IMG/VR virus record: IMGVR_UViG_2706794911_000004
Span: 44,422-108,421 of that record
Length of the DNA stretch: 64,000 nt
Reading direction: 5' to 3' (one strand)
DNA from: a virus
Taxonomy: Duplodnaviria > Caudoviricetes
This document shows, piece after piece, positions 1-64,000 of this stretch. The position numbers and the translations under genes were made by a program. The notes beneath the pieces are model-generated. The model searched no databases. It was not told the origin of the DNA and saw nothing but the letters and a program-made list of their open reading frames with translations. The stretch's first letter is position 1. Every line of letters starts with the position of its first letter.

Positions 1-959
1 ACATCCACATCTATAATAAGTTTATCCATATGGAGTATATTGTGTCTTATAACGGATATACAGTCAAATAGGTGCCCTCTGTAACCTTCATATGGGTGGG
101 CTACGTATATAGGAGATAAGTGGTACTTATCCGTCCACCTAGACGCTTGATAGCCTTGTGCTTCTAGCTCAAGACCCGTATCACCCAAAACTGAATCTAC
201 AAATGCATTACCTGGCTTAGGTGCCTGCGTTATAAAAGCAGGGTAATGTTTTTGGAACCTTACTCCTGATTTAGTACCTAACATCTGGAAAGTATTATTA
301 CCTGGTGAGGTATACACCCCGAAATACTCAGAAGGTGTTTTAGATTGAAGCTGTGCCATAGTAGGCTCCACGTTAACACACCCCGCAGTAAGTAGTACGT
401 TGCCGTCGATATCATCTACATTACCTTCAAAAGTAACTATTTCACCAGCATACATAAAAGATTTTCTGTAATCATTAAAGTTAACAACAGGGTCAGCTAC
501 GATAACCATAGCTAGTCTTTTATTTGTGATATTCAAAAAGACATGCAAAGCACTTTCTTTTGACCTCTCTGTATTAGCTATGCTCTCATTCGCACACTGA
601 TACTTGGCAACTGGACCAGCATTACCAAATGTGCTGGTACCTTCATTATAGTTCTCCAAAACCTGCACACTGAACGTGGCATAAGTGCTATCAGAGGCTA
701 AAGTCTCATTAAAGAATTTAACATAGAATACTTTACCTACTTGCCCGTCCGCCACTCCCCTTTTGAATATAATAGAAGTAATATTACCATCTGTGTCAGT
801 TTCGCTAGACTGTACAGTCCATACGTTATTTTCAGCAGTCTCGCCAGCATCTGCATTAAAAGGGTATGCTGTGAGGTTATCTACTACTTCTTCTTTCAAA
901 AAATTTAAAAATCGCTTAGCTTTGACATCGTATTTCTCCACCCACTTAAAATGAGCCAT
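1..959 (-). CDS. Virion structural (tail fibre/tip-like) protein, runs off the window edge; paralogue of 976..2784
   Basis: Not in the ORF track. ATG at 959 with GGAGG RBS; open frame MAHFKWVEKY...FQKHYPAFITQ...SPIYVAHPYEGYRG aligns by eye with the C-terminal half of 976..2784 (FQEYHPAFLTH...SPIYLVNFYEGYRC). Confidence 0.75.
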   Translation of the reverse strand, partial: MAHFKWVEKYDVKAKRFLNFLKEEVVDNLTAYPFNADAGETAENNVWTVQSSETDTDGNITSIIFKRGVADGQVGKVFYVKFFNETLASDSTYATFSVQVLENYNEGTSTFGNAGPVAKYQCANESIANTERSKESALHVFLNITNKRLAMVIVADPVVNFNDYRKSFMYAGEIVTFEGNVDDIDGNVLLTAGCVNVEPTMAQLQSKTPSEYFGVYTSPGNNTFQMLGTKSGVRFQKHYPAFITQAPKPGNAFVDSVLGDTGLELEAQGYQASRWTDKYHLSPIYVAHPYEGYRGHLFDCISVIRHNILHMDKLIIDVD

Positions 960-975
960 TTTGCATTCCTCCAGA

Positions 976-2784
976 CTAATTATTTTTTACTTCCTTGAGT
1001 ATTGCTATTGAGGTGTTAAATGTAGTAGGTGACTTACTAAACATATTAATGTGTGTGTTCAGACTGAAAAATTTATAGACTTCTGTTGTGTTACCTATCT
1101 GCATTTCTAGTTCCTCGCCGTCGATCATATTGTGGTCATGTATTGCTACAACACCATACAAGTTGCATCTGTAACCTTCATAAAAATTGACTAAATATAT
1201 TGGACTTGAGTGTATCTCCTCCGTCCAAAGAGAAGCATTAAAACCATGTATATCTAGTACTAGTCTCTGTAGTGGGCTAGGTATAGTTCCCACCGTTGGG
1301 TAATTTGGTAAGTGTGTCAAGAAGGCAGGGTGATACTCTTGGAAGTATAGTCCTGATTTACCTTTAAACATCGATACTGAATCCATCCCATTAGAAGAAT
1401 GTCTACCAAATGCAGAGTAACTATTATTCTTTGTCTTATCTATATTATTATAAGTCATACCTGCTTTTGCTGCTGTTAACTCACCTGTCCCCGCCGTTAC
1501 CGCAAAGTTTCCTGTAGATGGTGTAGTAGCTAGGTCCTCTGTCATCCCTATATATACTAAGTTTCTATAATAGTTATCTATACCATGACTAGGGTCCCCT
1601 TGTAAAATCATTACCAGTCTACTATTATCCACACTTATATAATAGTCCACCGTAGAGAAGAAAGGGCGTTTCTTATCTGCTATCCACGATTCTGTGTAGT
1701 CAGCACTAGTAAACGCCAACGTGTTTGGACTAGTGAACCCGTCTACAATGTTAAAGACTCTAGGTACAAAATGGTTAGATTCATATACTTGCCGCTCCCA
1801 CGCTAAGTATGCTTCATACTGGTCAATCACTACTGGTGTCTTACCTGCCCCTACTGTACTTAAGTCACAAGCCTTATTATACGTATTCACCGCATACTGG
1901 TTATCCGAGCTAGGTACTATGTCACCTTCTACCGCAAAACCATACCTGATCTTGAAGTAATTAGCATTGTCTTCTGGCTGTTCTAAAAGTACGTTTACGA
2001 TCTCGCCGCCCTCATGCTGTAAAACCCCTATAGCAGGTATAGAGTTGTGGGTAGGAGTAAACCTGTTAAGGGTTACTGTATAAGTGCTTACTATCAAAAG
2101 GTTAATAGACAGGTTTGACCATTTACCATCGCTGTATTCTCTGTATCTGTGCAAAAGAAAGTTAGAACCCTTGCTCCTCAAATATAGGTAGTACGTCCAG
2201 TCGTCAGGCATAGGTGCTAATAGTTTAAACTGATTCCAGTTAACGTCCTCAACTTCATTGCCTGTGTAGTCTATTCTTGCGTGCTTTACCACATACGCCT
2301 GATACTTTTCCCAAGGGTTGCTGAACGTGCTCTCTGGGAAATTAGGCTGCATATCCACCAAGGTTACTAAAGCATCAGGTATATTATAAACTGTTCCTCC
2401 ATGTGTAAAGCTCTTCACGTTTACTTTTCTGCCTGTTCGATACGACTCGTCATACCCTGTATAAGGTGTGTCAGGAGACAGTTCCCATACGTACCCGTTA
2501 TCATCTACATGATTTGTCTGCGTACCTAATTTGTTTATCCTAGATAAGCCGCCACCTGTGTGAGTATAGTCTACAGTTGTGTTTTGTGTGTAAAGTGTAT
2601 AAGTAATCCAGTCTCTTTGAAGCTCAGTGAATATTTTTTTCCACTTGTTAGTCTCTGTCCCCCCGCCCGCAATAGGTATAGTTGAAGCAGAAACTTTCTC
2701 CACAATATCCTTTACTAGGCTGTTTACTTGTGAGGTTTCTGTAATCCAAGCACATGGTTTATTAGGTGTTAAACATTCGTTCAT
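976..2784 (-). CDS. Virion structural (tail fibre/tip-like) protein
   Basis: 602 aa, beta-rich, in the distal tail cluster; paralogous to the next gene. Confidence 0.65.
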   Translation of the reverse strand: MNECLTPNKPCAWITETSQVNSLVKDIVEKVSASTIPIAGGGTETNKWKKIFTELQRDWITYTLYTQNTTVDYTHTGGGLSRINKLGTQTNHVDDNGYVWELSPDTPYTGYDESYRTGRKVNVKSFTHGGTVYNIPDALVTLVDMQPNFPESTFSNPWEKYQAYVVKHARIDYTGNEVEDVNWNQFKLLAPMPDDWTYYLYLRSKGSNFLLHRYREYSDGKWSNLSINLLIVSTYTVTLNRFTPTHNSIPAIGVLQHEGGEIVNVLLEQPEDNANYFKIRYGFAVEGDIVPSSDNQYAVNTYNKACDLSTVGAGKTPVVIDQYEAYLAWERQVYESNHFVPRVFNIVDGFTSPNTLAFTSADYTESWIADKKRPFFSTVDYYISVDNSRLVMILQGDPSHGIDNYYRNLVYIGMTEDLATTPSTGNFAVTAGTGELTAAKAGMTYNNIDKTKNNSYSAFGRHSSNGMDSVSMFKGKSGLYFQEYHPAFLTHLPNYPTVGTIPSPLQRLVLDIHGFNASLWTEEIHSSPIYLVNFYEGYRCNLYGVVAIHDHNMIDGEELEMQIGNTTEVYKFFSLNTHINMFSKSPTTFNTSIAILKEVKNN

Positions 2785-3206
2785 TAAGCATCACCATCCG
2801 ACCTTAAAAATTTTACATTGTACCATACACTCTTCTCCCCAGTATTTACACTAGTGAAAACAAATTTCAGCACAGCATTAGGCTCCAGTGGGTATACAAT
2901 ACCGAAACTATTACCCATTGATACACTCTCAGGCAGTTCTTTAGTATATATTGTTTCACATACTTTAACATCACCTATATAGAAATCCCAATAGTCACCC
3001 TTACAGTAATCACTACAGGCAAAGGCAACAGATAGGAACTCTGTATCGAAAGGTAAAGAAAAAGTATCTTCATACGTACCCGCACCGTTTACCGCAATCA
3101 TCCTACCTTTAATGTACGGGACAGTAAGTTTTGAAAAATGTGGGTAAGGTAGCTGTCTTACTTTATCAACTACCCCGCCCGATAAATAACTAACATTAAA
3201 TGACAT
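2784..3206 (-). CDS. Small tail-associated hypothetical protein
   Basis: 140 aa, GGAGG RBS, stop/start coupled to the next gene. Confidence 0.6.
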   Translation of the reverse strand: MSFNVSYLSGGVVDKVRQLPYPHFSKLTVPYIKGRMIAVNGAGTYEDTFSLPFDTEFLSVAFACSDYCKGDYWDFYIGDVKVCETIYTKELPESVSMGNSFGIVYPLEPNAVLKFVFTSVNTGEKSVWYNVKFLRSDGDA

Positions 3207-3227
3207 ACGTAAACCTCCCCATTCTTG

Positions 3228-3623
3228 CTACCTTTTTACAACTTTGTTTCCTTCTAAATTGCCATCCTTAGCGTAGTCTAAACCTATATAATAGTCAGTA
3301 ATAACATCTGACGAAGGAGAAAGAAATGTTATTACTACATAGTTAAGCCTAAAGTGTCTGTAGTACTCATATTCTTGCTTACGCATGTTTTCGGGGTAGG
3401 TATTTACATCATCATTACCTAAACCTAATGTCACCTGCTCTACATGACCTGATTCATACGTAAGCTCTATACTAGTTACAGTGTCTTTGTCTAGAGGATG
3501 TTCCCTATACAGCTTTACATTAGGCATACCTAAACTAGAATCAGGTGTGATTTGCCTTACTTCCTTTCTTATTAAATCCAGGATTGGGTAGATAATATTC
3601 TCATTAGGTACTGCTCTGATCAT
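3228..3623 (-). CDS. Tail-region hypothetical protein
   Basis: ORF track 3228..3650; the likely start is the ATG overlapping the upstream stop (TAATG). Confidence 0.55.
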   Translation of the reverse strand: MIRAVPNENIIYPILDLIRKEVRQITPDSSLGMPNVKLYREHPLDKDTVTSIELTYESGHVEQVTLGLGNDDVNTYPENMRKQEYEYYRHFRLNYVVITFLSPSSDVITDYYIGLDYAKDGNLEGNKVVKR

Positions 3624-6292
3624 TATACGATCACGTCCTCTCCCGCCCAAAATAAGTCGAGTGTTTGTGTATACTCACCACTTTCAGCATCGTACGCATC
3701 CTGTATGCCTTTGATTGTGTAAGTGGCATATGTGGACGTGTTTCTATCTGTTACATCTATTCTATCTAGCACATCAAGTGCAGGATTTCCAGGGATACGC
3801 ACCTGTAACGTTCTAGCTACTCTCTTCATGTCTAGAAAAAGTCTCTGAGCTACCTGTCTTTTCATTTCTAATGTATCCGCCCAATCAAGCTGTACCACAG
3901 CAGTCCTTACCTCACCTTTCAATTCCATCAGCAATTCTTTATCTACAAAACTCTGAGGCTTACCATCACTACCCACGATAATTATATGACTTCTAACCCT
4001 TGAGTAGTCAGTGTTCTTTGATATACTCATTAGGTTCTCTGTACAGTCTACTGACTCTACAACAGGGTTATTGAAGCGTATAGGCTCCAGTCTAAAAGTA
4101 CCATACCTGTCGCAGTATGCCCTGTAATTTGTGTCCTTTAGCACCTCAACTATACAGTCTGAAACCCTAGCAGAAAACTGATCGAAGCTTCTACCATATG
4201 CTTCTACATAAGGATTTTTCCATCCTTGTGGAGTAGGTATTGAATCAATAGGCACTGCTTCAAACTGCCCCTCCTCGCCCGGTACCGCTTTTAGTACAGT
4301 ACCCGCCTTTTCATTAATCTGTATTATATATGATTCCTCTATTACAGCATCTGGGTACCTTAGATCATCTGCAACTACCCGCCACCCAATTAACCCTGCA
4401 TGTGCTATAAGATCATGTATAACAGCCGATTTAAGCCACGCCACCTTCTCTATGTCTAAGATCTCAAAGTCAGGTGTGTCGTCCTCTAGAAAGTTAACGT
4501 CAGGGTAATTCTTATCTTCTGTCAGTACCTTATCTACAGCCTTTTTGTACATATCCCTAGCTGTAACTGTGAGTGACACACCCTCACCCACCTCATCTGT
4601 CCTATCTATAAGACCTGTAAACACCCTCACTAAGTGGCTACCGTAGCCTAGATAAATTCTAATTGGCGTGTTATTACTTAGAACACCTATCAAATAATTA
4701 CCTGCCCAGTAAGTGAAAACACTTTTTAGATTTAATTCTGGAAAGTAAAATGGACTATGCGTAGGGCTGTATGAACCATTCTCGTTGGTGATAGTGACAG
4801 ATGCACCCGCAGTCTCTTGATCCAGTGAATTGTTAACACTTACACTGGTTACATTATCTAGTGTACGTGTGTCCATATAGACAAAGTCGCCCACCACTAT
4901 ATCCATCTTGTTAGACACTTTATTAAACATAATGTCGTCTATCTCTTCCTCCACCCAATAGCCTTGCTGTATTGTGCTACCACCACTTGTAGGGTCTAAC
5001 TGCTCTGCTGTCTTGTTTCTGCTAACACTCATAGAGCCTAGTTCTTGTACCTCAATGTATCCGATAGAAAGCTTTTTAGTGCCAAACCGCGGTGCATAAT
5101 TAGTCGGCAGTGCGTCATGCTTGCCACCAAAAACTACCTCAATACGTATAGTGACTTCGCCTCTAGGTACATAGATATCTTTTAGCTCCTGTATATTATC
5201 TAGTCCTTCAAATGTACCTAGATTAACCGAAGCATCATTTGAGTTACCAACAAACACTCTAAAACGGTCTCCCTCAGCGTACTTAAAATCTGACCTTACC
5301 ACTAAATTCATAAAACCAGCATTAAGCATGTTTAAAGTGATGTTAAAGCCAGTTGTTATTTTCTGCTGTAGCTGCTTAAAACCAAATGTATAAGTCAGCC
5401 AGTTGCCTCTTTCCCTATTAGTTATTGTCTCGTAGGTGACCAAGTCGTTAAAGTTAGTATCTATAGCGTACCTTGAAAGTGTATGCCAGTTACGTGTTGC
5501 GAAGGTTTCATACAGCCTTAACTCTCCAGGGTAACCTTCTATCTCCTCACCTACTGATGCCCCGCCTCCCACATTTTGAACACTTTTGTAAGCTTTTGCC
5601 GAACCCACTAGATAGGGTTCTGGGTTTACAGTCACATAAGTATTGTTAATGCTTTTGTGTACTTCAAAGTGTAGATGTGCACCAGCCCCTGCTGCCCTCT
5701 CTGCAGCAGAGGGAACCTTACCTTTACTCCTAACATTACCTGTGTTACCTAGTGTACCTATGATAGCACCAGCACTCACTTCTTGACCTGTTGTGACTGA
5801 AACTGTATTAAGGTGAGCATACCTAGATAACAGACCATTAGGGTGTAATATATCTATATAGTTTCCATAACCTGTAGTACTGTTAGAATATACAACCTTT
5901 TTAACTTTACCCGCCCACACAGCTACTAGTGGTGCTTTGAAAGTACCACTGGCCAATACATAGTCAACACCTGTATGTGAAGGTCTTGAAGATGTCTTAT
6001 AGCCGCTGGTTTTTGTAGCTGTCTCGTGTGTGTGCCCGTGTATGGGAAAGACTGCCGATGCACCTTGTAGCTGTGTAGTGCCATCAAAATCACCTGACCC
6101 GTCACTAGCTATCCACCTCTGCTGTACCTTCTTTATCTCTTGTATATCAAAGGTGGTGAAGTCAAGCGTTTCTACCCTACCCGGCACGTAGGACAGACGG
6201 TCTACTTCAACTACGCACCTTGGTCTTGCTTGGCTACCTGCTTTAAGTCTATTTCTTATTAATTTTTTGAACTCATCTGTTATAAGTTGCAT
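3623..6292 (-). CDS. Tail tip/baseplate hub (Tal-like) protein with M23 peptidase domain
   Basis: M23 motifs HTGVD, GYGNYIDILH, SRYAHL, GNTG, AHLHFEV; C-terminal IRIYLGY...VFTGLID...ARD hub-type fold. Confidence 0.8.
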   Translation of the reverse strand: MQLITDEFKKLIRNRLKAGSQARPRCVVEVDRLSYVPGRVETLDFTTFDIQEIKKVQQRWIASDGSGDFDGTTQLQGASAVFPIHGHTHETATKTSGYKTSSRPSHTGVDYVLASGTFKAPLVAVWAGKVKKVVYSNSTTGYGNYIDILHPNGLLSRYAHLNTVSVTTGQEVSAGAIIGTLGNTGNVRSKGKVPSAAERAAGAGAHLHFEVHKSINNTYVTVNPEPYLVGSAKAYKSVQNVGGGASVGEEIEGYPGELRLYETFATRNWHTLSRYAIDTNFNDLVTYETITNRERGNWLTYTFGFKQLQQKITTGFNITLNMLNAGFMNLVVRSDFKYAEGDRFRVFVGNSNDASVNLGTFEGLDNIQELKDIYVPRGEVTIRIEVVFGGKHDALPTNYAPRFGTKKLSIGYIEVQELGSMSVSRNKTAEQLDPTSGGSTIQQGYWVEEEIDDIMFNKVSNKMDIVVGDFVYMDTRTLDNVTSVSVNNSLDQETAGASVTITNENGSYSPTHSPFYFPELNLKSVFTYWAGNYLIGVLSNNTPIRIYLGYGSHLVRVFTGLIDRTDEVGEGVSLTVTARDMYKKAVDKVLTEDKNYPDVNFLEDDTPDFEILDIEKVAWLKSAVIHDLIAHAGLIGWRVVADDLRYPDAVIEESYIIQINEKAGTVLKAVPGEEGQFEAVPIDSIPTPQGWKNPYVEAYGRSFDQFSARVSDCIVEVLKDTNYRAYCDRYGTFRLEPIRFNNPVVESVDCTENLMSISKNTDYSRVRSHIIIVGSDGKPQSFVDKELLMELKGEVRTAVVQLDWADTLEMKRQVAQRLFLDMKRVARTLQVRIPGNPALDVLDRIDVTDRNTSTYATYTIKGIQDAYDAESGEYTQTLDLFWAGEDVIV

Positions 6293-6304
6293 ACTCCCGC
6301 CCCT

Positions 6305-7711
6305 TTACAAGAACCTATCCATGCATAATTTTCTAAACCTGTTTAAAATACTTGCACCCTCCGCCCTAGTTATGTGTGTATAAGGAAGAAACCACGTTTC
6401 TGTGTCACCTGAACCACTTATAGGGTTGTAGTCATTATCTACGTGAACCACTTTCTGCCCTTCATGGGTAGAGGTACTTGTAACAGGTGTACCTGACACC
6501 ATTTTAGATCCATCCGAGAGTACCTCATTCTCAAGATCGAGTATATGAGATGCCCACCACGATCCACTAGCAGTACCTATTACATCAATGTAACTTGAGG
6601 TGGCTGTATTGTAGTACTTGGTATCCTCCCCCACATCTACTAAGGTGTCACTCTTAGACCTTTCGTAAAAGTATCTTATCGTGTCAACACTAGATAGTGG
6701 GCTATTCAGTGTAACTGAGTAATCACTTGTTTCAGTATAGTCAGCACTGTAAGTTAATAACGTACCATTTTTCCACACCTTTAGCTCATTTTTACCTGAT
6801 GGGTACTTACCATTTGTAAGAAAAGCTACCTGACCCTCATAAGCTGTAAAGGTCTCGTCTATCACTCTAGACGGTGGTGTTACATCAGTAAATCTTTGGT
6901 ACATTATCTTCATTAGCTTATTAACAAGTATAAATGCCTCTGCTCTATTTATCTGTGCGTTAGGGAAAAACCTATTTAAAAACAGCACCTTTGCAGAAGT
7001 AGGCTTGAAGGTCTCTGTTGTCTGCGCGTAACTATCCGTAGTAGAGTAAGTTATGCTACATGTCACATTGTTCAAGTTATATGGTACATACATTACACCT
7101 TGTGGTGATATTGTATAAACATCAGTATTATACTTTATTTTAGCCTCTAACAGATTCTGTACATTCCCCGCCCAATCAGCATCCGATATATCTATTCTTC
7201 TTAAAAGCTTACCGAAAGCAGTAACCTGCTCATGTAAGTTGCGCGAAAACTTATCGTACTTATAGTTAACTGCTTTACTTAACGTATACGAAGGATAACT
7301 TGCACCAGACGTATCACCATATGGCTTTCCGAACCTATCCACACTAGGTGTCCCTAGGCTGATGAATGATCCTACTGCACCTTGCCTAGCTGGTGAATAC
7401 AGCGTGACTTTCGTCTGTCCGCCCTCCTGTTCTACACTTTTGTAAACTGTCTGAACACCATCTATATATACAAATAATGGATTATCTGAGGTAGGTACTA
7501 TACTTACATCAAGGGTAAAAACACTTTGACCCTGCGAAGTTATTTCTGTATATAAATAAGGCGAGCCTCCCTCAAAGGCATTATAAGGTATACTGGCGAT
7601 TAGAAAGCCGCCATCCTCATCCTGTATATTACTTGCTTCTGTTACATCTTTAAAAAACCAATCACCAGGTTGCACATCTAACCATGCCACACCTACCACC
7701 CCCTGTACCAT
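6305..7711 (-). CDS. Tail-associated protein with interrupted SLH repeats
   Basis: WLDVQPGDWFFKDV, FFPNAQINRAEAFILVNK and FLPYTHITRAEGASILNR are SLH signature segments. Confidence 0.7.
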   Translation of the reverse strand: MVQGVVGVAWLDVQPGDWFFKDVTEASNIQDEDGGFLIASIPYNAFEGGSPYLYTEITSQGQSVFTLDVSIVPTSDNPLFVYIDGVQTVYKSVEQEGGQTKVTLYSPARQGAVGSFISLGTPSVDRFGKPYGDTSGASYPSYTLSKAVNYKYDKFSRNLHEQVTAFGKLLRRIDISDADWAGNVQNLLEAKIKYNTDVYTISPQGVMYVPYNLNNVTCSITYSTTDSYAQTTETFKPTSAKVLFLNRFFPNAQINRAEAFILVNKLMKIMYQRFTDVTPPSRVIDETFTAYEGQVAFLTNGKYPSGKNELKVWKNGTLLTYSADYTETSDYSVTLNSPLSSVDTIRYFYERSKSDTLVDVGEDTKYYNTATSSYIDVIGTASGSWWASHILDLENEVLSDGSKMVSGTPVTSTSTHEGQKVVHVDNDYNPISGSGDTETWFLPYTHITRAEGASILNRFRKLCMDRFL

Positions 7712-7766
7712 TAGTATAGTACAAAAGTAGAATACTATATCAGCCTTCTACCTTATTTTAGAGAAA

Positions 7767-8456
7767 CTATTTCTTTACTCGCTTTATTGAGGTGGGGGAG
7801 ATTTTTATATCATTCATGCTGTCATATATCTTTTGTATGCCGTTCTTGAGTACACCAATTGACTTGAATCCATCGTCCGACTCAACAACTTTAAAGTAGC
7901 TCTCACCTGTCTTATTAACCTCCGTTATAGTTTTGTGTAGATAACCACTCATTTTAGCCCACGTACTTATCTGTCCACGTTTAACACCGAAGGTCTTTGT
8001 TAGATCAGTTAAGCTAACAGTACCTGTTCTGTCTATTCTCTTCTCTTCTCAGCTAATGCCAAAAGGTTTTTGTTCTTCTATGGTGCCCTGCAGTTGAGAT
8101 ATCCGGGATTCTGCCATCTTTAACGCCCTAGCCATCACAACTTCTGGACTATTCCATTTTTTCTCCAGCTCTAGAAAATAGCTCCTGTATTCATGTGACT
8201 TTGCTGTACGTGCCATCATAGCAATATGCTTCGCAAATTCCAGAGATACTGCAAAATCAACAGTTTCATTACCGTTCGCCATAATGGCGAACCCCACCCA
8301 ATGTACGTTTTCTGGAAAAAATTCATTCTGCACGATGTTCTGCTCACTCCACCTTTTCCAGTGTGTCCTATTAAGACCCAAACCTAAATATAGATCCTTT
8401 GCACTTACTACTTGTTCCAGATTTTCATTTGCTGTTACTTTAATTAATTAATTCAC
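7767..8456 (-). pseudogene. Disrupted AntA/AntB-type antirepressor
   Basis: GTG at 8456 reads MN*LIKVTANENLEQVVSAKDLY (TAA at codon 3); AKHIAMMART...YFLELEKKWNSPEVVMARAL motif; a frameshift near 8065 joins ORF 8049..8381 to 7767..7952. Confidence 0.75.
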
Positions 8457-8497
8457 TTAACCAATCCCTCTCAAAATATTATTTTACTGCTTATGTT

Positions 8498-8526
8498 TAT
8501 ATACTGGTGCAGTAGGCAAAAGTTAA
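8498..8526 (-). promoter_or_regulatory. Phage promoter motif TTAAC-N16-(G/A)GTATATA
   Basis: One of 13 fixed-spacing copies; upstream of the antirepressor RBS. Confidence 0.7.
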
Positions 8527-8535
8527 GGGGATTAA

Positions 8536-8566
8536 TAAAAAAATCCCGCCACACGTGGACGGGAAA
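8536..8566 (-). terminator. Rho-independent terminator
   Basis: TCCCG(T)CCAC/GTGG-CGGGA stem followed by a T run on the minus strand. Confidence 0.55.
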
Positions 8567-8597
8567 TTCAAAAGTAATATATAATGTAGAAATAGTT

Positions 8598-9233
8598 TTA
8601 CTCTCTGACCAATCTTTCTACAAGTTTTTTAGTCCTATTTAGAGTAAGCGTGAACTCAGCTCTTGTCATATAATCATTAGGTCTAAACAGTAGTACTGGG
8701 TCACCATTAGATGATACTACTGAGACTAATCCTAGATTAGCCATATCTCGTATATTGTGCTCCGCCCAGTGTCCTCCTATATCGGTGTAACTAAATCTGT
8801 CTTTTTTAATGAAGCTATCTTTCTTGATTAAAATTAACGAAACTTCTACAAGATACCTTCGGTTGGCTTCATGTGATACAGCCTTTATGTCTTCTACTGT
8901 ACCTGTATATATTTGCCCTCTTTCATCATAAAACTTATGCGTCCACCCCGCGTAAGACATATACTTTGCATAAGCTTGCCTACTATTAAAAAGTAGACTA
9001 AACGAAGTTTTATACACCGACATACCTGAGTGGTGAATGTGTGATGGCCCGTCTAGTATTCTAAGCTCAGTTACTTTCGGTATCGGTGTGGGTGGAGAGT
9101 AAGGCTCAACAACACGAGCCTCAACTTCCTCGAACTCCGTCCCCACGTCTACAAAAAGTCTTTTCTTATACTGACCATGTTCATTAGTAGACTCATCATC
9201 ATTTCTATTTAAAAAAGGTTTTTGTCTTGACAT
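8598..9233 (-). CDS. Distal tail (Dit-like) protein with C-terminal SLH domain
   Basis: Directly after the tape measure; YTDIGGHWAEHNIRDMANLGLV...FRPNDYMTRAEF is an SLH; likely start MSRQK at 9233. Confidence 0.7.
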   Translation of the reverse strand: MSRQKPFLNRNDDESTNEHGQYKKRLFVDVGTEFEEVEARVVEPYSPPTPIPKVTELRILDGPSHIHHSGMSVYKTSFSLLFNSRQAYAKYMSYAGWTHKFYDERGQIYTGTVEDIKAVSHEANRRYLVEVSLILIKKDSFIKKDRFSYTDIGGHWAEHNIRDMANLGLVSVVSSNGDPVLLFRPNDYMTRAEFTLTLNRTKKLVERLVRE

Positions 9234-9246
9234 TCTCCGCCGCCCC

Positions 9247-12200
9247 CTATTGATTAATCGGGTAGTAATTATAACCCATGTTCTGCTGAACATTCCTAGC
9301 TAAATCATTGGCTATATTTCTCTGTACCATTGATACACCATCCTCTACAGCTCTCTGCACTCTTTTTACATCTTCTTCGCTACCTGACATGTTGTCTATA
9401 TTTATATTCACTAGCGTTTCACCGGATTGAACGCTCACATTCCTGTGTGTGTTTCCTCTTGTCATTGCTTCATAATAGGTTATAGGCTCCATGCCCGATG
9501 GTAAGTTAAATGTAGATAGTTGACCTTTGAGTTTCTCATCAATCTCAACAAGCAACCTTGTTTGTTCAGCCTGTAGCTGTAGAATCTGTAGGTTGATCTT
9601 CTCAAGTTGCTCTGGGTTGTCTAGAAATGACTGCTTCAAGTTTTCTAGTTTTGATATAGCTGTGCTAGTTATACCTGCTTGTTCTTTCGCCATCCTCGCT
9701 TCCAGTTGTAGACTTGCTGTTGAACCTGACCTTACCCCCGCTAGTATAGCATTGTTACGCTTAATTTCACCCCTAGCTTGAGCAAATGATGTTTCTACAC
9801 CATGTTTCCGCATATACTCATCGAATGCCCCAAACTGGTTTTGCACGGTCTGATACTCAACCTCACCCAGCTTAGATTCTAGCTCAAGTATTTTCAGACT
9901 CATTTCAGTTTCTTGTAAACTACCGGGCACCAGTAATTTGATCTTTTCATTTAGTTCATTTAAAGTACCTGCTATTAACTCTGTCTCTAAGTCCAGCTTC
10001 CTCTTTAGCATGTTACGTATCTCGGCAGAATCCTCAGCCATACCTTTAGCAAGTAACTTATACCTCTCCCTGTTAAACTCATAATCAGCTTTAGACATTT
10101 CATTCTGTAGCTCACTTATTACATGATTCAGGAACTCCGTAATATCCTCCAAAGGTATCTGTGCTAATCTAGGGTCCCCCGCCTCAAGTACATTACCCTT
10201 CCTATCCGTGAAAGGGTCTATGACCTTCAAGTACTCTTCTTGCATCTCCATCTTAGCCTTACGACTGATAGTTGTGGGGTCAAGTCCTTTCTTACCTAAC
10301 TCATCTAATATATACTCCTCTAGTGCTTCGTCTGTTAGACCCATCCGCTTACCGTCGAAAACTGCATCACGAGCCTCTGAAACTTCTGTCGGCGCACCTG
10401 TTAGCTTGCCTAGGTAATACTTAGTATCGCCGTAAAACTCACCTATATCCACACCACTGATAGTTTGAAGTAGGCTAAGTGGATTATACCAGCTTCTCTC
10501 GCTTCTGCTGACACTCTTACTAATATACTTCTCTGTTTTGCCAGCTATTAGACTGTCTATCTCAAAGTTTTTCATGCCTCTTGCCGCCACAGCTTCCATT
10601 CCTACACCAACCAAGTCGAAAGCTGCCATCATTAAGGCTAACTTAGGTATAGCCTTGACTAGAGACATTAAAGCAAATCCCGCTGTACCAGCATTATCTA
10701 AAGGTAGCTGCTTATCTAGTAAGCCTAGTCCGCTCTCCATGTTAGTGTTCAATGGTTTACCTGTCACAGTGTTTTTTCCAAAAGCGTTTCTAGTAGCATT
10801 ATCCAACCCCGCTGCATATGTGTTAGCATCTATGTTTCCCTGTCTTAACTGCCTATTTAACGACTCTACATTAACTTGTAGCTTGTTTATGCCCTCACCA
10901 CTTACACCAGCACTTTCCCCGAGTAACCTGATCTCTTCCCTAAACTGCTCATTGGTTATTTTACCTTGGTTTAGCTGCCCAGACAATTCATCTATTGGTG
11001 TCATATAGCGTTTTTCAAATTCGTCTAGAGCAAAATCCTCTGTCCTAGGTGTACTTGCTAGTCTATTAAAACCGTAACCTAGTGACTCTTTTTCGGCAAG
11101 GAGCTGGTGCATACTTTTGTTTAATCCTTGTATATTTTTCTCCGTCGCCGCCGCCTGCTCGCCTAACCCCTTCAGTGCATTCTCTGGTACACTTTCCATT
11201 TTAGTATATATAGCGTTGAGCTTAGTGCTCTCCGCTACTAGTTGCGACGATGTTCTGTTTATCTCTTCATTGAGTATTGCATCACCTACACCACGTTCAC
11301 CAGCCAAAGCACTTCGTTTTCTTGCTTCGTCGTCTAGTGTAAACCCTGACCCTAAGTGAGCAAGAGACACTTCATTTTCCCTACGCCGCAAAAGTAGCCT
11401 AGACTGTTGAGATGCTACAGCCTGCTCCTGCTTTGCTAGCATTTCCCTCTCTGCAACTATTCTCTGATACTCATGCGTGTCACCAAGACCATTTGTGCTT
11501 AGCTCTGCTTCTCTAACACCAAGTGCAGTATACTCTTTGTTGTAGTAATTTCTACGGACTTCTAGATCACGAACATCTTGTTCAATGCTAGTGTTTTCAT
11601 TAGTGAGGTGTTGCATGTAGGGTAAGTTTTTTTCATATATTTCTTTCTTATACTTCACATTCATGGCATTTTTAAACTTACCCCGAGCTACTTGGGCTAC
11701 TAACGCCGCCCCAACTTTTGCAAAAGTTCTTATCACCTCTGCCGCTTCGTGTCCATTCTCCTCAAATTTTCTTAAAATAGCAGTCAGATAAGTTGAGGCA
11801 TTACTGAAATCGCTTTTTAAGTCACTGAATATTTCAAAAGAAGTTATCTCCCACTGACTCTGTAACCCTTGCGTGGTAAGTTTAAATGTATCCTGAAGCC
11901 CTGCTATATACCCAGATATTTCTTCGTCTGTAACACTCATTATATTATCTACGTATGCCTCTAAAGTCTCTTTAAAAGAGAAATCAGCAACTGTTTTAGT
12001 AGGGTCTAGTGCACCTGTAGCCTGTAATCTTTCCACAGTAAGGTTTAAATCCTCTTGCATATCCTCTATCATTGTAGACAATGCCTCTGCTGTGGCACCG
12101 TGTCTCCTAGGGAACATATCTTGCATTAAGCTTAGCCTAGAAGGGTCGTCTATTCTTCTAGTTGTCTCTACTATGTCTGAGAACACTTCTAAGAAGTCTT

Positions 12201-14715
12201 TCTGCTTCTTAACCCCGTCCTCCATATAGTATGGGTTTAGATTTTCAAACCCTTTGACACCTGAAAGATTTTCTAGCTGTGACAACTCGTCACCTGTAAA
12301 GGGTCTTTGTAGTATTGCTCTCCAGAAAGTTCCACCCTCCTTACCTGTTCTACCTGTTGATTGTACAAATAGTGAGGATAAAGCCATTGATGTAGCATAT
12401 GCTCTTTCATCATCCATGCCTGGTAAAACACCCCTAAAAGCCGCACCAGACAACTGTTGTGTTGAGATTAAATCCTTGACAGTAGTATTGGATAGCATAG
12501 CAGTTTTTAACATCATGTTACTGTATCTATCCATGTCATACATGCTGACTCCCCACTGCGCTGATATAGATTCAAGACCTTTTGCCGCTGTTTCTATACC
12601 TATGTCTTCCTCCGCAGCATATATTTTTGCAACTTCTCTAGTCATTGCTAGTGCTTCGTATGGGTCTGTAGCTCTACGTGATGCTATATGGTAAGCCCTA
12701 CCCATATCACTTAATGACCTTGTATATGCTTTAGATATTGCTTGTATGTGTTTGTCTACGCCGCCATTCATATACCTTTGTAGACTCTTCGATTCTGTTG
12801 TAACTCTGTCATCGAAATCTGTACCTGATGTAGAAAGTCCTGTTGAAACAGAATCCTCGTAGACTCTTTTAGTCGCCACACCACTCATGGTAGGGTCTTT
12901 TATTAAGATATTCTGTTTAGCTTTAGCCATCTCATAGTCATAATCTGACGTAGACCTAGCACCTGTATAAATAGCTCTGGTAGGGGCACCTATCACAGCA
13001 CCTGCTGTAATGTAACGCATAGTGTTCATTATAGAGCCTAAAAAACTTCTAGTACTTAAATCTGTACCGAACCTAGGTGTTGCTATACCCCTGCCACTAG
13101 TGACTGCACTACTGCCAAACGAACTTGTAGCACCTGCACCAATAGACTCGTATCCCCTAGGTACCGAAGGTCTAGCAAAAGACCTAGTAAAGTCCTGTGG
13201 TGGCTTGTACCCCAGGCTAACTGCATCTAGCTTAATACCCTTAATCTCTGCTGTTAGTGCATCAAACTGCTTCTTTATCATGGCTCTTGTTACCTTAACT
13301 ATGGTAGCTTGTAGCTTTTCCATTTCTTGCTTAGTATAACTTACAACGGACACGTCCGGTCCAACCTCTACTTTAGCTGTGGACTTTTTAAAATCTTCTA
13401 GATAGCTCTTTATACTTTTGTGAGTCAAATCCTGTATACTTTGCTGAATAACCTTTAAATTTTCTCTTAATACTACACTTTTAAACTCGCTACCTTCTAG
13501 TTTAGGGAAGGCTTGAGTAAACTCTCTTACACTAGCATCCATAGATGCAGCTATTGACTTCTTAACATCCTTGTGTAAATCCTTGGTCTTAACACTAAAC
13601 ATGTTAGGGTCAAAACTTGATAACTGCCCCGCCACCTCATTAGCTTTATTGGTAATGTGTTTATTAAGTGCTGTGTCTATCTTAGACGCCACTTTCTGCA
13701 CACCTTCGGAGGACATTTCTGACTGCGTTGCCTCTTTTAGAGTAGTGGCATACCTACCAACTATATCCTTCAATGCCTTATCTATAGGTACTTGTAGTGA
13801 TTTTGCCACCTGTTTTACTCTATTCTCGTCTACGTCTGCAAGCCCTACACCACTTTTTGTTAGTGTCTGCTCAACAGAAGTAACTACACTCTGTACAAGA
13901 GCGTTTATGTCAACCTTAGCCGCCACTGTGTAATCAACTGTAGTCTGTCTAAGTGCCTCAGCTATCCTTTCCTCCACCATACGCATTATATAATCAAGTT
14001 GCACTTGACCTATATTAATAGGTGTTGGCGTACCCATTTTAAGATTATTGGGGTCTGCTAGGTAGTTACCTATGTGAGCACCCAGTGATGTCATCACCTT
14101 CTGCATGTTTTCGTCTGAAATCTTCATAGGTGCCATCTGTCTTGGAACCATCTTACCTGTTTTATCTTTTGTGTAGAAGTCAAACAATTTATCGTCGTTT
14201 ATAAGCACATCCACATAATCTTTGAACTTATTCATAAACTGTCCTGTAACATTTCGCATATCAAACTCAGGCACTTTACCTGACTTACCTGTAAGTTTAA
14301 CGTTATCTAGCGACTTACTAACTACTTGTTTAAATAATTGTTTATTCTTAGTCCAGAAATTTTCAGGCATGTTTACTTCTAGTTTTTGGCTAACTTCGGC
14401 CCCGCCCTTGTCTACAAGAATAACATCTGCTTTATCAAGATACTTCATTATCTTGTTAGAGAGAGACTTACTAAAATTAGTGCTATCTAATGCAAGCGTA
14501 GAATCAGACAAGGATTGTAGCTGTTTCTTTAGCTGTTCAGTTCCCACATTACCTACGCTACCTAGTTCACGCTTAAACTCTCTGAGTAATTCAACTGTTG
14601 CGTAAGCACTAGTTGACAAGTTCTCAAAGTCCTTAGACATATCTGTAAACTTTTTCTGACCAGTAAGATTCATTTGTATTTGAGTTTTTAAAGAATGTGT
14701 TTTATCCCCTGCCAC
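9247..14715 (-). CDS. Tail tape measure protein
   Basis: About 1820 aa, helical, after the chaperones; QSTGRTGKEGGTFWRAIL is a TP901-type TMP core motif; GTG start at 14715 after GGAGG. Confidence 0.9.
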   Translation of the reverse strand: MAGDKTHSLKTQIQMNLTGQKKFTDMSKDFENLSTSAYATVELLREFKRELGSVGNVGTEQLKKQLQSLSDSTLALDSTNFSKSLSNKIMKYLDKADVILVDKGGAEVSQKLEVNMPENFWTKNKQLFKQVVSKSLDNVKLTGKSGKVPEFDMRNVTGQFMNKFKDYVDVLINDDKLFDFYTKDKTGKMVPRQMAPMKISDENMQKVMTSLGAHIGNYLADPNNLKMGTPTPINIGQVQLDYIMRMVEERIAEALRQTTVDYTVAAKVDINALVQSVVTSVEQTLTKSGVGLADVDENRVKQVAKSLQVPIDKALKDIVGRYATTLKEATQSEMSSEGVQKVASKIDTALNKHITNKANEVAGQLSSFDPNMFSVKTKDLHKDVKKSIAASMDASVREFTQAFPKLEGSEFKSVVLRENLKVIQQSIQDLTHKSIKSYLEDFKKSTAKVEVGPDVSVVSYTKQEMEKLQATIVKVTRAMIKKQFDALTAEIKGIKLDAVSLGYKPPQDFTRSFARPSVPRGYESIGAGATSSFGSSAVTSGRGIATPRFGTDLSTRSFLGSIMNTMRYITAGAVIGAPTRAIYTGARSTSDYDYEMAKAKQNILIKDPTMSGVATKRVYEDSVSTGLSTSGTDFDDRVTTESKSLQRYMNGGVDKHIQAISKAYTRSLSDMGRAYHIASRRATDPYEALAMTREVAKIYAAEEDIGIETAAKGLESISAQWGVSMYDMDRYSNMMLKTAMLSNTTVKDLISTQQLSGAAFRGVLPGMDDERAYATSMALSSLFVQSTGRTGKEGGTFWRAILQRPFTGDELSQLENLSGVKGFENLNPYYMEDGVKKQKDFLEVFSDIVETTRRIDDPSRLSLMQDMFPRRHGATAEALSTMIEDMQEDLNLTVERLQATGALDPTKTVADFSFKETLEAYVDNIMSVTDEEISGYIAGLQDTFKLTTQGLQSQWEITSFEIFSDLKSDFSNASTYLTAILRKFEENGHEAAEVIRTFAKVGAALVAQVARGKFKNAMNVKYKKEIYEKNLPYMQHLTNENTSIEQDVRDLEVRRNYYNKEYTALGVREAELSTNGLGDTHEYQRIVAEREMLAKQEQAVASQQSRLLLRRRENEVSLAHLGSGFTLDDEARKRSALAGERGVGDAILNEEINRTSSQLVAESTKLNAIYTKMESVPENALKGLGEQAAATEKNIQGLNKSMHQLLAEKESLGYGFNRLASTPRTEDFALDEFEKRYMTPIDELSGQLNQGKITNEQFREEIRLLGESAGVSGEGINKLQVNVESLNRQLRQGNIDANTYAAGLDNATRNAFGKNTVTGKPLNTNMESGLGLLDKQLPLDNAGTAGFALMSLVKAIPKLALMMAAFDLVGVGMEAVAARGMKNFEIDSLIAGKTEKYISKSVSRSERSWYNPLSLLQTISGVDIGEFYGDTKYYLGKLTGAPTEVSEARDAVFDGKRMGLTDEALEEYILDELGKKGLDPTTISRKAKMEMQEEYLKVIDPFTDRKGNVLEAGDPRLAQIPLEDITEFLNHVISELQNEMSKADYEFNRERYKLLAKGMAEDSAEIRNMLKRKLDLETELIAGTLNELNEKIKLLVPGSLQETEMSLKILELESKLGEVEYQTVQNQFGAFDEYMRKHGVETSFAQARGEIKRNNAILAGVRSGSTASLQLEARMAKEQAGITSTAISKLENLKQSFLDNPEQLEKINLQILQLQAEQTRLLVEIDEKLKGQLSTFNLPSGMEPITYYEAMTRGNTHRNVSVQSGETLVNINIDNMSGSEEDVKRVQRAVEDGVSMVQRNIANDLARNVQQNMGYNYYPINQ

Positions 14716-14771
14716 AATATCACCTCCAGTATGTAACAATAGCCCGCCCACCTAATAGTAGGCAGAGCAGG

Positions 14772-15074
14772 CTAAAATCCACCAAGAAAACTTTCTAGCA
14801 TTCTTATATCTTCTTCGGTAGCTACTTCATAACCACCTTCAGTAGTTGATTGGTCACTAGTACCATCAGACGCACCTTGTGCCCCGCCAAATAAGGACAT
14901 TGGGCCCATTCGGGTAGAGACTTCAAACTGTATGTGCTTGTTAGTTTGTTTCATTAACTCAGCTATCTGCGGCAGGGTATACTCCCATATCTTCCACTTG
15001 TCTAAGTTACAATACCTGTGGAGCCTAAAGAATATCTCACCCCAATGCAATGGTTTCTGCTCTTCAACATCCAC
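14772..15074 (-). CDS. Tail assembly chaperone, frameshift extension (gpT-like)
   Basis: In the -1 frame of the upstream gene through A_AAA_AAG; IWEYTLPQI motif. Confidence 0.8.
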   Translation of the reverse strand: MDVEEQKPLHWGEIFFRLHRYCNLDKWKIWEYTLPQIAELMKQTNKHIQFEVSTRMGPMSLFGGAQGASDGTSDQSTTEGGYEVATEEDIRMLESFLGGF

Positions 15075-15106
15075 TATACCTGTTTCGTTTTCCGCCCCAC
15101 CAACCT

Positions 15107-15541
15107 CTACTTTTTTGTTACTATACCGTTAATATTTAGTATTACCTCAACTATCTCTTGTGCAATAGCTAGGTCTACGTACTTGTCAAGATAATCAGCA
15201 TCCACATGCTGGTAGTTTCTAAATGCTATGAGAAGTAATTCATATAGATTATCTAAATCTGGATCATTTCCCTTCTCATCAGGGAGAAAGTTTGCCAATA
15301 TAACATCAAGATTAACTACTTTAACTAAACGCATAATACGCCTAGCATCCCCAAGTGTACTTGGATGTACACGGTAAAATTTACCATCACGCAGCCTTAT
15401 TTTTGCATCATCCTCAAAAAATATTGTCTCCATCCTATCAGCCTCTGCCTGTGTAAGTACTTCTTCCTTTACTTTTGCTACTGCTTCCTTGTTTATCTTC
15501 TCTGAATGCTCTTTCTCTAACTGTGCCTTAGTTTTTTCCAT
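15107..15541 (-). CDS. Tail assembly chaperone (gpG-like)
   Basis: Between tail tube and TMP; ends ACA AAA AAG TAG. Confidence 0.8.
   Translation of the reverse strand: MEKTKAQLEKEHSEKINKEAVAKVKEEVLTQAEADRMETIFFEDDAKIRLRDGKFYRVHPSTLGDARRIMRLVKVVNLDVILANFLPDEKGNDPDLDNLYELLLIAFRNYQHVDADYLDKYVDLAIAQEIVEVILNINGIVTKK
15110..15116 (-). other. -1 ribosomal frameshift slippery heptamer A AAA AAG
   Basis: The -1 frame is open (KKVEVGGAENETGIVDVEEQ) into 14772..15074. Confidence 0.85.
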
Positions 15542-15641
15542 TACATAAACCTCCCCGTTTATATCTCCCCTGTATTAAAATGGTAAGGGAATATAGGTCG
15601 GGGAGATGTTACCTATATCCTTAATCCTTACCAAAACTTAT

Positions 15642-16445
15642 CTAGTCGTTAAGCACACCACACGTGGTACCAGACCTGATGTCAGTGAATCGCTTGATAG
15701 TACCTAGTTTTTTACCTATTGTAGGCTGGATAACCTGCAACTCAACGGCAGAAGTACTTGCTGTAGCCCTCTGTGCGTCTATAGAGAAAGCACCCTTAGC
15801 TTGGCAAGTGTATAACTCTGTTTCAACTCCTTGGAAGGTACCATCCTTCTGCTGGAAGGAGCCATGGTGTATGATGTGTACAGGGAAAGGAACCTCGTCT
15901 GCCATAATGTCAGTCCATGTTGCATCTGTAACCTGTCGCTTGTATGCTACATACACTTGTTTACCTACTAAAGCAGATAGACCTGCTCCTGTTATCGCAG
16001 AGCCACCAACACCTGTAAAAGCACCTGCAATAACTAAGTTTGACTCAGCAGAACGTACTGAGATATCTACATCATTACCTGATACAATATGCTCAACGGC
16101 AATAGTAGGTGTACCAGAAACGTCCTCTACAGTGGCTAGCTCATTAAGCACCCATATGTTAGTAGTACCTTTCTCTAAAGTAGAACCCATCATTAAGGAT
16201 ACAGCGTTTAGGTCGAAACTGGCATCTGTACCTACTATCTCAATACCTTTTCTAGTAACTATGGTATCTATTGCAAACAAGCCGTCACCACCAAATATCT
16301 CGTCTACATCAACACTCATTGTAATACGTAAGTCCTGTAATGTACCTAGGGTTAGCAACTCCGGACTACCATCGGCACAGATTCGCTTAGCCAGCATTGT
16401 TCCGACACCTTTTATAATCATTTTTTTATTAGCCAAAAAATTCAA
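15642..16445 (-). CDS. Major tail (tube) protein
   Basis: 267 aa upstream of the chaperones/TMP; no sheath gene is seen. Confidence 0.75.
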   Translation of the reverse strand: MNFLANKKMIIKGVGTMLAKRICADGSPELLTLGTLQDLRITMSVDVDEIFGGDGLFAIDTIVTRKGIEIVGTDASFDLNAVSLMMGSTLEKGTTNIWVLNELATVEDVSGTPTIAVEHIVSGNDVDISVRSAESNLVIAGAFTGVGGSAITGAGLSALVGKQVYVAYKRQVTDATWTDIMADEVPFPVHIIHHGSFQQKDGTFQGVETELYTCQAKGAFSIDAQRATASTSAVELQVIQPTIGKKLGTIKRFTDIRSGTTCGVLND

Positions 16446-16466
16446 CTCCTTTCTGATTGTTACAAC

Positions 16467-16676
16467 TTACTTGCTATCTTTATACCAATCACCTTTCTCT
16501 GGGTTTGATATCACACCCGCCATAGCCAGGGTGGCTAGTAGAGCGTCTACTATAGTCTGGTAGCTTTCTGTGTCAAGTCCAATGGTTTCATATAAACCGT
16601 AGTTGCCTAACAATAAACCTACAAGTGAAAAGATAGAAACCCATAATCCATAATTACGATACTTCAATTTACTCAT
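16467..16676 (-). CDS. Holin
   Basis: KYRNYGLWVS...AGVISNP, two TM segments, next to the endolysin. Confidence 0.85.
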   Translation of the reverse strand: MSKLKYRNYGLWVSIFSLVGLLLGNYGLYETIGLDTESYQTIVDALLATLAMAGVISNPEKGDWYKDSK

Positions 16677-16765
16677 CCCCTTTCAAGTCTCTGTGTATCT
16701 TTGCCATGATTGTCATTGTCGTACACACAAGGCTAGCATCATCCATATTAGCCAGCCACCCATCA

Positions 16766-17404
16766 TTATTTTTTCACCTTCCTATCATAATCATATAGCA
16801 TTTGCCACACTTGTTCCCTTGTGACACTATCTTTCGGCTTAGTTCCATCACTTACGCCATTTTCCTTTACCCATGATTGTGCAAGTTTCGCCCAGTTTGA
16901 TACTTCATCCAGCACCTTCTCTGGTTCCTTAACTACACTCAATTTTAACAACTCCTTTTGAATATCCGCTGTAAACTGATCCCATCTAGGTAAAATTAAT
17001 CGTGGGCAATTTTTACTACTCCATGACTTATGTGTGCATACTTTGTCTACAGCCCACCCTCGTTCATACAGCATCTTGGCAATTAATTTTACTGCGTTAT
17101 CCCACACTACTTCCTGGTTCCCGCTCTCGCACAGCTCTATACCCAATGATGTACGGTTTCCGACTGCTTTACCTGCGTGATACGCAACTTCTGTGAGCGG
17201 TATGCACTCGATAGCCTCATTTTCATCTACCACTATATGGAAGGACGCATTTCTGATATTTTCGGTGTTAGTAAGCCAACCTCGTTCGTTTTTCGCAGTG
17301 GAGGATGTGTTAGCAGTATTGTGAACTGTTATAGAAGTAGGAACTAGGGTAGTTCCTGGTCTTTTCCCTTTGCTTATAGGGATATGGTCTACTGTATAGA
17401 TCAC
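16766..17404 (-). CDS. Endolysin, N-acetylmuramoyl-L-alanine amidase (Amidase_2) with SLH-like C-terminus
   Basis: ITVHNTAN, SFHIVVD, AYHAG, GIELCE, HKSWSSKNCP; C-terminal WAKLAQSW...DGTKPKDSVTREQ; GTG start at 17404 after GGAGG. Confidence 0.9.
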   Translation of the reverse strand: MIYTVDHIPISKGKRPGTTLVPTSITVHNTANTSSTAKNERGWLTNTENIRNASFHIVVDENEAIECIPLTEVAYHAGKAVGNRTSLGIELCESGNQEVVWDNAVKLIAKMLYERGWAVDKVCTHKSWSSKNCPRLILPRWDQFTADIQKELLKLSVVKEPEKVLDEVSNWAKLAQSWVKENGVSDGTKPKDSVTREQVWQMLYDYDRKVKK

Positions 17405-17679
17405 TATAAACCACCTCCAATCAAGAAGTATGACATACAGGCAGTTAGGAAGGTTGTTACAGCACAAGCTATAGCAGTAGTTACCACAGTATTCCACCGC
17501 TGCTCGGGTAATGACTGTAACTTAGTTACTTGTGCTTGTAGTTGTATCATGCTTTGTGACATTGACTCTACCGTAGTACGTACTACAGCAACATCTGTAC
17601 GTATGTCACTCAAGCTCTCCGCCTGCCTATACACTCTTTTTTCTAATTGCTCCACTCGATTTTCTAATCCTTCACTCAC
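17404..17679 (-). CDS. XhlA/BhlA-like holin accessory protein
   Basis: Coiled coil plus one C-terminal TM helix, upstream of the amidase. Confidence 0.65.
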   Translation of the reverse strand: MSEGLENRVEQLEKRVYRQAESLSDIRTDVAVVRTTVESMSQSMIQLQAQVTKLQSLPEQRWNTVVTTAIACAVTTFLTACMSYFLIGGGL

Positions 17680-17710
17680 TACGACCTCCCCCTCTAAAAT
17701 ATATTCAGCA

Positions 17711-17959
17711 TCATACTTTGATTTCGTTGCTGTTTGTTAAGACAGTTGGTCGAGTACTTGTATTAGTACTCGCAGTACTTAAATGGGGTCGGTCACTTCT
17801 GAAAAATAAATAGGTGATAGATACTACAGTCAGTGTAAAGGCTAGTGAAAAAGCAATTACAGCTATTATCACAGCCTCAGCAAGTCTTTGATTAGTCCTA
17901 TCTAATTTATCCAGAACATCTTTGTAAAGTTTTAAGTCGTTATCACCCACGACTACCAC
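17711..17959 (-). CDS. Small membrane protein in the lysis cassette
   Basis: Single TM segment. Confidence 0.5.
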   Translation of the reverse strand: MVVVGDNDLKLYKDVLDKLDRTNQRLAEAVIIAVIAFSLAFTLTVVSITYLFFRSDRPHLSTASTNTSTRPTVLTNSNEIKV

Positions 17960-17965
17960 CCCTCT

Positions 17966-18421
17966 CTAAACTGTGACAGAAAACTCTATGACAGTAGTGA
18001 AGCAGTACACATTATTCTGGTCTACGCTACTCTCATATGCAGTTAAAAATTTTGTTTCATAGCTCTCTAAACCACACATAATAGGAAACTTGTTATTGAA
18101 AAGCTCAACTAAAGAAGACGATATATTGTGTGCTAAGTCTACGTTATCTGTAGTATAAACATCGAACACAACTGGTGTAGAATAAACCAAATAGTTATCC
18201 GTATCTATCCGTCCCCCTGGTGGGGTATAGAAAGTAATCAAAGGGATATACTCAGTTAAATTCTGAGGCTTTGACCTTTTCTGAATCTTTCTTGCCTTAA
18301 GCAGGAGTAACTCCTCTTCGAGTAGACTACTATCTATCTGTAAATAGTTTAGTACAGCTTCTGAATTTGATAACATCCGATACACATTATTATATAAATT
18401 TGTTACTATCATGCCGCCCAC
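17966..18421 (-). CDS. Tail terminator-like protein
   Basis: Size and position; PLITFY...VFDVYT pattern. Confidence 0.6.
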   Translation of the reverse strand: MGGMIVTNLYNNVYRMLSNSEAVLNYLQIDSSLLEEELLLLKARKIQKRSKPQNLTEYIPLITFYTPPGGRIDTDNYLVYSTPVVFDVYTTDNVDLAHNISSSLVELFNNKFPIMCGLESYETKFLTAYESSVDQNNVYCFTTVIEFSVTV

Positions 18422-19279
18422 CTACACTTTCAAAGTATTGGTGTAAATGTAATCCGTAATATCTACGTCGTTTATATGCTTTAGGTAGATGTCTACAACC
18501 TGGTCCCTAACTTCTTCAACAGACTTCTCAAACCATCTATAGGCTTGCACATCCTCACCAATATATGTTCTAAAGTTAGACACCATCTCAGCATACTTAT
18601 CTGGAGCTATTTTGGTACCGTCTTTCTTACTTGGAGGGTCTGTGCCGCCAACCCCACCAATTGCAGAACCAGTCTCTCGGATATTTCCTCCAAAGTCTTT
18701 CCACTGACCATCTTTCTTGCTCCTACTCACAATAGAGGAACCTACACTAGCAATACGATAAGGGTTGGGATCACCAAGACTACGTGTAAAGCCATATTGA
18801 CTGTATAGGGAAGCATCTGAGTACTCCCCTGTACCTATCTCGTAGTACCACCCAATATGTGAGTCCTTAAAATTATTCTCCATTGCCTTTACCTGTGTTT
18901 CAAGCACATCATCTGACTTCCATTTAAGGTAGTCTACAGCTATGGAACTTGCTAGTGCAGCAGCTCTCTCCGCGTCAGATGTCTCTAGCCCGCCAGCCAG
19001 TTTAACAGTATTAAACTTAAGAGGTAGTGAGTTAACATTCCTTTTAATAACATCTTGAAGCAGATCCCTTATTTCCTTTGTAGCAGCTTTTAATGCTTGC
19101 CTAAGGTCATTTACGTATTTAACACTGTCGAACCTTAGTAACTGGTTGCCGTGTCTGGGTACTGCTTTAGTTGGTTTAAAATCTACATTGGCAGATCTAA
19201 AGTTGCTATAACTTTGTTTGGCACTACTTCTGTATCCGCTATACCCTCTCTTTGCTCCGCCCATACTTCTTATTGCCAC
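18422..19279 (-). CDS. Neck/tail completion protein (HK97 gp10-like position)
   Basis: YYEIGTG motif and synteny. Confidence 0.55.
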   Translation of the reverse strand: MAIRSMGGAKRGYSGYRSSAKQSYSNFRSANVDFKPTKAVPRHGNQLLRFDSVKYVNDLRQALKAATKEIRDLLQDVIKRNVNSLPLKFNTVKLAGGLETSDAERAAALASSIAVDYLKWKSDDVLETQVKAMENNFKDSHIGWYYEIGTGEYSDASLYSQYGFTRSLGDPNPYRIASVGSSIVSRSKKDGQWKDFGGNIRETGSAIGGVGGTDPPSKKDGTKIAPDKYAEMVSNFRTYIGEDVQAYRWFEKSVEEVRDQVVDIYLKHINDVDITDYIYTNTLKV

Positions 19280-19284
19280 TATAA

Positions 19285-19893
19285 TTACCTCGTTTCTGTA
19301 GACACTGTGATATGGCTAGTACCTAAAAATGTAGTGGTGTCAATACTAAGTAACTTAAACTCCTTGTAGCTGCCATTAATCTCGATACTAAGCCTATCTG
19401 TATTACCAAGCTCCAAATACGGAGCATGTACTTTATAGATCATTTCATAATGTTGTCCATGTTTCTTCTGCTCAAGCCCGCCACCGATAAACTCAATATA
19501 AACTTTGATATCACTGTACTTATCAACAGGACTCCTAGTAATATTACCCTTCGTATCTGCTGATTCAAATATTGTGAATACCTTCAGCTTGCTATTACAG
19601 GAGATCATCCTTGTGATAGTAGTAGCCAGAGCACCCTCTATTACTTCTGGGTAATTAGCCATTACGAGGTAGTGCTCAGATGTAACGTTGTTCCTAACAA
19701 TCATGCCATTTTTCACCTGTAACTCGGGAAAAAACTGACCCTGCCGGTGAGATTCAAGTGATATCTCACTAAAAAACTGTCTGGTAGCCTTACCCACCAA
19801 AGCTGTTGTACTGAAAAGCTCATTGTTACGCCCGTCAAATACTGTAACAGGTAAACCTTCATCTTCTATAATCTCACGTTTGGTTTCTAACAC
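19285..19893 (-). CDS. Head closure/stopper-like protein
   Basis: Synteny; beta-rich. Confidence 0.5.
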   Translation of the reverse strand: MLETKREIIEDEGLPVTVFDGRNNELFSTTALVGKATRQFFSEISLESHRQGQFFPELQVKNGMIVRNNVTSEHYLVMANYPEVIEGALATTITRMISCNSKLKVFTIFESADTKGNITRSPVDKYSDIKVYIEFIGGGLEQKKHGQHYEMIYKVHAPYLELGNTDRLSIEINGSYKEFKLLSIDTTTFLGTSHITVSTETR

Positions 19894-20327
19894 TATTCAT
19901 CACGCTCCATCTTGGCTAACGCCATTAATGCAGAGTCAGGGACTACCACTTCGACAGTTTCAATGTTTGCTAATGCGTGTTCAAATAGACCTAAAAACTC
20001 AGCAGCTAGTGCCTGCCAATCAACTTTACTACGCTCCCAGCTAACTTCAATAGTGGATACCTTATGCTTCAGTCTGTTAGCCATAGTAAGGCATAGTAAG
20101 TAGCTCATGTAGTACTGGACAGCGGCCTCTAGGAACATTAGATCAGATTCATCTGTTATCGTACTATAGGCAGGTACTCTCTTGATTACCATACTTTCTG
20201 ATAAACCCGCCACCCCTTTAGATTGGATGGATTGATCAGAGAGCTCGCTCTTCTTAACACTTAGTTTAGACCTTACCTCAGTTTCAAAGCCCTCTGTTAG
20301 TATTTTTGGCTCATACATTAGTAACAC
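19893..20327 (-). CDS. Head-tail adaptor
   Basis: Helical 144 aa protein after the capsid genes. Confidence 0.55.
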   Translation of the reverse strand: MLLMYEPKILTEGFETEVRSKLSVKKSELSDQSIQSKGVAGLSESMVIKRVPAYSTITDESDLMFLEAAVQYYMSYLLCLTMANRLKHKVSTIEVSWERSKVDWQALAAEFLGLFEHALANIETVEVVVPDSALMALAKMERDE

Positions 20328-20330
20328 GTC

Positions 20331-20801
20331 CTAACATAAATAGGTTATAGAAATAACAGGTCTGCTGCTTGAGCTTATTTTAAATGGGTCACCTGAGTCA
20401 TATAGAGTGCTTTCACCTGGCATTAAGGGTATAGGGCCCGCATTGTCATTAAACTCTACCTGTGCAGATCCTCCGTACCTTACGTCTATTACAACACGCT
20501 TGGTGCCGTTCATTGGCGTAAAAGTCTTTTGCTCATTTAACCTAGGCTGATACGTGAACTGGCATATCTCTATCATTTCATACTGAATTTCACCTTCGTT
20601 TGATTCCGCAGCACTATTACATATTTCACCAACACTATCACTTTCGCGAACACCCTTATCATATTCACCAACTTGTGTATCAGTTTCTTTATTTATACAA
20701 TCACTTAACATTTCTTCTAGTTTAGTGTTCGGCATCCTTTTAAGCTTAGACATCTCATAACCGTACTGTGTTAGCTTACTTATAAGCTCTTGCTTAATCA
20801 A
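20331..20801 (-). CDS. Hypothetical head-associated protein
   Basis: ORF with GGGGG RBS downstream of the MCP. Confidence 0.5.
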   Translation of the reverse strand: MIKQELISKLTQYGYEMSKLKRMPNTKLEEMLSDCINKETDTQVGEYDKGVRESDSVGEICNSAAESNEGEIQYEMIEICQFTYQPRLNEQKTFTPMNGTKRVVIDVRYGGSAQVEFNDNAGPIPLMPGESTLYDSGDPFKISSSSRPVISITYLC

Positions 20802-20821
20802 AACTATCTACCCCCTTGTAA

Positions 20822-20850
20822 AAAGACCACTACTTGTGTAGTGGCTCTCT
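20822..20850 (-). terminator. Terminator after major capsid gene
   Basis: CCACTAC/GTAGTGG stem followed by TCTTTT on the minus strand. Confidence 0.55.
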
Positions 20851-20855
20851 AGTTA

Positions 20856-21839
20856 TTATGAAAAAGTACCTAGCGGAACTACCGCATCTGAAAACAAGAA
20901 GCCTGCCACATTTGAAATCATTCTCTGGTCAAACCATCTTTCAGCCTCAACAACAGTAGCCCTTCTACTAGTCTCATACCACTTTCTAACCTGTACTGGC
21001 CCCGCCCCATCTTTATTCCACATAAAGCTGTATGCCAAGGCAGCAGTTTTCTTACCTGGTCTACTAGGAATATAAGCAAGTACTACTGAATTACCCCAGA
21101 TGTAATCTAAAGGCTCTAACTGTCCTGCCTCAACTTGACCAGGGTTATTAACACTGGACACAAGAGCTGAACCGACCAAAATCTGGTCTACCCCAAAAGC
21201 TGTAGACATTAAGTCAGTGGTAACAATACCTTTCTGCACATACTTTATGATGTCTACTAATTTAGGATGTAGCTTTAAAACATTCATAACAGGCTCTGAC
21301 ATGATAATAGTATTTGCTCTTAGCCCAGACTTCTTATGAATAGCTTCTCTAGCTTTTTGAACGTCTAAAATAGGGTCAGAATTTGTGTAGTCAGACCACT
21401 TAGCTGGAGCACCCGCTGCACCCAAAGTGATTCTAAGATCAGCGTGGTATGCATTAGGATTCAGCACCTTGTTAGCCGCGTCCACTTCCTTGTTCATGAG
21501 AATACCCTCAGTAACTAATTCTGTACCCTCAGTTTCTAGGTTAAACTCATCATCGGCATTTTGCTTTTCTTCGTCGGCGATTGCATGTCTTAAAGCATGG
21601 CCCTCAGCAAAGTAAGACTCATCTGAGAATGTCCAGTTGATCTCGTTTGCTTCTGTACCAGGTGCTCTGTGGTCATCATTAGTTCTGAACCTTTCCATAC
21701 CATAAACATAGAATCTGTCAGATTGCTTGTTTACTACTATAGGTTTAAAAATCTTATCTCCAATATACTGCTCATTGCTGTACCCAATAGAAATGTTGGA
21801 CAGAGCTTTGTCTATATGAAGTCTTTGTACTACTGGCAT
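20856..21839 (-). CDS. Major capsid protein
   Basis: IDKALSNISIGYSN...RAPGTEANEI...WSDYTNSDPILDV, gpE-like capsid pattern. Confidence 0.9.
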   Translation of the reverse strand: MPVVQRLHIDKALSNISIGYSNEQYIGDKIFKPIVVNKQSDRFYVYGMERFRTNDDHRAPGTEANEINWTFSDESYFAEGHALRHAIADEEKQNADDEFNLETEGTELVTEGILMNKEVDAANKVLNPNAYHADLRITLGAAGAPAKWSDYTNSDPILDVQKAREAIHKKSGLRANTIIMSEPVMNVLKLHPKLVDIIKYVQKGIVTTDLMSTAFGVDQILVGSALVSSVNNPGQVEAGQLEPLDYIWGNSVVLAYIPSRPGKKTAALAYSFMWNKDGAGPVQVRKWYETSRRATVVEAERWFDQRMISNVAGFLFSDAVVPLGTFS

Positions 21840-21868
21840 CTACGTCACCTCAACTCTCCAAAAATTTA

Positions 21869-22282
21869 TTATATCGTAATTACGTGGTAAGCCATTCTAA
21901 CAGGAATAACGTCACCATCCTCGGCCGCCTTCTCTGCAAAACCTAAAACATTGTATGTTCCTGCATCACTCGGTATAGCCTTAGCTACCCCGCCAGCACC
22001 TAGTATTACCCTACTCATAGCAGGTATGACCCCACTAGCCTTGATAGAAGCAATGCCCTCAAGTTTTACAGCAACATTTCTGTTAGTCTGGCTGCCGCCC
22101 GCACTAAAAGCAGAATCATTAGCTCTCTCATCGTTATCTATAACACCTAAAGGTATCTCATTGTCAGCAGTAGGCTTCTTGCACTTATTCTCACCAGAAT
22201 GTACTACCCCAGTATATAGCTTAACACCGTCTGTATCTTCAATCTGATAAGTCTTTTGAAGTCTTGTAAATTGACCCGCCAT
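21869..22282 (-). CDS. Capsid cement/decoration protein (DUF2190-like)
   Basis: Gly/Ala-rich; VLGFAEKAAEDGDVIPV; immediately upstream of the MCP. Confidence 0.7.
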   Translation of the reverse strand: MAGQFTRLQKTYQIEDTDGVKLYTGVVHSGENKCKKPTADNEIPLGVIDNDERANDSAFSAGGSQTNRNVAVKLEGIASIKASGVIPAMSRVILGAGGVAKAIPSDAGTYNVLGFAEKAAEDGDVIPVRMAYHVITI

Positions 22283-23715
22283 TATTCTTCATTCCTTTCT
22301 TTCAACTGCGCGTACACAATTTTAGTAGCTTCCCCTATAGAAACTTTATTCTCAGTGGCATACTTAGCTGCCTCCGCCGCCACATGATCCCTAAACTCCT
22401 GCTCATCCTCAAAGTCTTCTTTAGTAAGATTCTGACCTTTCTCACCTTTAACTCTAGTTGTACTGATCTTAGTACCCTCAAACTTGCTCTTTACTTCTTT
22501 CTCAAAGCCTTGTGCGACTTCTTTGATTTCATCGATAGAAAGAGTACCCAAGAACCTTTCATACATAGCCTTGTTGAAAGCATTACCTTGTGCTCTAACA
22601 CCTAATTCTAATGTAGAAGTTGTTAAATCACTTCGATAAGTGTCCGCAAGACCTGCTTTCTCAGTCAACTTTTCATTCTCAGTAGTTAGCTCTGCAATTG
22701 TAGCATTCTTAGCTTCAATAGACTTCTCTAAGTCAATCTTGCTATCTGTGAGTTCAGTTACAGATGTTTCATGCTCTGAGATTTTAGCCTCGTACTCGCC
22801 CACCTTAGTATTTAGATCACTAAGCTGAACATCAACGTCTGACTTATACTTTTTCAACGAAGCAACAAACTCTTCGGGCTTATCAGACTGCAAACCAAAT
22901 ACAGATTTAATTTGTTCTAGAAATTGCTTAAAATCCAACTCTTCACTCCCTTTCATATTCCTTTCTGGTGTATCGGTAAAAAATACCGGGCCATCTTTTG
23001 AGTAGTACATTGATATAATACTCTCCAGAGGAACATTCTTTATATTATCTACTACATATAGGTTAGTCCCCTTATCAAATTCCTTAACACTTTCAGTAGA
23101 AAAATTACGAACAATACTTGCTCTGTCACACGCCCCCGCGTACACCAGAGAGTTTTCAAGTAATTCACCCTCACCATCCTCACCTACAATTACAAGACAT
23201 GTAACAGCTTCGTCACCTTGATCAGTCTCAACGACATACTTTCTACCAGGTATATGCTCACATTTCCACCACTGTCTTATGTCGTTACCACAGATACTGC
23301 ACTCAAAAGTCTTGGCGTTAAAACCTATAGACGTATCAAAAATTGTACCTGCATCTATGCCTTTTGAGACATCATCTGTAGTCATGCCACTTTCGGTGTT
23401 CCTGCCTAAATCCATGTAAAAGCTACCATAGACAGACTTAATAAGGTCGCCACCCTCAGTTTCTTCCTCCACCAGTCTTGCATCAAAAGACCTACCTATA
23501 GGTAACTTACAATTATCGTGTGACATCAGGAGCCCTACGCCCCTGTTGGCATCTTTAGTAAACTTGCGTAACAAATTCTCATGAACAGTTGAGTAATAAG
23601 ACGTAACGCCTGTATCAATCATCAAATCATCAAAGACATAAGTGTTTTCCTCAGTAAGAGGCACCATTGAAAATTTATTAATCTTCTCCAGTTGTTGTGC
23701 TGTTGGTTTTGGCAT
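22282..23715 (-). CDS. Prohead protease fused to coiled-coil scaffold
   Basis: LMSHD, DTSIGF, CSICG...CEHIPG, ENSLVYAGA; C-terminal coiled coil. Confidence 0.8.
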   Translation of the reverse strand: MPKPTAQQLEKINKFSMVPLTEENTYVFDDLMIDTGVTSYYSTVHENLLRKFTKDANRGVGLLMSHDNCKLPIGRSFDARLVEEETEGGDLIKSVYGSFYMDLGRNTESGMTTDDVSKGIDAGTIFDTSIGFNAKTFECSICGNDIRQWWKCEHIPGRKYVVETDQGDEAVTCLVIVGEDGEGELLENSLVYAGACDRASIVRNFSTESVKEFDKGTNLYVVDNIKNVPLESIISMYYSKDGPVFFTDTPERNMKGSEELDFKQFLEQIKSVFGLQSDKPEEFVASLKKYKSDVDVQLSDLNTKVGEYEAKISEHETSVTELTDSKIDLEKSIEAKNATIAELTTENEKLTEKAGLADTYRSDLTTSTLELGVRAQGNAFNKAMYERFLGTLSIDEIKEVAQGFEKEVKSKFEGTKISTTRVKGEKGQNLTKEDFEDEQEFRDHVAAEAAKYATENKVSIGEATKIVYAQLKERNEE

Positions 23716-23730
23716 TTATTCATCTCCTCT

Positions 23731-25200
23731 CTATTCTTCGGTATTTCCGCCCGCCTGTGGGTTAGTGTCTGTAGTACCCGCAGGTGTTTCACCATCACCA
23801 TTAGTGGGGGTTGTATTGTCTATAGGCCCATCAGCTACTGGGGCGTGGCCTACTGCCAGCTTAGCTGCTTCCTTTTGGTCTATCCAACCTTGATCACGCA
23901 TAAATTGTATATTTATAAGTTTAGTCTGCCTAAACTGTTCCTGTTCGAGGTCACTACGAATTTCTGACGGCTTAAATTTAAACTCAACAACACCTTGAAG
24001 TCCCTTAATATTCAAGAAAAGTGTCAAAGCCCTGCTTATAACTCGCTCTACTACATTTTGGATACCTTCTATACCCTTCAAGTAAAGCTTAATCTCAAGC
24101 TTTGCAAATGACTCAGTGTTACCTGTAGACCTTCTTCCTAGTATAGTAGATAGTGTCTTTAAACCTGCTGTCACTAGACCATCTAAAGCACTCATTAGCT
24201 TATCTGGATCTATCATCGCCCCGCCACCTTTACCACCACCAGCAGTATCTACTGTCACTGAATTAAAGTGTACAAAGGCATCATCCGGGTCTAAGTTATT
24301 ATACATGTTAATAATCTCATTTAACTTATCACTTAACCACTTTTGCTTCTTTGCTTCGTTACTCCTGATACCTATGGGCATACGGTTTAAAAGAACTTCT
24401 TCGAGAATCGTAACATCAAACCTGGGGTAGCCTTGATTGTGAACAACTGCTTTTATATCGTTTAACACTTGAAGTTGAAATAACACTATGTTTAGTGCAC
24501 CTAGTATTGGTGATCTACCATACGGGTCATCAACCATAGCGTCTAATTCCTCGTAGAAAAATGTAGGACTGTCTAAAGATATGCTCTCATCATCTTGATA
24601 CGGCACGTATCTGTCATTCTCAAACAAAAAGTCTACAGTAACAGGGTCTACAGGAGCTAAGAAAGCCACATCATCTAAACCGTCTGTTAAAACTAGTTCC
24701 ATAGATGCCGCCCCACGTACAACTGTTGTAAGTATTAGTTGATTTAACACTTTACGTATATCTCTAGAGCTCTGAAACTGTTCAACATTCGGTTGTGCCA
24801 GTCTCTTAATAAGTAGATCAACTTCTTCCTTACCCTGCTCAAATTCGTCATCATTTTCTACATTAGTGACACTAATAACGTACTCTGAGTTAGCCAGTCT
24901 GACAAAGTTCCAGACAGCAAATGACACATCTGGATGAGCATCTATAAGTGCATCAGTCAAATCTTCTACTGAGGATTTACCTAACTGCTTGTCATCTAGT
25001 TCTAGATCCTGCTGTGTTTTCCTAGGTAAAGCACCAAAACTACCGCCGCCCCCAATCGTAAAGCGGGGGATAGTAGTCCTAGAACCACCAAAATCTGGGA
25101 CAGAATCATACTCAGGAGTATTTGAAGTGGATATTTCACCACTTGCATAGCTAGTTTTTATATTCTTAATAACACTGCCTAATTTGGTCAAAAATTTCAC
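23731..25200 (-). CDS. Portal protein
   Basis: 489 aa; DDPYGRSPI motif; position. Confidence 0.85.
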   Translation of the reverse strand: MKFLTKLGSVIKNIKTSYASGEISTSNTPEYDSVPDFGGSRTTIPRFTIGGGGSFGALPRKTQQDLELDDKQLGKSSVEDLTDALIDAHPDVSFAVWNFVRLANSEYVISVTNVENDDEFEQGKEEVDLLIKRLAQPNVEQFQSSRDIRKVLNQLILTTVVRGAASMELVLTDGLDDVAFLAPVDPVTVDFLFENDRYVPYQDDESISLDSPTFFYEELDAMVDDPYGRSPILGALNIVLFQLQVLNDIKAVVHNQGYPRFDVTILEEVLLNRMPIGIRSNEAKKQKWLSDKLNEIINMYNNLDPDDAFVHFNSVTVDTAGGGKGGGAMIDPDKLMSALDGLVTAGLKTLSTILGRRSTGNTESFAKLEIKLYLKGIEGIQNVVERVISRALTLFLNIKGLQGVVEFKFKPSEIRSDLEQEQFRQTKLINIQFMRDQGWIDQKEAAKLAVGHAPVADGPIDNTTPTNGDGETPAGTTDTNPQAGGNTEE

Positions 25201-25220
25201 TGATTCACCCCCCTACGCAC

Positions 25221-25251
25221 TTAGTATAGGTACAAACTGTAAAAACGTAAC
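25221..25251 (-). promoter_or_regulatory. Putative late promoter GTTACG-TTTTTA-N9-CCTATACTA
   Basis: Similar motif at 28165..28194 and 30538..30566; upstream of the portal RBS. Confidence 0.5.
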
Positions 25252-25276
25252 GCAAAATAAAAACTTTTTTAGCTAC

Positions 25277-25305
25277 TTAACTTGTCTAAGTTTGTAAGGT
25301 ATATA
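25277..25305 (+). promoter_or_regulatory. Phage promoter motif TTAAC-N16-GGTATATA
   Basis: Upstream of the DnaC-like gene. Confidence 0.7.
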
Positions 25306-25366
25306 ACTATAAGAAAATGAAACAGTTTGCAGAAAGCAAAATTAACCTAGAAAGGGGATTGTATGA

Positions 25367-26083
25367 GTGAGATACTCTAAATGTAATGATTGTGTATTTA
25401 GTCACAGATGTGATATGAAAGGCAAAGAAGGTATAATACAAGAAGAAAGGGGTAGACTTTTTCAGTGTGCTATTTGTCATAAGTATAACGCAGTAAATGA
25501 ATGTTATAATGGAATGAATATCCCCCCGATATATAAAGAAGCTAGTATAGCTAATATATACAAAGAAAGATTGAAGGATTTATTTAATGAACTCTTTACC
25601 CCACCCACCAAAATATTTGATGAAAGGTTAAATATTATATTACATGGTACCATGATGGGAGCAGGTAAAACATATGCTGGCTGTGCAATGTTAAATGAGT
25701 TCCTGTACTTTATAATAGAGCATATTAACTTATTAGCATTAAAAAAAGATAAAGAGATAAGTGAACTAGACCCTATATACTTTATAAGATTCAGGGACCT
25801 ATCAGAGCAGGCAAGAAACTTTAGATTCGACTATGAGACAAAAGAAATGCTTAGAAAAGCTAAGGAATCTTGGTTAGTCTTGCTAGACGATGTTGAGGTA
25901 ACTCCTGACGATATACACTCAATAAACCTATTATCAGACATTATAGAGTCTAGATACAACATAGGTAAGCCCACTATAATAACTACAAGTATGGACGATA
26001 TAATCGACATCGAAGCAATGTTTACAGCTAAAGCATGGTCTAGATTAAATAATAATATTAAGATAATGAGACTCACAAAATAG
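25367..26083 (+). CDS. DnaC/IstB-like helicase loader ATPase
   Basis: N-terminal Cys cluster; Walker A GTMMGAGKT; Walker B LVLLDD; RYNIGKPTIITTS. Confidence 0.85.
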   Translation: MRYSKCNDCVFSHRCDMKGKEGIIQEERGRLFQCAICHKYNAVNECYNGMNIPPIYKEASIANIYKERLKDLFNELFTPPTKIFDERLNIILHGTMMGAGKTYAGCAMLNEFLYFIIEHINLLALKKDKEISELDPIYFIRFRDLSEQARNFRFDYETKEMLRKAKESWLVLLDDVEVTPDDIHSINLLSDIIESRYNIGKPTIITTSMDDIIDIEAMFTAKAWSRLNNNIKIMRLTK

Positions 26084-26093
26084 CTACTACTTG

Positions 26094-26121
26094 AAGGCCC
26101 CTCACCTAGAGGGGCTTATTT
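26094..26121. terminator. Bidirectional terminator between convergent replication genes
   Basis: GCCCCTC/GAGGGGC stem. Confidence 0.6.
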
Positions 26122-26122
26122 A

Positions 26123-27508
26123 CTAGAATTCATAGTAATCTACTTTAACTTCCCTATTATTAGGGACACTGGAGTGGTCTGTATCCTTCTGAAACAGCTT
26201 ATGCGTATTCTTAGCTTTCCACTGTTCACCTAAATACATATTATAAACGCCCTTTATTATAAAATTATTTAGCTTATATGGGTACTTTCCCCCCGCCTTT
26301 TCTACATTTTTAAAAGAGTCAAGTAGGTCATTTAGAGAATATTTCTCTCTTGCCTCCACATAACTATCTAAAAACTCACTAGTCATGTCACTATTAGTCA
26401 TTTTAGTAAAAGGATATGCTTTATTAATACCTTTTAGCTCTTCCCTTAACAGCTCTTCACCTATACCTAACTTATCAGCATATATCTTCAAGGACTTCTC
26501 ACTACTAGACTTCTTTTTGGTGGCGGGCTTAGGATAGCCTCTATTAATAATATTTTCAATAATATCTACACTAACGAAACTAGTAGGACACATTAACTTA
26601 TTAGTACCCTCTTCAAGTTGTTTAAGGTACATATCTAAAGCCTTCATTATATCGTTATGAGTATAAGCCTTTACACAATCAATATAACCTAAATAGAAGT
26701 TCCTTAACTTACTGCCTTCCTTGAGAGACATTCTATTAGGGATAATATCTAATAGCTCAAGACTATTCTCTATAACATCTAGAGTAGTATGCTTCATCAA
26801 GTAGCTAAATAGAGCATCATCACCTACAAACATTGGAGGTCTTTTCAATTGAATTTCATTATCATCTGCCCCCTCCTTAGATTTCTGGGGTAAAATAATA
26901 CTATTTTCTAAATGCGAAGCATTATCAGTTGTGCTAACACTATAGGCTATAGGAGAATTATTTTCTGCTACCTTTAGCTCATCGTTTAACTTATTTCCAT
27001 AATTATCCATATGACCTGTATGTTTTGTATGTTTAGAAGAAGTCTCTGAAGAAGTCTCTGTATTACTAGAGCTAGTCAATTTGACAAATTGGCTTTGGCA
27101 ATCTGACAAATTGGCTTTGTCATTTTGACTAAGGGGAATTGTTAATCCGAGAACATTTTCAGTATTTTTAAAGATATCATCTAGCACTTTATAATCAATT
27201 CTATACCACTTCGTTCTGTCAGAGGCAACAAGGTTATATTTGTCACTTGTTATTAGCAGTTTCTTAGTCTCCAGTTTTTTTATAGCTCTGACAATGGTGC
27301 TGTTACTCCAGAATGGGAAGTTCTTTTCCCATTCTACGTAGCTATTATACGTCCAATAGTAACCATCTCTTAAATTGCTGTTTTTTGCTTTATTTTTTAG
27401 TACCCAGTAGTTAATTTGTTGTAATATTATAGCCTCGTTTAGACCTATCTCAGCCGCTAGTTCTGGTATTACTACCAATGGTTGGGAGTCTAATAATATT
27501 TTACTCAA
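26123..27508 (-). CDS. Phage replication initiator protein
   Basis: LAAEIGLNEAIILQQINYW...WTYNSYVEW...FPFWS...DRTKWYRIDY N-terminal family motif. Confidence 0.85.
   Translation of the reverse strand: MSKILLDSQPLVVIPELAAEIGLNEAIILQQINYWVLKNKAKNSNLRDGYYWTYNSYVEWEKNFPFWSNSTIVRAIKKLETKKLLITSDKYNLVASDRTKWYRIDYKVLDDIFKNTENVLGLTIPLSQNDKANLSDCQSQFVKLTSSSNTETSSETSSKHTKHTGHMDNYGNKLNDELKVAENNSPIAYSVSTTDNASHLENSIILPQKSKEGADDNEIQLKRPPMFVGDDALFSYLMKHTTLDVIENSLELLDIIPNRMSLKEGSKLRNFYLGYIDCVKAYTHNDIMKALDMYLKQLEEGTNKLMCPTSFVSVDIIENIINRGYPKPATKKKSSSEKSLKIYADKLGIGEELLREELKGINKAYPFTKMTNSDMTSEFLDSYVEAREKYSLNDLLDSFKNVEKAGGKYPYKLNNFIIKGVYNMYLGEQWKAKNTHKLFQKDTDHSSVPNNREVKVDYYEF
27075..27129. repeat. Iteron-like repeats inside the initiator gene (putative origin)
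   Basis: GTCAATTTGAC / GGCAATCTGAC / GTCATTTTGAC at a 22-bp period; TGACAAATTGGCTTTG at 27082 and 27104. Confidence 0.65.
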
Positions 27509-28055
27509 TATAGTCCCCTCCCACGTACTGCCTATTTTTACGCTCTGTGTTGACTTTATACCCGCCCTCTGCTGGCTTTATGATCTTACCTGTTGAAAGT
27601 GCATTATCCATTGCTTCAACTACGTTGCAAAACAGGTAGCTTCCATCATACAGTCTGGGTAATCCGCACTCCCTCTCTAGCAAGTTCATCACATTACCAT
27701 CTGCTCTGTACTTATCCCTGAGTTTTGATCTAGCTATAGTTGCGTTACATCTATTTATATAATTATTGTAAACAGGCTTGAATCTGTTCACTTGGTATGC
27801 CCATAGTGCATCCAGTGACTCTGGTTCTACTAATGTTATATAGTAGCTGTCAGCTTCTATGTCTTTAGCTTTAGCTAGTACTGAAGCTAAGCCAGTAACT
27901 GACCTCCCTATATATATAATTTGGTTGTCCTTAATAAGGAAGTACACCATGTTAAGATTTCCCAACGTATCAATACTGCTACTCTTTTCCAGTATAACCT
28001 CTAAGGATTCTTTCATCGCAGTACCTGCAATTTCTTTCATCTTGTTTTTTTCCAT
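27501..28055 (-). CDS. GIY-YIG-like domain protein
   Basis: VYFLIKDNQIIYIGRS; FKPVYN. Confidence 0.55.
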   Translation of the reverse strand: MEKNKMKEIAGTAMKESLEVILEKSSSIDTLGNLNMVYFLIKDNQIIYIGRSVTGLASVLAKAKDIEADSYYITLVEPESLDALWAYQVNRFKPVYNNYINRCNATIARSKLRDKYRADGNVMNLLERECGLPRLYDGSYLFCNVVEAMDNALSTGKIIKPAEGGYKVNTERKNRQYVGGDYIE

Positions 28056-28164
28056 AAAAATACACCCCCGATAAATTTTTAGTTCTCCGTATTTTAAAAA
28101 TGGTGGGGCGGGTGGTTACGGAGGATCACCACTTTTTTCGATAGCTAGTCTAGCCCCACATAAA

Positions 28165-28194
28165 TAGTATAGGTCAGTCTTGTAAAAATCTAAC
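28165..28194 (-). promoter_or_regulatory. Putative late promoter motif
   Basis: GTTAGA-TTTTTA-N9-CCTATACTA. Confidence 0.45.
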
Positions 28195-28201
28195 CTATTT
28201 T

Positions 28202-28230
28202 TATATACCCGAAAAACTTTATTTTGTTAA
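28202..28230 (-). promoter_or_regulatory. Phage promoter motif TTAAC-N16-GGTATATA
   Basis: Upstream of the GIY-YIG/initiator operon. Confidence 0.7.
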
Positions 28231-28232
28231 GC

Positions 28233-29951
28233 TTATCTCCTGTTATTAGCACCTGCTATAATCGGCATACTCCAATTCTCTACTGCTTCTGGTTCATCTG
28301 TTGAACAAATCCATGCCGCCCCGCACCTAGCATCTGAGAAGTCTTTGCTACCACCTTTCTTTACTGGCGGGTGGTCTATTTTATTTCCATTAATTAACTG
28401 AATATACTTTAATTCCTCATTAGCATTTCTACGCTTATCTTCCGGGTCATCTATCGTATGATCCAGTAGCTCTATATTAGACGTATATATTAGCCCTTTT
28501 AGATTCTGGTATATCTGTACTTGGAATGGGTTAGAGAAGTTTTTGTCTTCCGCGTCCACCCCGTACATCATCAACCTCTGCACTACATCTGCAGAGTTAA
28601 ATTTATCAAATATAGCCTTTTTAACAAATACCTGTGTGCATATCTGCTCCAGTATATCTGCTACATTTAGTAAGTCTACTGGTAACCTGTCTTTTTTGGA
28701 TGGCTTCCATTCTATGAGTAAATCCTCTACAGGTTTGTTTACCCATTTACTTACTGTCTCCCCCTCCTCAGTTACTTCTATGAGGGTGGGCTCCCCATGC
28801 ATTAAACAAATCGCATAACTGTCTGTATTTACCCCACCGTCCCCGCCAATGTAGTAAGTGTAAGCAGGGTCAAGTACAAGATTATGCAACTGTAATCCAG
28901 TAAAATGCTTCTGTACCCCATTATGGAGGGTGCGGGTGGTGATAACCTCTTCTATTATTAAACCAGAACATTGTGCTTTCTTACCCAGTTGTATTGCATC
29001 ATCTATACGCTCTGGGAACTTAAATAATCCCTCTGCATATTTAGGTGCTATACACTCGTACTTAAGGGCAGAGCCTTCAGGGTCCCTTTCGTAGTCTTTC
29101 TGTAAGCTTTCCCTGCTAATAGTTGGATTAACCTCCCAAGAGGCACCTGTTATACCGTATACTTGCGGATCTGTAAATGACTCATTAAACTTCATGTTCA
29201 TCATGTCCCCCTCATGGCGGGGGTAACTAATGAAAATTAGTAAAATATTATTATTATACCTCGATAGCGCAGACGACCTTAATATTGAATATGAGTCCTC
29301 CGCTTTCTCTGGTTCAAATCCTGCAATCTCGTCAAATATTACAACCAATGGGTTGAAACCCTCAAAAGAGTCTGCCTCGGAGTGGGCGGAGTGGGCGGTT
29401 ATGTTCTTATAAAATCTTACTTGATTTTTAGTTGTCTGGAACTCGTTAGGTAATGCACCTGGTGTTTCAGCGGGATTGTATAGTACCTTCTTAAACCATC
29501 CACAGTTAGTGAGGCGGGCCTTGAACTTCTTAAAAAATACACTGTTAGCTTGGTACGCATTAATTGCTACGTTAATAACGTCGATTGGTTCATCTTGGCC
29601 GAAGTTGAAATAACCTTGAGGGTCATTCATGCAACACAGAATATAACACATATATGCCAAAATTCCACTGGCAAGAAAGTCCTTACCACTACCTTTTCCC
29701 AGCATGCATGCGATTTCTGTTATTTGTTGTAATGTTTCATCACAAGCTGTTTTATCGCCTGTAAGTTTATACTGGATCACATCGTTTACCACTTCAAGTA
29801 ACTCTGTTTGCTTTCCAGGGTAGGGGGATTCACCTAAATAATCTTTGCTTTTAAAGAAAGTAACTAGATCAACTGGGTCCTCTCGCCATGCACCAGTTTT
29901 TACTATATTATTCTCAGCTAGATTAATAAAATCTTGTAATAAGTTCTTCAT
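28233..29951 (-). CDS. terL: Terminase large subunit
   Basis: Walker A GKGSGKD; Walker B VVIFDE; nuclease GGDGG...DS; DHP...GSKDFSDA. Confidence 0.92.
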   Translation of the reverse strand: MKNLLQDFINLAENNIVKTGAWREDPVDLVTFFKSKDYLGESPYPGKQTELLEVVNDVIQYKLTGDKTACDETLQQITEIACMLGKGSGKDFLASGILAYMCYILCCMNDPQGYFNFGQDEPIDVINVAINAYQANSVFFKKFKARLTNCGWFKKVLYNPAETPGALPNEFQTTKNQVRFYKNITAHSAHSEADSFEGFNPLVVIFDEIAGFEPEKAEDSYSILRSSALSRYNNNILLIFISYPRHEGDMMNMKFNESFTDPQVYGITGASWEVNPTISRESLQKDYERDPEGSALKYECIAPKYAEGLFKFPERIDDAIQLGKKAQCSGLIIEEVITTRTLHNGVQKHFTGLQLHNLVLDPAYTYYIGGDGGVNTDSYAICLMHGEPTLIEVTEEGETVSKWVNKPVEDLLIEWKPSKKDRLPVDLLNVADILEQICTQVFVKKAIFDKFNSADVVQRLMMYGVDAEDKNFSNPFQVQIYQNLKGLIYTSNIELLDHTIDDPEDKRRNANEELKYIQLINGNKIDHPPVKKGGSKDFSDARCGAAWICSTDEPEAVENWSMPIIAGANNRR

Positions 29952-30508
29952 CTGCCACCACCACCGAACATATCACCAAACCACTTAGTACCTTTTTTAT
30001 TTTTTAATTTATCTATTATAATAGGTATTGCTTCGGGTGAAACCTCTTTTACTGTTTCCATGATAATTTCCATAAACTGTTTTATGTTGTCATAGTCACT
30101 AATTTCTCTCTGTATCTCTATCATTAGCTTTAGTGTTTCCCGCATCTCACCTGAAATAGCCTTAAAGTGATGTGGATTCATTACCCTACCTTTGTCTGCT
30201 GCTGCTTCTTCCATAGTGTCAAGTATATTTCTTGCTTTACTATACAAGTCAGAAGTCTCACGCACTATATCTATATTGTTATTTACAACTTCTACTAGTC
30301 TTTTTTCGTTACTTTTTACTACTTCCTTGCTTATTCCCGCCACCTTTTCAATAAACCTACTAACAGTGGCTGCACTTAATTCCTCACCATCAGGCAGCTT
30401 ACCAGAAGATGTTATCTCATCTACAATTTGTCTGTATGTTAACCCACTGTAGTATAGAGAAGCTATTTCTTCTTCTAGTTTGTACTTCTCTATTTTAGAT
30501 TGTGCCAT
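29948..30508 (-). CDS. Probable terminase small subunit
   Basis: N-terminal HTH (GLTYRQIV...SAATVSRF), helical, coupled to terL. Confidence 0.7.
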   Translation of the reverse strand: MAQSKIEKYKLEEEIASLYYSGLTYRQIVDEITSSGKLPDGEELSAATVSRFIEKVAGISKEVVKSNEKRLVEVVNNNIDIVRETSDLYSKARNILDTMEEAAADKGRVMNPHHFKAISGEMRETLKLMIEIQREISDYDNIKQFMEIIMETVKEVSPEAIPIIIDKLKNKKGTKWFGDMFGGGGR

Positions 30509-30566
30509 TTTAACCCCTCCCCAAAAATTTTTCTACATATATAGGTTAGTCCAGATAAAAATTTAC

Positions 30567-30595
30567 TTAACTTTCAGCGGCGGGCGCGGTATATA
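30567..30595 (+). promoter_or_regulatory. Phage promoter motif TTAAC-N16-GGTATATA
   Basis: Back-to-back with the late-type motif at 30538..30566. Confidence 0.7.
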
Positions 30596-30754
30596 ATAAT
30601 GTACCAAAATTATAATCCTCCGTTATATTTTGTGTTTCGCCTTCCCCTCTCCAATGCAGGTTGGGGGAGGTGCTACATAACCGGTAGAGATATAGATGCT
30701 CTGTCGCTAGTGGCTAAAAGTTAAGCCTTAAATTTTAATTCGAGGAGGAGTAAA

Positions 30755-31519
30755 ATGAAAAATTTGCAAGTAATTCGAGGTGTAAGAGGTTATTTAGACG
30801 GAGATGGCGTTGCAATGCTAAATTTGGAAGACTGTGCTAGAGGATTAGGCTTCACAGAAACTAAAGGTGACTACATTAGATGGTAGAGACTAGAGGGATA
30901 CCTAGCGGAATTTGATTTCTCCACTTGTGGAGAAAGGCCAGAGTACATCCCAGAAAACATTTTTTACAGGTTATGTATGAAAGCGAAAAATGCAGTAGCA
31001 GAAGCTTTTCAAGCTAAGGTGGCTGATGAGATTCTACCAGCCGTTAGAAAGCATGGCGCGTACATGACAACAGAGGTGATTGAAAAGACATTGTCCGATC
31101 CTGATTTCATCATTGGTTTAGCTACTGCATTAAAGGAAGAAAAACAAAAGCGTATGGCGGCGGAGGCAGAGATTCAAGTTATGCAGCCTAAAGCACTATT
31201 CGCTGATTCAGTATCAGCATCTAGTACCACTATCTTAGTAGCAGATCTGGCAAAGTTATTAAAACAAAATGGTATCGACACTGGGGAGAAAAGATTATAC
31301 GCATGGCTTCGTGAAAATGGTTATCTGATAAAAAGAAAGTGTGCCGATTATAACATGCCCGCTCAAAGGTCTATGGACTTAGGACTATTTGAGATTAACG
31401 AATCTACCATCAATAGACCAGACAAAGAACCAATTATTAGAAAAACCACTCGTGTAACAGGTAAAGGGCAGCAGTACTTCATAGATAAATTTATAAAGCA
31501 TTTAGCTAGTGAATTTTAG
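30755..31519 (+). pseudogene. Bro-N/KilA-C antirepressor with an in-frame TAG
   Basis: ATG 30755 after GGAGG, in frame with 30977..31519; TAG at 30884 in YIRW*RL; ANT domain PKALFADSV...TRVTGKGQQYF. Confidence 0.8.
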
Positions 31520-31820
31520 CAGGGAGCCTCTAAACAGCTCTCTTGTGTTTAGAAGAAGGGGCGGCAATATGGAAGTGCAAATAGAAAAGATAGTAGCGGA
31601 ACTACTAATAAAACAATTAAAAACAGAAAAAATACGTGTACTTATAATAGGAAGAAACTGAAAAGGTTTTAAACTAGGACTTGCTCCGGGGGAGCAGAGG
31701 CAGAATGATGTTTTAATTCAATTACATGGTATAGATTTTTTAATTGAACAGCCTTTATACGATAGGTTAAATAGTATTAGAGTGTATTTAGCAGGACCAA
31801 ACTTTCATGCTATATATGTA

Positions 31821-31856
31821 GAAAAGCCCAAATGATACGTCTTTTTGGGCTTTTGT
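31821..31856. terminator. Bidirectional terminator-like hairpin
   Basis: AAAAGCCCAAA...TTTGGGCTTTT. Confidence 0.55.
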
Positions 31857-32010
31857 TCCATCTCTAAACCTCGCATTGTTTCGTTAAAAATATTGATTTT
31901 TAAAAAAGTTATTCACATTTTTATAAAATTTAGTTTCACAATTGCCTGAAAACCATTATATTTTGCAGGACTAAAGTCCTGCTGTTTGTCGAAACTTGCG
32001 GTAGAAAGTT

Positions 32011-32037
32011 GCAGGACTTTGGTTTGTTTTGGAGAAT
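32011..32037 (+). promoter_or_regulatory. SigH-type promoter
   Basis: GCAGGA-N17-GAAT upstream of the RBS. Confidence 0.5.
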
Positions 32038-32059
32038 CGAGTAGGTGGGAGGTGATATT

Positions 32060-32638
32060 GTGGACTATGAGGTTGTTAAACCAAATCTAATTACGCAATG
32101 CAAGAAGGAGAAAGAGTTCAATAAGAGGATGCAGAAGACCTTAGGGAAGAGAATGAAAAGAATGTCTAGTCTTACCTTATCTTATTCACAATGTTTGCCA
32201 ATAACCGAGTTATCTGGAAATTTGCGTTTACTTATACATCAACATGAAAAAGGATTCTCATTTAAAATTGTTAGTACCTCAGAAAAGATAGGTTATGTAT
32301 TTGCTTTACTAGAAGAAGAAATAGTGAACGTCTATTTTGTAGATGGCGAAGAAATTTTTGAGGAAAGGTCTGTGATTGGTCGAGGTATTATCGGAACTTT
32401 AGTAGCGGGTCCCTTAGGTGCTATTATTGGTGGTCTTAGTGGCCTAAGTCAAGCAAAGGCACAAGATAAATATATGATTATAAAAACCAATGAATATAAC
32501 ATTATTTTTAAATTTATATTATTTGAGAAGCTTCAAATTGGGATACTTCAAAAAGATTTTAAAAAAGCTTTGAAAGAAAAAATAATAACAAAAGATTCTA
32601 AAAGACAACAAGAACTGAAATTTTTGGATAAACTATAA
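32060..32638 (+). CDS. AT-rich moron-like protein with glycine-zipper motif
   Basis: SVIGRGIIGTLVAGPLGAIIGGLSG; own promoter; GTG start after GGAGG. Confidence 0.6.
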   Translation: MDYEVVKPNLITQCKKEKEFNKRMQKTLGKRMKRMSSLTLSYSQCLPITELSGNLRLLIHQHEKGFSFKIVSTSEKIGYVFALLEEEIVNVYFVDGEEIFEERSVIGRGIIGTLVAGPLGAIIGGLSGLSQAKAQDKYMIIKTNEYNIIFKFILFEKLQIGILQKDFKKALKEKIITKDSKRQQELKFLDKL

Positions 32639-32752
32639 AAATCATATCTAAAAATGCTTTCATATAGAATTAACAACCAACCATCCTTCTAATTCTGCAA
32701 AAGGTTTTATAAAGATAAACGGATGAAGTTCTCATTCCCTTCATCCATTTAC

Positions 32753-32911
32753 TTATTTTAGATTGATGTTGGAAAATAATGCTTCACAACCATAATCCTC
32801 TAAAAATTCCTCAAAACTAATAGGGGCATCATCTACTCCCTGTGTCTCGCACCAGTCTTCGTGTATTATTAGATATATTTCGTACTTATACCTTAGTTCA
32901 TCTCTGGTCAT
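32753..32911 (-). CDS. Small acidic hypothetical protein (MTRDELRYKYE...)
   Basis: 52 aa, below the ORF-track cutoff; ATGA coupling. Confidence 0.55.
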   Translation of the reverse strand: MTRDELRYKYEIYLIIHEDWCETQGVDDAPISFEEFLEDYGCEALFSNINLK

Positions 32912-33114
32912 TTACCCTTCCTCACCCCTGCCATTATCCTGAATTTGTACACACATGCTTCTGACAATAGGTTCCTGTCTCTGTTTCTGATTCTGATATG
33001 TGGGCACACACACTTTCCATTGGAGCCATTATACATCTTAAGCCATTTACAGTTATAACACTTCTTTTTTAAATCCGCTTGAGAATATTTATACCTTAAT
33101 TCATCTCTATTCAT
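32908..33114 (-). CDS. Small Cys-rich protein
   Basis: CYNC...CVC...C. Confidence 0.6.
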   Translation of the reverse strand: MNRDELRYKYSQADLKKKCYNCKWLKMYNGSNGKCVCPHIRIRNRDRNLLSEACVYKFRIMAGVRKGK

Positions 33115-33260
33115 TTACCCTTCCTCCTTATCCTCTTTTGTTTCCTGTTGGCAGCATATGTTAAAAACTCATCTTCTGATAGCTTTTCTTTCGCCGCCCG
33201 CCTTGCTTTTAAACCCTTATAAATCAGGCTTACAGCTTCTTCTTTGCCTAGAACTTTCAC
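33111..33260 (-). CDS. Small basic hypothetical protein
   Basis: 49 aa after the promoter motif; ATGA coupling. Confidence 0.5.
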   Translation of the reverse strand: MKVLGKEEAVSLIYKGLKARRAAKEKLSEDEFLTYAANRKQKRIRRKGK

Positions 33261-33286
33261 TAAAACACCACTTCCTTTCTTACTTT

Positions 33287-33347
33287 TATATACCGGAAAA
33301 ATAATAAATAGTTAAGGGTTAACTTTTGCGGGCGAGCACGGTAAGTA
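33287..33347. promoter_or_regulatory. Divergent pair of TTAAC-N16-GGTA promoters
   Basis: Minus copy 33287..33315 and plus copy 33319..33347. Confidence 0.75.
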
Positions 33348-33362
33348 ATAATAGGAAAGGAA

Positions 33363-33620
33363 GTGATGTTATTGGTTTTTCTTGCCATATTTTACTTATC
33401 ATCTGTGGTTGTTTTTTATTCTTTCATTTTTGCCTTGCACCTAAAATGTATTGCTGATGGAGGGTTTTATGGTCACTTATCAACCAGACTTGATAAACCT
33501 GAATCTGATAGTTCCTTGTCAGGAACTATGGTGCTAGGATTACTGCCTGTGCTTAACTTGATCGCAGTACTAATGCTGTTCTTAGTGGTATTCAAAGGTT
33601 TAGACTTAGGGGAATTATAG
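33363..33620 (+). CDS. Small membrane protein
   Basis: Two TM segments; LLPVLNLI. Confidence 0.55.
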   Translation: MMLLVFLAIFYLSSVVVFYSFIFALHLKCIADGGFYGHLSTRLDKPESDSSLSGTMVLGLLPVLNLIAVLMLFLVVFKGLDLGEL

Positions 33621-33641
33621 AGGGGGGAGGATGGAGTTTCA

Positions 33642-33953
33642 ATGAAAATTTACATTGCAGGTAAGATAACAAAGTGCCTTAACTTCAAGGCTAAGTTCGG
33701 GGCCGCAGAAGAGAAACTATGTGCGGAGGGGCACATAGTAATGAATCCTGCGGTGCTACCCGGTCGGTTTGACTTCGATGACTACATGCATATTTGCTAT
33801 GCCATGATAGACGTGTGCGATGCAGTATACTTTCTAGACAACTGGCAGGATAGCAGAGGTGCTAAACTAGAAATGGAGTATAGTATTGCATCTGGCAAAA
33901 TGGTATTATTTGAAGCTATGCAGGCTGAAAACCTTGGGAATATGATGATTTAG
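33642..33953 (+). CDS. DUF4406 (nucleoside deoxyribosyltransferase-like) protein
   Basis: KIYIAGKIT...NPA...CDAVYFLDNWQDSRGAKLE. Confidence 0.85.
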   Translation: MKIYIAGKITKCLNFKAKFGAAEEKLCAEGHIVMNPAVLPGRFDFDDYMHICYAMIDVCDAVYFLDNWQDSRGAKLEMEYSIASGKMVLFEAMQAENLGNMMI

Positions 33954-34029
33954 TAGAATGTATAGAAGTGCGCCAAGTGGAAAAGGCAATTAAGATATAG
34001 GAACCAGTAAAATAAGAGGAGGAAATTAT

Positions 34030-34332
34030 ATGAGTGAAAAGGTAAATCGAATGGACATTAAAGAATTTAGAGAAATGGGTCTATTAGCAGAGCTTAATAG
34101 GGCTTTCTTACATCCTTTGGGATTGGCCTTGGAGGTGTGCATAGAAGATGATGGCACTGAAAAACTTGGCGGCATACAGGATTATCGGGATGACCCAGAA
34201 GGAATGCTTTATTCAAAAGAGTATTTCCCTGCTGATAAAATCAAAAAAGCACAGGACTTTATCGCAGGAAAACATAAACAACGATGGGAAGCTTTAGGGT
34301 TTATTTACCAAGATGTGGATAATCCAGAATAG
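34030..34332 (+). CDS. Hypothetical protein
   Basis: Strong RBS; GLLAELNRAFLHPLGLAL...DYRDDPEG. Confidence 0.7.
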   Translation: MSEKVNRMDIKEFREMGLLAELNRAFLHPLGLALEVCIEDDGTEKLGGIQDYRDDPEGMLYSKEYFPADKIKKAQDFIAGKHKQRWEALGFIYQDVDNPE

Positions 34333-34343
34333 GTGGTGGTGCA

Positions 34344-34601
34344 ATGCTTTTTCAAGAATTAGATGCATGGGCATATGATATTGAGCTAGAGTATAATTAC
34401 CGTAATGGTATTAGCAGTAAGAAAAAGAGACAGCATGTGAAGCTATGTGCTCTAAGAGATGCCTTATACGCTAAGTATAAAGAGGAATTTGAGAAGTCAC
34501 ACAACCCAAGATCTTTTAGTATACCTGCGCCAAAGTGCTGTGGCTTAAGATCCGGTATAATTCCGCCACCACCACCTAATAAAAGTGTTAAAATTCAGTA
34601 A
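34344..34601 (+). CDS. Hypothetical protein
   Basis: ORF with RBS. Confidence 0.5.
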   Translation: MLFQELDAWAYDIELEYNYRNGISSKKKRQHVKLCALRDALYAKYKEEFEKSHNPRSFSIPAPKCCGLRSGIIPPPPPNKSVKIQ

Positions 34602-34847
34602 AAAGGGAGATGATAGAAGTTAGTGTTTACTAGCTTCTATTACTTTATGGAGGTGGTTGTGTGTCTAGAGGAATACATGTGAACAAAACGTGGGGAAACT
34701 ACGCTGTTGGATTCGAGAGAGTTACAGTAATGAAGTGGTTACGTTGTCCCCGCCCACTGGTGCTATCCAATAGTGTGTTCATATCTTTAGAAAGTGCACT
34801 ATACTAATAATAACCTCCTTATTATATAAATAGCTCTTTTAAAGAGC

Positions 34848-34879
34848 AACCCTCACCTTTTATTTGGCGGGGGTTTTTT
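34848..34879 (+). terminator. Terminator at a convergence point
   Basis: AACCCTCACC...GGCGGGGGTT plus T run. Confidence 0.5.
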
Positions 34880-34914
34880 CTATCAGTACAAGTTTATTTA
34901 AATTGTGGGCGGGA

Positions 34915-35208
34915 TCAATCAAAGTCACCATAAGATAAGTCTTCATCAACAAATGAATCTAAGATGTTGCACATATTACCAATAAAAATTTCGGTGTATT
35001 CCCTAACAAAATCATCTAGTGTACAAATAATATCCCCACCCCATTCAATGCCACATTCATCTGTTGCTAAAGTGTGTTCACCCATCTCTTTGTGTTTTAG
35101 GAGCTTTGTATCATCTACCATCTCACTGATTACCTCATCTAAATCCCAACCTTCTTGAAGCTCTAAAAACTGTTTTACTGCCATTAATGTTTTCTTATCT
35201 ACTTTCAT
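34915..35208 (-). CDS. Acidic hypothetical protein
   Basis: Start MKVDK after GGAGG. Confidence 0.6.
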   Translation of the reverse strand: MKVDKKTLMAVKQFLELQEGWDLDEVISEMVDDTKLLKHKEMGEHTLATDECGIEWGGDIICTLDDFVREYTEIFIGNMCNILDSFVDEDLSYGDFD

Positions 35209-35374
35209 ATTTATCCTCCTCATCTATTTGTTTGGGTATTACAGGCGAGGCGACGTAGAAACTACAATCTGTAATCCCTTTCCTGTAACACTCTTCACCA
35301 ACATGTAAAGCTATATGCTTACAGTCAGAACAAGTTTTTCTTTTGTGGCATGAATTGCATAAACAAGACCACAT
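35195..35374 (-). CDS. Small Cys-rich protein (MWSCLCNSC...)
   Basis: 59 aa filling the operon gap; GGGGG RBS. Confidence 0.5.
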   Translation of the reverse strand: MWSCLCNSCHKRKTCSDCKHIALHVGEECYRKGITDCSFYVASPVIPKQIDEEDKYESR

Positions 35375-35385
35375 ACTGTTGCCCC

Positions 35386-36063
35386 CTAATCATTAGTAAG
35401 AATGTTGTAACAATCTGTTACAATTTCAATCTGGTGTAACACATCGTCAATTGCATCATGCGCGTTGTTGTTTTCATATCTTGCCAGAAACTGCTCTCTT
35501 GTCTTGCCTACCTTAGTGTAAGCCAGCTCTAAAATTGTCCTCACGTCTCTATCGTTCCTGTAGTTTATAGGGTACTTAAGTCCGAGATTCTCCATCTGAG
35601 TTCTAATGAGGTTGTTATCAAACAGTGTCCCATCCCCCCACAAGTATACGGCACCTTCCTGCTCGTTCAGCCACCTACAAAAACATCTAACTAAATCATC
35701 ACTTGACATACTTCCTCTATTTAAAATATCCTGTAGAAGCTCTTTATTGGTGTTTAGCCACCACTTAATAGTTGATCCGGTTGTTTTCATTGTTTCATTC
35801 ATAGTAATATTTGCACATTCGTTAAATATTCTTCCTACATACCCTGTTCTAATATCAAATGTGGCGGCTGCAAGCTGGATAATATTAGAATCAGGTTTAT
35901 TACCTAGTGTCTCAATATCAACCATAATATCTGTTCTACTTGAAACTGCGGGCGGGTAGTCATCAGCTTTTATAATAACCTCAGTGACTACCCTCCTCTC
36001 TTTACGCCATCCTTCTTCGCTCTTAATATAAACGTCTCTTTCCACATTCTCATTAATTCCCAT
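35386..36063 (-). CDS. DEDDh 3'-5' exonuclease
   Basis: IMVDIETL, LFDN, RDVRT, HDAIDD. Confidence 0.85.
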   Translation of the reverse strand: MGINENVERDVYIKSEEGWRKERRVVTEVIIKADDYPPAVSSRTDIMVDIETLGNKPDSNIIQLAAATFDIRTGYVGRIFNECANITMNETMKTTGSTIKWWLNTNKELLQDILNRGSMSSDDLVRCFCRWLNEQEGAVYLWGDGTLFDNNLIRTQMENLGLKYPINYRNDRDVRTILELAYTKVGKTREQFLARYENNNAHDAIDDVLHQIEIVTDCYNILTND

Positions 36064-36153
36064 ATCTATCCCCTTCCCATTCTATTTAATATTTACAAAG
36101 TAAGTGATCCATAGGCTCCACCACTCTTAGGCGTGCCTACGTGGGCGGGTGAG

Positions 36154-36459
36154 CTAAGCAACATTTAATACATATACTTCTATTGCACCTCTACCCTTTT
36201 TACAGAATGTCCAGCCACTTTCAATTTCAAAACCTTCGGGCATTCTAGGATAGTATCTAATAAAATCTTCGGATATGTCATCTGTTGTAAATTCTGGGTT
36301 TTCGTCTAAAAATGAAAAGTCGGACTCTAGTTCATCACAATCATGCATACACCAATCTAGAAAATCTTTCTTAGATTTAAACAAGTCTTTTCTTCCAACT
36401 ATGCCAGTTAAAGAACCACAACCACCCTCGTAAAATGCCATTGTAGTAAATTTACTCAT
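36154..36459 (-). CDS. Hypothetical protein
   Basis: GGAGG RBS. Confidence 0.6.
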   Translation of the reverse strand: MSKFTTMAFYEGGCGSLTGIVGRKDLFKSKKDFLDWCMHDCDELESDFSFLDENPEFTTDDISEDFIRYYPRMPEGFEIESGWTFCKKGRGAIEVYVLNVA

Positions 36460-36501
36460 TTTCTCTCTCCTCCTTTCATCCCAGTCACCCCCTATAAAAA
36501 T

Positions 36502-37143
36502 TTATCTGTGGGCGGGGGCCAGGCATAACTCTGTAAATCTAGGTAAAGTCTTAATCCAATCACAATAGTACTGCCACTCTTCCAGCTTATGGTTATGCCT
36601 TTGATTATACTTTGATTTAAGTTGTAAATAGTTATCAGTAATTCTTGCTGTCAACTCTAGTCCCATAGGACAGTTTGATATTACTCTCTGGAACTGTTCT
36701 TGCTTTTCTGCTTTTGTTGCTCCATACATCTGGTTGTACAAGTTTATTTCTTCCTTTAAGCTTTCTTTAACATCTTCCCTTACATAAGGGTTACACATTT
36801 CATTGATATCCATTCTCAATATCCTATGCATCTTGCTCATTGAGGCTATATAATCGTGAAAATGATACCGGTCAAACTGTCTCCAAAAATATTCAGGGGC
36901 GACCATGTCGTACTGTACGATAATACCCTTTAATCCACAGTCATGGCCACTATTAGGTGTGGCGTTGCCTAAGTGTTTCATTCTTTTTAAATGTTGGTCG
37001 TATGTGGGAGGCAATTCCTCATCTTTTAATACTCGGCATATCTCATTAAATTCGTATTCTGGGTATGTCCCAGACATCATTGGGTACCCACTGGCCAGAA
37101 TTGACTCCTCCAGCCCGTAAACTTTAACATTTGATATTTTCAT
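36502..37143 (-). CDS. ThyX-like (divergent FAD-dependent thymidylate synthase fold) protein
   Basis: GHDCGLK, QFDRYH, SMSKMHR, NYLQLK...QR...HKLEEW pattern; canonical RHR motif altered. Confidence 0.5.
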   Translation of the reverse strand: MKISNVKVYGLEESILASGYPMMSGTYPEYEFNEICRVLKDEELPPTYDQHLKRMKHLGNATPNSGHDCGLKGIIVQYDMVAPEYFWRQFDRYHFHDYIASMSKMHRILRMDINEMCNPYVREDVKESLKEEINLYNQMYGATKAEKQEQFQRVISNCPMGLELTARITDNYLQLKSKYNQRHNHKLEEWQYYCDWIKTLPRFTELCLAPAHR

Positions 37144-37172
37144 GCTACTTTCCCTCCTTTTGTCTTCTTATT

Positions 37173-37201
37173 TATATACCGTATAAAGCGACAAGAGTTA
37201 A
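37173..37201 (-). promoter_or_regulatory. Phage promoter motif TTAAC-N16-GGTATATA
   Basis: Heads the leftward operon. Confidence 0.7.
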
Positions 37202-37404
37202 GCTCACTGAAACAAGTTTGTCAAAAAATTTCCCATAGGTCTTCCTCCCCCACTGAAACACTTTTTCCAAAAAATTTCCCATTGGTATCACAACGCACCC
37301 CCGCCCGCAGGGCGGTGTACAACAATTCCAAGGCACTGGGGAGGGTAAATGCTTATTGACAATATTTCCCTTTAAATTACTTAAATTCTTTTTAATTAAA
37401 AGCA

Positions 37405-37433
37405 TTGACGGAGTTCGTGATGCTTGCTATGTT
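37405..37433 (+). promoter_or_regulatory. SigA-type early promoter
   Basis: TTGACG-N17-TATGTT with extended TG and an AT-rich UP element. Confidence 0.6.
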
Positions 37434-37497
37434 GACAATGTACCACGACGGTACAGCAACATAGATTCTTGATAATTTAATAAAGGAGGAAGTCAAT

Positions 37498-37623
37498 ATG
37501 ACACGTAACGAAAAGATATCTTGTATAAGAGGGTTATACCTTGCAAGGGGCTACGAAGAAATAAAAAGTCCTTGTGGTACATATTACTTTGTTAAAGGCA
37601 GTAACCTTATAAAAGTACGGTAG
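37498..37623 (+). CDS. Small early protein (41 aa)
   Basis: AAGGAGG RBS; first ORF after the SigA promoter. Confidence 0.55.
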   Translation: MTRNEKISCIRGLYLARGYEEIKSPCGTYYFVKGSNLIKVR

Positions 37624-37707
37624 GACTTGTTTCCTGCTCCCTACCACCTAATATAGGTGGTAGGCAGGAGGGAATAAAATCCCTACTATACATACAAGAG
37701 GAGTTTG

Positions 37708-38151
37708 ATGGAAATGATTAAAAACAGTAGAGTAGAAGTAAACGAAGAGGGTAACATAGTTATCACAGTATTAACAGGGGTAGACACTAACAAAGAACTG
37801 CACGAAAACATCGAGGATTTAAAGAAAGTAGGCAGAATGTATATCCCAGAGACAGGTCAAAAAGGAAAGCCTTGTTTATTCTTTGCAGAGTTTGAAGGTA
37901 AATCACCTTATCAGAAGTACGACGAAGTAATAGTAAACGGTATTAAAATGAAGCTAACATTGAGTGTTAAAGTAGAAGAAGAAGAATTAAACCGGGCGGC
38001 GGAATTGAAACAAGCAAGAGAAATAGAAAAGAAAAGACTAGAGGGAGAAACTGCTATCAAGGAGAACCAAGATTTAAAGCAGCAACTAGCGAATATGCAG
38101 GCTATGTTAAATGAATTAATGGCAGACAAGAAGAAAGGAAAGAAGGCATAG
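37708..38151 (+). CDS. Hypothetical protein with C-terminal coiled coil
   Basis: GAGGAG RBS. Confidence 0.7.
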   Translation: MEMIKNSRVEVNEEGNIVITVLTGVDTNKELHENIEDLKKVGRMYIPETGQKGKPCLFFAEFEGKSPYQKYDEVIVNGIKMKLTLSVKVEEEELNRAAELKQAREIEKKRLEGETAIKENQDLKQQLANMQAMLNELMADKKKGKKA

Positions 38152-38363
38152 TGCCTTCCTTCCTTGCGGAGGTGGCAAGCGTGGTAGTACTGTATGCACT
38201 AGAGATTGACCATAAACAAAGACTTATACCTATACAAGCACCGACAGAGACTTTATGTAAGACACATTTAGAAAATCGTATGGGGCACTTCCCCTATACC
38301 CTGCTTAACACGCAAGTGTTCGGGTCCTGGGATGAGTACAATTATATGTTCGGAGGCATCTAG
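38151..38363 (+). CDS. Hypothetical protein
   Basis: ORF followed by a terminator (GAGGC...GCCTC-T7). Confidence 0.45.
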   Translation: MPSFLAEVASVVVLYALEIDHKQRLIPIQAPTETLCKTHLENRMGHFPYTLLNTQVFGSWDEYNYMFGGI

Positions 38364-38404
38364 CCTCTTTTTTTGTGTCCTTTTTTATGCCCATGAGTTG
38401 TATA

Positions 38405-38785
38405 CTATAGCGGCTTCAAAATTAACCCTTGAAAATGCACTTAGTGGCTTTAAAAACAACCCTTGAAATTTCAACGTTTCATTCTTTAACCTCTCACAAT
38501 ATACATTATGAGAGGTTTTATTTTGCCCTATATCGCCCTTCAAATTAACCCTTGAAAGTCCTATACCTGCCTGCAGGATTAGTAGCAAAGCTACTATATC
38601 GACTTTAAAAACAACCCTTGGTTTTGCAAGTTTGTTATGTTAATCTTGCAGAAAACAGCTAAAATCGGAGTCTCACACTAGGAATAAGTGACGCCAACTA
38701 GGTATCAATATTGCATATTAGTCATATTATGTGATGTCTACTAGTACATAACCATCTATATTGGCTTTAAAAACAACCCTTAAAA
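38405..38785 (+). repeat. Five 30-bp direct repeats CTATAKYGRCTTYAAAAHHAACCCTTGAAA (sixth copy at 39945..39974)
   Basis: Copies at 38405, 38439, 38528, 38594, 38756 and 39945; irregular spacing. Confidence 0.85.
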
Positions 38786-38827
38786 AGTGAAATATTACTT
38801 GAAAAGTGTAATTTTACACTATTGGAG

Positions 38828-39022
38828 GTGAATAAGCTGACGAAGCCTAGCAAATCTATAGATAAAAATAGCAAATCTACCTGCAAAGCAGGATCAATCA
38901 AAGATTGCACCTCCGAAGGAGGATCATTCGTAGAATGTACAGATAAAAATAGCGAAAGGACTGGTGAGTATGATACTAAAGGAAAGGATATAGCTAAAGT
39001 AATGATAATGTTATTACAGTAA
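38828..39022 (+). CDS. Hypothetical protein
   Basis: ORF track; weak support. Confidence 0.3.
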   Translation: MNKLTKPSKSIDKNSKSTCKAGSIKDCTSEGGSFVECTDKNSERTGEYDTKGKDIAKVMIMLLQ

Positions 39023-39108
39023 TTATATACTATCAGTTGTAGTCTCTGCCCCCGCCCCCACTTTTAGGGGGCTTATGTGGTATATAACAATTGAAAGGAT
39101 GAGATATT

Positions 39109-39351
39109 ATGAAGTTACAAGATGTATTTAACATGTCTGAGAGCACAGTATTTCAGTGTGTTACACAATTACAAGCTACTGAGTTTCTACGTACACTACT
39201 TAATGAAGATCGTGTATCAACAGTGTATTGGGATGTATATAAAGAGAACACATGCTATGAGCTGTCTGAGGGTATAGTATCCTATGGTAGCACTGGTCAT
39301 TTCTTGGATAATGGCTATAGTGTTGCTAGATTTAATGGATGGTCTGACTGA
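39109..39351 (+). CDS. Single copy of a phage-internal repeated domain
   Basis: VFQC...WDVYKENTCY...GIVSYG...FNGW matches the repeats in 54351..55661. Confidence 0.7.
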   Translation: MKLQDVFNMSESTVFQCVTQLQATEFLRTLLNEDRVSTVYWDVYKENTCYELSEGIVSYGSTGHFLDNGYSVARFNGWSD

Positions 39352-39389
39352 TACTACCCGCCCCACCAAATTTGAAAAGAGGTTAAAAC

Positions 39390-39575
39390 ATGAGAAAAAT
39401 AAAGTTTATTGGTAATGATGGATTAGCTTATGCTTTGTTTAAGGATAAGATATACACACCTATATATGAGAGTGAAGAAAATTATTTAGTTAAGAATGAA
39501 GTCAATGGTAATTCTATTGTACCAAAATGTAAATTTATAGTTATTAAAGATGAGGGTAAGGATTATACAGGCTAG
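39390..39575 (+). CDS. Small SH3-like hypothetical protein
   Basis: GAGG RBS; YLVKNE...IVPK. Confidence 0.6.
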   Translation: MRKIKFIGNDGLAYALFKDKIYTPIYESEENYLVKNEVNGNSIVPKCKFIVIKDEGKDYTG

Positions 39576-39627
39576 AGGATTTCTAGCCCCCCGCCCCACC
39601 AGATAAAAATTTAAGGAGGAGATTATT

Positions 39628-39837
39628 GTGAGAGGAATTAGTACCAGAGGAAAGAATACGTATAGTGTTATGAATCATTGTGGTTTTAGTGGTGTTACTA
39701 TTGTGAAAGAAGGATTTAAACTACATATCCCGCCCCACCAGATAAAAAAGGACGGTGGCTTTAAGAAGACAGTGGCTAAGATGCTACTGTCTTTTGATTT
39801 AGATGGACTTATGTCACGTGGTATAAGCATACAGTAA
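39628..39837 (+). CDS. Hypothetical protein
   Basis: AAGGAGG RBS. Confidence 0.6.
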   Translation: MRGISTRGKNTYSVMNHCGFSGVTIVKEGFKLHIPPHQIKKDGGFKKTVAKMLLSFDLDGLMSRGISIQ

Positions 39838-40004
39838 CGAATAGTTTCATAATGCGGAACAACTTTCTGTTAACAGCTTAGTTGTTGTTCCGTATCGTGA
39901 AACAACTTAATAAAAATGTAAAAATTAAGTAAGTAGCGAAGCTGCTATAGCGGCTTTAAAAACAACCCTTGAAAAGAGTCGTAGAGGGAAGTTTACTTTT
40001 CCCC

Positions 40005-40033
40005 TTAACTTCTTGCGATTATCACGGTATATA
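40005..40033 (+). promoter_or_regulatory. Phage promoter motif TTAAC-N16-GGTATATA
   Basis: Fixed-spacing copy. Confidence 0.7.
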
Positions 40034-40089
40034 TTAATGTAACCTGCTGGGAGCCTATCTCAGCAAATAAAATTTAAGGAGAATTGCAA

Positions 40090-40944
40090 ATGGAAGAAAT
40101 TAGAGGTTTTAAAGTTTTTAATCCTGACTGGACTTGTAGAGAGTTTCAATATGAAGTGGGTCAAACGTATAAGCAGGAAAGAAAACCAAGTATTTGTGAC
40201 ACTGGATTTCACTTTTGTAAAGAAGCAAAGGATTGTTTCAACTATTACAGATTTGACCCAAACAATAAGGTTGCAGAAGTTGTTGCACTAGGTGAAATTG
40301 CAGAAGAAGGTGACAAATGCAGCACTAACAAGATTGAAATTGTCAGGGAAATTCCTTGGGGTGAACTGCTATCTTTGGTGAACCTTGGAAAAGGCAATTC
40401 AGGTCTTTGCAACAGCGGTGATTGGAACAGCGGTGATTGGAACAGCGGTAATTGCAACAGCGGTGATTGGAACAGCGGTAATCGCAACAGCGGTGATTGG
40501 AACAGCGGTGATTGGAACAGCGGTGATTGGAACAGCGGTAATCGCAACAGCGGTGATTGCAACAGCGGTAATCGCAACAGCGGTGATTGGAACAAGGCTT
40601 CCAATGTTGCAGGGTGTTTCAATACAGAGCAGCACAAATTAGTGTTCTTTGACAAAGAAACAGACATGACCTTTGAACAATGGAGAATGTCAGATGCATA
40701 TTACTTAATGAGCCAAATTGATTTCAGACCTACTGAATGGATTTATGAAGAAGATATGACTGATGAAGAAAAGGCGGCACACCCTGAATATGAAACAACA
40801 GGCGGTTATTTGAAGAAACGTAACAATAAAGATTCATGCATTAACTGGTGGAACGGACTGCCCGAAGCAAGAAGAGATGTTATCAAGAGCATTCCAAACT
40901 TTGATGCTGAAAAGTTCTTTGAGATTACTGGAATCAGAGTGTAA
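40090..40944 (+). CDS. Pentapeptide (NSGDW) repeat protein
   Basis: GFKVFNPDWTCREFQYEVG...GFHFC N-domain; NSG(D/N)(W/C/R) repeats; TTGGYLK...IPNFDAE C-domain. Confidence 0.9.
   Translation: MEEIRGFKVFNPDWTCREFQYEVGQTYKQERKPSICDTGFHFCKEAKDCFNYYRFDPNNKVAEVVALGEIAEEGDKCSTNKIEIVREIPWGELLSLVNLGKGNSGLCNSGDWNSGDWNSGNCNSGDWNSGNRNSGDWNSGDWNSGDWNSGNRNSGDCNSGNRNSGDWNKASNVAGCFNTEQHKLVFFDKETDMTFEQWRMSDAYYLMSQIDFRPTEWIYEEDMTDEEKAAHPEYETTGGYLKKRNNKDSCINWWNGLPEARRDVIKSIPNFDAEKFFEITGIRV
40411..40594 (+). repeat. 15-bp tandem repeat AACAGCGGTRATYGS, about 12 units
   Basis: Directly visible; encodes the pentapeptide repeat. Confidence 0.95.
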
Positions 40945-41151
40945 TAACATAGGAGGTGAAAGTATGGGACTAGAGTTAAAACGGAGTATTGTCATTAGTG
41001 CAGTAGCCGCCCACACGAGGTTACCACTTATTTACGTAACAGGATTGTTTGATAGTCTTGTTGTGGGTGGGGCAATCAGTAGTAATACTTCTATATATGA
41101 TACCACTAGTATTCTTATGGAGTCTGTCTAGCCCCGCCCCACCTACCCACT

Positions 41152-41178
41152 GACTTCCTTAATTGGAAGTCTTTTTTA
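41152..41178 (+). terminator. Rho-independent terminator
   Basis: GACTTCC/GGAAGTC plus T run. Confidence 0.7.
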
Positions 41179-41226
41179 TTGTCATCAGTCATTCATGCAT
41201 AAAAATCTATAGAGGGAGGGTTGCAT

Positions 41227-41364
41227 ATGAATACTATTTTAGGTGTCACTGATAGAAATATTGAAAAAGAAATACTGCTTGGAATCAATGAAAGAGCGTA
41301 TGAAGCAGGAATAATTGACTATGAACTTTATACTAAAGCTAGGGCAGACCTAGAAAAATTATAG
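41227..41364 (+). CDS. Small SHOCT-like protein (45 aa)
   Basis: GGAGGG RBS; ERAYEAGIIDYELY. Confidence 0.5.
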   Translation: MNTILGVTDRNIEKEILLGINERAYEAGIIDYELYTKARADLEKL

Positions 41365-41495
41365 CCTTTCCCTGTCTTCGTAGTATTCATGCCTAAGAAT
41401 CTTGTCTAGTGATGGACAGGTATTGGTGACGTAATTAAGCTTTTACAAGAGATTAAAAACAAAGTTAAAAAGCTAAATAATTAGGAGGGGTTAAA

Positions 41496-42167
41496 ATGGA
41501 TGATATTAAATTATGCAAGTCTGCACTAAATGACTGGTTTGAGTATTACATAAGTGGTAAGAAGTTAGCAGACTGGTGCACACATAACGGTAAGAGCGAG
41601 GAAGAGTTGTCTACCGTGTCAAAGCAAATGTCCGCTAGGTTTAGGTATGGCACAACAGACGCAGAAATTATACCCATTATAACCAAGGCTAAAAGGTATT
41701 GGTATGACGAGTATCTTAAGTTTAATGGCAAAGTTGTAGATGCAGTAGAGTGTGCAGAAGGCGACTACAGTACTGTTAGGGGTAGGTTCGGATCAGTCAC
41801 AACTGAGCTCAGCAGGTGGAAAGACTTTAAGGCATCAGGTGAATCACTTGAGAGTTACGTTAGTAGTTCTGCCCCCACCCAGTCTACTGGTCATTTCAAG
41901 CTACTCAGTGCTGTATACGATGGTTATGAACCCAGCAACAACAATGATATTGAATTTACTTTTAGTCAGGAGGTATACATCCCTTCCACCAAAGAGGGTT
42001 TTACCTCCTCAAATGAGACAACAGATACAACAAAGATCGACAAATTAACTGATAAGACACCAGAAGTTGATAAGGTCCAGCGAAGCCGTACAGTGTCATT
42101 TAAAATAAATGGTAAGGCTATTGAAATACCTGAAAACATGTTTGAACGTGCGATGGCGTGCATTTAG
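41496..42167 (+). CDS. Divergent IS66 TnpA (Orf1)-like DNA-binding protein
   Basis: W...SGKKLADWCTHNG and WKDFKASGESLESYV resemble the TnpA HTH; C-terminal VSFKINGKAIEI; upstream of a TnpB-like gene. Confidence 0.5.
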   Translation: MDDIKLCKSALNDWFEYYISGKKLADWCTHNGKSEEELSTVSKQMSARFRYGTTDAEIIPIITKAKRYWYDEYLKFNGKVVDAVECAEGDYSTVRGRFGSVTTELSRWKDFKASGESLESYVSSSAPTQSTGHFKLLSAVYDGYEPSNNNDIEFTFSQEVYIPSTKEGFTSSNETTDTTKIDKLTDKTPEVDKVQRSRTVSFKINGKAIEIPENMFERAMACI

Positions 42168-42195
42168 TGAAAATATATTATAAGGGAGTGTTTTT

Positions 42196-42543
42196 ATGAA
42201 AATGAGTTTAGCGGGTAAGACGTTGAAAGTTAACGTAGCGGCAGGTGTAACTGACCTAAGAAATTGTAGCAACGGTTTATCTGAAATTGTGCGAGAACAC
42301 TTTAAAATGGACCCTACAAATGGTCAGATGTATGTATTTGCGAATAGAAACCGAGATATGATTAAGATTATGTGGTATGACATACCAGATCAAACTAGGC
42401 ACTTGCATACAGTAGAAGCAGAAAATAGATTTAGTTTCAGTTGGCTAGATGGTACTAAAAAAGGTACTGCTAAAATAACTTATGCTGAGCTAAACCGCCT
42501 ACTGTCTAAAAGTTACCACCAAATTTCACAGATTTCAGTATAG
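42196..42543 (+). CDS. IS66 TnpB (Orf2)-like accessory protein
   Basis: GVTDLRNCSNGLSEIV...DPTNGQMYVFANRNRDMIKIMWYD matches the TDMRKG.DGL...DP...FVF.NR..D.IK.L.WD signature. Confidence 0.8.
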   Translation: MKMSLAGKTLKVNVAAGVTDLRNCSNGLSEIVREHFKMDPTNGQMYVFANRNRDMIKIMWYDIPDQTRHLHTVEAENRFSFSWLDGTKKGTAKITYAELNRLLSKSYHQISQISV

Positions 42544-42588
42544 CGTACTTAGTCACTACCATCAAATAAAAATTTAGGAGGAGTTAAA

Positions 42589-42993
42589 ATGGATTTAAAA
42601 AGTGTAGTAGAGGAAGCTTTAAGGTATTACCTAAATGACAATACAGGTAAGTTTGATGACGGTGAGTTTATTGATATGCGTTACTTAAAACCCAGTGGCG
42701 TAAGGGATAGAATTGTTAAAGCTATTGCAGGTAGTGGCTTAGTAGGTAGCCCGCCACCCACAAAGGTTTTTACCAGTAGGCAAAAAGAGCTAATAAAACA
42801 ACTAACTGGTGACTATATAATGGATTCTGGCATTACCTTGTGTAATGCGGTAGAGGATGAAGACCCCGAGAGCCTAGAGCAAAGTATAGTCGAATTAAAC
42901 GCTGCCGCAGCGGTCTACCTTTACTGCCTACAAAACACAGATGACGAAGGAACAGAATGTAACTGTAGCGGGGGGTGCAATTGTGGTAAATAG
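42589..42993 (+). CDS. Hypothetical protein
   Basis: AGGAGG RBS; not transposase-like. Confidence 0.65.
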   Translation: MDLKSVVEEALRYYLNDNTGKFDDGEFIDMRYLKPSGVRDRIVKAIAGSGLVGSPPPTKVFTSRQKELIKQLTGDYIMDSGITLCNAVEDEDPESLEQSIVELNAAAAVYLYCLQNTDDEGTECNCSGGCNCGK

Positions 42994-43080
42994 AATAGGT
43001 ACGTTGTTATTTCAGGGGGTGCTTATAAGCACCCTCTTTATTTTGTGGAGAAATATTAGGAGTGAAGTCTAAAAACCCAC

Positions 43081-43109
43081 TTAACTTCTGCTGGTCTGTA
43101 AGGTATATA
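43081..43109 (+). promoter_or_regulatory. Phage promoter motif TTAAC-N16-GGTATATA
   Basis: Fixed-spacing copy before an RBS. Confidence 0.7.
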
Positions 43110-43129
43110 AGTATAGGAGGTGTTAATGT

Positions 43130-43285
43130 GTGAAAAGACAATGGAGAGTTATATATTACAACGGAGTAACTACATGTGGAGATAAACAGCTCAAAGAGCT
43201 CGTACAAAGTGAGTTAGAGTTCATACATAGTATTGAGCTTATTGAAAACTATGAGGGGGCGGAGAAATGTCTAGATACTTTGTAA
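43130..43285 (+). CDS. Small hypothetical protein (51 aa)
   Basis: GGAGG RBS, GTG start. Confidence 0.45.
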   Translation: MKRQWRVIYYNGVTTCGDKQLKELVQSELEFIHSIELIENYEGAEKCLDTL

Positions 43286-43533
43286 TACAAAATAATGCAG
43301 ACGGCGTATGTATCGACAGTGTGGATGAGAAAACATTGCTGGAAAGACTGAGAACAGATGAGCAAGGTGAGTCGTATTATGGGGCAGACATGGAGTTTTT
43401 GGATTATCTACCAGACATATATGCTGGTAGCTTTATGTGGGGGGACGACAATCATGTCGTTATTATTAAAGGAAATGTGGTTGTACCTAAACCTGTCAAA
43501 GTAGTCACAGAATATACACTGGAAGATGTCTAA
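43267..43533 (+). CDS. Hypothetical protein
   Basis: IIKGNVVVPKPVKVVTEY C-terminus. Confidence 0.65.
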   Translation: MSRYFVIQNNADGVCIDSVDEKTLLERLRTDEQGESYYGADMEFLDYLPDIYAGSFMWGDDNHVVIIKGNVVVPKPVKVVTEYTLEDV

Positions 43534-43624
43534 TGGGTGCTATATTAATTGCTATGCTGGTCATGTCACCTTACCTAATTGTGAGGCTATTGGTTAGGTA
43601 GCATAGTTAAAATAAATTTAGGGA

Positions 43625-44272
43625 GTGGTATTCTTGAGAAAATATGTTGAAGGTTTGTTAAAAGATCATGAGGTAAATGGTGCTGTGGTATTCAATTGCA
43701 CAAATGAATCATACGCCATTACCCTTCTATCTAGCTTAGATAACTTAGGTTACACATGGTTGTCTGGTGAGAACTTGGACCATCACTTATGGTGTGGTGG
43801 CAGTAGTTGCTATAGGGTTGACATCATCAGTAAGGCAGTAACGTGGGGAGGCAGGAGCCTATATGAAAGACACAATTGTAAGATAGTTGAATTTAAGGGG
43901 CAACCTATTAGTATAATAGATATCCTAAAGGATAATGCACAGAATGTTGCTGATAACATGGGCCCCGCCCGCCTGACAGATACTGATATATTCTGGCTTG
44001 AACTTGCATACGTGGCGGTAAAGGACAACAATTTAGATATTTTCTCTTATGATAAAACAGAATACCTCTTGTGTGTGACTATGGAGGTACCTGCAGTGGC
44101 ATGTTCATCACATACTCCATACAGTAAATACTACGAAGTGAGCATTAGCTTAGACACGCTAGCTATTGTTTTGTCAGTACCTACTGCTGATATAGTCAGG
44201 TCAGTATTAAGCTTACGCCCCCCGCTAAATTTTAAAAAGCTAGTAGTAGGGGTGGGTGTTAGTGGAGAGTAG
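43625..44272 (+). CDS. Protein with one repeated domain plus C-terminal domain, paralogous to 54351..55661
   Basis: VFNC...LDNLGYTWLSG...SCY...IVEFKG. Confidence 0.65.
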   Translation: MVFLRKYVEGLLKDHEVNGAVVFNCTNESYAITLLSSLDNLGYTWLSGENLDHHLWCGGSSCYRVDIISKAVTWGGRSLYERHNCKIVEFKGQPISIIDILKDNAQNVADNMGPARLTDTDIFWLELAYVAVKDNNLDIFSYDKTEYLLCVTMEVPAVACSSHTPYSKYYEVSISLDTLAIVLSVPTADIVRSVLSLRPPLNFKKLVVGVGVSGE

Positions 44273-44822
44273 TGTAAGAGTTAAACTCATAGATAGATAC
44301 AGAGTAGCCAGTAATGTATCTGTCCTACTTATGATAGGCGTAATAGCGTTCCTGCTTCACATGCTAGGTGACGAATTTAATGATTTAAACCTGCAGGTAG
44401 AAGAACTACGAACTGCAAATAGTGATCTACAGATATCTCTTACACAAGCATTACTCTATACTGAGGCACTTGAAGCTGAAGTGGTAGAACTTAAAGTAGA
44501 AAATGAAAAGCTTAGGACTTTTAGAGCAAAGGTTACTGCTTATTCTCCTTACGATGACAGGAATGGTATTAATTCTAGTGGTGACCCGAGCGTAACTGCT
44601 ACTGGCACCCGCCCGCGTATTGGGGTGGCGGCAGTAGACCCAAAAAAGATTCCATATGGTTCAAGATTATTAGTCCCTGGGTATGGTGAGGTCACCGCAG
44701 AGGATACAGGAGGTGCTCTGAGACAGTATGATGGCTACGCTATAGATGTATTTATGGACACCTATAGTGAGGCTATGTCGTTTGGCGTGAAATACATCGA
44801 TGTAAAAATATTAGACCACTAA
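44256..44822 (+). CDS. Membrane-anchored 3D-domain cell-wall protein
   Basis: TM plus coiled coil, then VTAYS...TATG...AVDPKKIPYGS...AEDTGGA...IDVFM. Confidence 0.9.
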   Translation: MLVESSVRVKLIDRYRVASNVSVLLMIGVIAFLLHMLGDEFNDLNLQVEELRTANSDLQISLTQALLYTEALEAEVVELKVENEKLRTFRAKVTAYSPYDDRNGINSSGDPSVTATGTRPRIGVAAVDPKKIPYGSRLLVPGYGEVTAEDTGGALRQYDGYAIDVFMDTYSEAMSFGVKYIDVKILDH

Positions 44823-44858
44823 CAAGTGGTCTTTTTGTATGGGCTAATTTATTAGCCC

Positions 44859-44887
44859 TTAACTTTTTGCTGAGTACCCAGTAAGTA
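44859..44887 (+). promoter_or_regulatory. Phage promoter motif TTAAC-N16-AGTAAGTA
   Basis: After a terminator, before AAGGAGG. Confidence 0.7.
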
Positions 44888-44907
44888 TAGTAAAGGAGGA
44901 ATGTTAG

Positions 44908-46515
44908 ATGGTTAGAATCAATGCAGCTAAGGTAGATAAGTACCTACATATCACAGAGGAGAAAAAGAAAGAGTGGCTGAGACTGTTTCCCTTCCTTGAG
45001 TTTGATAGGTTTGGGCGGGCAAGTGTAGGTAACATACAGGTAGATGATACAGCGTTGGCAGAAGAGTTGTACAACTTTGTATTGAGTGAAAGCTTTTTTA
45101 ATGCGATAAAGATATGGGAGAACAAGAATGAGTTGAAGCTACCAAATTACTTTGACATAGCCCTTAAAAGGTTTAACTGCGGTACCACTCGCCTTGTTGC
45201 GAACAGCGAAGTGTACCTATGTAGTACGGCGGGCGGTGAGGACAAGCATATGAGACTGTCAAAGATACTTGCACAAATACAGGCAATATGGGAAAAGGAA
45301 ACATGTCCTGAGTATTCAGAGTTAAGAAAAGAAATTAAGAAGCTAAGAAAAGAAGGGCTCACTTTTTCAAACAGTCTTGAGTTAGTAGATCTAAGTGAGA
45401 AGAAAAAGAGCCTAGAAATAGGTAACTTCTATGTTGCCTACGACCACTTTCAGAACGCTATAAAAAAGGGTACTGAGATGTGGCTTTCTATTAACCCGCT
45501 AGACTTGATTACTTCTTCGGGTAATCAAGGGGATAACCCCACAAGATTTGACTCATGCTGGTCACTTGAAATGGAGCTAGCCTCAGATGAAATTCATGTT
45601 GACAGATCTGGTTGTCATTCATCAGGTTCTGCTTGTTTGAACATGGGAAGAATTACAAACCGAGGTATATTATTCATAAAAAATGGTAGGACACTTAATG
45701 TTCCCGGCACAGACTTCGATTTTATCGGTTATTCAGAAAGATCCCATGTTTGGCTTGATGAGATATGCGGAAACAGTAGTCTCTTCTTAGAAAGGGTATA
45801 CCCTTCTAAATGTTACGAAAGGAGACGTGACTGGTTTGAGGCATTAACCAAGTCAGGTTTTGATGTAAAAGAAGAATCCTGCAATACAGAAGAATTTGAT
45901 TACCAAGATAGTGAAAACTTGAATAACTACTCAAATAAGTCGGGTGGCGCATTGTTCCTTGATAACGTAGCTATTACATCTGGTACATTGTACTATTTAA
46001 ACGGTTGTAGAATGGATTATGACTACGATGATAACATAGACGGAATCATAGAAGCTGTTTATTGTTGTGAATGTGGGGATTCCACAGATAGTGATGACAG
46101 GTACGAAGTAGGTGGTAACATATATTGCAGTTACTGCTTTAATGATAGATATGTTAGTTGCCAATATTGCGGGGAGCCTGTAGAAATCAATAATGCAATT
46201 GAGATAGAAGGCTACTACTACTGTGAGTACCACGCTAACGTAAGAGGTTGTCAGTGTGAAGGTTGTGGGGAGTGGGCATATACCGAGCACATGGAAGAAT
46301 ACAACGGTGATTATTACTGCCGTAGCTGTTTTGATGAACACCACACTTACTGTGCAAATTGTGGTGAAGCTGTCAGTTACAATGATGCAGTTGAATTAGA
46401 ATATGAATACTACTGTGAAGACTGTGTATCAGTTTACAGTTCGTGCGGTAGTAAGTATCCAGTATCTGATGGTTACTTTGTATGCAAAAATTGTACAAAC
46501 GAAGGGGTGGCATAG
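44908..46515 (+). CDS. Hypothetical protein with C-terminal tandem zinc-ribbon repeats
   Basis: Repeated CxxC...YCxxC units; central SINPLD...DSCW motif. Confidence 0.7.
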   Translation: MVRINAAKVDKYLHITEEKKKEWLRLFPFLEFDRFGRASVGNIQVDDTALAEELYNFVLSESFFNAIKIWENKNELKLPNYFDIALKRFNCGTTRLVANSEVYLCSTAGGEDKHMRLSKILAQIQAIWEKETCPEYSELRKEIKKLRKEGLTFSNSLELVDLSEKKKSLEIGNFYVAYDHFQNAIKKGTEMWLSINPLDLITSSGNQGDNPTRFDSCWSLEMELASDEIHVDRSGCHSSGSACLNMGRITNRGILFIKNGRTLNVPGTDFDFIGYSERSHVWLDEICGNSSLFLERVYPSKCYERRRDWFEALTKSGFDVKEESCNTEEFDYQDSENLNNYSNKSGGALFLDNVAITSGTLYYLNGCRMDYDYDDNIDGIIEAVYCCECGDSTDSDDRYEVGGNIYCSYCFNDRYVSCQYCGEPVEINNAIEIEGYYYCEYHANVRGCQCEGCGEWAYTEHMEEYNGDYYCRSCFDEHHTYCANCGEAVSYNDAVELEYEYYCEDCVSVYSSCGSKYPVSDGYFVCKNCTNEGVA

Positions 46516-47544
46516 ATGAGAAAACAGTTATTGAAAGACTTATTGCAGATTAGCTCAGTGTCAGGTAAAGAAGAGCTGGTAGTACCCGTTATATTAGATG
46601 AACTAGAGAGTTTAGGTTTCACCGCCCACCAAGATGCTATTGGGAACGTATTTGCTACTAGAGGAAAAGGTCCTTATCCACTACTTAATGCACATATGGA
46701 TATAGTAGACATACAAGGTTATGGTTGGTTTTATGGGCAAAATGACAATATCTATGATGCCAGTTATTACGAAAACTTAATGAGTTACGGTTTAACCTGC
46801 GGAGACTGTGTCAACTACAATTACTGTAAACTTCTTAATCCTCTTTTGTGTGAACACTTTGAGGTTACCGGTGAAGCTGCGTATATACTAGAAATAGCAG
46901 AACTCGACTATCTCATGCCCGAAGATGTGGATATGGCTGACAATTTTTGCATCACTGAATCTTATGGGGTTTTAACAGGTTCAGGTGAGAGGGTTCTTGG
47001 TGGTGATGATAAGTGTGGTATATTTATAGCCCTTGAGCTGGCTAGGCTTCTCCCCCGCCAACCCTTCAAAATCCTATTCACTGTGCAAGAGGAAGAGGGC
47101 TGCGTTGGTGTGAGACATGCGGTTAAAAATAAAAAGTGGTTTAAAGACATCCTGTATGCTCTCGTGATAGATCGTAAGGGTGGTGATAATCTTTTATGGT
47201 CACAGTTGGGCAGTAAAAGTTGTAGTAATAATTTTGCTTCACAACTTGCAATGAGAGGTGTTGATGCGGGTATAAGCGTTCAGGTAATGGATGGAAGTAT
47301 ATCAGATACCATGTACTTAAAAAATGTTGTTCCAGAAGCTGTAAATGTGTCTGCTGGTTACCATGATGCTCATACAGAAAAAGAGTATGTGGTGCTAAGC
47401 GAGGTAGCAGGTATTATAAATTGGCTTAGCCACTTTATAAGAAACTACCATGATATTAAAACTCTCTACAAACCAGTAGTACAATATAAAGCACCCAAAA
47501 AGAAAAAATCAAAGAAGTTATGTAAACGTAAGGGGGCGGTGTAG
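46516..47544 (+). CDS. M20/M28-family zinc peptidase-like protein
   Basis: NAHMD, GGDDKCG, QEEEG, IDRKG, SDT, GYHDAHT. Confidence 0.85.
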   Translation: MRKQLLKDLLQISSVSGKEELVVPVILDELESLGFTAHQDAIGNVFATRGKGPYPLLNAHMDIVDIQGYGWFYGQNDNIYDASYYENLMSYGLTCGDCVNYNYCKLLNPLLCEHFEVTGEAAYILEIAELDYLMPEDVDMADNFCITESYGVLTGSGERVLGGDDKCGIFIALELARLLPRQPFKILFTVQEEEGCVGVRHAVKNKKWFKDILYALVIDRKGGDNLLWSQLGSKSCSNNFASQLAMRGVDAGISVQVMDGSISDTMYLKNVVPEAVNVSAGYHDAHTEKEYVVLSEVAGIINWLSHFIRNYHDIKTLYKPVVQYKAPKKKKSKKLCKRKGAV

Positions 47545-48072
47545 GTGATTATTGAAGTGAAGAATGTACTAAACAGCCATACAGGTATGTTGGGTGAACT
47601 TGTTCTAGTGTCTTACGTGTATAGAGACAAAGGAAGTGTTCCGTTAAACCAAGGTTTAGTAGTATTTCATAGAGGTGAGTTCATAAAGTCTTTCGTACTC
47701 ACACCAGATGAGGTCACTAACATAATTGAGCATGGACAAACCGTAGTAAAAGACATTGGATATATACTCAGCTTTACCTCCACCAACCTCCAGTTATTCG
47801 AGCTATGCGGCTATGGCGGAGCAGGAGCAATACATGAAACAAACTTCAAAGTAAGACGGACGAAAGAATGGGTTTTTGAGATAATGCAACCTCTCGATTA
47901 CTTCAAGCTTGATTTATCAGCAGAAACATATGGCTACAAAGGCATTCAGTTAGCTGTTATCACAGCACTACAGAATCCAATAGAGTCAGAGAACATGATA
48001 CGTTGCGACCTACCTAATAGCGGTTATGCACTTATCTTTGACTACACCTTGGGTGGTGATAGCGTTGGGTAA
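47545..48072 (+). CDS. Hypothetical protein
   Basis: Coupled ORF. Confidence 0.6.
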   Translation: MIIEVKNVLNSHTGMLGELVLVSYVYRDKGSVPLNQGLVVFHRGEFIKSFVLTPDEVTNIIEHGQTVVKDIGYILSFTSTNLQLFELCGYGGAGAIHETNFKVRRTKEWVFEIMQPLDYFKLDLSAETYGYKGIQLAVITALQNPIESENMIRCDLPNSGYALIFDYTLGGDSVG

Positions 48073-48349
48073 TGATCTTAAATCTTTAATAGAGATGCAT
48101 CTACACCTTAGCGTGGATAGCATTCTAGATGAGTTATCTATGGTGGGTATCATACTCACCCCTCAGACGCTTAGAGTGTATATGAGGGAATTTGGTCTAG
48201 AAGATAAGCATAAGGAATTGCGGGCGAGGGCCAAGCCTAAAGACAATAGAGAGCCTAAAAAGCTTAAGCTATCCTGCCCCTACCCTACTTTTGTTCACCG
48301 CAGTGCAGCAAGAAGTAAGAAAGAAGCTGTAAAGAGAATTTATAAATAA
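48065..48349 (+). CDS. Basic hypothetical protein, possible HTH
   Basis: LTPQTLRVYMREFGL; TTG start inferred. Confidence 0.5.
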   Translation: MGNDLKSLIEMHLHLSVDSILDELSMVGIILTPQTLRVYMREFGLEDKHKELRARAKPKDNREPKKLKLSCPYPTFVHRSAARSKKEAVKRIYK

Positions 48350-48363
48350 GGAGGCAGGTTGGA

Positions 48364-48513
48364 ATGAAGCTATATCTAAACAATGGTGCTGTAGTGCATA
48401 CTACTTTACCTGAACTAGACACCTTAGCAGTAACCGATTATATACTAGACATTTTAAGGTTTTATCGTGATAAACTAACTAAAATTGAATGGTTGGGGAG
48501 CGATGCGGAATGA
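48364..48513 (+). CDS. Small hypothetical protein (49 aa)
   Basis: GAGG RBS; ATGA coupling to the next gene. Confidence 0.45.
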   Translation: MKLYLNNGAVVHTTLPELDTLAVTDYILDILRFYRDKLTKIEWLGSDAE

Positions 48514-49445
48514 AAGCTGAGAATGAAAATTACATTTTGAGAATAGAACGTTATGACGATGCGGAAAGCCCCAGAGAGTGGGACAACTTGGGTACTATGT
48601 TTTGTTGGCACAGTAGACATGTTTTAGGTGATAAGCATAATTACTACGACCACAGAGCTTTTTTAGAAAGCTTTGTTAGAGAACTATTACAGGTTGAACA
48701 ACTAGCAGAACCCACAAGTGTTAGTGGCTTATTTAAGGTAGAACAGAGAGGCAATAAATATGATGTAATTGACGTTAGCCTAAAGTATACTAGGTGCTCT
48801 ACTAAGAACCTAACTTTAGCTAGAGAGCTTGCTTTGAATTATGCTGCTGAGGAGCTTACTGAGTACGCTACCGACGCTGAACTACTAAGCATTATTAGTG
48901 AATATGCCGTTATACTGCCGCTTTACTTATATGACCATAGCGGAATTACGATGTCCTCCTCCCCCTTCTCTTGTCAGTGGGATAGCGTACAGGTTGGGTG
49001 GATATTCTGTACTAAAGAACGCTTTAGAGAAGAAACTGGATACACTGAGGATGAGCTTTTTAATACTGATTCCTCCCGCCACCCAGCCATAGGTGAGCGA
49101 ATTAAAACAGCAGATTCCGAGTGGTGGGGGCAAGTAGTTAGTGTGTATAAAGATAGCTACGCTGTAGACTTTGACTGGAATAAAATACCCTCAGCTAGAA
49201 GTTCCAAGAACATAAAAATAGTACGTAATGATGAAATTATAGAAGTAATGTCCTACCAAGCTGCTGAAATACTAGAGGAAGAAGTCGAGACATATGACAA
49301 GTACTTACGTGGTGATATTTATGGTTATGAGCTCAGCGAAAAGATTAAGTGTAATTGTTGTGGACACGTAGTACTAGAATATGTAGATAGCTGTCATGGC
49401 TACTACAGTATACAGGATATAAAAGAAAATTTAAGCAGTTCATGA
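48510..49445 (+). CDS. Conserved mobile-element hypothetical protein
   Basis: SPREWDNLGTM...PLYLYDHSGITMS...WDSVQVGWI...YDKYLRGDIYG. Confidence 0.7.
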   Translation: MKAENENYILRIERYDDAESPREWDNLGTMFCWHSRHVLGDKHNYYDHRAFLESFVRELLQVEQLAEPTSVSGLFKVEQRGNKYDVIDVSLKYTRCSTKNLTLARELALNYAAEELTEYATDAELLSIISEYAVILPLYLYDHSGITMSSSPFSCQWDSVQVGWIFCTKERFREETGYTEDELFNTDSSRHPAIGERIKTADSEWWGQVVSVYKDSYAVDFDWNKIPSARSSKNIKIVRNDEIIEVMSYQAAEILEEEVETYDKYLRGDIYGYELSEKIKCNCCGHVVLEYVDSCHGYYSIQDIKENLSSS

Positions 49446-49478
49446 ACTGCTCGACAAAGCTGTGGGAGGGGTGGTGCG

Positions 49479-49637
49479 ATGAAATACCAAATACTTACAA
49501 GATACAAGAACGGTGCATGGGAACACTGTGATTATGCAAAAGACGACTGTGAGTTAAATTACTTACTTGATGAGTACAAAATGGCATACGGAAAAGACTT
49601 TACATTCAGGGTGGAGGAGGATGATGATGAAGTATAA
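49479..49637 (+). CDS. Small acidic protein (52 aa)
   Basis: GGAGGGG RBS. Confidence 0.5.
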   Translation: MKYQILTRYKNGAWEHCDYAKDDCELNYLLDEYKMAYGKDFTFRVEEDDDEV

Positions 49638-50106
49638 AACTATTGAAGAAGCTACAAAAGCATGTGTGGGTGAGTTCAATGCTATTCCCTATGCACTTAT
49701 TGAAAAAGCTTATAAGAATGACATAGACAGCTTTTACGAGCTAACAAAGCCAGCTATAGGAGATTACGTTCATGTATTTAGCTTAAACAGTGAAGCTGAA
49801 ATTACTGGTTATGACAGCGATACAGGTAAATACAAAGTTACTACATCTGATGGTTCAGTTAGTTTAGTAGATGAATATGCTATGGAGGTTTATTATGACG
49901 CATGGCTACCTATGTGGGGGTGGATGTGGAATCCACAAAGTTCTCTGGACGAAGAGTGGGTTGTAGATAATCTCCAGACTGTATCAGACTTAGGCGTTAG
50001 AATCTATGAGTGCGATGAAGTAGGAATTTTATTAGGGATTGACGGGGCGGGGTACAAGCATTGGATACCGCTATACAAAGCGAGGGGGCTGAGGTGGCAT
50101 GAATAA
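49627..50106 (+). CDS. Conserved phage hypothetical protein
   Basis: LPMWGWMW...GIDGAGY...HWIPLY; start after GGAGG. Confidence 0.7.
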   Translation: MKYKTIEEATKACVGEFNAIPYALIEKAYKNDIDSFYELTKPAIGDYVHVFSLNSEAEITGYDSDTGKYKVTTSDGSVSLVDEYAMEVYYDAWLPMWGWMWNPQSSLDEEWVVDNLQTVSDLGVRIYECDEVGILLGIDGAGYKHWIPLYKARGLRWHE

Positions 50107-50389
50107 GCTTGAGAGACTTAAGCATGATATTATGTCAGTTCACACATTTGAACAATTAAAAGAGTTACTAGTAGACTTAATTGAAGTTGTAGATGGAGAA
50201 AACACTACGTATGAATACTGTAGTTGCTGTGAGCGTGAGGTAGAGATACCTGCCGATACGCCCTCACGTTGTCCGAACTGTGATCAACCCATTCTCCCCT
50301 GCTCCACCTGTTGGGATGACATAGACGGCATAACGAGGTGTGATTGGTCAAAAGAAAAAAGATGTTGGAGATTTCCAAAGGAGGGATAA
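50099..50389 (+). CDS. Zinc-finger hypothetical protein
   Basis: CxxC, CPNC, PCSTC. Confidence 0.65.
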   Translation: MNKLERLKHDIMSVHTFEQLKELLVDLIEVVDGENTTYEYCSCCEREVEIPADTPSRCPNCDQPILPCSTCWDDIDGITRCDWSKEKRCWRFPKEG

Positions 50390-50393
50390 TAGT

Positions 50394-50597
50394 ATGTTAA
50401 ATGAGAGAGTTAGATTGTTTGGGCGTACTAATTTAGTAGATTACCTACACATTGATGTAGCGGAAGTGCTTTATAGATATTTAACATACGGAAGAATAGA
50501 AAGATTATACCTTGAGGGTGGCGGAGATGCAAAAAGGGAGCAAATTGTTAAGGTCATAGAGGATCATTTTGATTGTGCTGGTGAAATGTACATTTAA
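50394..50597 (+). CDS. Hypothetical protein
   Basis: AAGGAGG RBS before MLNER. Confidence 0.55.
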   Translation: MLNERVRLFGRTNLVDYLHIDVAEVLYRYLTYGRIERLYLEGGGDAKREQIVKVIEDHFDCAGEMYI

Positions 50598-50626
50598 ATT
50601 GATATGGGGTGGTAGGAGGTATGCCG

Positions 50627-50947
50627 ATGAAACCTGAAGATATCTTAAAGAAGTATCCAAGAATAGTATCCCATCTAATAGCAGAGAGCTTAGGGTATTT
50701 TACGCCTAAGTCAGCCACCATAGCTATTATAAAAGCAAAAGAAAATGAGCCTTACTTTTGTGAGTTGTACACCGATTGTGCTAGACGATATGGTGAAATG
50801 TACGACAGAGATAATGTTCGGCGAGTTACAAGGGAGATATTATCTCAGGCTATAAAATCTAGACACCATCATACCTTTATGATGGCTAGCTATAAGGACG
50901 CAAGACTAATAGTTGATGAAGCTACTAAAGGTAATATCCAACATTAG
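50627..50947 (+). CDS. Hypothetical protein
   Basis: GGAGG RBS; IAESLGYFTP. Confidence 0.6.
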   Translation: MKPEDILKKYPRIVSHLIAESLGYFTPKSATIAIIKAKENEPYFCELYTDCARRYGEMYDRDNVRRVTREILSQAIKSRHHHTFMMASYKDARLIVDEATKGNIQH

Positions 50948-50965
50948 CGAGTTGGTTTTAGGAGG

Positions 50966-51199
50966 GTGATAATAGTGTTGTACAAGTGTAAGGGTATTAT
51001 ATTTGATGACGCAGTTTTAAAGAAAGAGAGCGGGGATGTCAATGACTATACATCAGTATGCATCCCCTGTGTACGTAAGCATAAAATTTCATGGTCTAAG
51101 TTAGACGGCATTGGTTCAGAATACTGTGGTGTGAAAGGCTGCACTAATCGGGCAAATTACTATCTTGACTTTGAAGATGGTGAACTGGAGGTGATATAA
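50966..51199 (+). CDS. Small Cys-rich protein
   Basis: CIPC...CGVKGC. Confidence 0.6.
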   Translation: MIIVLYKCKGIIFDDAVLKKESGDVNDYTSVCIPCVRKHKISWSKLDGIGSEYCGVKGCTNRANYYLDFEDGELEVI

Positions 51200-51312
51200 A
51201 TGCTAGGAAATCCGTATTGGTGGTGGAACGGTGGAAAAAAACCAAGAGAGTAAGTAAACGACATACGTTGTGACTTAACAAGCTACAGTTTGAGTATTCA
51301 GGAGGTGGTTTA

Positions 51313-51537
51313 ATGATATGCCCTAAGTGTGGTGGGGAGTTAAGGTATATAGAAGAAGTAATCGGCTCCTTTACAAACAGGATTTACGACGACGGTTTTG
51401 TTGATTTTGACAGCAGTAGCTTTTATGGCGATAAACATACTGATGTAATGTGCACAGCTTGCAATACTTCATTTGATTTTGAGTGGGTAGGTGACCTATT
51501 TAATTCAGTAATTAAACTAAAGGGGGCGGAGTGTTGA
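51313..51537 (+). CDS. Zinc-ribbon protein
   Basis: CPKCG...CTAC. Confidence 0.65.
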   Translation: MICPKCGGELRYIEEVIGSFTNRIYDDGFVDFDSSSFYGDKHTDVMCTACNTSFDFEWVGDLFNSVIKLKGAEC

Positions 51538-51794
51538 CAATAACAGGAATAGTTAGAAGAGTTGATGATTTAGGTAGAGTGGTAATCCCAAAGGAAATAC
51601 GTAGGGCAAATAAAATTAAGGAAGGTGACCCGCTGGAAATAATACACACAACTGAGGGTATTTTGCTTAAGAAGTACACAGAACATAATTATTGTGTATT
51701 CTGCAATACATCAACTGAGATTGAACTAGATGGGATCAGTGTATGTACACACTGTATTAGTAGACTTGGAAAATTGATGAAGGAGGAAAAATAA
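51531..51794 (+). CDS. abrB: AbrB/SpoVT-family transcriptional regulator
   Basis: TGIVRRVDDLGRVVIPKEIRR...EGDPLEI; C-terminal CVFC...CTHC. Confidence 0.9.
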   Translation: MLTITGIVRRVDDLGRVVIPKEIRRANKIKEGDPLEIIHTTEGILLKKYTEHNYCVFCNTSTEIELDGISVCTHCISRLGKLMKEEK

Positions 51795-51795
51795 C

Positions 51796-51972
51796 ATGTT
51801 AAAAGTTAAATTTGAAATGGAGAAAGAAACTAAGAACACAGTAAGATTTGCAGAGGTAGAGGAAGAAGGTTATGCCAAAGTAGGTACTATTTATATACCT
51901 AAGTCCACCCTCGCTCAGAATGGTATTGATAAAGAAAAGGGTTTTACTATGGAGATTAAGGCAGTCAAATAG
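51796..51972 (+). CDS. Small beta-rich protein (58 aa)
   Basis: AAGGAGG RBS; EKETKNTVRF...IYIPKS. Confidence 0.65.
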   Translation: MLKVKFEMEKETKNTVRFAEVEEEGYAKVGTIYIPKSTLAQNGIDKEKGFTMEIKAVK

Positions 51973-51996
51973 GCTGCCCCTCCCCCACCCTACTAT

Positions 51997-52041
51997 TTAG
52001 TAATTCTCATATGTTTCAACAATATTAGGATCAACCATCAT
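51997..52041 (-). CDS. 14-aa peptide or gene remnant MMVDPNIVETYENY
   Basis: GGAGGG RBS downstream of a SigH-type promoter. Confidence 0.35.
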   Translation of the reverse strand: MMVDPNIVETYENY

Positions 52042-52073
52042 AAACCCTCCTAGATTATATTCTTATTGAGGGT

Positions 52074-52099
52074 ATTCGACATAAAACTCAAAAATCCTT
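52074..52099 (-). promoter_or_regulatory. SigH-type promoter, antisense to the operon
   Basis: AAGGATTT-N11-GTCGAAT. Confidence 0.65.
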
Positions 52100-52418
52100 T
52101 TTGGAAATATTTTGCATTTAAATTCCATATTTTCCACTTTTAGTTAAGCGGAATATGAGACATACTACAGCTTATCCAATTATCTGAAAAAGAAGATGGC
52201 TCTGATACGGTATGTGTTGACGGTAGCATGGTACTTACAGAAGATTTAGATTGTTATTATACACTAGTTAGCGCATTTGACTTGCTTAGACTTGATTTCA
52301 CAACAGGTGAATCAGAGAAAGATGGGGAATGCTACTATATTGATTTTGAATTCAGTAACAGGATGACTGATTAGCCTCTCCCCTACCCTTCTGTGGAGAT
52401 AGAAAGAGGAGGATAAGT

Positions 52419-52649
52419 ATGAAAAAGACTAGAGCACAATATGAGAGATACCTCAATGATTTCGGCGTGCCTGAGTCAGAAAAGTATAATAATGGCGGGC
52501 GAATTAGAGGTAAAAGATACGGAAGCTGGCTAAGAAGAATTGACTCTATATTATTCGACGTTATGTACAATGAGCACTTGAGGCAATTAAATAAACTGCC
52601 CCCTACCCTTCTATATGGGCGGGGGAGAAGTAAGGAGGGAGTTAGATGA
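52419..52649 (+). CDS. Hypothetical protein
   Basis: GAGGAGG RBS; YGSWLRRID. Confidence 0.6.
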   Translation: MKKTRAQYERYLNDFGVPESEKYNNGGRIRGKRYGSWLRRIDSILFDVMYNEHLRQLNKLPPTLLYGRGRSKEGVR

Positions 52650-52873
52650 GTTATGTAGGAATAATTAAACTAAAAAAGCAAGATGTTCCATATGAAGAAA
52701 TTGAAGGTTTTAGGTATGACACAGGTTCATATTATATGGATACTGCTAGAGACATATTTGACGACCTGTGTTCTAATTTATCCGTAGCTAGTAGCTGTCA
52801 AGTGCGATGGGAGTTTGAAGGAATAGGACAAGGACATTACTGTGATGACTGGTATTTTGGAAGGAGGAGGTAA
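52646..52873 (+). CDS. Hypothetical protein
   Basis: AAGGAGG RBS. Confidence 0.6.
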   Translation: MSYVGIIKLKKQDVPYEEIEGFRYDTGSYYMDTARDIFDDLCSNLSVASSCQVRWEFEGIGQGHYCDDWYFGRRR

Positions 52874-52875
52874 AG

Positions 52876-53088
52876 ATGGATAAGAAAGAAATTACTACCT
52901 TTACTTGCCACAGTTGTAAACACGAATTTACATGGGACAGGGGTAATGACATAAGAGGAAACATTTATCAGTGTGAGAATTGTGACAAGTATATATGTTT
53001 TAGCTGCCTGTTTGAAAATGAGCATAATGTAGGAGAGATGGCTGAAGTATTGTGCCTAGATTGTTTGAGAGGGAGAAGAATAGCATGA
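52876..53088 (+). CDS. Zinc-finger protein
   Basis: Four CxxC pairs. Confidence 0.65.
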   Translation: MDKKEITTFTCHSCKHEFTWDRGNDIRGNIYQCENCDKYICFSCLFENEHNVGEMAEVLCLDCLRGRRIA

Positions 53089-53216
53089 TAACAAAGATTG
53101 ATATTAGAGACCATATACTATCATTTAATGTAGATGGCATATGGGTAGAAGTCAATTGTTGTGATACCGAGCAAGCCGAGAGATTAGTAATAAAACTGTT
53201 GAAGGAAGGTGTTTAA
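53085..53216 (+). CDS. Small hypothetical protein (43 aa)
   Basis: Coupled ORF. Confidence 0.4.
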   Translation: MITKIDIRDHILSFNVDGIWVEVNCCDTEQAERLVIKLLKEGV

Positions 53217-53514
53217 ATTGAAATTACTTACAGAAGAAATTAGAAAACTTATCCTGCCCCTCTACTCCACTGAGGAAGTTGAGGAAAAGGTTGCAGTCGT
53301 TAAGTTCTTTGACCCCTACAGTTCGTGGACGTGGTATGTCATTGAGGGCGAAGAACAGGAAAATGGCGATTATCTATTCTTTGGATTGGTACATGGTTTT
53401 GAAAGAGAATATGGCTACTTTGCGTTAAATGAATTAGAAAGCATTGATTTCATGGGAGCACCACGAATCGAAAGAGACTTATACTTCTCCCCTACCCCAG
53501 TTTCAAAATTATAA
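53209..53514 (+). CDS. DUF2958-like protein
   Basis: VKFFDP...WTWYVIE...FFGLV..FE.EYGYFALNEL...IERDLYF. Confidence 0.8.
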   Translation: MFKLKLLTEEIRKLILPLYSTEEVEEKVAVVKFFDPYSSWTWYVIEGEEQENGDYLFFGLVHGFEREYGYFALNELESIDFMGAPRIERDLYFSPTPVSKL

Positions 53515-53528
53515 GGAGGTGTTAAACA

Positions 53529-53801
53529 GTGATTGCAATGTCAAAAGCAGAAGCTGTGGAAAAAGGACTGCCTACTTATAACGAAGGAGCACATAAATTA
53601 ATTGATGTAAGTGATAATAGCACGTTAATTTTATTAATGCCTAACGGTGTATATGTAACAGTAGCTTCCATAGGTAATGTTGGTGCTGACTGGGCATGTC
53701 TGGATATAAAAGTACAGAGTTCTACCACACAGCGAATAGTAGCTGAGAAAATGATAGATCTTCTTGACGGAACTTATTCGCTAGATATAAACGTTATATA
53801 G
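53529..53801 (+). CDS. Hypothetical protein
   Basis: AAGGAGGT RBS. Confidence 0.55.
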   Translation: MIAMSKAEAVEKGLPTYNEGAHKLIDVSDNSTLILLMPNGVYVTVASIGNVGADWACLDIKVQSSTTQRIVAEKMIDLLDGTYSLDINVI

Positions 53802-53837
53802 TTCACCTACCCCCACCCATAAAATTTGGGTGGGGTC

Positions 53838-53866
53838 TTAACTTTTTGCAATTGTTCAGGTAAGTA
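53838..53866 (+). promoter_or_regulatory. Phage promoter motif TTAAC-N16-GGTAAGTA
   Basis: After a hairpin terminator; heads the mazF operon. Confidence 0.7.
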
Positions 53867-53889
53867 ATAATAAGGGAGGTACTAGAAAG

Positions 53890-53994
53890 ATGTTTGACAA
53901 ACTGTCAGACAAATACAGCGAGATAGTATTCCGCATAACTACCCAAGGACGATTTAATACATACTGGGCGGCTTGGGCTAGGGACGAATATTAA
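53890..53994 (+). CDS. 34-aa peptide upstream of MazF
   Basis: GGGAGG RBS; MFDKLSDKYSEIVFRITTQGRFNTYWAAWARDEY. Confidence 0.5.
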   Translation: MFDKLSDKYSEIVFRITTQGRFNTYWAAWARDEY

Positions 53995-54006
53995 AGGAGG
54001 GGGCAT

Positions 54007-54354
54007 ATGCGAAGGGGCGATATTTATTATGCAGATTTAAGTCCAGCAGTAGGGTCTGAGCAAGGAGGTACAAGACCTGTTCTAGTAGTGCAAAATAACG
54101 TAGGGAACAAGCATAGCCTAACGGTCATCATTACAGCCATTACATCCGTGATTGACAAAGCAAAGTTACCAACACACGTAGAGGTTAATGCTCTAGAATA
54201 TGGTTTAACAAAGGATTCTGTCATATTACTGGAACAAGTTAGAACACTAGATAAAAAGAGGCTAAAGGAAAAAATTGGCCATATAGATGGTGAGACGATG
54301 TTGAAAGTAAATGAGGCTTTGTCTATAAGCCTCGGATTGGGGGAAAGAGTATGA
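54007..54354 (+). CDS. mazF: PemK/MazF (EndoA/NdoA-like) endoribonuclease
   Basis: [28 protein letters not shown]...AITS...KLPTHV...[14 protein letters not shown]. Confidence 0.93.
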
Positions 54355-55661
54355 AAATTTCTGATCTAGAGGGTAAAAAAATGGCTGTACATTGCAAAAC
54401 AAAAGAACTATCTGATAAATTTTTAAACAAGCTTGAGTTATCTGGCTTTGACACCTTACTAAGTGACAGGTGGAATATATACGGTAAAAACACATGCTAC
54501 AGTATCTACAAAGGCAAAGTATACTATGGTCGCTACAGTTACTACGAAAGTGAGGATTACGAGATACACGAATTTGAAGGGTGGGAGGAAGAGTTGAGAA
54601 TAAAAACAATTGAGCAACTACAAAAGCTAGGGAAAAAGGATGTTATTAGGTGTAAAACACTAGACTTGGCTACAGAGTTTTTAGCCAAGCTGCACAGCAA
54701 AGGGTATAGATGGGCTTCACATGATTCGTTAGTTGGTGAGAGCAACTGGGATAAGTACGGTAGCCAAACATGCTACTTCGTGGAAGGTAAGCAATTGTGT
54801 TATTCTGACGACCTTTATTTTGAACGTAATGGTTTCAAGATATATGAATTTGAAGGGTGGGAGGATGAGCTGAATATTAAAAAAGGTATGATAATACACT
54901 GTGAGACAGAGCAACAAGCTATACGACTACTAGAAGATTTAGATAGAAGAGGTTATAAATGGTTGTCTGGTAGTAGCTTAACATTGCATGCTAGCTGGGG
55001 AATACACAAGGAAGAGACTTGTTATAGCATCGGTAGCGGTATGGTGCAGTATGCAAGTTTAGGCTTTTACAAAAGGAGTGGTAGTGAGGTGACTAAGTTT
55101 AGTGATTTGCTTATACCCCATTGTATTGAAGAAAGGAAACTATACAGCTCAGTTCTTAGTAACTTCAATGGACATCGTGTAGTAGAGTTCTATGAGGACA
55201 GCGAAGGTCAGCCTAACATTGTCTTTTCCAGTGGTTGTGTTTATGAAGGTTACAAGAGGCTTAAAGATTTTGAGGCTAACGTTGAAATCAAATATGGGAG
55301 TAATAAAAATTCACTTGTTTATAGGACATATATGTTAGAGGCTGATAAAATGAGACTTGCTCTCAATCTCCCCGCCCTAGGAACTTATGTAGCTATTTTT
55401 AGAGAGCTATTGGGCAAGTTCATACCTTCTGAGTTAGCAGAGAGTGGTTTAGCTGAAACTGCTCGCAACCATGTATGCTTGTGGGTGCGTGTAGCCTTGG
55501 ATCATAGCAGCTCCTTCAGCTATGATTCAGATAATGTAATCATGTCTTACGAAGTAGCTGACCAAAATCTTAGTTTTAATATAGGGGTAGATCAACTATG
55601 TGTGGCACTAGGAGTAACTAAAGAAGAAATATATAATTCGATTAAGTACACGAGTAGCTAA
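54351..55661 (+). CDS. Protein with three tandem ~80-aa repeats plus C-terminal domains
   Basis: Three units hC.T......FL..L...G..W...W..Y...TCY...Y...EFEGWE. Confidence 0.75.
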
Positions 55662-55685
55662 AATATATCTGTCGAAGTTTATTTA

Positions 55686-55713
55686 TTGACAACCCCTCCC
55701 CTCTTGCTATATT
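55686..55713 (+). promoter_or_regulatory. SigA-type promoter
   Basis: TTGACA-N16-TATATT with extended TG. Confidence 0.55.
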
Positions 55714-55995
55714 ATGTGGTTAAACCGATATACAGAGGGGAGGTGGTTATTCTTGGAGACTTTGAAAAAGCATTTAAGAGACAAATTTATGGCGGGGGAA
55801 AGCGAGGGATACGAAATAGTAATTGCTCTGCTTACACTTGTTAAAGCAGAGAAGATTGGAGAAGAAGATATTCTAGACATTCTAATGTTCGTACATTTCG
55901 ATAACTTAAAAGGTGTATTATCTTCCCTTGTAAAAGCTTCAGAACTAGTGGATGATGATATGATAGATGATATAATTAAATCGGCAGGTAGGTGA
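55714..55995 (+). CDS. Hypothetical protein
   Basis: ORF; the true start is probably the TTG after GGAGG. Confidence 0.55.
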   Translation: MWLNRYTEGRWLFLETLKKHLRDKFMAGESEGYEIVIALLTLVKAEKIGEEDILDILMFVHFDNLKGVLSSLVKASELVDDDMIDDIIKSAGR

Positions 55996-56000
55996 GCAGC

Positions 56001-56210
56001 ATGTTGTTATTTCTTTTTGTTGTATTTATATGTCTGATGATGATACTAAACTCATTTTCTATAGTCTTAAACAACTTACTAAGTGTCTCTTTGTAAAAAA
56101 GAGACCTTAATCTATTTTTGACAAGTTTTGTGGACTTAATTCAGCTTATTTTTGCTGTAGCAATTCTATTTGGTGCCTTATACTTGTTAATGAAGTTATC
56201 CGACTGCTAA
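56001..56210 (+). pseudogene. Two-TM membrane protein gene with an in-frame TAA
   Basis: MLLFLFVVF...SVSL*KRDLNLFL...LSDC; TAA at 56094. Confidence 0.45.
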
Positions 56211-56218
56211 ATTTTTCC

Positions 56219-56247
56219 TTAATTTTTAGTGGCTAGTCGGGTATGTA
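56219..56247 (+). promoter_or_regulatory. Phage promoter motif variant TTAAT-N16-GGTATGTA
   Basis: Upstream of the helicase operon. Confidence 0.6.
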
Positions 56248-56271
56248 TTAATAAGAAAGGAAGTGATGTAA

Positions 56272-56787
56272 TTGCGGACAAGGCTAGAACCTTATATACA
56301 AAATAACGTATTATCGTTAAGGAAACTTAAAGAGGTCTCCCCCGCTCTCTACAAGTACATGCTTACTTGTGGTGACGAGTATAATGGTATAGAGATACTA
56401 GATGACTCAAAAGTAATAAAGGGCGGTGATATCAAAAAGTACCTAACCCACTACTATGGTGAGGTTGTAGATGTGTCACGCCTCAGGAGGGGTGCCCTCT
56501 ATATTTACAACAAGATTGTCAGTATGGGTAACGTCCAGAAGGTTATAGAGGGGTGGGGGTTTACAGTTATTTATGAAGGAAAGGCAACTGAGTACTCTCT
56601 AAAAAAAGATCTGCAGAAGTATGTTATCAGGGGCAACATTCTGGGAAGGCTACCTAAGGATATACAGAATAAAGTGTGGTATTTAGCCAATAAAAATAAA
56701 ATGTCTGTGGGTGAATACTTGAATAAACTAGGCTACATTAAAGGAACTAGAAAGCTATGGCGGAGGTATGCGGATGATAAAAGCTAA
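56272..56787 (+). CDS. Basic hypothetical protein
   Basis: ORF with RBS. Confidence 0.6.
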   Translation: MRTRLEPYIQNNVLSLRKLKEVSPALYKYMLTCGDEYNGIEILDDSKVIKGGDIKKYLTHYYGEVVDVSRLRRGALYIYNKIVSMGNVQKVIEGWGFTVIYEGKATEYSLKKDLQKYVIRGNILGRLPKDIQNKVWYLANKNKMSVGEYLNKLGYIKGTRKLWRRYADDKS

Positions 56788-58621
56788 AAAAATCGATACT
56801 AAAATAGGTGCTAGGGTTAAGCTAGAGTTTAGAAAGAACGAATTGATCGAGAGGGTACTTGCTACAATGAAAGGGGCTTTCTATGACAGGGTTACAAAAT
56901 CTTGGACTCTCCCCTACTCTGCCCGCCCCGATATAGAGAAAAAACTAGGTAACTTCCTACTCATATGGGAAGATGAAGATACCCCCTTCAATGGTGGTAT
57001 TGATATGTCCACTATCCCTATACAGCCAGTTGTACCAGGGTACAGTGTAGAGTATAACAAAGCAGGGGAAGTGGTGGGAGCGACTGGGTTCAAGGTTCCA
57101 CCGTATGGTGCTTTTCAAGTACAGGGTTTTAACATTATGGTAGAGAGAGACTTTGCTATTATTGGAGATCATATGGGTTTGGGGAAGACGTTTCAGTCAA
57201 TAACCGCAATAGAGGCTAGGAAGAAACTTGGTCAATTGCAAAGGTGCCTTGTGCTTACTAAGGCTACCCTGCTCTATAACTGGCGGGACGAGGTAGAAAA
57301 ATTCACAGATTGTAAAGCAGTAGTCTTAACAGGACCACCTAAGCAGAGACATAAAATGTTAATAGAGTTAGAAAAAGACACAAGCTGGACGTTCCTGATC
57401 ATGTCCTATGAGACGTATAGGATAGCTAACATTAGCGTAACAAGCATAGATGACGCTTTACCTATAGACGCACTACTCCTTGACGAAGCTCATAAAATAC
57501 GCAACCCCATGTCACGGATAGGACAGTGTGTTAACCATATCTACTTCAAGTATGTCTATCTACTCACCGCCACCCCTATTCTAAACACGCCACTGGAATC
57601 ATTTAACTATCTAAAACTAGGTAAGAAATTACCTGTAAGTGGTAGTAGTATTGTGCAGGAATGGTGGAATTTCAAGGACAGATATGCTGTCTACGGGGGG
57701 AGTAATGGCATGGAGCTTGTAGGGTATGATAACATAGGTGAGCTTAGACAGGTCATACAAGACAACATGATCAGAAGGCTGAAAAAAGACGTGCTTAAAG
57801 ACCTACCTGACGTAATGTTCAAAGATGTTAGGATAGAGCTTACTGCTGCGCAGAAGAAGATATACGATGCTGTACGAAAGGAAATTCTAGCAGACTTAGC
57901 GGAAACAGACTTAGAGAAAGTACCTTCCATGCTAGCTAAGATCACAAGACTACAGCAAGTAACGTCAGCTCTAGACAATGTTGGAATAGCGACCACAGCT
58001 TCTAACAATGCTAAGTTAAGTGCCCTTATGGATATTGTAGAAGATGCTGTTGAGGCGGGCGAGAAAGTGATCATATTCTCTAAGTTCCGCCCCACTATCG
58101 AACTGCTTACAGAAAAGTTTAAAAAGCTAAACCCTGCTGTAATTACAGGTGGTACTGACAGTCACGCACTTCCAGCAGACTTGGCAGTAGCAAAAGCAAA
58201 GAAGAAATACAAAGATTGGAATATGTGGGCGGAGGAAGATAGACAAAAAGTAATAAAAGATTTAACAACAAGTGATAGACAACTAGAAGTGTATAAGTTC
58301 CAAGGCGACGATACTTGTAAGGTGTTTATAGGTAGTATATTTGCTTGTGCAGAGGGTCTAACCCTTACTGCCGCCACCCACGTCATAAACTTTGACTATC
58401 CGTTCAATTGGGCAATATATGAACAGTCCTTTTCCAGATGCCATAGACTGGGACAAAAGAATGCTGTGACTGTCCATAATATCATGTGTTCAGGTACAGT
58501 AGATGAGAAGATTTTCCAGATTATTATGCTCAAGAAAGGCATCAGTGAATCGTTGCTCGACAGTAAGGTGGATAGCATAGAGCAACAAAAAGCTTTTGAT
58601 TTTGTAAAATCTGTAATTTAA
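56768..58621 (+). CDS. SNF2-family (HARP-like) helicase
   Basis: DHMGLGKT, DEAH, TATP, EKVIIFS, EGLTLTAA, SRCHRLGQ. Confidence 0.92.
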   Translation: MRMIKAKKIDTKIGARVKLEFRKNELIERVLATMKGAFYDRVTKSWTLPYSARPDIEKKLGNFLLIWEDEDTPFNGGIDMSTIPIQPVVPGYSVEYNKAGEVVGATGFKVPPYGAFQVQGFNIMVERDFAIIGDHMGLGKTFQSITAIEARKKLGQLQRCLVLTKATLLYNWRDEVEKFTDCKAVVLTGPPKQRHKMLIELEKDTSWTFLIMSYETYRIANISVTSIDDALPIDALLLDEAHKIRNPMSRIGQCVNHIYFKYVYLLTATPILNTPLESFNYLKLGKKLPVSGSSIVQEWWNFKDRYAVYGGSNGMELVGYDNIGELRQVIQDNMIRRLKKDVLKDLPDVMFKDVRIELTAAQKKIYDAVRKEILADLAETDLEKVPSMLAKITRLQQVTSALDNVGIATTASNNAKLSALMDIVEDAVEAGEKVIIFSKFRPTIELLTEKFKKLNPAVITGGTDSHALPADLAVAKAKKKYKDWNMWAEEDRQKVIKDLTTSDRQLEVYKFQGDDTCKVFIGSIFACAEGLTLTAATHVINFDYPFNWAIYEQSFSRCHRLGQKNAVTVHNIMCSGTVDEKIFQIIMLKKGISESLLDSKVDSIEQQKAFDFVKSVI

Positions 58622-58633
58622 TAAAATAGCACC

Positions 58634-58662
58634 TCAACTTTTCAGGGTCTTACCGGTAAGTA
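58634..58662 (+). promoter_or_regulatory. Phage promoter motif variant TCAAC-N16-GGTAAGTA
   Basis: Heads the operon leading into rtcB. Confidence 0.65.
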
Positions 58663-58682
58663 TTAATAGGAGGTGGTTTACC

Positions 58683-59084
58683 GTGAAAGACCCTTTTTTA
58701 ATAAAAGAAAACACGGAATTAGTAAAAGAGTATTTTAGGAGAAATCAGATTAAAAAAGAGCAGGAAGCTTGGTTAAAAAAGAGCAAGACAAAGGTGTTAG
58801 AGCTTATGGGAGACAGAGCTAAGGCTGATTTTGATGAGGTCAGGGTGTCTGTTGCTACTGTAGACAAGTCTAACTTTGATCTGGACTTAGTCTATGACTA
58901 CATCAAGGAACTCTCCCCCGCCCTGCTCCCAAAATGCACTAAGAAAGTAATTGACGAAGAACTTTTAGTTGGACTAATTGAAGCTGAGGAGATAGACTTA
59001 GACGAACTTAAAAAGGCCGCATGGGTGGCAAAAACACCAGAAACTAGGTTGACTCTAAAAGAGTTAGATGTAGACAATGATTAA
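58683..59084 (+). CDS. Hypothetical protein (helical; possible host-nuclease-inhibitor-like)
   Basis: GGAGG RBS; function is a guess. Confidence 0.55.
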   Translation: MKDPFLIKENTELVKEYFRRNQIKKEQEAWLKKSKTKVLELMGDRAKADFDEVRVSVATVDKSNFDLDLVYDYIKELSPALLPKCTKKVIDEELLVGLIEAEEIDLDELKKAAWVAKTPETRLTLKELDVDND

Positions 59085-59259
59085 GGTGGGAGATTTAGTT
59101 ATCATCTCCCCCGCCCACTCTGTCAAATTTGGTGGGTGGTGTGGACGAGTAGTGGCTATAGAACCTGAAGATGGTTTACCCGTTAAGGTAAAGTTTAATG
59201 AGCAAGTGTACGGATTTGACTTTGATGAATTGGGGGATGATGTATATGGCAAAAATTAA
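59077..59259 (+). CDS. Small KOW/SH3-like protein
   Basis: IKVGDLV...GRVV...VKF. Confidence 0.6.
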   Translation: MIKVGDLVIISPAHSVKFGGWCGRVVAIEPEDGLPVKVKFNEQVYGFDFDELGDDVYGKN

Positions 59260-59470
59260 AGAGGTTAGCGTTGAGGTGGCTTACCTTAAGTCGTTACCAA
59301 ATTATGAAAACGTAAGATTAACTGCTGGTGCTGTCGTAAATGTAGAGGAAGGTGACAAAACACAAGATGTGTATGGTAGAGCATGGGACATGGCGGGGCG
59401 AGAGATTGAAAATCAGTTAGAGTTGTTCAAGACAGAAGATAAGGGTAAAGCAAAAAAGGGACTTAAGTAG
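59246..59470 (+). CDS. Hypothetical protein
   Basis: MAKIKEVSV...LPNYENVR. Confidence 0.6.
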   Translation: MAKIKEVSVEVAYLKSLPNYENVRLTAGAVVNVEEGDKTQDVYGRAWDMAGREIENQLELFKTEDKGKAKKGLK

Positions 59471-59499
59471 TCCCCTTTTGCTTATATGGAGGTGCTGAT

Positions 59500-59670
59500 A
59501 TGAATGATGCAAGTGTTATGTTAAAAAAATTTGGGACAGTTGACATAAATAAAATCGTAAAAGGGCACAAAGTGGGAAATCTGTGGCATGTTTACGTTTA
59601 TGATGATTGGCACGTTGTACCTCAATGCGATGTTGAGGATATTCCAGGATATATTAAAAATAAATGTTGA
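59500..59670 (+). CDS. Small hypothetical protein (56 aa)
   Basis: GGAGG RBS. Confidence 0.5.
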   Translation: MNDASVMLKKFGTVDINKIVKGHKVGNLWHVYVYDDWHVVPQCDVEDIPGYIKNKC

Positions 59671-59719
59671 AATTTCAACATAATTAGACTAAAATTAAAT
59701 AAAAAATAGGAGGTACAAG

Positions 59720-60943
59720 ATGTTAGAGTTAAAAGGGAGATATAATGTAGCTAAAGTTTTTACAGATAATATAGAAGAAACAGCAATTGGAGAAATTATA
59801 AATTTATGCAATCAAGAATTTACAAAGGATAGTAAGATAAGGATAATGCCTGATGTTCATGCTGGTATGGGATGTGTTATAGGAACTACAATGACAATTA
59901 AAGATAAGATAGTACCGAATTTAGTTGGCGTTGACATTGGTTGTGGTATGGTTACTATAAAATTAGATGATGTAGATTTGGATTTACCTAAATTAGACCA
60001 ATTTATAAGAAGTAATATTCCTAGTGGATTCAATATAAATGAACATGCGCAGGTAGATTTTAAAGATGAAATAACTAATTTAAAATGTTTTAGAGATATA
60101 CCAAAGTCATCTAAAGAATTTAATAGAGCGTTAGGTTCGTTGGGTGGAGGGAATCATTTTATAGAAGTAGATATTGATGATGAAAACAACAAATATCTTA
60201 TAATTCATAGTGGTAGCAGAAATTTAGGAAATCAAGTTGCAAGATATTATCAAAATAAAGCATATGACTATCATAATGGTATAGATGAAAAATTTGAAGA
60301 AGCGAAATTGGAATTAATTAAAAATTATAAAGCAATGGGTAAAAGAAAAGAAATACAAAACGCATTAAAAAAATTACAATTAAAACATAAGAAAGAATGT
60401 AAAATACCAAAGGATTTATGTTACTTAGAAGGAATTTTAATGCAAAATTACTTACATGATATGAAAATTGTTCAACAGTATGCAAATTTAAATCGTAAAG
60501 TGATGGCAAAAAGAATTGTAGAAGAATGTTTGGGTTTGGAATATAATAAACTACATGTGTTCCAAACAATTCACAACTATATAGATTTAGAAAACATGAT
60601 TTTGAGAAAAGGTTCTATATCTGCTCAATGTGATGAAATAGTGTTGATTCCTATTAACATGAGAGATGGTTGTATAATAGCAAAAGGCAAAGGCAACCCT
60701 GAATGGAATTATTCAGCACCACATGGTGCAGGAAGATTGATGAGTAGAGGCAAAGCAAAAGAATTAATTATATTAAATGATTTTAAGGAAACAATGAAAG
60801 ATATTTATAGTTCTTCAGTTGGTGAACATACATTAGATGAAGCACCTATGGCATATAAACCTATAGAAGAAATTTTAAATAACATAGGTGATACAGTGGA
60901 GATTCTAAAAATAATTAAACCTATATATAACTTTAAGGCTTAA
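59720..60943 (+). CDS. rtcB: RtcB RNA 3'-phosphate/5'-OH ligase
   Basis: MPDVH, VGVDIGCG, GGGNHF, HSGSR, HNY, RKG, HGAGR, DEAPMAYK. Confidence 0.95.
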   Translation: MLELKGRYNVAKVFTDNIEETAIGEIINLCNQEFTKDSKIRIMPDVHAGMGCVIGTTMTIKDKIVPNLVGVDIGCGMVTIKLDDVDLDLPKLDQFIRSNIPSGFNINEHAQVDFKDEITNLKCFRDIPKSSKEFNRALGSLGGGNHFIEVDIDDENNKYLIIHSGSRNLGNQVARYYQNKAYDYHNGIDEKFEEAKLELIKNYKAMGKRKEIQNALKKLQLKHKKECKIPKDLCYLEGILMQNYLHDMKIVQQYANLNRKVMAKRIVEECLGLEYNKLHVFQTIHNYIDLENMILRKGSISAQCDEIVLIPINMRDGCIIAKGKGNPEWNYSAPHGAGRLMSRGKAKELIILNDFKETMKDIYSSSVGEHTLDEAPMAYKPIEEILNNIGDTVEILKIIKPIYNFKA

Positions 60944-60964
60944 TATTGATTAAAGGAGAGATAA

Positions 60965-61993
60965 ATGTTGGAATTACAACAAATAAAAAATAAATTAAAT
61001 TCAGAAGAATATAGTTTTTTAAGAGAAAGTGAACATTTGGGTAATAATATAATTTTACTTACTACAGGAGGTTCACATGCCTATGGTACAGATGTAGAAA
61101 CTTCGGATTTAGACATTAGGGGTATTGCACTAGAAAGAGAAAAAGAAATCTTAGGTTTATCTAATTTTGAACAGTTTGAGAACAATGCTACAGACACAAC
61201 TATTTATGGTCTTAAAAAAGTAGTAGGATTATTATTAAATTGTAATCCTAATGTTGTAGAAATGTTAGGAACAAAAGATGAACATTTATTTATATTATCG
61301 GAAGAAGGAAAATTATTAAGAGATAATGTAGATTTATTTTTGTCTAAAAAGGCAATGCATTCATTTGGAGGATATGCAACTGCTCAATTAAGAAGATTGC
61401 AAAATGCTTTAGCAAGAGATAATTATCCTCAAGTGGAAAAAGAAAAACATATATTTAATAGTATCATGACTCAAATTAAACATTTACAACAACACTATAC
61501 CGAATTTACCAATGAAGAAATTAAGCTATACATTGACAAATCAAATAAAGAAGATTATGAGGAAGAAATTTTCATGGATATTCAATTAACACACTATCCA
61601 TTGAGAGATTTTAAAAATATCTATTCTGAGATGGGAAATGTAGTTAAAGATTATGCTAAACTAAATCATAGGAATAAAAAGAAAGATGACTTGCATTTAA
61701 ACAAACATGCAATGCATCTTATTAGGTTGTTAATTATGGGAACTGAGTTACTAGAAGGAAAAGGCATCAATACTTACAGAGAAAAAGATGGTGATTTTTT
61801 ATTAGGAATTAGAAGTGGAAAATATCAAAAAGAAGATGGTTCATTTTACAGTGAATTCTTTGAAATGATAGATGAATATGAGAAGAAACTTAAATATGCA
61901 GCCGATAATTCACCATTGCCATCTAAACCAAATTTTAATAAAGTTGAAGAATTAGTTGTTGAAATTAATAGAAAGAATAGAATGGGTAGGTGA
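60965..61993 (+). CDS. Pol-beta-superfamily nucleotidyltransferase (RlaP-like)
   Basis: GGSHAYG...SDLDIRG; NPNVVEML; KHAMHLIRLL. Confidence 0.85.
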   Translation: MLELQQIKNKLNSEEYSFLRESEHLGNNIILLTTGGSHAYGTDVETSDLDIRGIALEREKEILGLSNFEQFENNATDTTIYGLKKVVGLLLNCNPNVVEMLGTKDEHLFILSEEGKLLRDNVDLFLSKKAMHSFGGYATAQLRRLQNALARDNYPQVEKEKHIFNSIMTQIKHLQQHYTEFTNEEIKLYIDKSNKEDYEEEIFMDIQLTHYPLRDFKNIYSEMGNVVKDYAKLNHRNKKKDDLHLNKHAMHLIRLLIMGTELLEGKGINTYREKDGDFLLGIRSGKYQKEDGSFYSEFFEMIDEYEKKLKYAADNSPLPSKPNFNKVEELVVEINRKNRMGR

Positions 61994-61999
61994 TAGTGT

Positions 62000-62643
62000 T
62001 TGGCTAAAGAAGATATATGTGAAATTTGTGGCAGTGAGAACCGTGTGAGAAGATATAAAAAAACGAATCAATGTCTTTGCGAAAAACATTATAAACAAAT
62101 GTACAATAAAGGTAGGATATCAGACAACTCCCCTAAAAGTATATATGAAAGAAACGAAATAATAATAAAAGATAATTATGCTGAAATCATTATTTTAGAT
62201 AGTTATTACAACCTTAAAGGAAAATGCTTGATATCTATTGATAAAATAGATTTAGTTAAAAAACATAAATGGAGAATTAATGGTCATGGGTACGTCTGTG
62301 GTATTTTAAATGGAAAAGAAGTACAAATACAAAAATTAATAATGGGAGAAGTTGAAGATGGCAAAGAAATCGACCACGTAAGCAGAGATAAATTAGACAA
62401 TAGAGATGAAAATTTAAGAGTTACAACACGAATTGAAAATAGTCAAAACAGAGGTATAGCTTCAAATAATACATCTGGGGGATTACAGGAGTGTGTTGGA
62501 AAAAGGATAGAAATAGATGGAGAGCTTATAAACAAGCACTTGAATTGGGGTTATATAAAAGATTTGAAGATGCGGTAAAAGTAAGAAAAGATGCTGAAAT
62601 GAAATATTTTGGAGAATTTGCTCCTAAAGGAGTTGAAAATTAG
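62000..62643 (+). pseudogene. HNH homing endonuclease with AP2 domain, frameshifted at a G5 tract
   Basis: IDHVSRDKLDNRDENLR; after GGGGG (62477..62481) another frame reads ITGVCW...WRAY...LGLY..FEDAV..R..AE.KYFGEFA. Confidence 0.75.
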
Positions 62644-62644
62644 A

Positions 62645-64000
62645 ATGTATAAATTAAATATAAAAATAAACATTCCAAGTTCAGTGAGTTATATAATGAA
62701 AACACTCGAAATGTTTAATTATGAAGTTTATATTGTAGGAGGGAGTGTAAGGGATAGTTTGTTAAAACGAATACCAAAAGATTGGGATGTGACAACAAAT
62801 GCTAGTCCAAGAGAGATAATTACAATTTTTAAAAGTTTGGATTGTAAAGTAGTAGAAACAGGACTAAAGCATGGTACAGTGACTGTAGTAATAAACAACA
62901 ATCATTATGAAGTAACGACATTTAGAATTGATGGAAAGTATTCGGACTGTAGAAAACCTGATTGTGTAAGTTTTACTGAATCATTAAAAGAAGATTTATC
63001 AAGAAGAGATTTTACTATTAATGCTATGGCATACAATAACAAGGTTGGTCTAATTGATTATTTTGAAGGCATTAAACATCTCAACAATAAGATTATAACG
63101 TCTGTAGGTAAACCCGATGATAGATTTAATGAGGATGCATTGCGAATGTTAAGAGCGGTTAGGTTATCTACTACTTTGGGTTTTAGTTTAGATTCTAAAA
63201 CATCCACATCAATCTTTAAAAACCGAAATTTAATCAAAAATATAAGTACGGAAAGAATAAGAGATGAGTTTATTAGGATTCTTATCCCGAGTAACCCACT
63301 ATCGGGAATTGAATTGCTTAGGTCGTTGGGATTGCTGGAGATTATACTACCGGAGTTTCAAAAATGCTATGGATTTGAACAGCGCAATCCAAATCATGAT
63401 AAGGATGTATATTATCATATATTGAATGTATTAGAAAATACATCTAATAAACTAGAGATAAGACTTGCAGCTTTACTACATGACATAGGGAAACCTAGTA
63501 CATTCACACTAGACGAAAACGGAATAGGACATTTCTACAAGCATCATTTGGAAAGCGAAGATATTACTAGAAAAGTATTAGACAGATTGAGATTTGACAA
63601 CAGGACGATTGATAATGTTTGTATATTGGTTAGAGAACATATGAGTAGATATGATTCTTTAAAAATAAAAAACGCTAAGAAGCTCATTAATCGAGTCGGT
63701 ATTGATAATCTTAATAGTTTATTTGAACTACAGATTGCAGATATTAAAGGATCAACAAATAGGGACAGTATAGATAAAGTATTAGATATGAAAGCTGCAT
63801 GTGAAAGAATCTTGAACGAAAAGCAGCCTCTATCTATTAAAGATTTAGATATTAATGGTAATGATCTGATTAAATTAGGATTTAAACAAGGTAAGCAAAT
63901 AGGGAAAGTACTAAATGAATTATTAGACGTTGTGTTGGAAGAACCCGAATTCAATAAAAAGGATAAGTTAATAGATTATGTAAAGTCAAAAATGACTTAG
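62645..64000 (+). CDS. cca: CCA-adding tRNA nucleotidyltransferase with HD domain
   Basis: GGSVRD...DWD, EVTTFR, RRDFTINAMA, EDALRMLR, LLHDIGK; ATG 62645 after AAGGAG. Confidence 0.93.
   Translation: MYKLNIKINIPSSVSYIMKTLEMFNYEVYIVGGSVRDSLLKRIPKDWDVTTNASPREIITIFKSLDCKVVETGLKHGTVTVVINNNHYEVTTFRIDGKYSDCRKPDCVSFTESLKEDLSRRDFTINAMAYNNKVGLIDYFEGIKHLNNKIITSVGKPDDRFNEDALRMLRAVRLSTTLGFSLDSKTSTSIFKNRNLIKNISTERIRDEFIRILIPSNPLSGIELLRSLGLLEIILPEFQKCYGFEQRNPNHDKDVYYHILNVLENTSNKLEIRLAALLHDIGKPSTFTLDENGIGHFYKHHLESEDITRKVLDRLRFDNRTIDNVCILVREHMSRYDSLKIKNAKKLINRVGIDNLNSLFELQIADIKGSTNRDSIDKVLDMKAACERILNEKQPLSIKDLDINGNDLIKLGFKQGKQIGKVLNELLDVVLEEPEFNKKDKLIDYVKSKMT

What the first reader, a model, noticed from the sequence alone, without database searches (positions are those of the whole stretch)
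2660..59400. Strongly over-represented, partly polarised hexamer CCCGCC/GGCGGG: a Chi-like signal?
By eye I count roughly 45 CCCGCC on + and about 20 GGCGGG on +, whereas base composition predicts only a few per strand. In genes the motif is built from otherwise rare synonymous codons (TGG GCG GGN at 3642, 5910, 7167), which suggests selection on the DNA. Polarity: only CCCGCC over 1-26 kb, mostly GGCGGG over 26.5-36.5 kb, CCCGCC over 37.3-44.6 kb, then mixed. The flips lie near the putative origin (27.1 kb) and the 37.3-kb junction. That is the orientation expected of a Chi-type site (B. subtilis Chi is AGCGG) protecting forks and genome ends from AddAB. I saw none in the AT-rich 59.5-64 kb block. 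A phage protein-binding site is the alternative.
Basis: partly seen in the sequence, partly recalled or inferred. Interest (0 to 1): 0.75.

Follow-up and report, generated by a model that had tools for sequence, protein, structure and literature searches.

The report
Phage-private CCCGCC/GGCGGG word, not Chi
A 104-kb prophage carries the six-letter DNA word CCCGCC/GGCGGG about once per kilobase, far more than its genes require, its host does not, and related phages share the habit, so the phage itself seems to select the word for a purpose still unknown.

Summary

The word belongs to a ~104-kb Jenst-like prophage (contig C28, ~23.8-127.8 kb; window 1-~59,470). It has 114 sites in 102 kb, against 0.087/kb in the rest of the genome.

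The excess survives shuffling synonymous codons within genes. Coding-strand GGCGGG is 81 against 13.9±3.5, and CCCGCC is 19 against 3.2±1.7. It is the top hexamer of 4,096. It also survives a shuffle that forbids restriction-type words.

Both orientations are enriched about six-fold, so the polarity is only coding-strand composition. Host genes show no excess (84 vs 65.5; 19 vs 20.4). The host has AddA and shows a Chi-like skew for AGCGG, which the phage does not enrich. A host Chi reading is therefore not supported.

Related phages share the excess: the word ranks in the top 5 in 13 of 26 related locus clusters and in none of 37 distant ones. Site positions are not conserved.

Best reading: a selected, orientation-free word, private to this phage lineage. 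Its reader is unknown and is probably a phage protein that acts on DNA.

The parts
1..59470 (.). Right-hand ~59.5 kb of an integrated ~104-kb Jenst-like prophage (contig C28, ~23.8-127.8 kb)
   Evidence: Portal, major head, tape-measure and large terminase hits. Nearest phages are Brevibacillus Jenst/SecTim467 and Bacillus EZ-2018a, portal 41-43% identity. In relative G065 the orthologue of the last right-end gene lies beside the orthologue of the serine integrase found at the left end, so the two ends join.
1490..59397 (.). Field of 67 CCCGCC/GGCGGG sites (47 + 20 on the + strand), part of 114 sites in the 102-kb stretch counted
   Evidence: Spacing is no different from random placement (CV 0.87 against 0.99±0.09).
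1490..26297 (+). 26 CCCGCC on +, no GGCGGG. In the gene calls the genes here lie on the - strand apart from one doubtful + ORF (15664-16563), so the coding strand carries GGCGGG
   Evidence: For window 1-25.2 kb, coding GGCGGG is 23 vs 3.9 and coding CCCGCC 0 vs 0.1 expected.
26522..36516 (.). Mixed block: 11 GGCGGG and 5 CCCGCC on +. Includes three coding-strand CCCGCC sites in the terminase gene
   Evidence: For the - strand genes here, coding GGCGGG is 5 vs 0.9 and coding CCCGCC 6 vs 0.7.
37300..44613 (+). 10 CCCGCC on +, no GGCGGG, in a region of small + strand genes. Four sites are intergenic and three of those belong to an 11-mer family
   Evidence: Coding CCCGCC 5 vs 0.5, coding GGCGGG 0 vs 0.6; the numbers are small.
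45014..59397 (.). Mixed block: 6 CCCGCC and 9 GGCGGG on + among + strand genes
   Evidence: Coding GGCGGG 9 vs 1.5, coding CCCGCC 5 vs 1.1.
39357..39367 (+). Copy of the 11-mer CCCGCCCCACC just downstream of one small ORF and ~25 nt upstream of the next start codon
39590..39609 (+). Exact 20-mer CCCGCCCCACCAGATAAAAA, copy 1
   Evidence: 2 matches, 0.01 expected.
39729..39748 (+). Exact 20-mer CCCGCCCCACCAGATAAAAA, copy 2
41133..41143 (+). Copy of the 11-mer CCCGCCCCACC
28102..28112 (-). Copy of the 11-mer CCCGCCCCACC on the - strand, intergenic
8536..8565 (-). Intergenic site 8545 inside a GC-rich inverted repeat followed by a T-run on the - strand (terminator-like)
   Evidence: Read from the sequence printed. 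Inference; not scored by a tool.
23731..25200 (-). Portal gene, used to find relatives
   Evidence: phrog_3753, E 3.9e-95; relatives.
28233..29951 (-). Large terminase gene, carrying three coding-strand CCCGCC sites
26123..27508 (-).
   Evidence: phrog_6493, E 3.8e-40.
56768..58621 (+). SNF2-family helicase gene, conserved in most relatives
59471..64000 (.). AT-rich DNA outside the prophage (host chromosome or another island), with no site. Starts with an RtcB-like gene

Best explanation
CCCGCC/GGCGGG has a core CCGCC/GGCGG, usually inside a G-rich run of the form GGK-GGCGG-GGG. It is a DNA word private to this lineage of ~100-125-kb Jenst-like phages. Selection on the DNA itself keeps it at roughly one copy per kb, in either orientation, wherever the protein sequence allows.

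Shown:
- The excess is real.
- It is confined to the prophage and absent from the host.
- It is independent of reading frame, orientation and gene class.
- Codon usage, protein sequence and avoidance of restriction-type words do not explain it.
- Many related phages from other sources share it.
- Individual site positions turn over.

Inferred:
- What is selected is the number of sites, not their places.
The word would then give phage DNA frequent start or control points on either strand, for example primer-start or loading sites.
- It is not the host's Chi.

Most intergenic copies probably have a more ordinary origin. GC-rich hairpin stems and a short repeated 11-mer are built from this word because GGCC, CCGG, GCGC and CGCG are avoided.
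For: 1. Confinement to the prophage. There are 92 + 22 sites in C28:25.8-127.8 kb against 572 in the whole 5.39-Mb genome. tblastn found no second related prophage in the genome.

2. DNA-level excess.
- Within-gene synonymous shuffles: 81 vs 13.9±3.5 and 19 vs 3.2±1.7, 300 shuffles.
- Top word of 4,096 hexamers.
- All three frames: 37/11/33 observed vs 6.8/2.0/4.8 expected, and 7/7/5 vs 1.9/0.3/0.9.
- Core genes 47 vs 7.5; genes unique to this phage 8 vs 2.7 and 10 vs 1.6; intergenic 15 vs 0.65.
- GGC-GGG 37 vs 6.1 and GCG-GGG 27 vs 3.8.

3. Not a by-product of restriction avoidance.
- Shuffles that also forbid 26 depleted words give 17-21 and 4-8 (4 runs).
- Positive control: in relative G064 the TCCGGA excess (63 observed, 14.1 under plain shuffle) is largely reproduced by the same constrained shuffle (38-44).

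4. Orientation-free. The enrichment factor is about 6 for both orientations and similar in each arm. In five relatives both orientations are also enriched.

5. Lineage trait.
- Codon-shuffle excess in G061, G062, G063, G065, G068 and G069. Under the avoidance-constrained shuffle, run on G061 and G065 only, the excess persists in G061 and is weaker in G065.
- The word ranks in the top 5 of 2,080 in 13 of 26 de-duplicated locus clusters with portal identity of 43% or more, and in the top 20 in 0 of 37 distant clusters.

6. Turnover. The same hexamer sits at the homologous position in only 3 of 51, 1 of 37, 5 of 33 and 2 of 59 aligned sites.

7. The host lacks the excess: 84 vs 65.5 and 19 vs 20.4 in 1.09 Mb of coding sequence.

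8. Link to the replication module. Six of six enriched complete relatives carry the primase, helicase and polymerase genes. G066 and G067 lack the primase and polymerase (G067 also the helicase) and show no excess.
Against: - No reader protein is identified.
- The link to the replication module is weak and confounded by ancestry. G070c22 has these genes and no excess (CCGCC 17 vs 16.4). G064 has them with CCGC almost eliminated (1 vs ~101-104). The word is therefore dispensable for that machinery, or the machinery's specificity differs there.
- About eight other small genes show the same or a better presence pattern.
- Across the 12 genomes the excess tends to go with avoidance of GGCC/CCGG/GCGC/CGCG. 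This hints at a link to restriction pressure that my nulls may not fully capture.
- Site density varies ten-fold among relatives, 0.11-1.2 per kb.
- DnaG-type primases are known to read trinucleotides (recalled). I know of no genome-wide enrichment of primase sites.
Confidence: 0.45

Rival explanations
1. Host Chi-type signal. The word attenuates the host's AddAB and protects phage ends and forks, with orientation tied to replication.
For: - The host has AddA above the curated cut-off (1267 bits).
- The word is G-rich and shares GCGG with the B. subtilis (AGCGG) and S. aureus (GAAGCGG) Chi sequences, as listed in passages of bioRxiv 10.1101/2021.07.08.451572.
- Phages rich in host Chi exist (abstract starts in the listing: PMC12315714, PMC3784561).
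- Host GGCGG is slightly raised on the sense strand (1.28x, against 0.86x antisense).
Against: - There is no excess in host genes. The host-wide density is 0.087/kb.
- Both orientations are enriched equally against the codon null, so no polarity remains beyond the coding strand.
- AGCGG shows the Chi-like skew in the host (1.21x sense, 0.59x antisense) but is not enriched in the phage (0.95x and 0.82x).
- The same core recurs in relatives recovered from other genomes and metagenomes; a few homologues or loci carry Paenibacillus and Moorella names. The Chi sequences listed for three Gram-positive species (B. subtilis, S. aureus, L. lactis) are not all alike.
Confidence: 0.07
2. Compositional by-product. 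The phage needs some GC-rich codons, avoids GGCC, CCGG, GCGC, CGCG and many other restriction-type words, and the remaining permitted GC-rich words pile up.
For: - Every C/G-only hexamer containing one of the four palindromic tetramers is depleted (0-0.84x). All 13 classes without them are raised (1.67-9.5x).
- G064 shows that a four-fold excess (TCCGGA) can arise this way.
- Across 12 genomes the excess tends to go with avoidance of those tetramers.
- Intergenic copies sit in hairpin stems, in the prophage, in the host (paired sites about 15 nt apart) and in L109 (7 inverted pairs).
Against: - Constrained shuffles raise the expectation only from about 14 to 17-21 and from about 3 to 4-8, against 81 and 19 observed. 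Both orientations together are 100 vs 22.
- The CpG in GGC-GGG and GCG-GGG is optional. An AT-rich, CpG-poor genome (2186 CpG vs 3963 expected) would not create it by default.
- GGGGGG, which is equally permitted, is not enriched (24 vs 25.7).
- G070c22 avoids the tetramers moderately and shows no excess.
Confidence: 0.12
3. Mutational or repair drive. A sequence-specific correction (as in very-short-patch repair next to a cytosine methylase) or a polymerase bias keeps creating the word.
For: - Sites are randomly placed, turn over quickly, occur on both strands, and often fall where the amino acids differ between orthologues (only 13 of 51 sites have identical residues).
- The phage has its own polymerase.
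Against: - No single-substitution neighbour with an ordinary expectation is depleted. The transition neighbours are at 0.74-1.85x. The only strongly depleted neighbours carry an avoided palindromic tetramer.
- The only methyltransferase found in the prophage matches adenine-specific families, so it cannot act on a word without A. It was also not found in any of the five relatives searched.
- No Vsr-like gene was seen among the proteins scanned, but about half of the genes were never scanned.
Confidence: 0.1
4. The word acts at the interface with the host. It is read by a host protein or defence system common to many Bacillota, for example as a shield, a decoy or a stop signal for a translocating nuclease other than AddAB acting in Chi mode. 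Alternatively it breaks up binding of silencing proteins that prefer AT-rich DNA.
For: - The excess tends to go with strong restriction-site avoidance, that is with exposure to host defences.
- The word is dispensable in G064 when a CCGC-type restriction pressure removes it.
- Density varies widely among close relatives, as expected for a host-dependent benefit.
Against: - Host DNA does not carry the word in excess, so it is not a host self-mark.
- No candidate host reader is known.
- The same core is shared across relatives recovered from other genomes and metagenomes, which fits a phage-encoded reader more simply.
Confidence: 0.15
5. The word is the target of a phage DNA modification on C or G, and more targets give more protection or regulation.
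For: - The word is non-palindromic and 5-6 bp long, like the targets of type IIS or type III-style methylases (recalled).
- A nucleotide-metabolism operon (HU-like protein, dNMP kinase, dUTPase-like protein) is present in the enriched relatives and absent from the three non-enriched ones.
Against: - No cytosine methylase or guanine-exchange enzyme was found among the proteins scanned.
- The phage still avoids C/G-only restriction sites, so its C and G are probably not broadly protected.
- A target site does not need to be over-represented.
Confidence: 0.08

Closest known systems
Chi sites of AddAB/RecBCD (B. subtilis AGCGG, S. aureus GAAGCGG, L. lactis GCGCGTG, E. coli GCTGGTGG)
   Same: Short, G-rich and scattered at high density. 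The number of sites is selected rather than their positions. Some phages accumulate host Chi. The sequences come from passages of bioRxiv 10.1101/2021.07.08.451572.
   Different: Chi is frequent and strand-skewed in the host chromosome. This word is not enriched in the host. It has no orientation bias beyond coding composition. It differs from AGCGG, which the phage does not enrich.
DNA uptake sequences (Neisseria DUS, Haemophilus USS)
   Same: About one copy per kb, in both orientations, inside genes in all frames, with positional turnover. They act as a self signal read by a dedicated protein (recalled).
   Different: Those mark a bacterial chromosome for transformation and are 9-12 bp long. 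Here the marked genome is a phage, the core is 5-7 bp, and no uptake process is involved.
Polar chromosome words (KOPS for FtsK, SRS for SpoIIIE)
   Same: G-rich short words kept by selection on DNA (the listing includes PMC3384302 on KOPS; abstract start only).
   Different: Those are strongly strand-skewed towards dif and belong to the host. This word is orientation-free and private to the phage.
Primase recognition sites of phage replisomes (T7 GTC with preferred pentamers, T4 GTT/GCT; recalled)
   Same: Short words needed often on both strands. This phage encodes a DnaG-like primase and a DnaB-like helicase.
   Different: I know of no genome-wide enrichment of such sites. G064 and G070c22 keep the primase without the word.
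Stoperators of cluster A mycobacteriophages (recalled)
   Same: Tens of copies of an asymmetric site spread over a temperate phage genome.
   Different: Those are 13-bp repressor sites, mostly between genes and oriented with transcription. This word is a hexamer, mostly inside genes (100 of 115 sites in C28:20-132 kb) and in both orientations.
Promoter-like motif of Jenst and SecTim467 (PMC4909266, passages read)
   Same: Same phage family; a repeated DNA motif not found in the host.
   Different: That motif occurs 19-20 times, lies between genes, and is placed upstream of replication and nucleotide-metabolism genes. It is a different feature.

Membership tests
Chi (AddAB/RecBCD hotspot) | Over-represented in the host's own genes or chromosome | tested here: not met
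   Host coding sequence, 1.09 Mb: GGCGGG 84 vs 65.5 (rank 794), CCCGCC 19 vs 20.4.
Chi (AddAB/RecBCD hotspot) | Strand skew beyond what coding composition gives | tested here: not met
   Both orientations are enriched about six-fold: 81 vs 13.9 and 19 vs 3.2. The result is similar by arm.
Chi (AddAB/RecBCD hotspot) | Host possesses the cognate helicase-nuclease | tested here: met
   AddA (TIGR02785), 1267 bits, above the cut-off.
Chi (AddAB/RecBCD hotspot) | Attenuates the nuclease or stimulates recombination in an orientation-dependent way | not testable with these tools
   Needs an AddAB assay or a rolling-circle plasmid assay.
By-product of restriction-site avoidance | The excess is reproduced when synonymous codons are shuffled under a ban on the depleted words | tested here: not met
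   OWN (the 102-kb prophage stretch): 17-21 and 4-8 against 81 and 19. The control G064 TCCGGA is reproduced, 38-44 of 63.
Very-short-patch-type repair drive | Depletion of the deamination (transition) neighbour of the word | tested here: not met
   Transition neighbours are at 0.74-1.85x of the codon null.
Very-short-patch-type repair drive | A cytosine methylase (with a mismatch endonuclease) in the element | tested here: not met
   The only methylase found matches adenine-specific families and was not found in any of the five relatives searched. Not all genes were scanned.
Primase recognition site | Co-occurrence of the word with the phage primase across relatives | tested here: inconclusive
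   Primase is present in all 6 enriched relatives and absent from G066 and G067. It is also present in G064 and G070c22, which lack the excess.
Primase recognition site | Primers start at the word | not testable with these tools
   Needs a primase assay or mapping of RNA-DNA junctions.
Polar chromosome words (KOPS/SRS) | A strong skew that switches at a defined point | tested here: not met
   The apparent switches follow gene orientation, and the codon null explains them.
DNA uptake sequence-like self signal | Genome-wide excess in both orientations and all frames, with positional turnover | tested here: met
   This shows resemblance in pattern only.
DNA uptake sequence-like self signal | A dedicated receptor protein that reads the word | not testable with these tools
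   No candidate identified.

The most novel reading that the evidence does not exclude
A clade of large temperate Bacillota phages keeps a private self word, GGCGG(G), at about one copy per kb. A phage-encoded protein reads it in either orientation to mark or serve phage DNA, for example as start or loading points for the phage's own replisome or recombination machinery, or as protection from a phage nuclease. This would be a viral counterpart of Chi or uptake sequences whose reader travels with the virus.
Probability: 0.3. Interest if true: 0.85.

Novelty: new variant of a known kind. Interest (0 to 1): 0.6.

Why it matters
Short words kept at high density by selection on DNA (Chi, uptake sequences, KOPS) are known for bacterial chromosomes, and each led to a protein that reads it. 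Here the same kind of statistical signature belongs to a phage lineage and not to its host, and it recurs in relatives recovered from other genomes and metagenomes.

If a phage protein reads the word, it would show how a large phage tells its own DNA apart or organises its replication. It would also give a simple sequence marker for this clade in metagenomes.

The work also yields a usable control. An avoidance-constrained codon shuffle separates a true excess (this word) from a by-product (TCCGGA in the relative G064).

Five literature searches returned no report of this enrichment among the papers they listed. They cover only the held library, and only listings and a few passages were read.

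Tried and rejected
- Maximal-order Markov z-scores are uninformative for the hexamer, because its own sub-words carry the excess.
- Methyltransferase as cause: adenine-type and not found in any of the five relatives searched.
- tRNA-driven codon bias: no tRNA in the window. The only one lies just outside the left end.
- Regular spacing: none.
- Positional conservation: none to speak of.
- Presence/absence of genes against enrichment in 11 relatives: several small unknown genes and a dUTPase-like gene fit. The sample is small and the phages are related, so I draw no conclusion.
- PHROG, Pfam and NCBIfam scans of those genes gave no DNA-reading domain except an HU-like protein.
- Closely related pairs for polarising substitutions: only one moderately enriched group at 94-99.9% identity, with too few sites.
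- A single-sequence portal search in genome and viral collections found nothing. An alignment was needed.
- No portal match in 60 genomes related to the host.
- Sequencing runs: only one DNA holder, kept as contigs and possibly the source sample. No RNA holder is listed. Read ends at the word could therefore not be examined, and read laying was not used.
- The search of earlier findings was not open.
- No structure prediction, complex prediction or RNA-family search was made.
- Paper supplements were not consulted.

Full report
**1. Check of the observation**

The window is G000:C28:68305-132304. With C and G each at 19.2% of the window, composition predicts about 3 per strand. The codon reading TGG GCG GGN is right at 5910 and 7167. 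At 3642 the frame is TTG GGC GGG.

**2. Where the word lives**

Along contig C28 the word is dense only between about 25 and 128 kb. The 102-kb stretch C28:25.8-127.8 kb, called OWN below, has 92 CCCGCC and 22 GGCGGG, or 1.12 per kb. The whole 5.39-Mb genome has 572, so the rest stands at 0.087 per kb.

This stretch is a prophage.
- It has portal, major head, tape-measure and large terminase genes.
- A large serine integrase sits at its left end. It also encodes its own sigma factors, UvsX-like recombinase, Cas4-like nuclease, family-A polymerase, single-strand-binding protein, DnaG-like primase and DnaB-like helicase.
- It carries an HU-like protein and a XerC/D-like recombinase, and an SNF2 helicase.
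- The nearest named phages are Brevibacillus phages Jenst and SecTim467 and Bacillus phage EZ-2018a, with portal identity of 41-43%.
- In relative G065 the orthologue of the last right-hand gene (window 59198-59470) lies next to the integrase orthologue. The prophage therefore ends at about window 59,470.

The field of sites and the prophage coincide. tblastn found no second related prophage in the genome.

**3. Is it more than composition and coding?**

I called genes with a simple greedy longest-ORF script: 130 genes, 93.3 kb.

Synonymous codons were shuffled among positions of the same amino acid within each gene.
- GGCGGG on the coding strand: 13.9±3.5 expected (maximum 26 in 300 shuffles), 81 observed.
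- CCCGCC on the coding strand: 3.2±1.7 expected (maximum 9), 19 observed.
- Among all 4,096 hexamers, GGCGGG ranks first and its reverse complement fourth.
- The excess is present in all three frames and in both orientations. It holds in core genes (47 vs 7.5; 7 vs 1.0), in genes unique to this phage (8 vs 2.7; 10 vs 1.6) and in intergenic DNA (15 vs 0.65).
- It is made from minor codon choices. GGC-GGG encodes 37 of 185 Gly-Gly pairs (6.1 expected) and GCG-GGG 27 of 144 Ala-Gly pairs (3.8 expected). The element as a whole is poor in CpG (2186 vs 3963 expected).

The core is CCGCC with C-rich flanks on both sides.

**4. Polarity**

With one enrichment factor of about 6 for both orientations, the codon null (13.9 and 3.2) predicts the observed 81:19 split.

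By region:

| Region | Coding GGCGGG (obs vs exp) | Coding CCCGCC (obs vs exp) |
|---|---|---|
| - strand structural and replication block (C28:25.8 kb to window 25.2 kb) | 44 + 23 vs 6.9 + 3.9 | 2 + 0 vs 0.6 + 0.1 |
| Window 26.1-37.4 kb | 5 vs 0.9 | 6 vs 0.7 |
| Window 37.7-44.9 kb | 0 vs 0.6 | 5 vs 0.5 |
| Window 44.9-59.5 kb | 9 vs 1.5 | 5 vs 1.1 |

The long run of CCCGCC on the + strand over 1-26 kb therefore arises because nearly all genes there lie on the - strand and their coding strand is G-rich.

The CCCGCC-only stretch at 37.3-44.6 kb rests on small numbers. Three of its four intergenic sites are copies of an 11-mer, CCCGCCCCACC, lying between small genes. Two copies (one intergenic, one inside a called ORF) belong to an exact 20-mer.

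**5. Is it a by-product of restriction avoidance?**

The prophage strongly avoids GGCC, CCGG, GCGC, CGCG and several 6-bp palindromes, for example CAGCTG (0 vs ~25) and GAATTC (1 vs ~22). Every C/G-only hexamer containing one of the four tetramers is depleted. Every one without them is raised, with CCCGCC highest at 9.5x.

I therefore ran a shuffle that swaps synonymous codons only when no depleted word is created.
- With 26 forbidden words it gives 17-21 GGCGGG and 4-8 CCCGCC in 4 runs.

The method can detect a by-product. In relative G064 the top word TCCGGA (63 observed; 14.1 under plain shuffle) reaches 38-44 under the constrained shuffle. Its synonymous alternatives TCAGGA and TCTGGA are nearly absent (1 vs 37; 4 vs 33).

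Avoidance thus explains a small part of the excess here, not the bulk.

A caution remains. Across 12 genomes the excess tends to go with avoidance of the four tetramers.

**6. Is it a mutational drive?**

No single-substitution neighbour with an ordinary expectation is depleted. The transition neighbours stand at 0.74-1.85x of the codon null. The only strongly depleted neighbours carry an avoided palindromic tetramer.

The only methyltransferase found in the prophage matches adenine-specific families. It was not found in any of the five relatives searched, and it cannot act on a word without A.

**7. The host**

- A host flanking protein has its nearest Atlas clusters mostly in Bacillota. This is a lead only.
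- The genome encodes AddA above the curated cut-off.
- In 1.09 Mb of host coding sequence, GGCGGG is 84 vs 65.5 and CCCGCC 19 vs 20.4.
- The B. subtilis-type Chi word AGCGG shows a sense excess and antisense deficit in the host (1.21x and 0.59x). It is not enriched in the phage (0.95x and 0.82x).
- GGCGG in the phage is 2.59x and 3.42x.
- The Chi sequences cited here were read in passages of bioRxiv 10.1101/2021.07.08.451572.

A host Chi reading is not supported.

**8. Relatives**

Portal homologues at 52-78% identity are numerous. A few carry names from Paenibacillus, Moorella, Peribacillus, Solibacillus and Aneurinibacillus, often on contigs of 100-125 kb.

I fetched loci around portal homologues and ranked hexamers with an order-2 Markov model on both strands.
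- After merging loci at 95% identity or more, CCCGCC ranks in the top 5 of 2,080 words in 13 of 26 clusters with portal identity of 43% or more, and in the top 3 in 9.
- Examples: L109, 21 vs 0.5 at 30.5% GC; L115, 21 vs 1.0.
- It ranks in the top 20 in 0 of 37 clusters with portal identity of 27-37%.

For 11 complete or long relatives I repeated the codon shuffle.
- Enriched in both orientations: G061, G062, G063, G065, G068 and G069.
- Weakly enriched: Jenst.
- Not enriched: G066, G067 and the phage part of G070c22.
- G064 has no site in its genes, because CCGC is almost eliminated there (1 vs ~101-104).

Site positions are not conserved between orthologous genes. The same hexamer at the homologous place was seen in 3 of 51, 1 of 37, 5 of 33 and 2 of 59 aligned sites. 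Spacing is indistinguishable from random.

In L109, 7 inverted pairs about 30 nt apart are GC hairpins. Similar paired sites occur in the host.

**9. What it most likely is**

Three points are shown: a positive force acts on DNA, the trait is private to the phage lineage, and it is orientation-free with turnover. This pattern fits selection on the number of sites.

The same core recurs in relatives recovered from other genomes and metagenomes and is absent from this host's own genes.

The replication-recombination module is the obvious place to look. It is present in all six enriched relatives. G066 and G067 lack its polymerase, primase, recombinase and nuclease genes.

The link is weak, however.
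- G070c22 and G064 have the module without the excess.
- About eight small unknown genes, an HU-like gene and a dUTPase-like gene fit as well or better.
- The phages are not independent samples.

G064 shows that the word is dispensable when restriction pressure removes it.

I put 0.45 on a selected, phage-read word that serves phage DNA transactions. Smaller weights go to a host-interface role, a compositional by-product, a mutational drive, a modification target and host Chi.

**10. Literature**

The motif reported for Jenst and SecTim467 is an intergenic, promoter-like element with 19-20 copies (PMC4909266, passages read), not this word.

Searches returned no report of a CCCGCC/GGCGGG excess in phages among the papers they listed. 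Only listings and the passages named above were read, and supplements were not available.

**11. Limits**

- Gene calls are crude.
- Nulls keep per-gene codon usage. That usage already contains the word, so the nulls are conservative. They do not model every weakly avoided word.
- Locus ranks in relatives rest on about 8-21 kb each.
- No experiment bears on function.

Noticed in passing
L001:13675-13751 (C28:23675-23751, - strand): A tRNA-Pro (anticodon GGG) lies just outside the serine integrase gene at the left end of the prophage. It may mark the attachment site. No direct repeat longer than 15 bases was found between the two ends.
   Followed up: partly
Relative G064 (record behind L031/L111; loci L154-L159): This complete related phage has almost no CCGC/GCGG (1 vs ~101-104 expected). 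It also avoids many other words (CTCTTC 0 vs 59, TCAGG 7 vs 112). This is a heavy restriction-avoidance profile. Its top word TCCGGA is largely a by-product of that avoidance.
   Followed up: yes
Host contigs C50, C87, C95, C53: In host genes AGCGG is raised on the sense strand (541 vs 446) and depleted on the antisense strand (200 vs 341). GAAGCGG behaves the same way (68 vs 50; 7 vs 14). This is the pattern expected of a Bacillus/Staphylococcus-type Chi. The most over-represented host words are CCTTTG/CCTATG types, unexplained.
   Followed up: partly
Window 39357-39367, 39590-39609, 39729-39748, 41133-41143, 28102-28112(-): An 11-mer CCCGCCCCACC in five copies. Two copies are part of an exact 20-mer. 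They lie between or at the ends of small early-region genes, about 20-30 nt upstream of start codons. This could be a regulatory element.
   Followed up: partly
Window 15642-16563: Two long overlapping ORFs on opposite strands (299 aa on +, 267 aa on -) lie inside the - strand structural block. My gene caller took the + one. The + ORF still matches 5 of 6 enriched relatives by tblastn, so which one is real is open.
   Followed up: no
Window 59720-60943: An RtcB-like RNA ligase gene lies in the AT-rich block just outside the prophage. It is only 24% identical to the RtcB-like genes of Jenst and G062. It may belong to another island.
   Followed up: partly
L002:4787-5563 (C28:34787-35563, - strand): An adenine-type DNA methyltransferase found in this prophage but in none of the five relatives searched with it as query, nor by tblastn in any of the 11 relatives.
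   Followed up: yes
L001:17415-19231 (C28:27415-29231, - strand): An operon of HU-like protein, dNMP (thymidylate) kinase-like protein, dUTPase-like protein and a 125-aa unknown. It is present in the enriched relatives and absent from the three non-enriched ones. It recalls the nucleotide-metabolism sets of phages with modified bases (recalled).
   Followed up: partly
G070:C22 (loci L192-L196): The last ~10 kb of this 93-kb contig has 70.7% GC, against ~31% for the phage part. The contig of this metagenome-assembled genome looks chimeric.
   Followed up: no
Whole assembly G000: The assembly as laid has C 996,550 vs G 883,576 and T > A. In three of the four large contigs examined about 85% of called genes lie on the - strand (e.g. 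C87: 235 vs 40); in C50 the split is 227 vs 136. The contigs seem to be laid in a consistent orientation.
   Followed up: no
L109 (metagenome contig, 30.5% GC): 21 CCCGCC sites in 21 kb against 0.5 expected. Seven pairs of inverted CCGCC/GGCGG sites lie about 30 nt apart, that is GC-rich hairpins in a very AT-rich phage.
   Followed up: partly

Follow-up and report, generated by a model that had tools for sequence, protein, structure and literature searches.

Introduction

Canonical IS66 insertion sequences have a helix-turn-helix (HTH) gene, tnpA, followed by tnpB on the same strand, together with the transposase TnpC and terminal inverted repeats. TnpA is about 113 aa long, the tnpA stop codon overlaps the tnpB start, and the two genes are translationally coupled; transposition of IS66 requires all three ORFs. 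To our knowledge the function of IS66 TnpB has yet to be established, and a literature search found no paper on it, nor any on IS66 accessory pairs that occur in phages without a transposase. Beta-clamp-binding motifs are described in one report for TnpC and, by sequence, for some TnpBs of IS66 (PMC3971601). A 2026 preprint merely uses PF05717 as a "TnpB" model.

Here we analyze a stretch of 64,000 nucleotides of phage DNA (the window), in which the original prediction, made from the sequence alone, had placed a domesticated IS66 TnpA/TnpB pair without a transposase. We compare this pair with the canonical element, including the complete copy found in the same host genome, and with a group of TnpC-less pairs present in uncultivated phages.

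Results and discussion

Genomic setting of the pair

The window corresponds to G000:C28:68305-132304 of a host genome of 5.39 Mb and 35% GC. Contig C28 carries a large prophage of roughly 110 kb; GC content is 0.36-0.41 over approximately 20-130 kb of the contig, as compared to approximately 0.30-0.35 in most of the flanking stretches. Genes for a 1833-aa tape-measure protein and an M23 peptidase tail protein were found in the window, along with further phage-type genes coding for a SNF2 helicase, RtcB and a Rv2179c-like exonuclease; a capsid-E-like match was weak. Given these clear phage genes, the TnpB pair sits in an accessory, rightward-transcribed part of a large prophage, for which no close relative was found among 50,697 deposited phage records.

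The accessory region around the pair contains many orphan ORFs, and downstream of it lie an orphan 134-aa ORF, small ORFs, a 3D-domain protein and a peptidase. One phage shares DNA with the neighboring DUF7666 gene, and no TnpA/TnpB homologue is present near the shared DNA. Neither GC nor GC3 content separated the pair from the phage genes or from the IS66 of the host. A search of sequencing runs for this stretch listed no RNA dataset, and the sole matching run may be the source sample.

The unit that contains the pair consists of four small plus-strand genes bounded by two terminator-like hairpins (Table 1), each gene being preceded by a consensus Shine-Dalgarno sequence. The opposite strand across this unit holds short ORFs only (65 aa or less), and Rfam gave nothing in 40800-43400 at E <= 1. 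The 223-aa ORF is directly upstream of tnpB on the same strand with a gap of 28 nt, which is the native gene order that had been predicted. Both ORFs are intact and have good ribosome binding sites, as had also been claimed: AGGAGG (41483-41488) in the case of the 223-aa ORF and AAGGGAG (42182-42188) in the case of tnpB, in both cases 7 nt before the ATG. The ribosome binding site and start context of the 134-aa ORF is a repeat of that of the 223-aa ORF (28 nt, 89%; repeat D1). With 9 sites found for the promoter pattern listed in Table 1 and 7.1 expected in shuffled sequences, the match ahead of the unit is by itself no evidence.

Table 1. Features of the four-gene unit and its borders (positions in the window).
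Feature	Position	Strand	Description
Terminator-like hairpin and T-run	41152..41171	+	7-bp stem with 4 GC pairs, TTTTTTATTG tail; closes the preceding transcription unit
Weak sigma-70-like promoter match	41179..41206	+	9 of 12 positions; possible start of the four-gene unit
45-aa ORF	41227..41364	+	Strong ribosome binding site; no family match
223-aa orphan ORF, candidate diverged TnpA	41496..42167	+	N-terminal HTH-like motif
115-aa IS66 TnpB-family gene	42196..42543	+	PF05717, NF033819
134-aa orphan ORF	42589..42993	+	Cys-rich C-terminus; last gene before the terminator
Terminator-like hairpin	43014..43037	+	10-bp stem with 6 GC pairs, T-rich tail; closes the unit

Two further suggestions about this unit were not supported. 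The 45-aa ORF, proposed as a SHOCT-like third part of the module, has no Pfam SHOCT match at E <= 1, the only hit being PF22445 at E 0.09; and the proposed anti-defence role found no PADLOC match.

The TnpB gene

The third gene of the unit is a true member of the IS66 TnpB family, above two curated thresholds, so the IS66 Orf2/TnpB signature noticed in the sequence is confirmed. PF05717 (TnpB_IS66) matches the 115-aa protein with 61.0 bits (E 1.1e-16) against a cut-off of 26.6, aligning residues 11-104 to positions 2-92 of the 101 of the profile; NF033819 (IS66_TnpB) gives 57.3 bits against a cut-off of 50, and phrog_623 was also matched. The TnpB of IS200/IS605, an RNA-guided nuclease (OrfB_IS605), belongs to a different family and has the name alone in common; in agreement with the prediction that the two are unrelated, the Pfam scan at E <= 1 gave no OrfB_IS605-type match to the window TnpB. 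In Pseudomonas phage Marin an IS66 TnpB is annotated as "transposon-associated endonuclease", an annotation that looks like a confusion between the two TnpB names.

An alignment of 30 TnpB sequences (A1) showed that the window protein keeps all 7 invariant columns (T19, D20, R22, L28, F48, K57 and W83) at an overall identity of approximately 35%. The two halves of the protein are very different. Residues 11-62, which make up the N-terminal half, look like those of other family members, with the GxTDxR motif in the pattern GxTDxR...DP...YVFxNRxRDxIKI, whereas the C-terminal half is strongly diverged: 7 residues are deleted, and DQTRHLHTV and WL stand where the GFxLxYKRL(E/D) core and the WP motif, respectively, are expected. 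The GFxLxYKRL core is retained by canonical TnpBs. Of the 19 columns that are at least 80% conserved both in canonical TnpBs and in those of the phage clade described below, the window TnpB keeps 8, and its end branch in a 90-row tree amounts to 2.85 changes per column, the median being 0.14.

The divergence that had been claimed is strong, and near-identity to an active IS66, which would have spoken against the original prediction, was not seen. The TnpB of the complete IS66 of the host, located on contig C99, is 40% identical to the window protein (40/99, E 2e-20), and TnpB matches found in 10 of 36 genomes of the same family (host included) are at most 45% identical outside the host. INPHARED contains 28 phage records with TnpB matches, all below 60% identity to the window TnpB; the two that were examined are complete IS66 insertions with TnpC. 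Close relatives in IMG/VR were found neither for TnpB nor for the 223-aa protein, and among 5.8 billion clusters each of the two proteins finds only itself.

The AF2 model of TnpB is a small alpha/beta domain (pLDDT 73); a fold search with this model gave nothing at E <= 0.001 in PDB or BFVD, and sequence searches of PDB gave no match below E 0.09.

Absence of a transposase and of element ends

The absence of a TnpC gene, another point of the original prediction, was confirmed by two approaches, which gave no TnpC remnant either. PF03050 (TnpC) has three matches in the host genome, on contigs C99, C72 and C32, and none on the contig of the window, while a custom TnpC profile run against the 522 stop-to-stop pieces of the 36-50 kb region of the window gave a best E of 0.91. 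The predicted lack of GTAA-type terminal inverted repeats was found as well: 11 inverted-repeat pairs were detected, none of which brackets the two genes, and GTAAGCG, which we take to be the type of motif that marks IS66 ends, is absent near the genes and occurs twice in the window (8644 and 10346), 3.5 occurrences being expected. The pair is present as a single copy in the host genome. Thus the window pair differs from canonical IS66, which has both TnpC and terminal inverted repeats, in having neither.

The upstream ORF

Identification of the 223-aa ORF as a TnpA is less direct. No family match was obtained in Pfam, PHROG, NCBIfam or PADLOC; the NCBIfam IS66 TnpA models (NF047593 and NF047595), against which the host TnpA scores 61.4 bits, did not match it whole at E <= 1, nor in three pieces at E <= 10. 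A HMMER pass over 1.8 billion representatives returned the protein itself and one weak match, a 1752-aa protein. It differs from a canonical TnpA both in failing the TnpA models and in its length.

More sensitive profiles gave graded results. With a custom profile of 32 TnpAs that adjoin TnpBs in genomes of the same class, run with filters off, the 223-aa ORF came first among the 303 ORFs of the window, but with 5.4 bits and E 0.38; it was 15th among 1841 length-matched ORFs of the genome, and 44 of 5000 shuffles matched or beat its score. A second TnpA-type profile again ranked it first of the 303 (7.4 bits, E 0.061). Comparison with TnpA by hhalign gave P 0.005 and a probability of 6-7%, and BLASTP of the N-terminal HTH region against TnpA gave E 0.034.

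The original prediction had described two TnpA-like HTH starts in this ORF, of which the N-terminal one is weakly supported. An HTH-like motif, SG-x6-WC-x2-N, lies at residues 16-46 approximately; a profile restricted to the HTH and built from 57 TnpA segments placed the ORF 5th among 5334 ORFs of the genome (11.0 bits, E 0.086), rank 1 being the true TnpA of the host, and the match covers SG-x6-WC-x2-N, the most conserved signature of the TnpA family. The second motif, an SG at 108-121, scored a weak 1.1 bits with the same profile, and 283 of 5000 shuffles reached the self-alignment score of the protein (p 0.057), so that the internal HTH duplication that had been proposed is not significant. 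The predicted TnpA-like C-terminal strand is chance-like: a profile made from 55 C-termini gave the ORF 0.3 bits and rank 1042 of 5334.

The single-sequence AF2 model of the 223-aa protein has a pLDDT of 36 and is unusable for a fold search; its low-confidence secondary structure at the C-terminus (E195-204, E207-210, H213-222) would correspond to a beta-hairpin followed by a helix. Among 10 structural neighbors listed by the ESM Atlas, 3 are clusters of the HTH_Tnp_1 or IS66-TnpA type; their TM values of 0.19-0.28 are below threshold, and they may serve as a lead only. Taken together, mostly from its position and its HTH signature, the 223-aa ORF is probably of TnpA ancestry, an assignment that is suggestive.

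A TnpC-less TnpA/TnpB clade in uncultivated phages

A search of IMG/VR with the TnpB alignment retrieved 76 loci. TnpC follows TnpB in 44 of them, which are ordinary IS66 insertions, while the remaining 32 show no TnpC match in the fetched flank; over all 76 viral loci, a TnpA-profile match falls in the ORF ending beside the TnpB start in 62. From these 32 we assembled a TnpC-less set of 28; L058 and L090 were left out because the tree groups their TnpBs with canonical ones, and L089 and L112 because their TnpB ORFs are short. The 26 distinct TnpBs of this set form one clade with a SH-aLRT of 100 and a stem length of 1.8. The clade is large: a search started from one member gave at least 274 protein clusters at E <= 1e-20, which carry at most the label "transposase" in their sources. 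No close relative was seen among deposited phages, where 5 records match, all below 60% identity (best 34%).

In 25 of the TnpC-less loci, the product of the gene that ends where TnpB starts has a length of 156-224 aa. The canonical TnpA profile matches these partners twice, first at the N-terminus and again over the remainder from about residue 60; a whole-protein E <= 1e-3 is reached by 21 of the 24 distinct proteins, and both copies reach E <= 1e-3 in 10 of the 24. The clade partner is thus a TnpA whose HTH is significantly duplicated, which is the layout originally proposed for the window ORF: a TnpA-type HTH at the N-terminus and a second HTH-like segment are accompanied by a variable linker, and the protein ends in a beta-beta-alpha segment.

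In loci with at least 2.6 kb of downstream sequence, terL follows on the same strand in 18 of 24; its identification in L104 rests on phrog_38 (E 4e-78), and in L116 the ORF after terL is a P22-like portal gene. Between the clade TnpB and terL there are variable small genes, such as those for an HNH endonuclease, an RNA ligase and phrog_2072. In L107 the two genes adjoin each other, TnpB abutting terL by 10 bp. PF03050 is present in none of 5 near-complete clade genomes (96-100% by CheckV, 36-39 kb).

The clade TnpB is under purifying selection, with a median pN of 0.19 against a pS of 0.86; the partner evolves faster (pN 0.49, pS 0.75). With saturation of synonymous sites in 294 of 300 pairs of clade TnpBs, pN and pS are given and not their ratio. 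Since a phage clade of TnpC-less pairs exists and is under purifying selection, co-option of the kind proposed for the window is real in phages.

Placement of the window pair relative to the clade

The clade loci (L092-L125) come from uncultivated phages of approximately 36-43 kb. The window pair resembles them in having a TnpB without TnpC inside a phage, and in a long upstream ORF with a putative N-terminal TnpA-type HTH. It differs in several other features. Stop and start codons of the clade pairs touch or overlap, whereas the window pair is spaced apart; most clade pairs are upstream of terL, while the window pair has orphan neighbors and no terL next door; and the GFxLxYKRL core, lost in the window TnpB, is kept in the clade.

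A phylogeny had been suggested to look for a phage-only clade lacking tnpC. A tnpC-less clade in phages does exist, and the free tree puts the window TnpB outside of it, among the canonical sequences. Profile scores go in the same direction (60-67 bits for canonical profiles, 33 for that of the clade), and at 8 diagnostic columns the window TnpB is canonical in 3, clade-like in 1 and like neither in 4. A tree in which the window TnpB was forced into the clade had a likelihood higher by 23.7, and the AU test did not reject it (p 0.83); two long branches are involved here, and thus long-branch attraction could explain the result. The window TnpB is a singleton on a very long branch, which the free tree and the profiles place outside the clade and which the constrained tree and the AU test would admit inside.

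Origin and possible role of the window pair

The reading we prefer, to which we give about an even chance, is that of an old IS66 tnpA-tnpB relic retained with a changed role, as an HTH DNA-binder and a TnpB-derived partner. An IS66-family tnpA-tnpB cassette would have been inserted long ago in an ancestor of the prophage and would later have lost tnpC and the element ends, a loss that would leave it no longer able to transpose. Both reading frames would have remained free of stops and translatable as their sequences diverged well beyond those of the IS66 elements sampled. The 223-aa protein would then be a TnpA-derived helix-turn-helix DNA-binding protein, which may form a DNA-bound two-protein complex with the TnpB-derived alpha/beta protein, and this complex may serve the phage in regulation or in the targeting of DNA. 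Judging from the lost core motif of TnpB, the ancestral activity linked to transposition may have been altered or weakened. Exaptation of the window pair is plausible, and any present function of it is put forward here as our inference.

The best surviving alternative, which we consider rather unlikely, is that the pair is a decaying, non-functional IS66 fragment, two leftover frames that do nothing for the phage and are gradually disappearing. In every database searched the pair stands as a singleton, the end branch of TnpB is extremely long, its core motif is lost and 7 residues are deleted where canonical and phage-clade TnpBs keep the motif, the curated TnpA models fail to recognize the upstream ORF, and the surrounding accessory region is full of orphan ORFs. 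Indeed, given the great length of its branch, the loss of the core motif and the lack of relatives, the window TnpB may no longer do the job of a TnpB; the lost motif would fit relaxed constraint as well as a new function. Against decay, tnpC and the element ends are wholly gone and yet neither gene has a stop or a frameshift. At this composition, a frame of 115 codons is open by chance with a probability of 1.7e-4 and one of 223 codons with a probability of 5e-8; with values this low, a neutrally decaying gene is unlikely to have reached 40% identity free of stops. Open frames, intact ribosome binding sites with consensus Shine-Dalgarno sequences at 7-nt spacing, and 7 of 7 invariant TnpB columns kept at approximately 35% overall identity are hard to square with pure decay.

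A little less probable still is that only tnpB derives from IS66, the 223-aa ORF being an unrelated phage HTH protein, in which case there would be no TnpA/TnpB pair. No TnpA model matches this ORF significantly, it has twice the length of a canonical TnpA, the C-terminal TnpA motif is unsupported, and a gap separates it from tnpB where both canonical and phage-clade pairs have overlapping stop and start codons. However, it tops the ORFs of the window on both TnpA-type profiles and is among the first five of the genome on the HTH profile, with the match lying on SG...WC..N; a TnpA-matching ORF adjoins the TnpB start in the large majority of the viral loci; and the clade has long, two-HTH TnpA partners in a size range (156-224 aa) that includes that of the window protein. 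A still-mobile, non-autonomous IS66 derivative moved in trans by the host transposase is highly improbable: the host does have a complete IS66 with TnpC on C99, but terminal inverted repeats are absent, there is one copy only in the genome, and the identity to the TnpB of the host element is 40%.

Returning to the retained relic with a changed role, a broader proposal can be made, which we hold as speculative and on balance doubtful: IS66 TnpA-TnpB could form a DNA-targeting module complete in itself, which phages would have adopted without the transposase on at least two occasions, once in the uncultivated clade and independently in the window prophage, and the clade pair just ahead of terL could act in packaging-site recognition or in replisome recruitment. 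If this were true, the window pair would be a two-protein DNA-binding system that works and evolves rapidly, and it would offer a transposase-free handle on the long-unexplained role of IS66 TnpB.

Because it is a singleton, the window copy alone is weak evidence; it led, nevertheless, to a phage clade that is large, conserved and built in the same way. With a TnpA/TnpB pair retained in the absence of TnpC, what the accessory proteins do by themselves would be separated from transposition, and the phage clade could be used for testing what TnpB does.

Gene neighbourhood of the candidate TnpA/TnpB unit

The direct repeat found in the prophage (see table) spans the ribosome-binding site and first codons of both the 223-aa ORF, the candidate diverged TnpA, and the 134-aa ORF that closes the four-gene unit, and both proteins begin with the residues MD. 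Upstream of the unit, the 286-aa protein combines its DUF7666 domain with a run of pentapeptide-like NSGDW/NSGNR repeats, and ORFs on a human-gut phage scaffold (L126) share 51-56% identity with it. The 535-aa ORF had no Pfam match; its Cys-x2-Cys series looks like repeated zinc ribbons, and an M20/M28-type peptidase gene lies immediately 3' of it. Elsewhere in the prophage, the SNF2 helicase, RtcB and Rv2179c-like genes jointly suggest RNA repair or counter-defence.

Features of the prophage window and of the comparison loci
Feature	Location	Strand	Remarks
Rv2179c-like 3'-5' exoribonuclease	window 35386-36063	-	
286-aa protein	window 40084-40944	+	N-terminal DUF7666, Pfam E 4.5e-33; phrog_14105 E 7e-121
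Direct repeat, 28 nt	window 41474-41501 and 42567-42594		89% identical
535-aa ORF	window 44908-46515	+	Cys-x2-Cys pairs in C-terminal third
SNF2-family helicase	window 56768-58621	+	
RtcB RNA ligase	window 59720-60943	+	
IS66 remnant	host C72:12020-12340		TnpC fragment, in-frame TAG
IS66 remnant	host C32:6083-6342		TnpA and TnpC fragments side by side
Ordinary IS66 TnpB, Pseudomonas phage Marin (L048)	OR683406.1 11269-11613		
Example locus of the phage TnpA/TnpB clade, IMG/VR	L104:1832-4961		
Example locus of the phage TnpA/TnpB clade, IMG/VR	L107:3411-5899		
Example locus of the phage TnpA/TnpB clade, IMG/VR	L116:779-4441		

IS66 genes in the host and in other phages

The host genome carries one complete IS66, which makes up the whole of a short contig (C99), besides two remnants. 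The TnpB of Marin is labelled 'transposon-associated TnpB endonuclease', which appears to mix up IS66 TnpB with the unrelated IS200/IS605 TnpB.

An IS66 TnpB together with a TnpA with duplicated HTH is a pair common to a large clade of uncultivated phages (IMG/VR loci L092-L125), with genomes of about 36-43 kb and no TnpC anywhere; we found no paper on it. Shortly downstream of the pair usually lie terL and a P22-like portal gene, only 10 bp separating the end of TnpB from terL in L107. The pair of this clade is possibly an exaptation, for example in a role tied to packaging.
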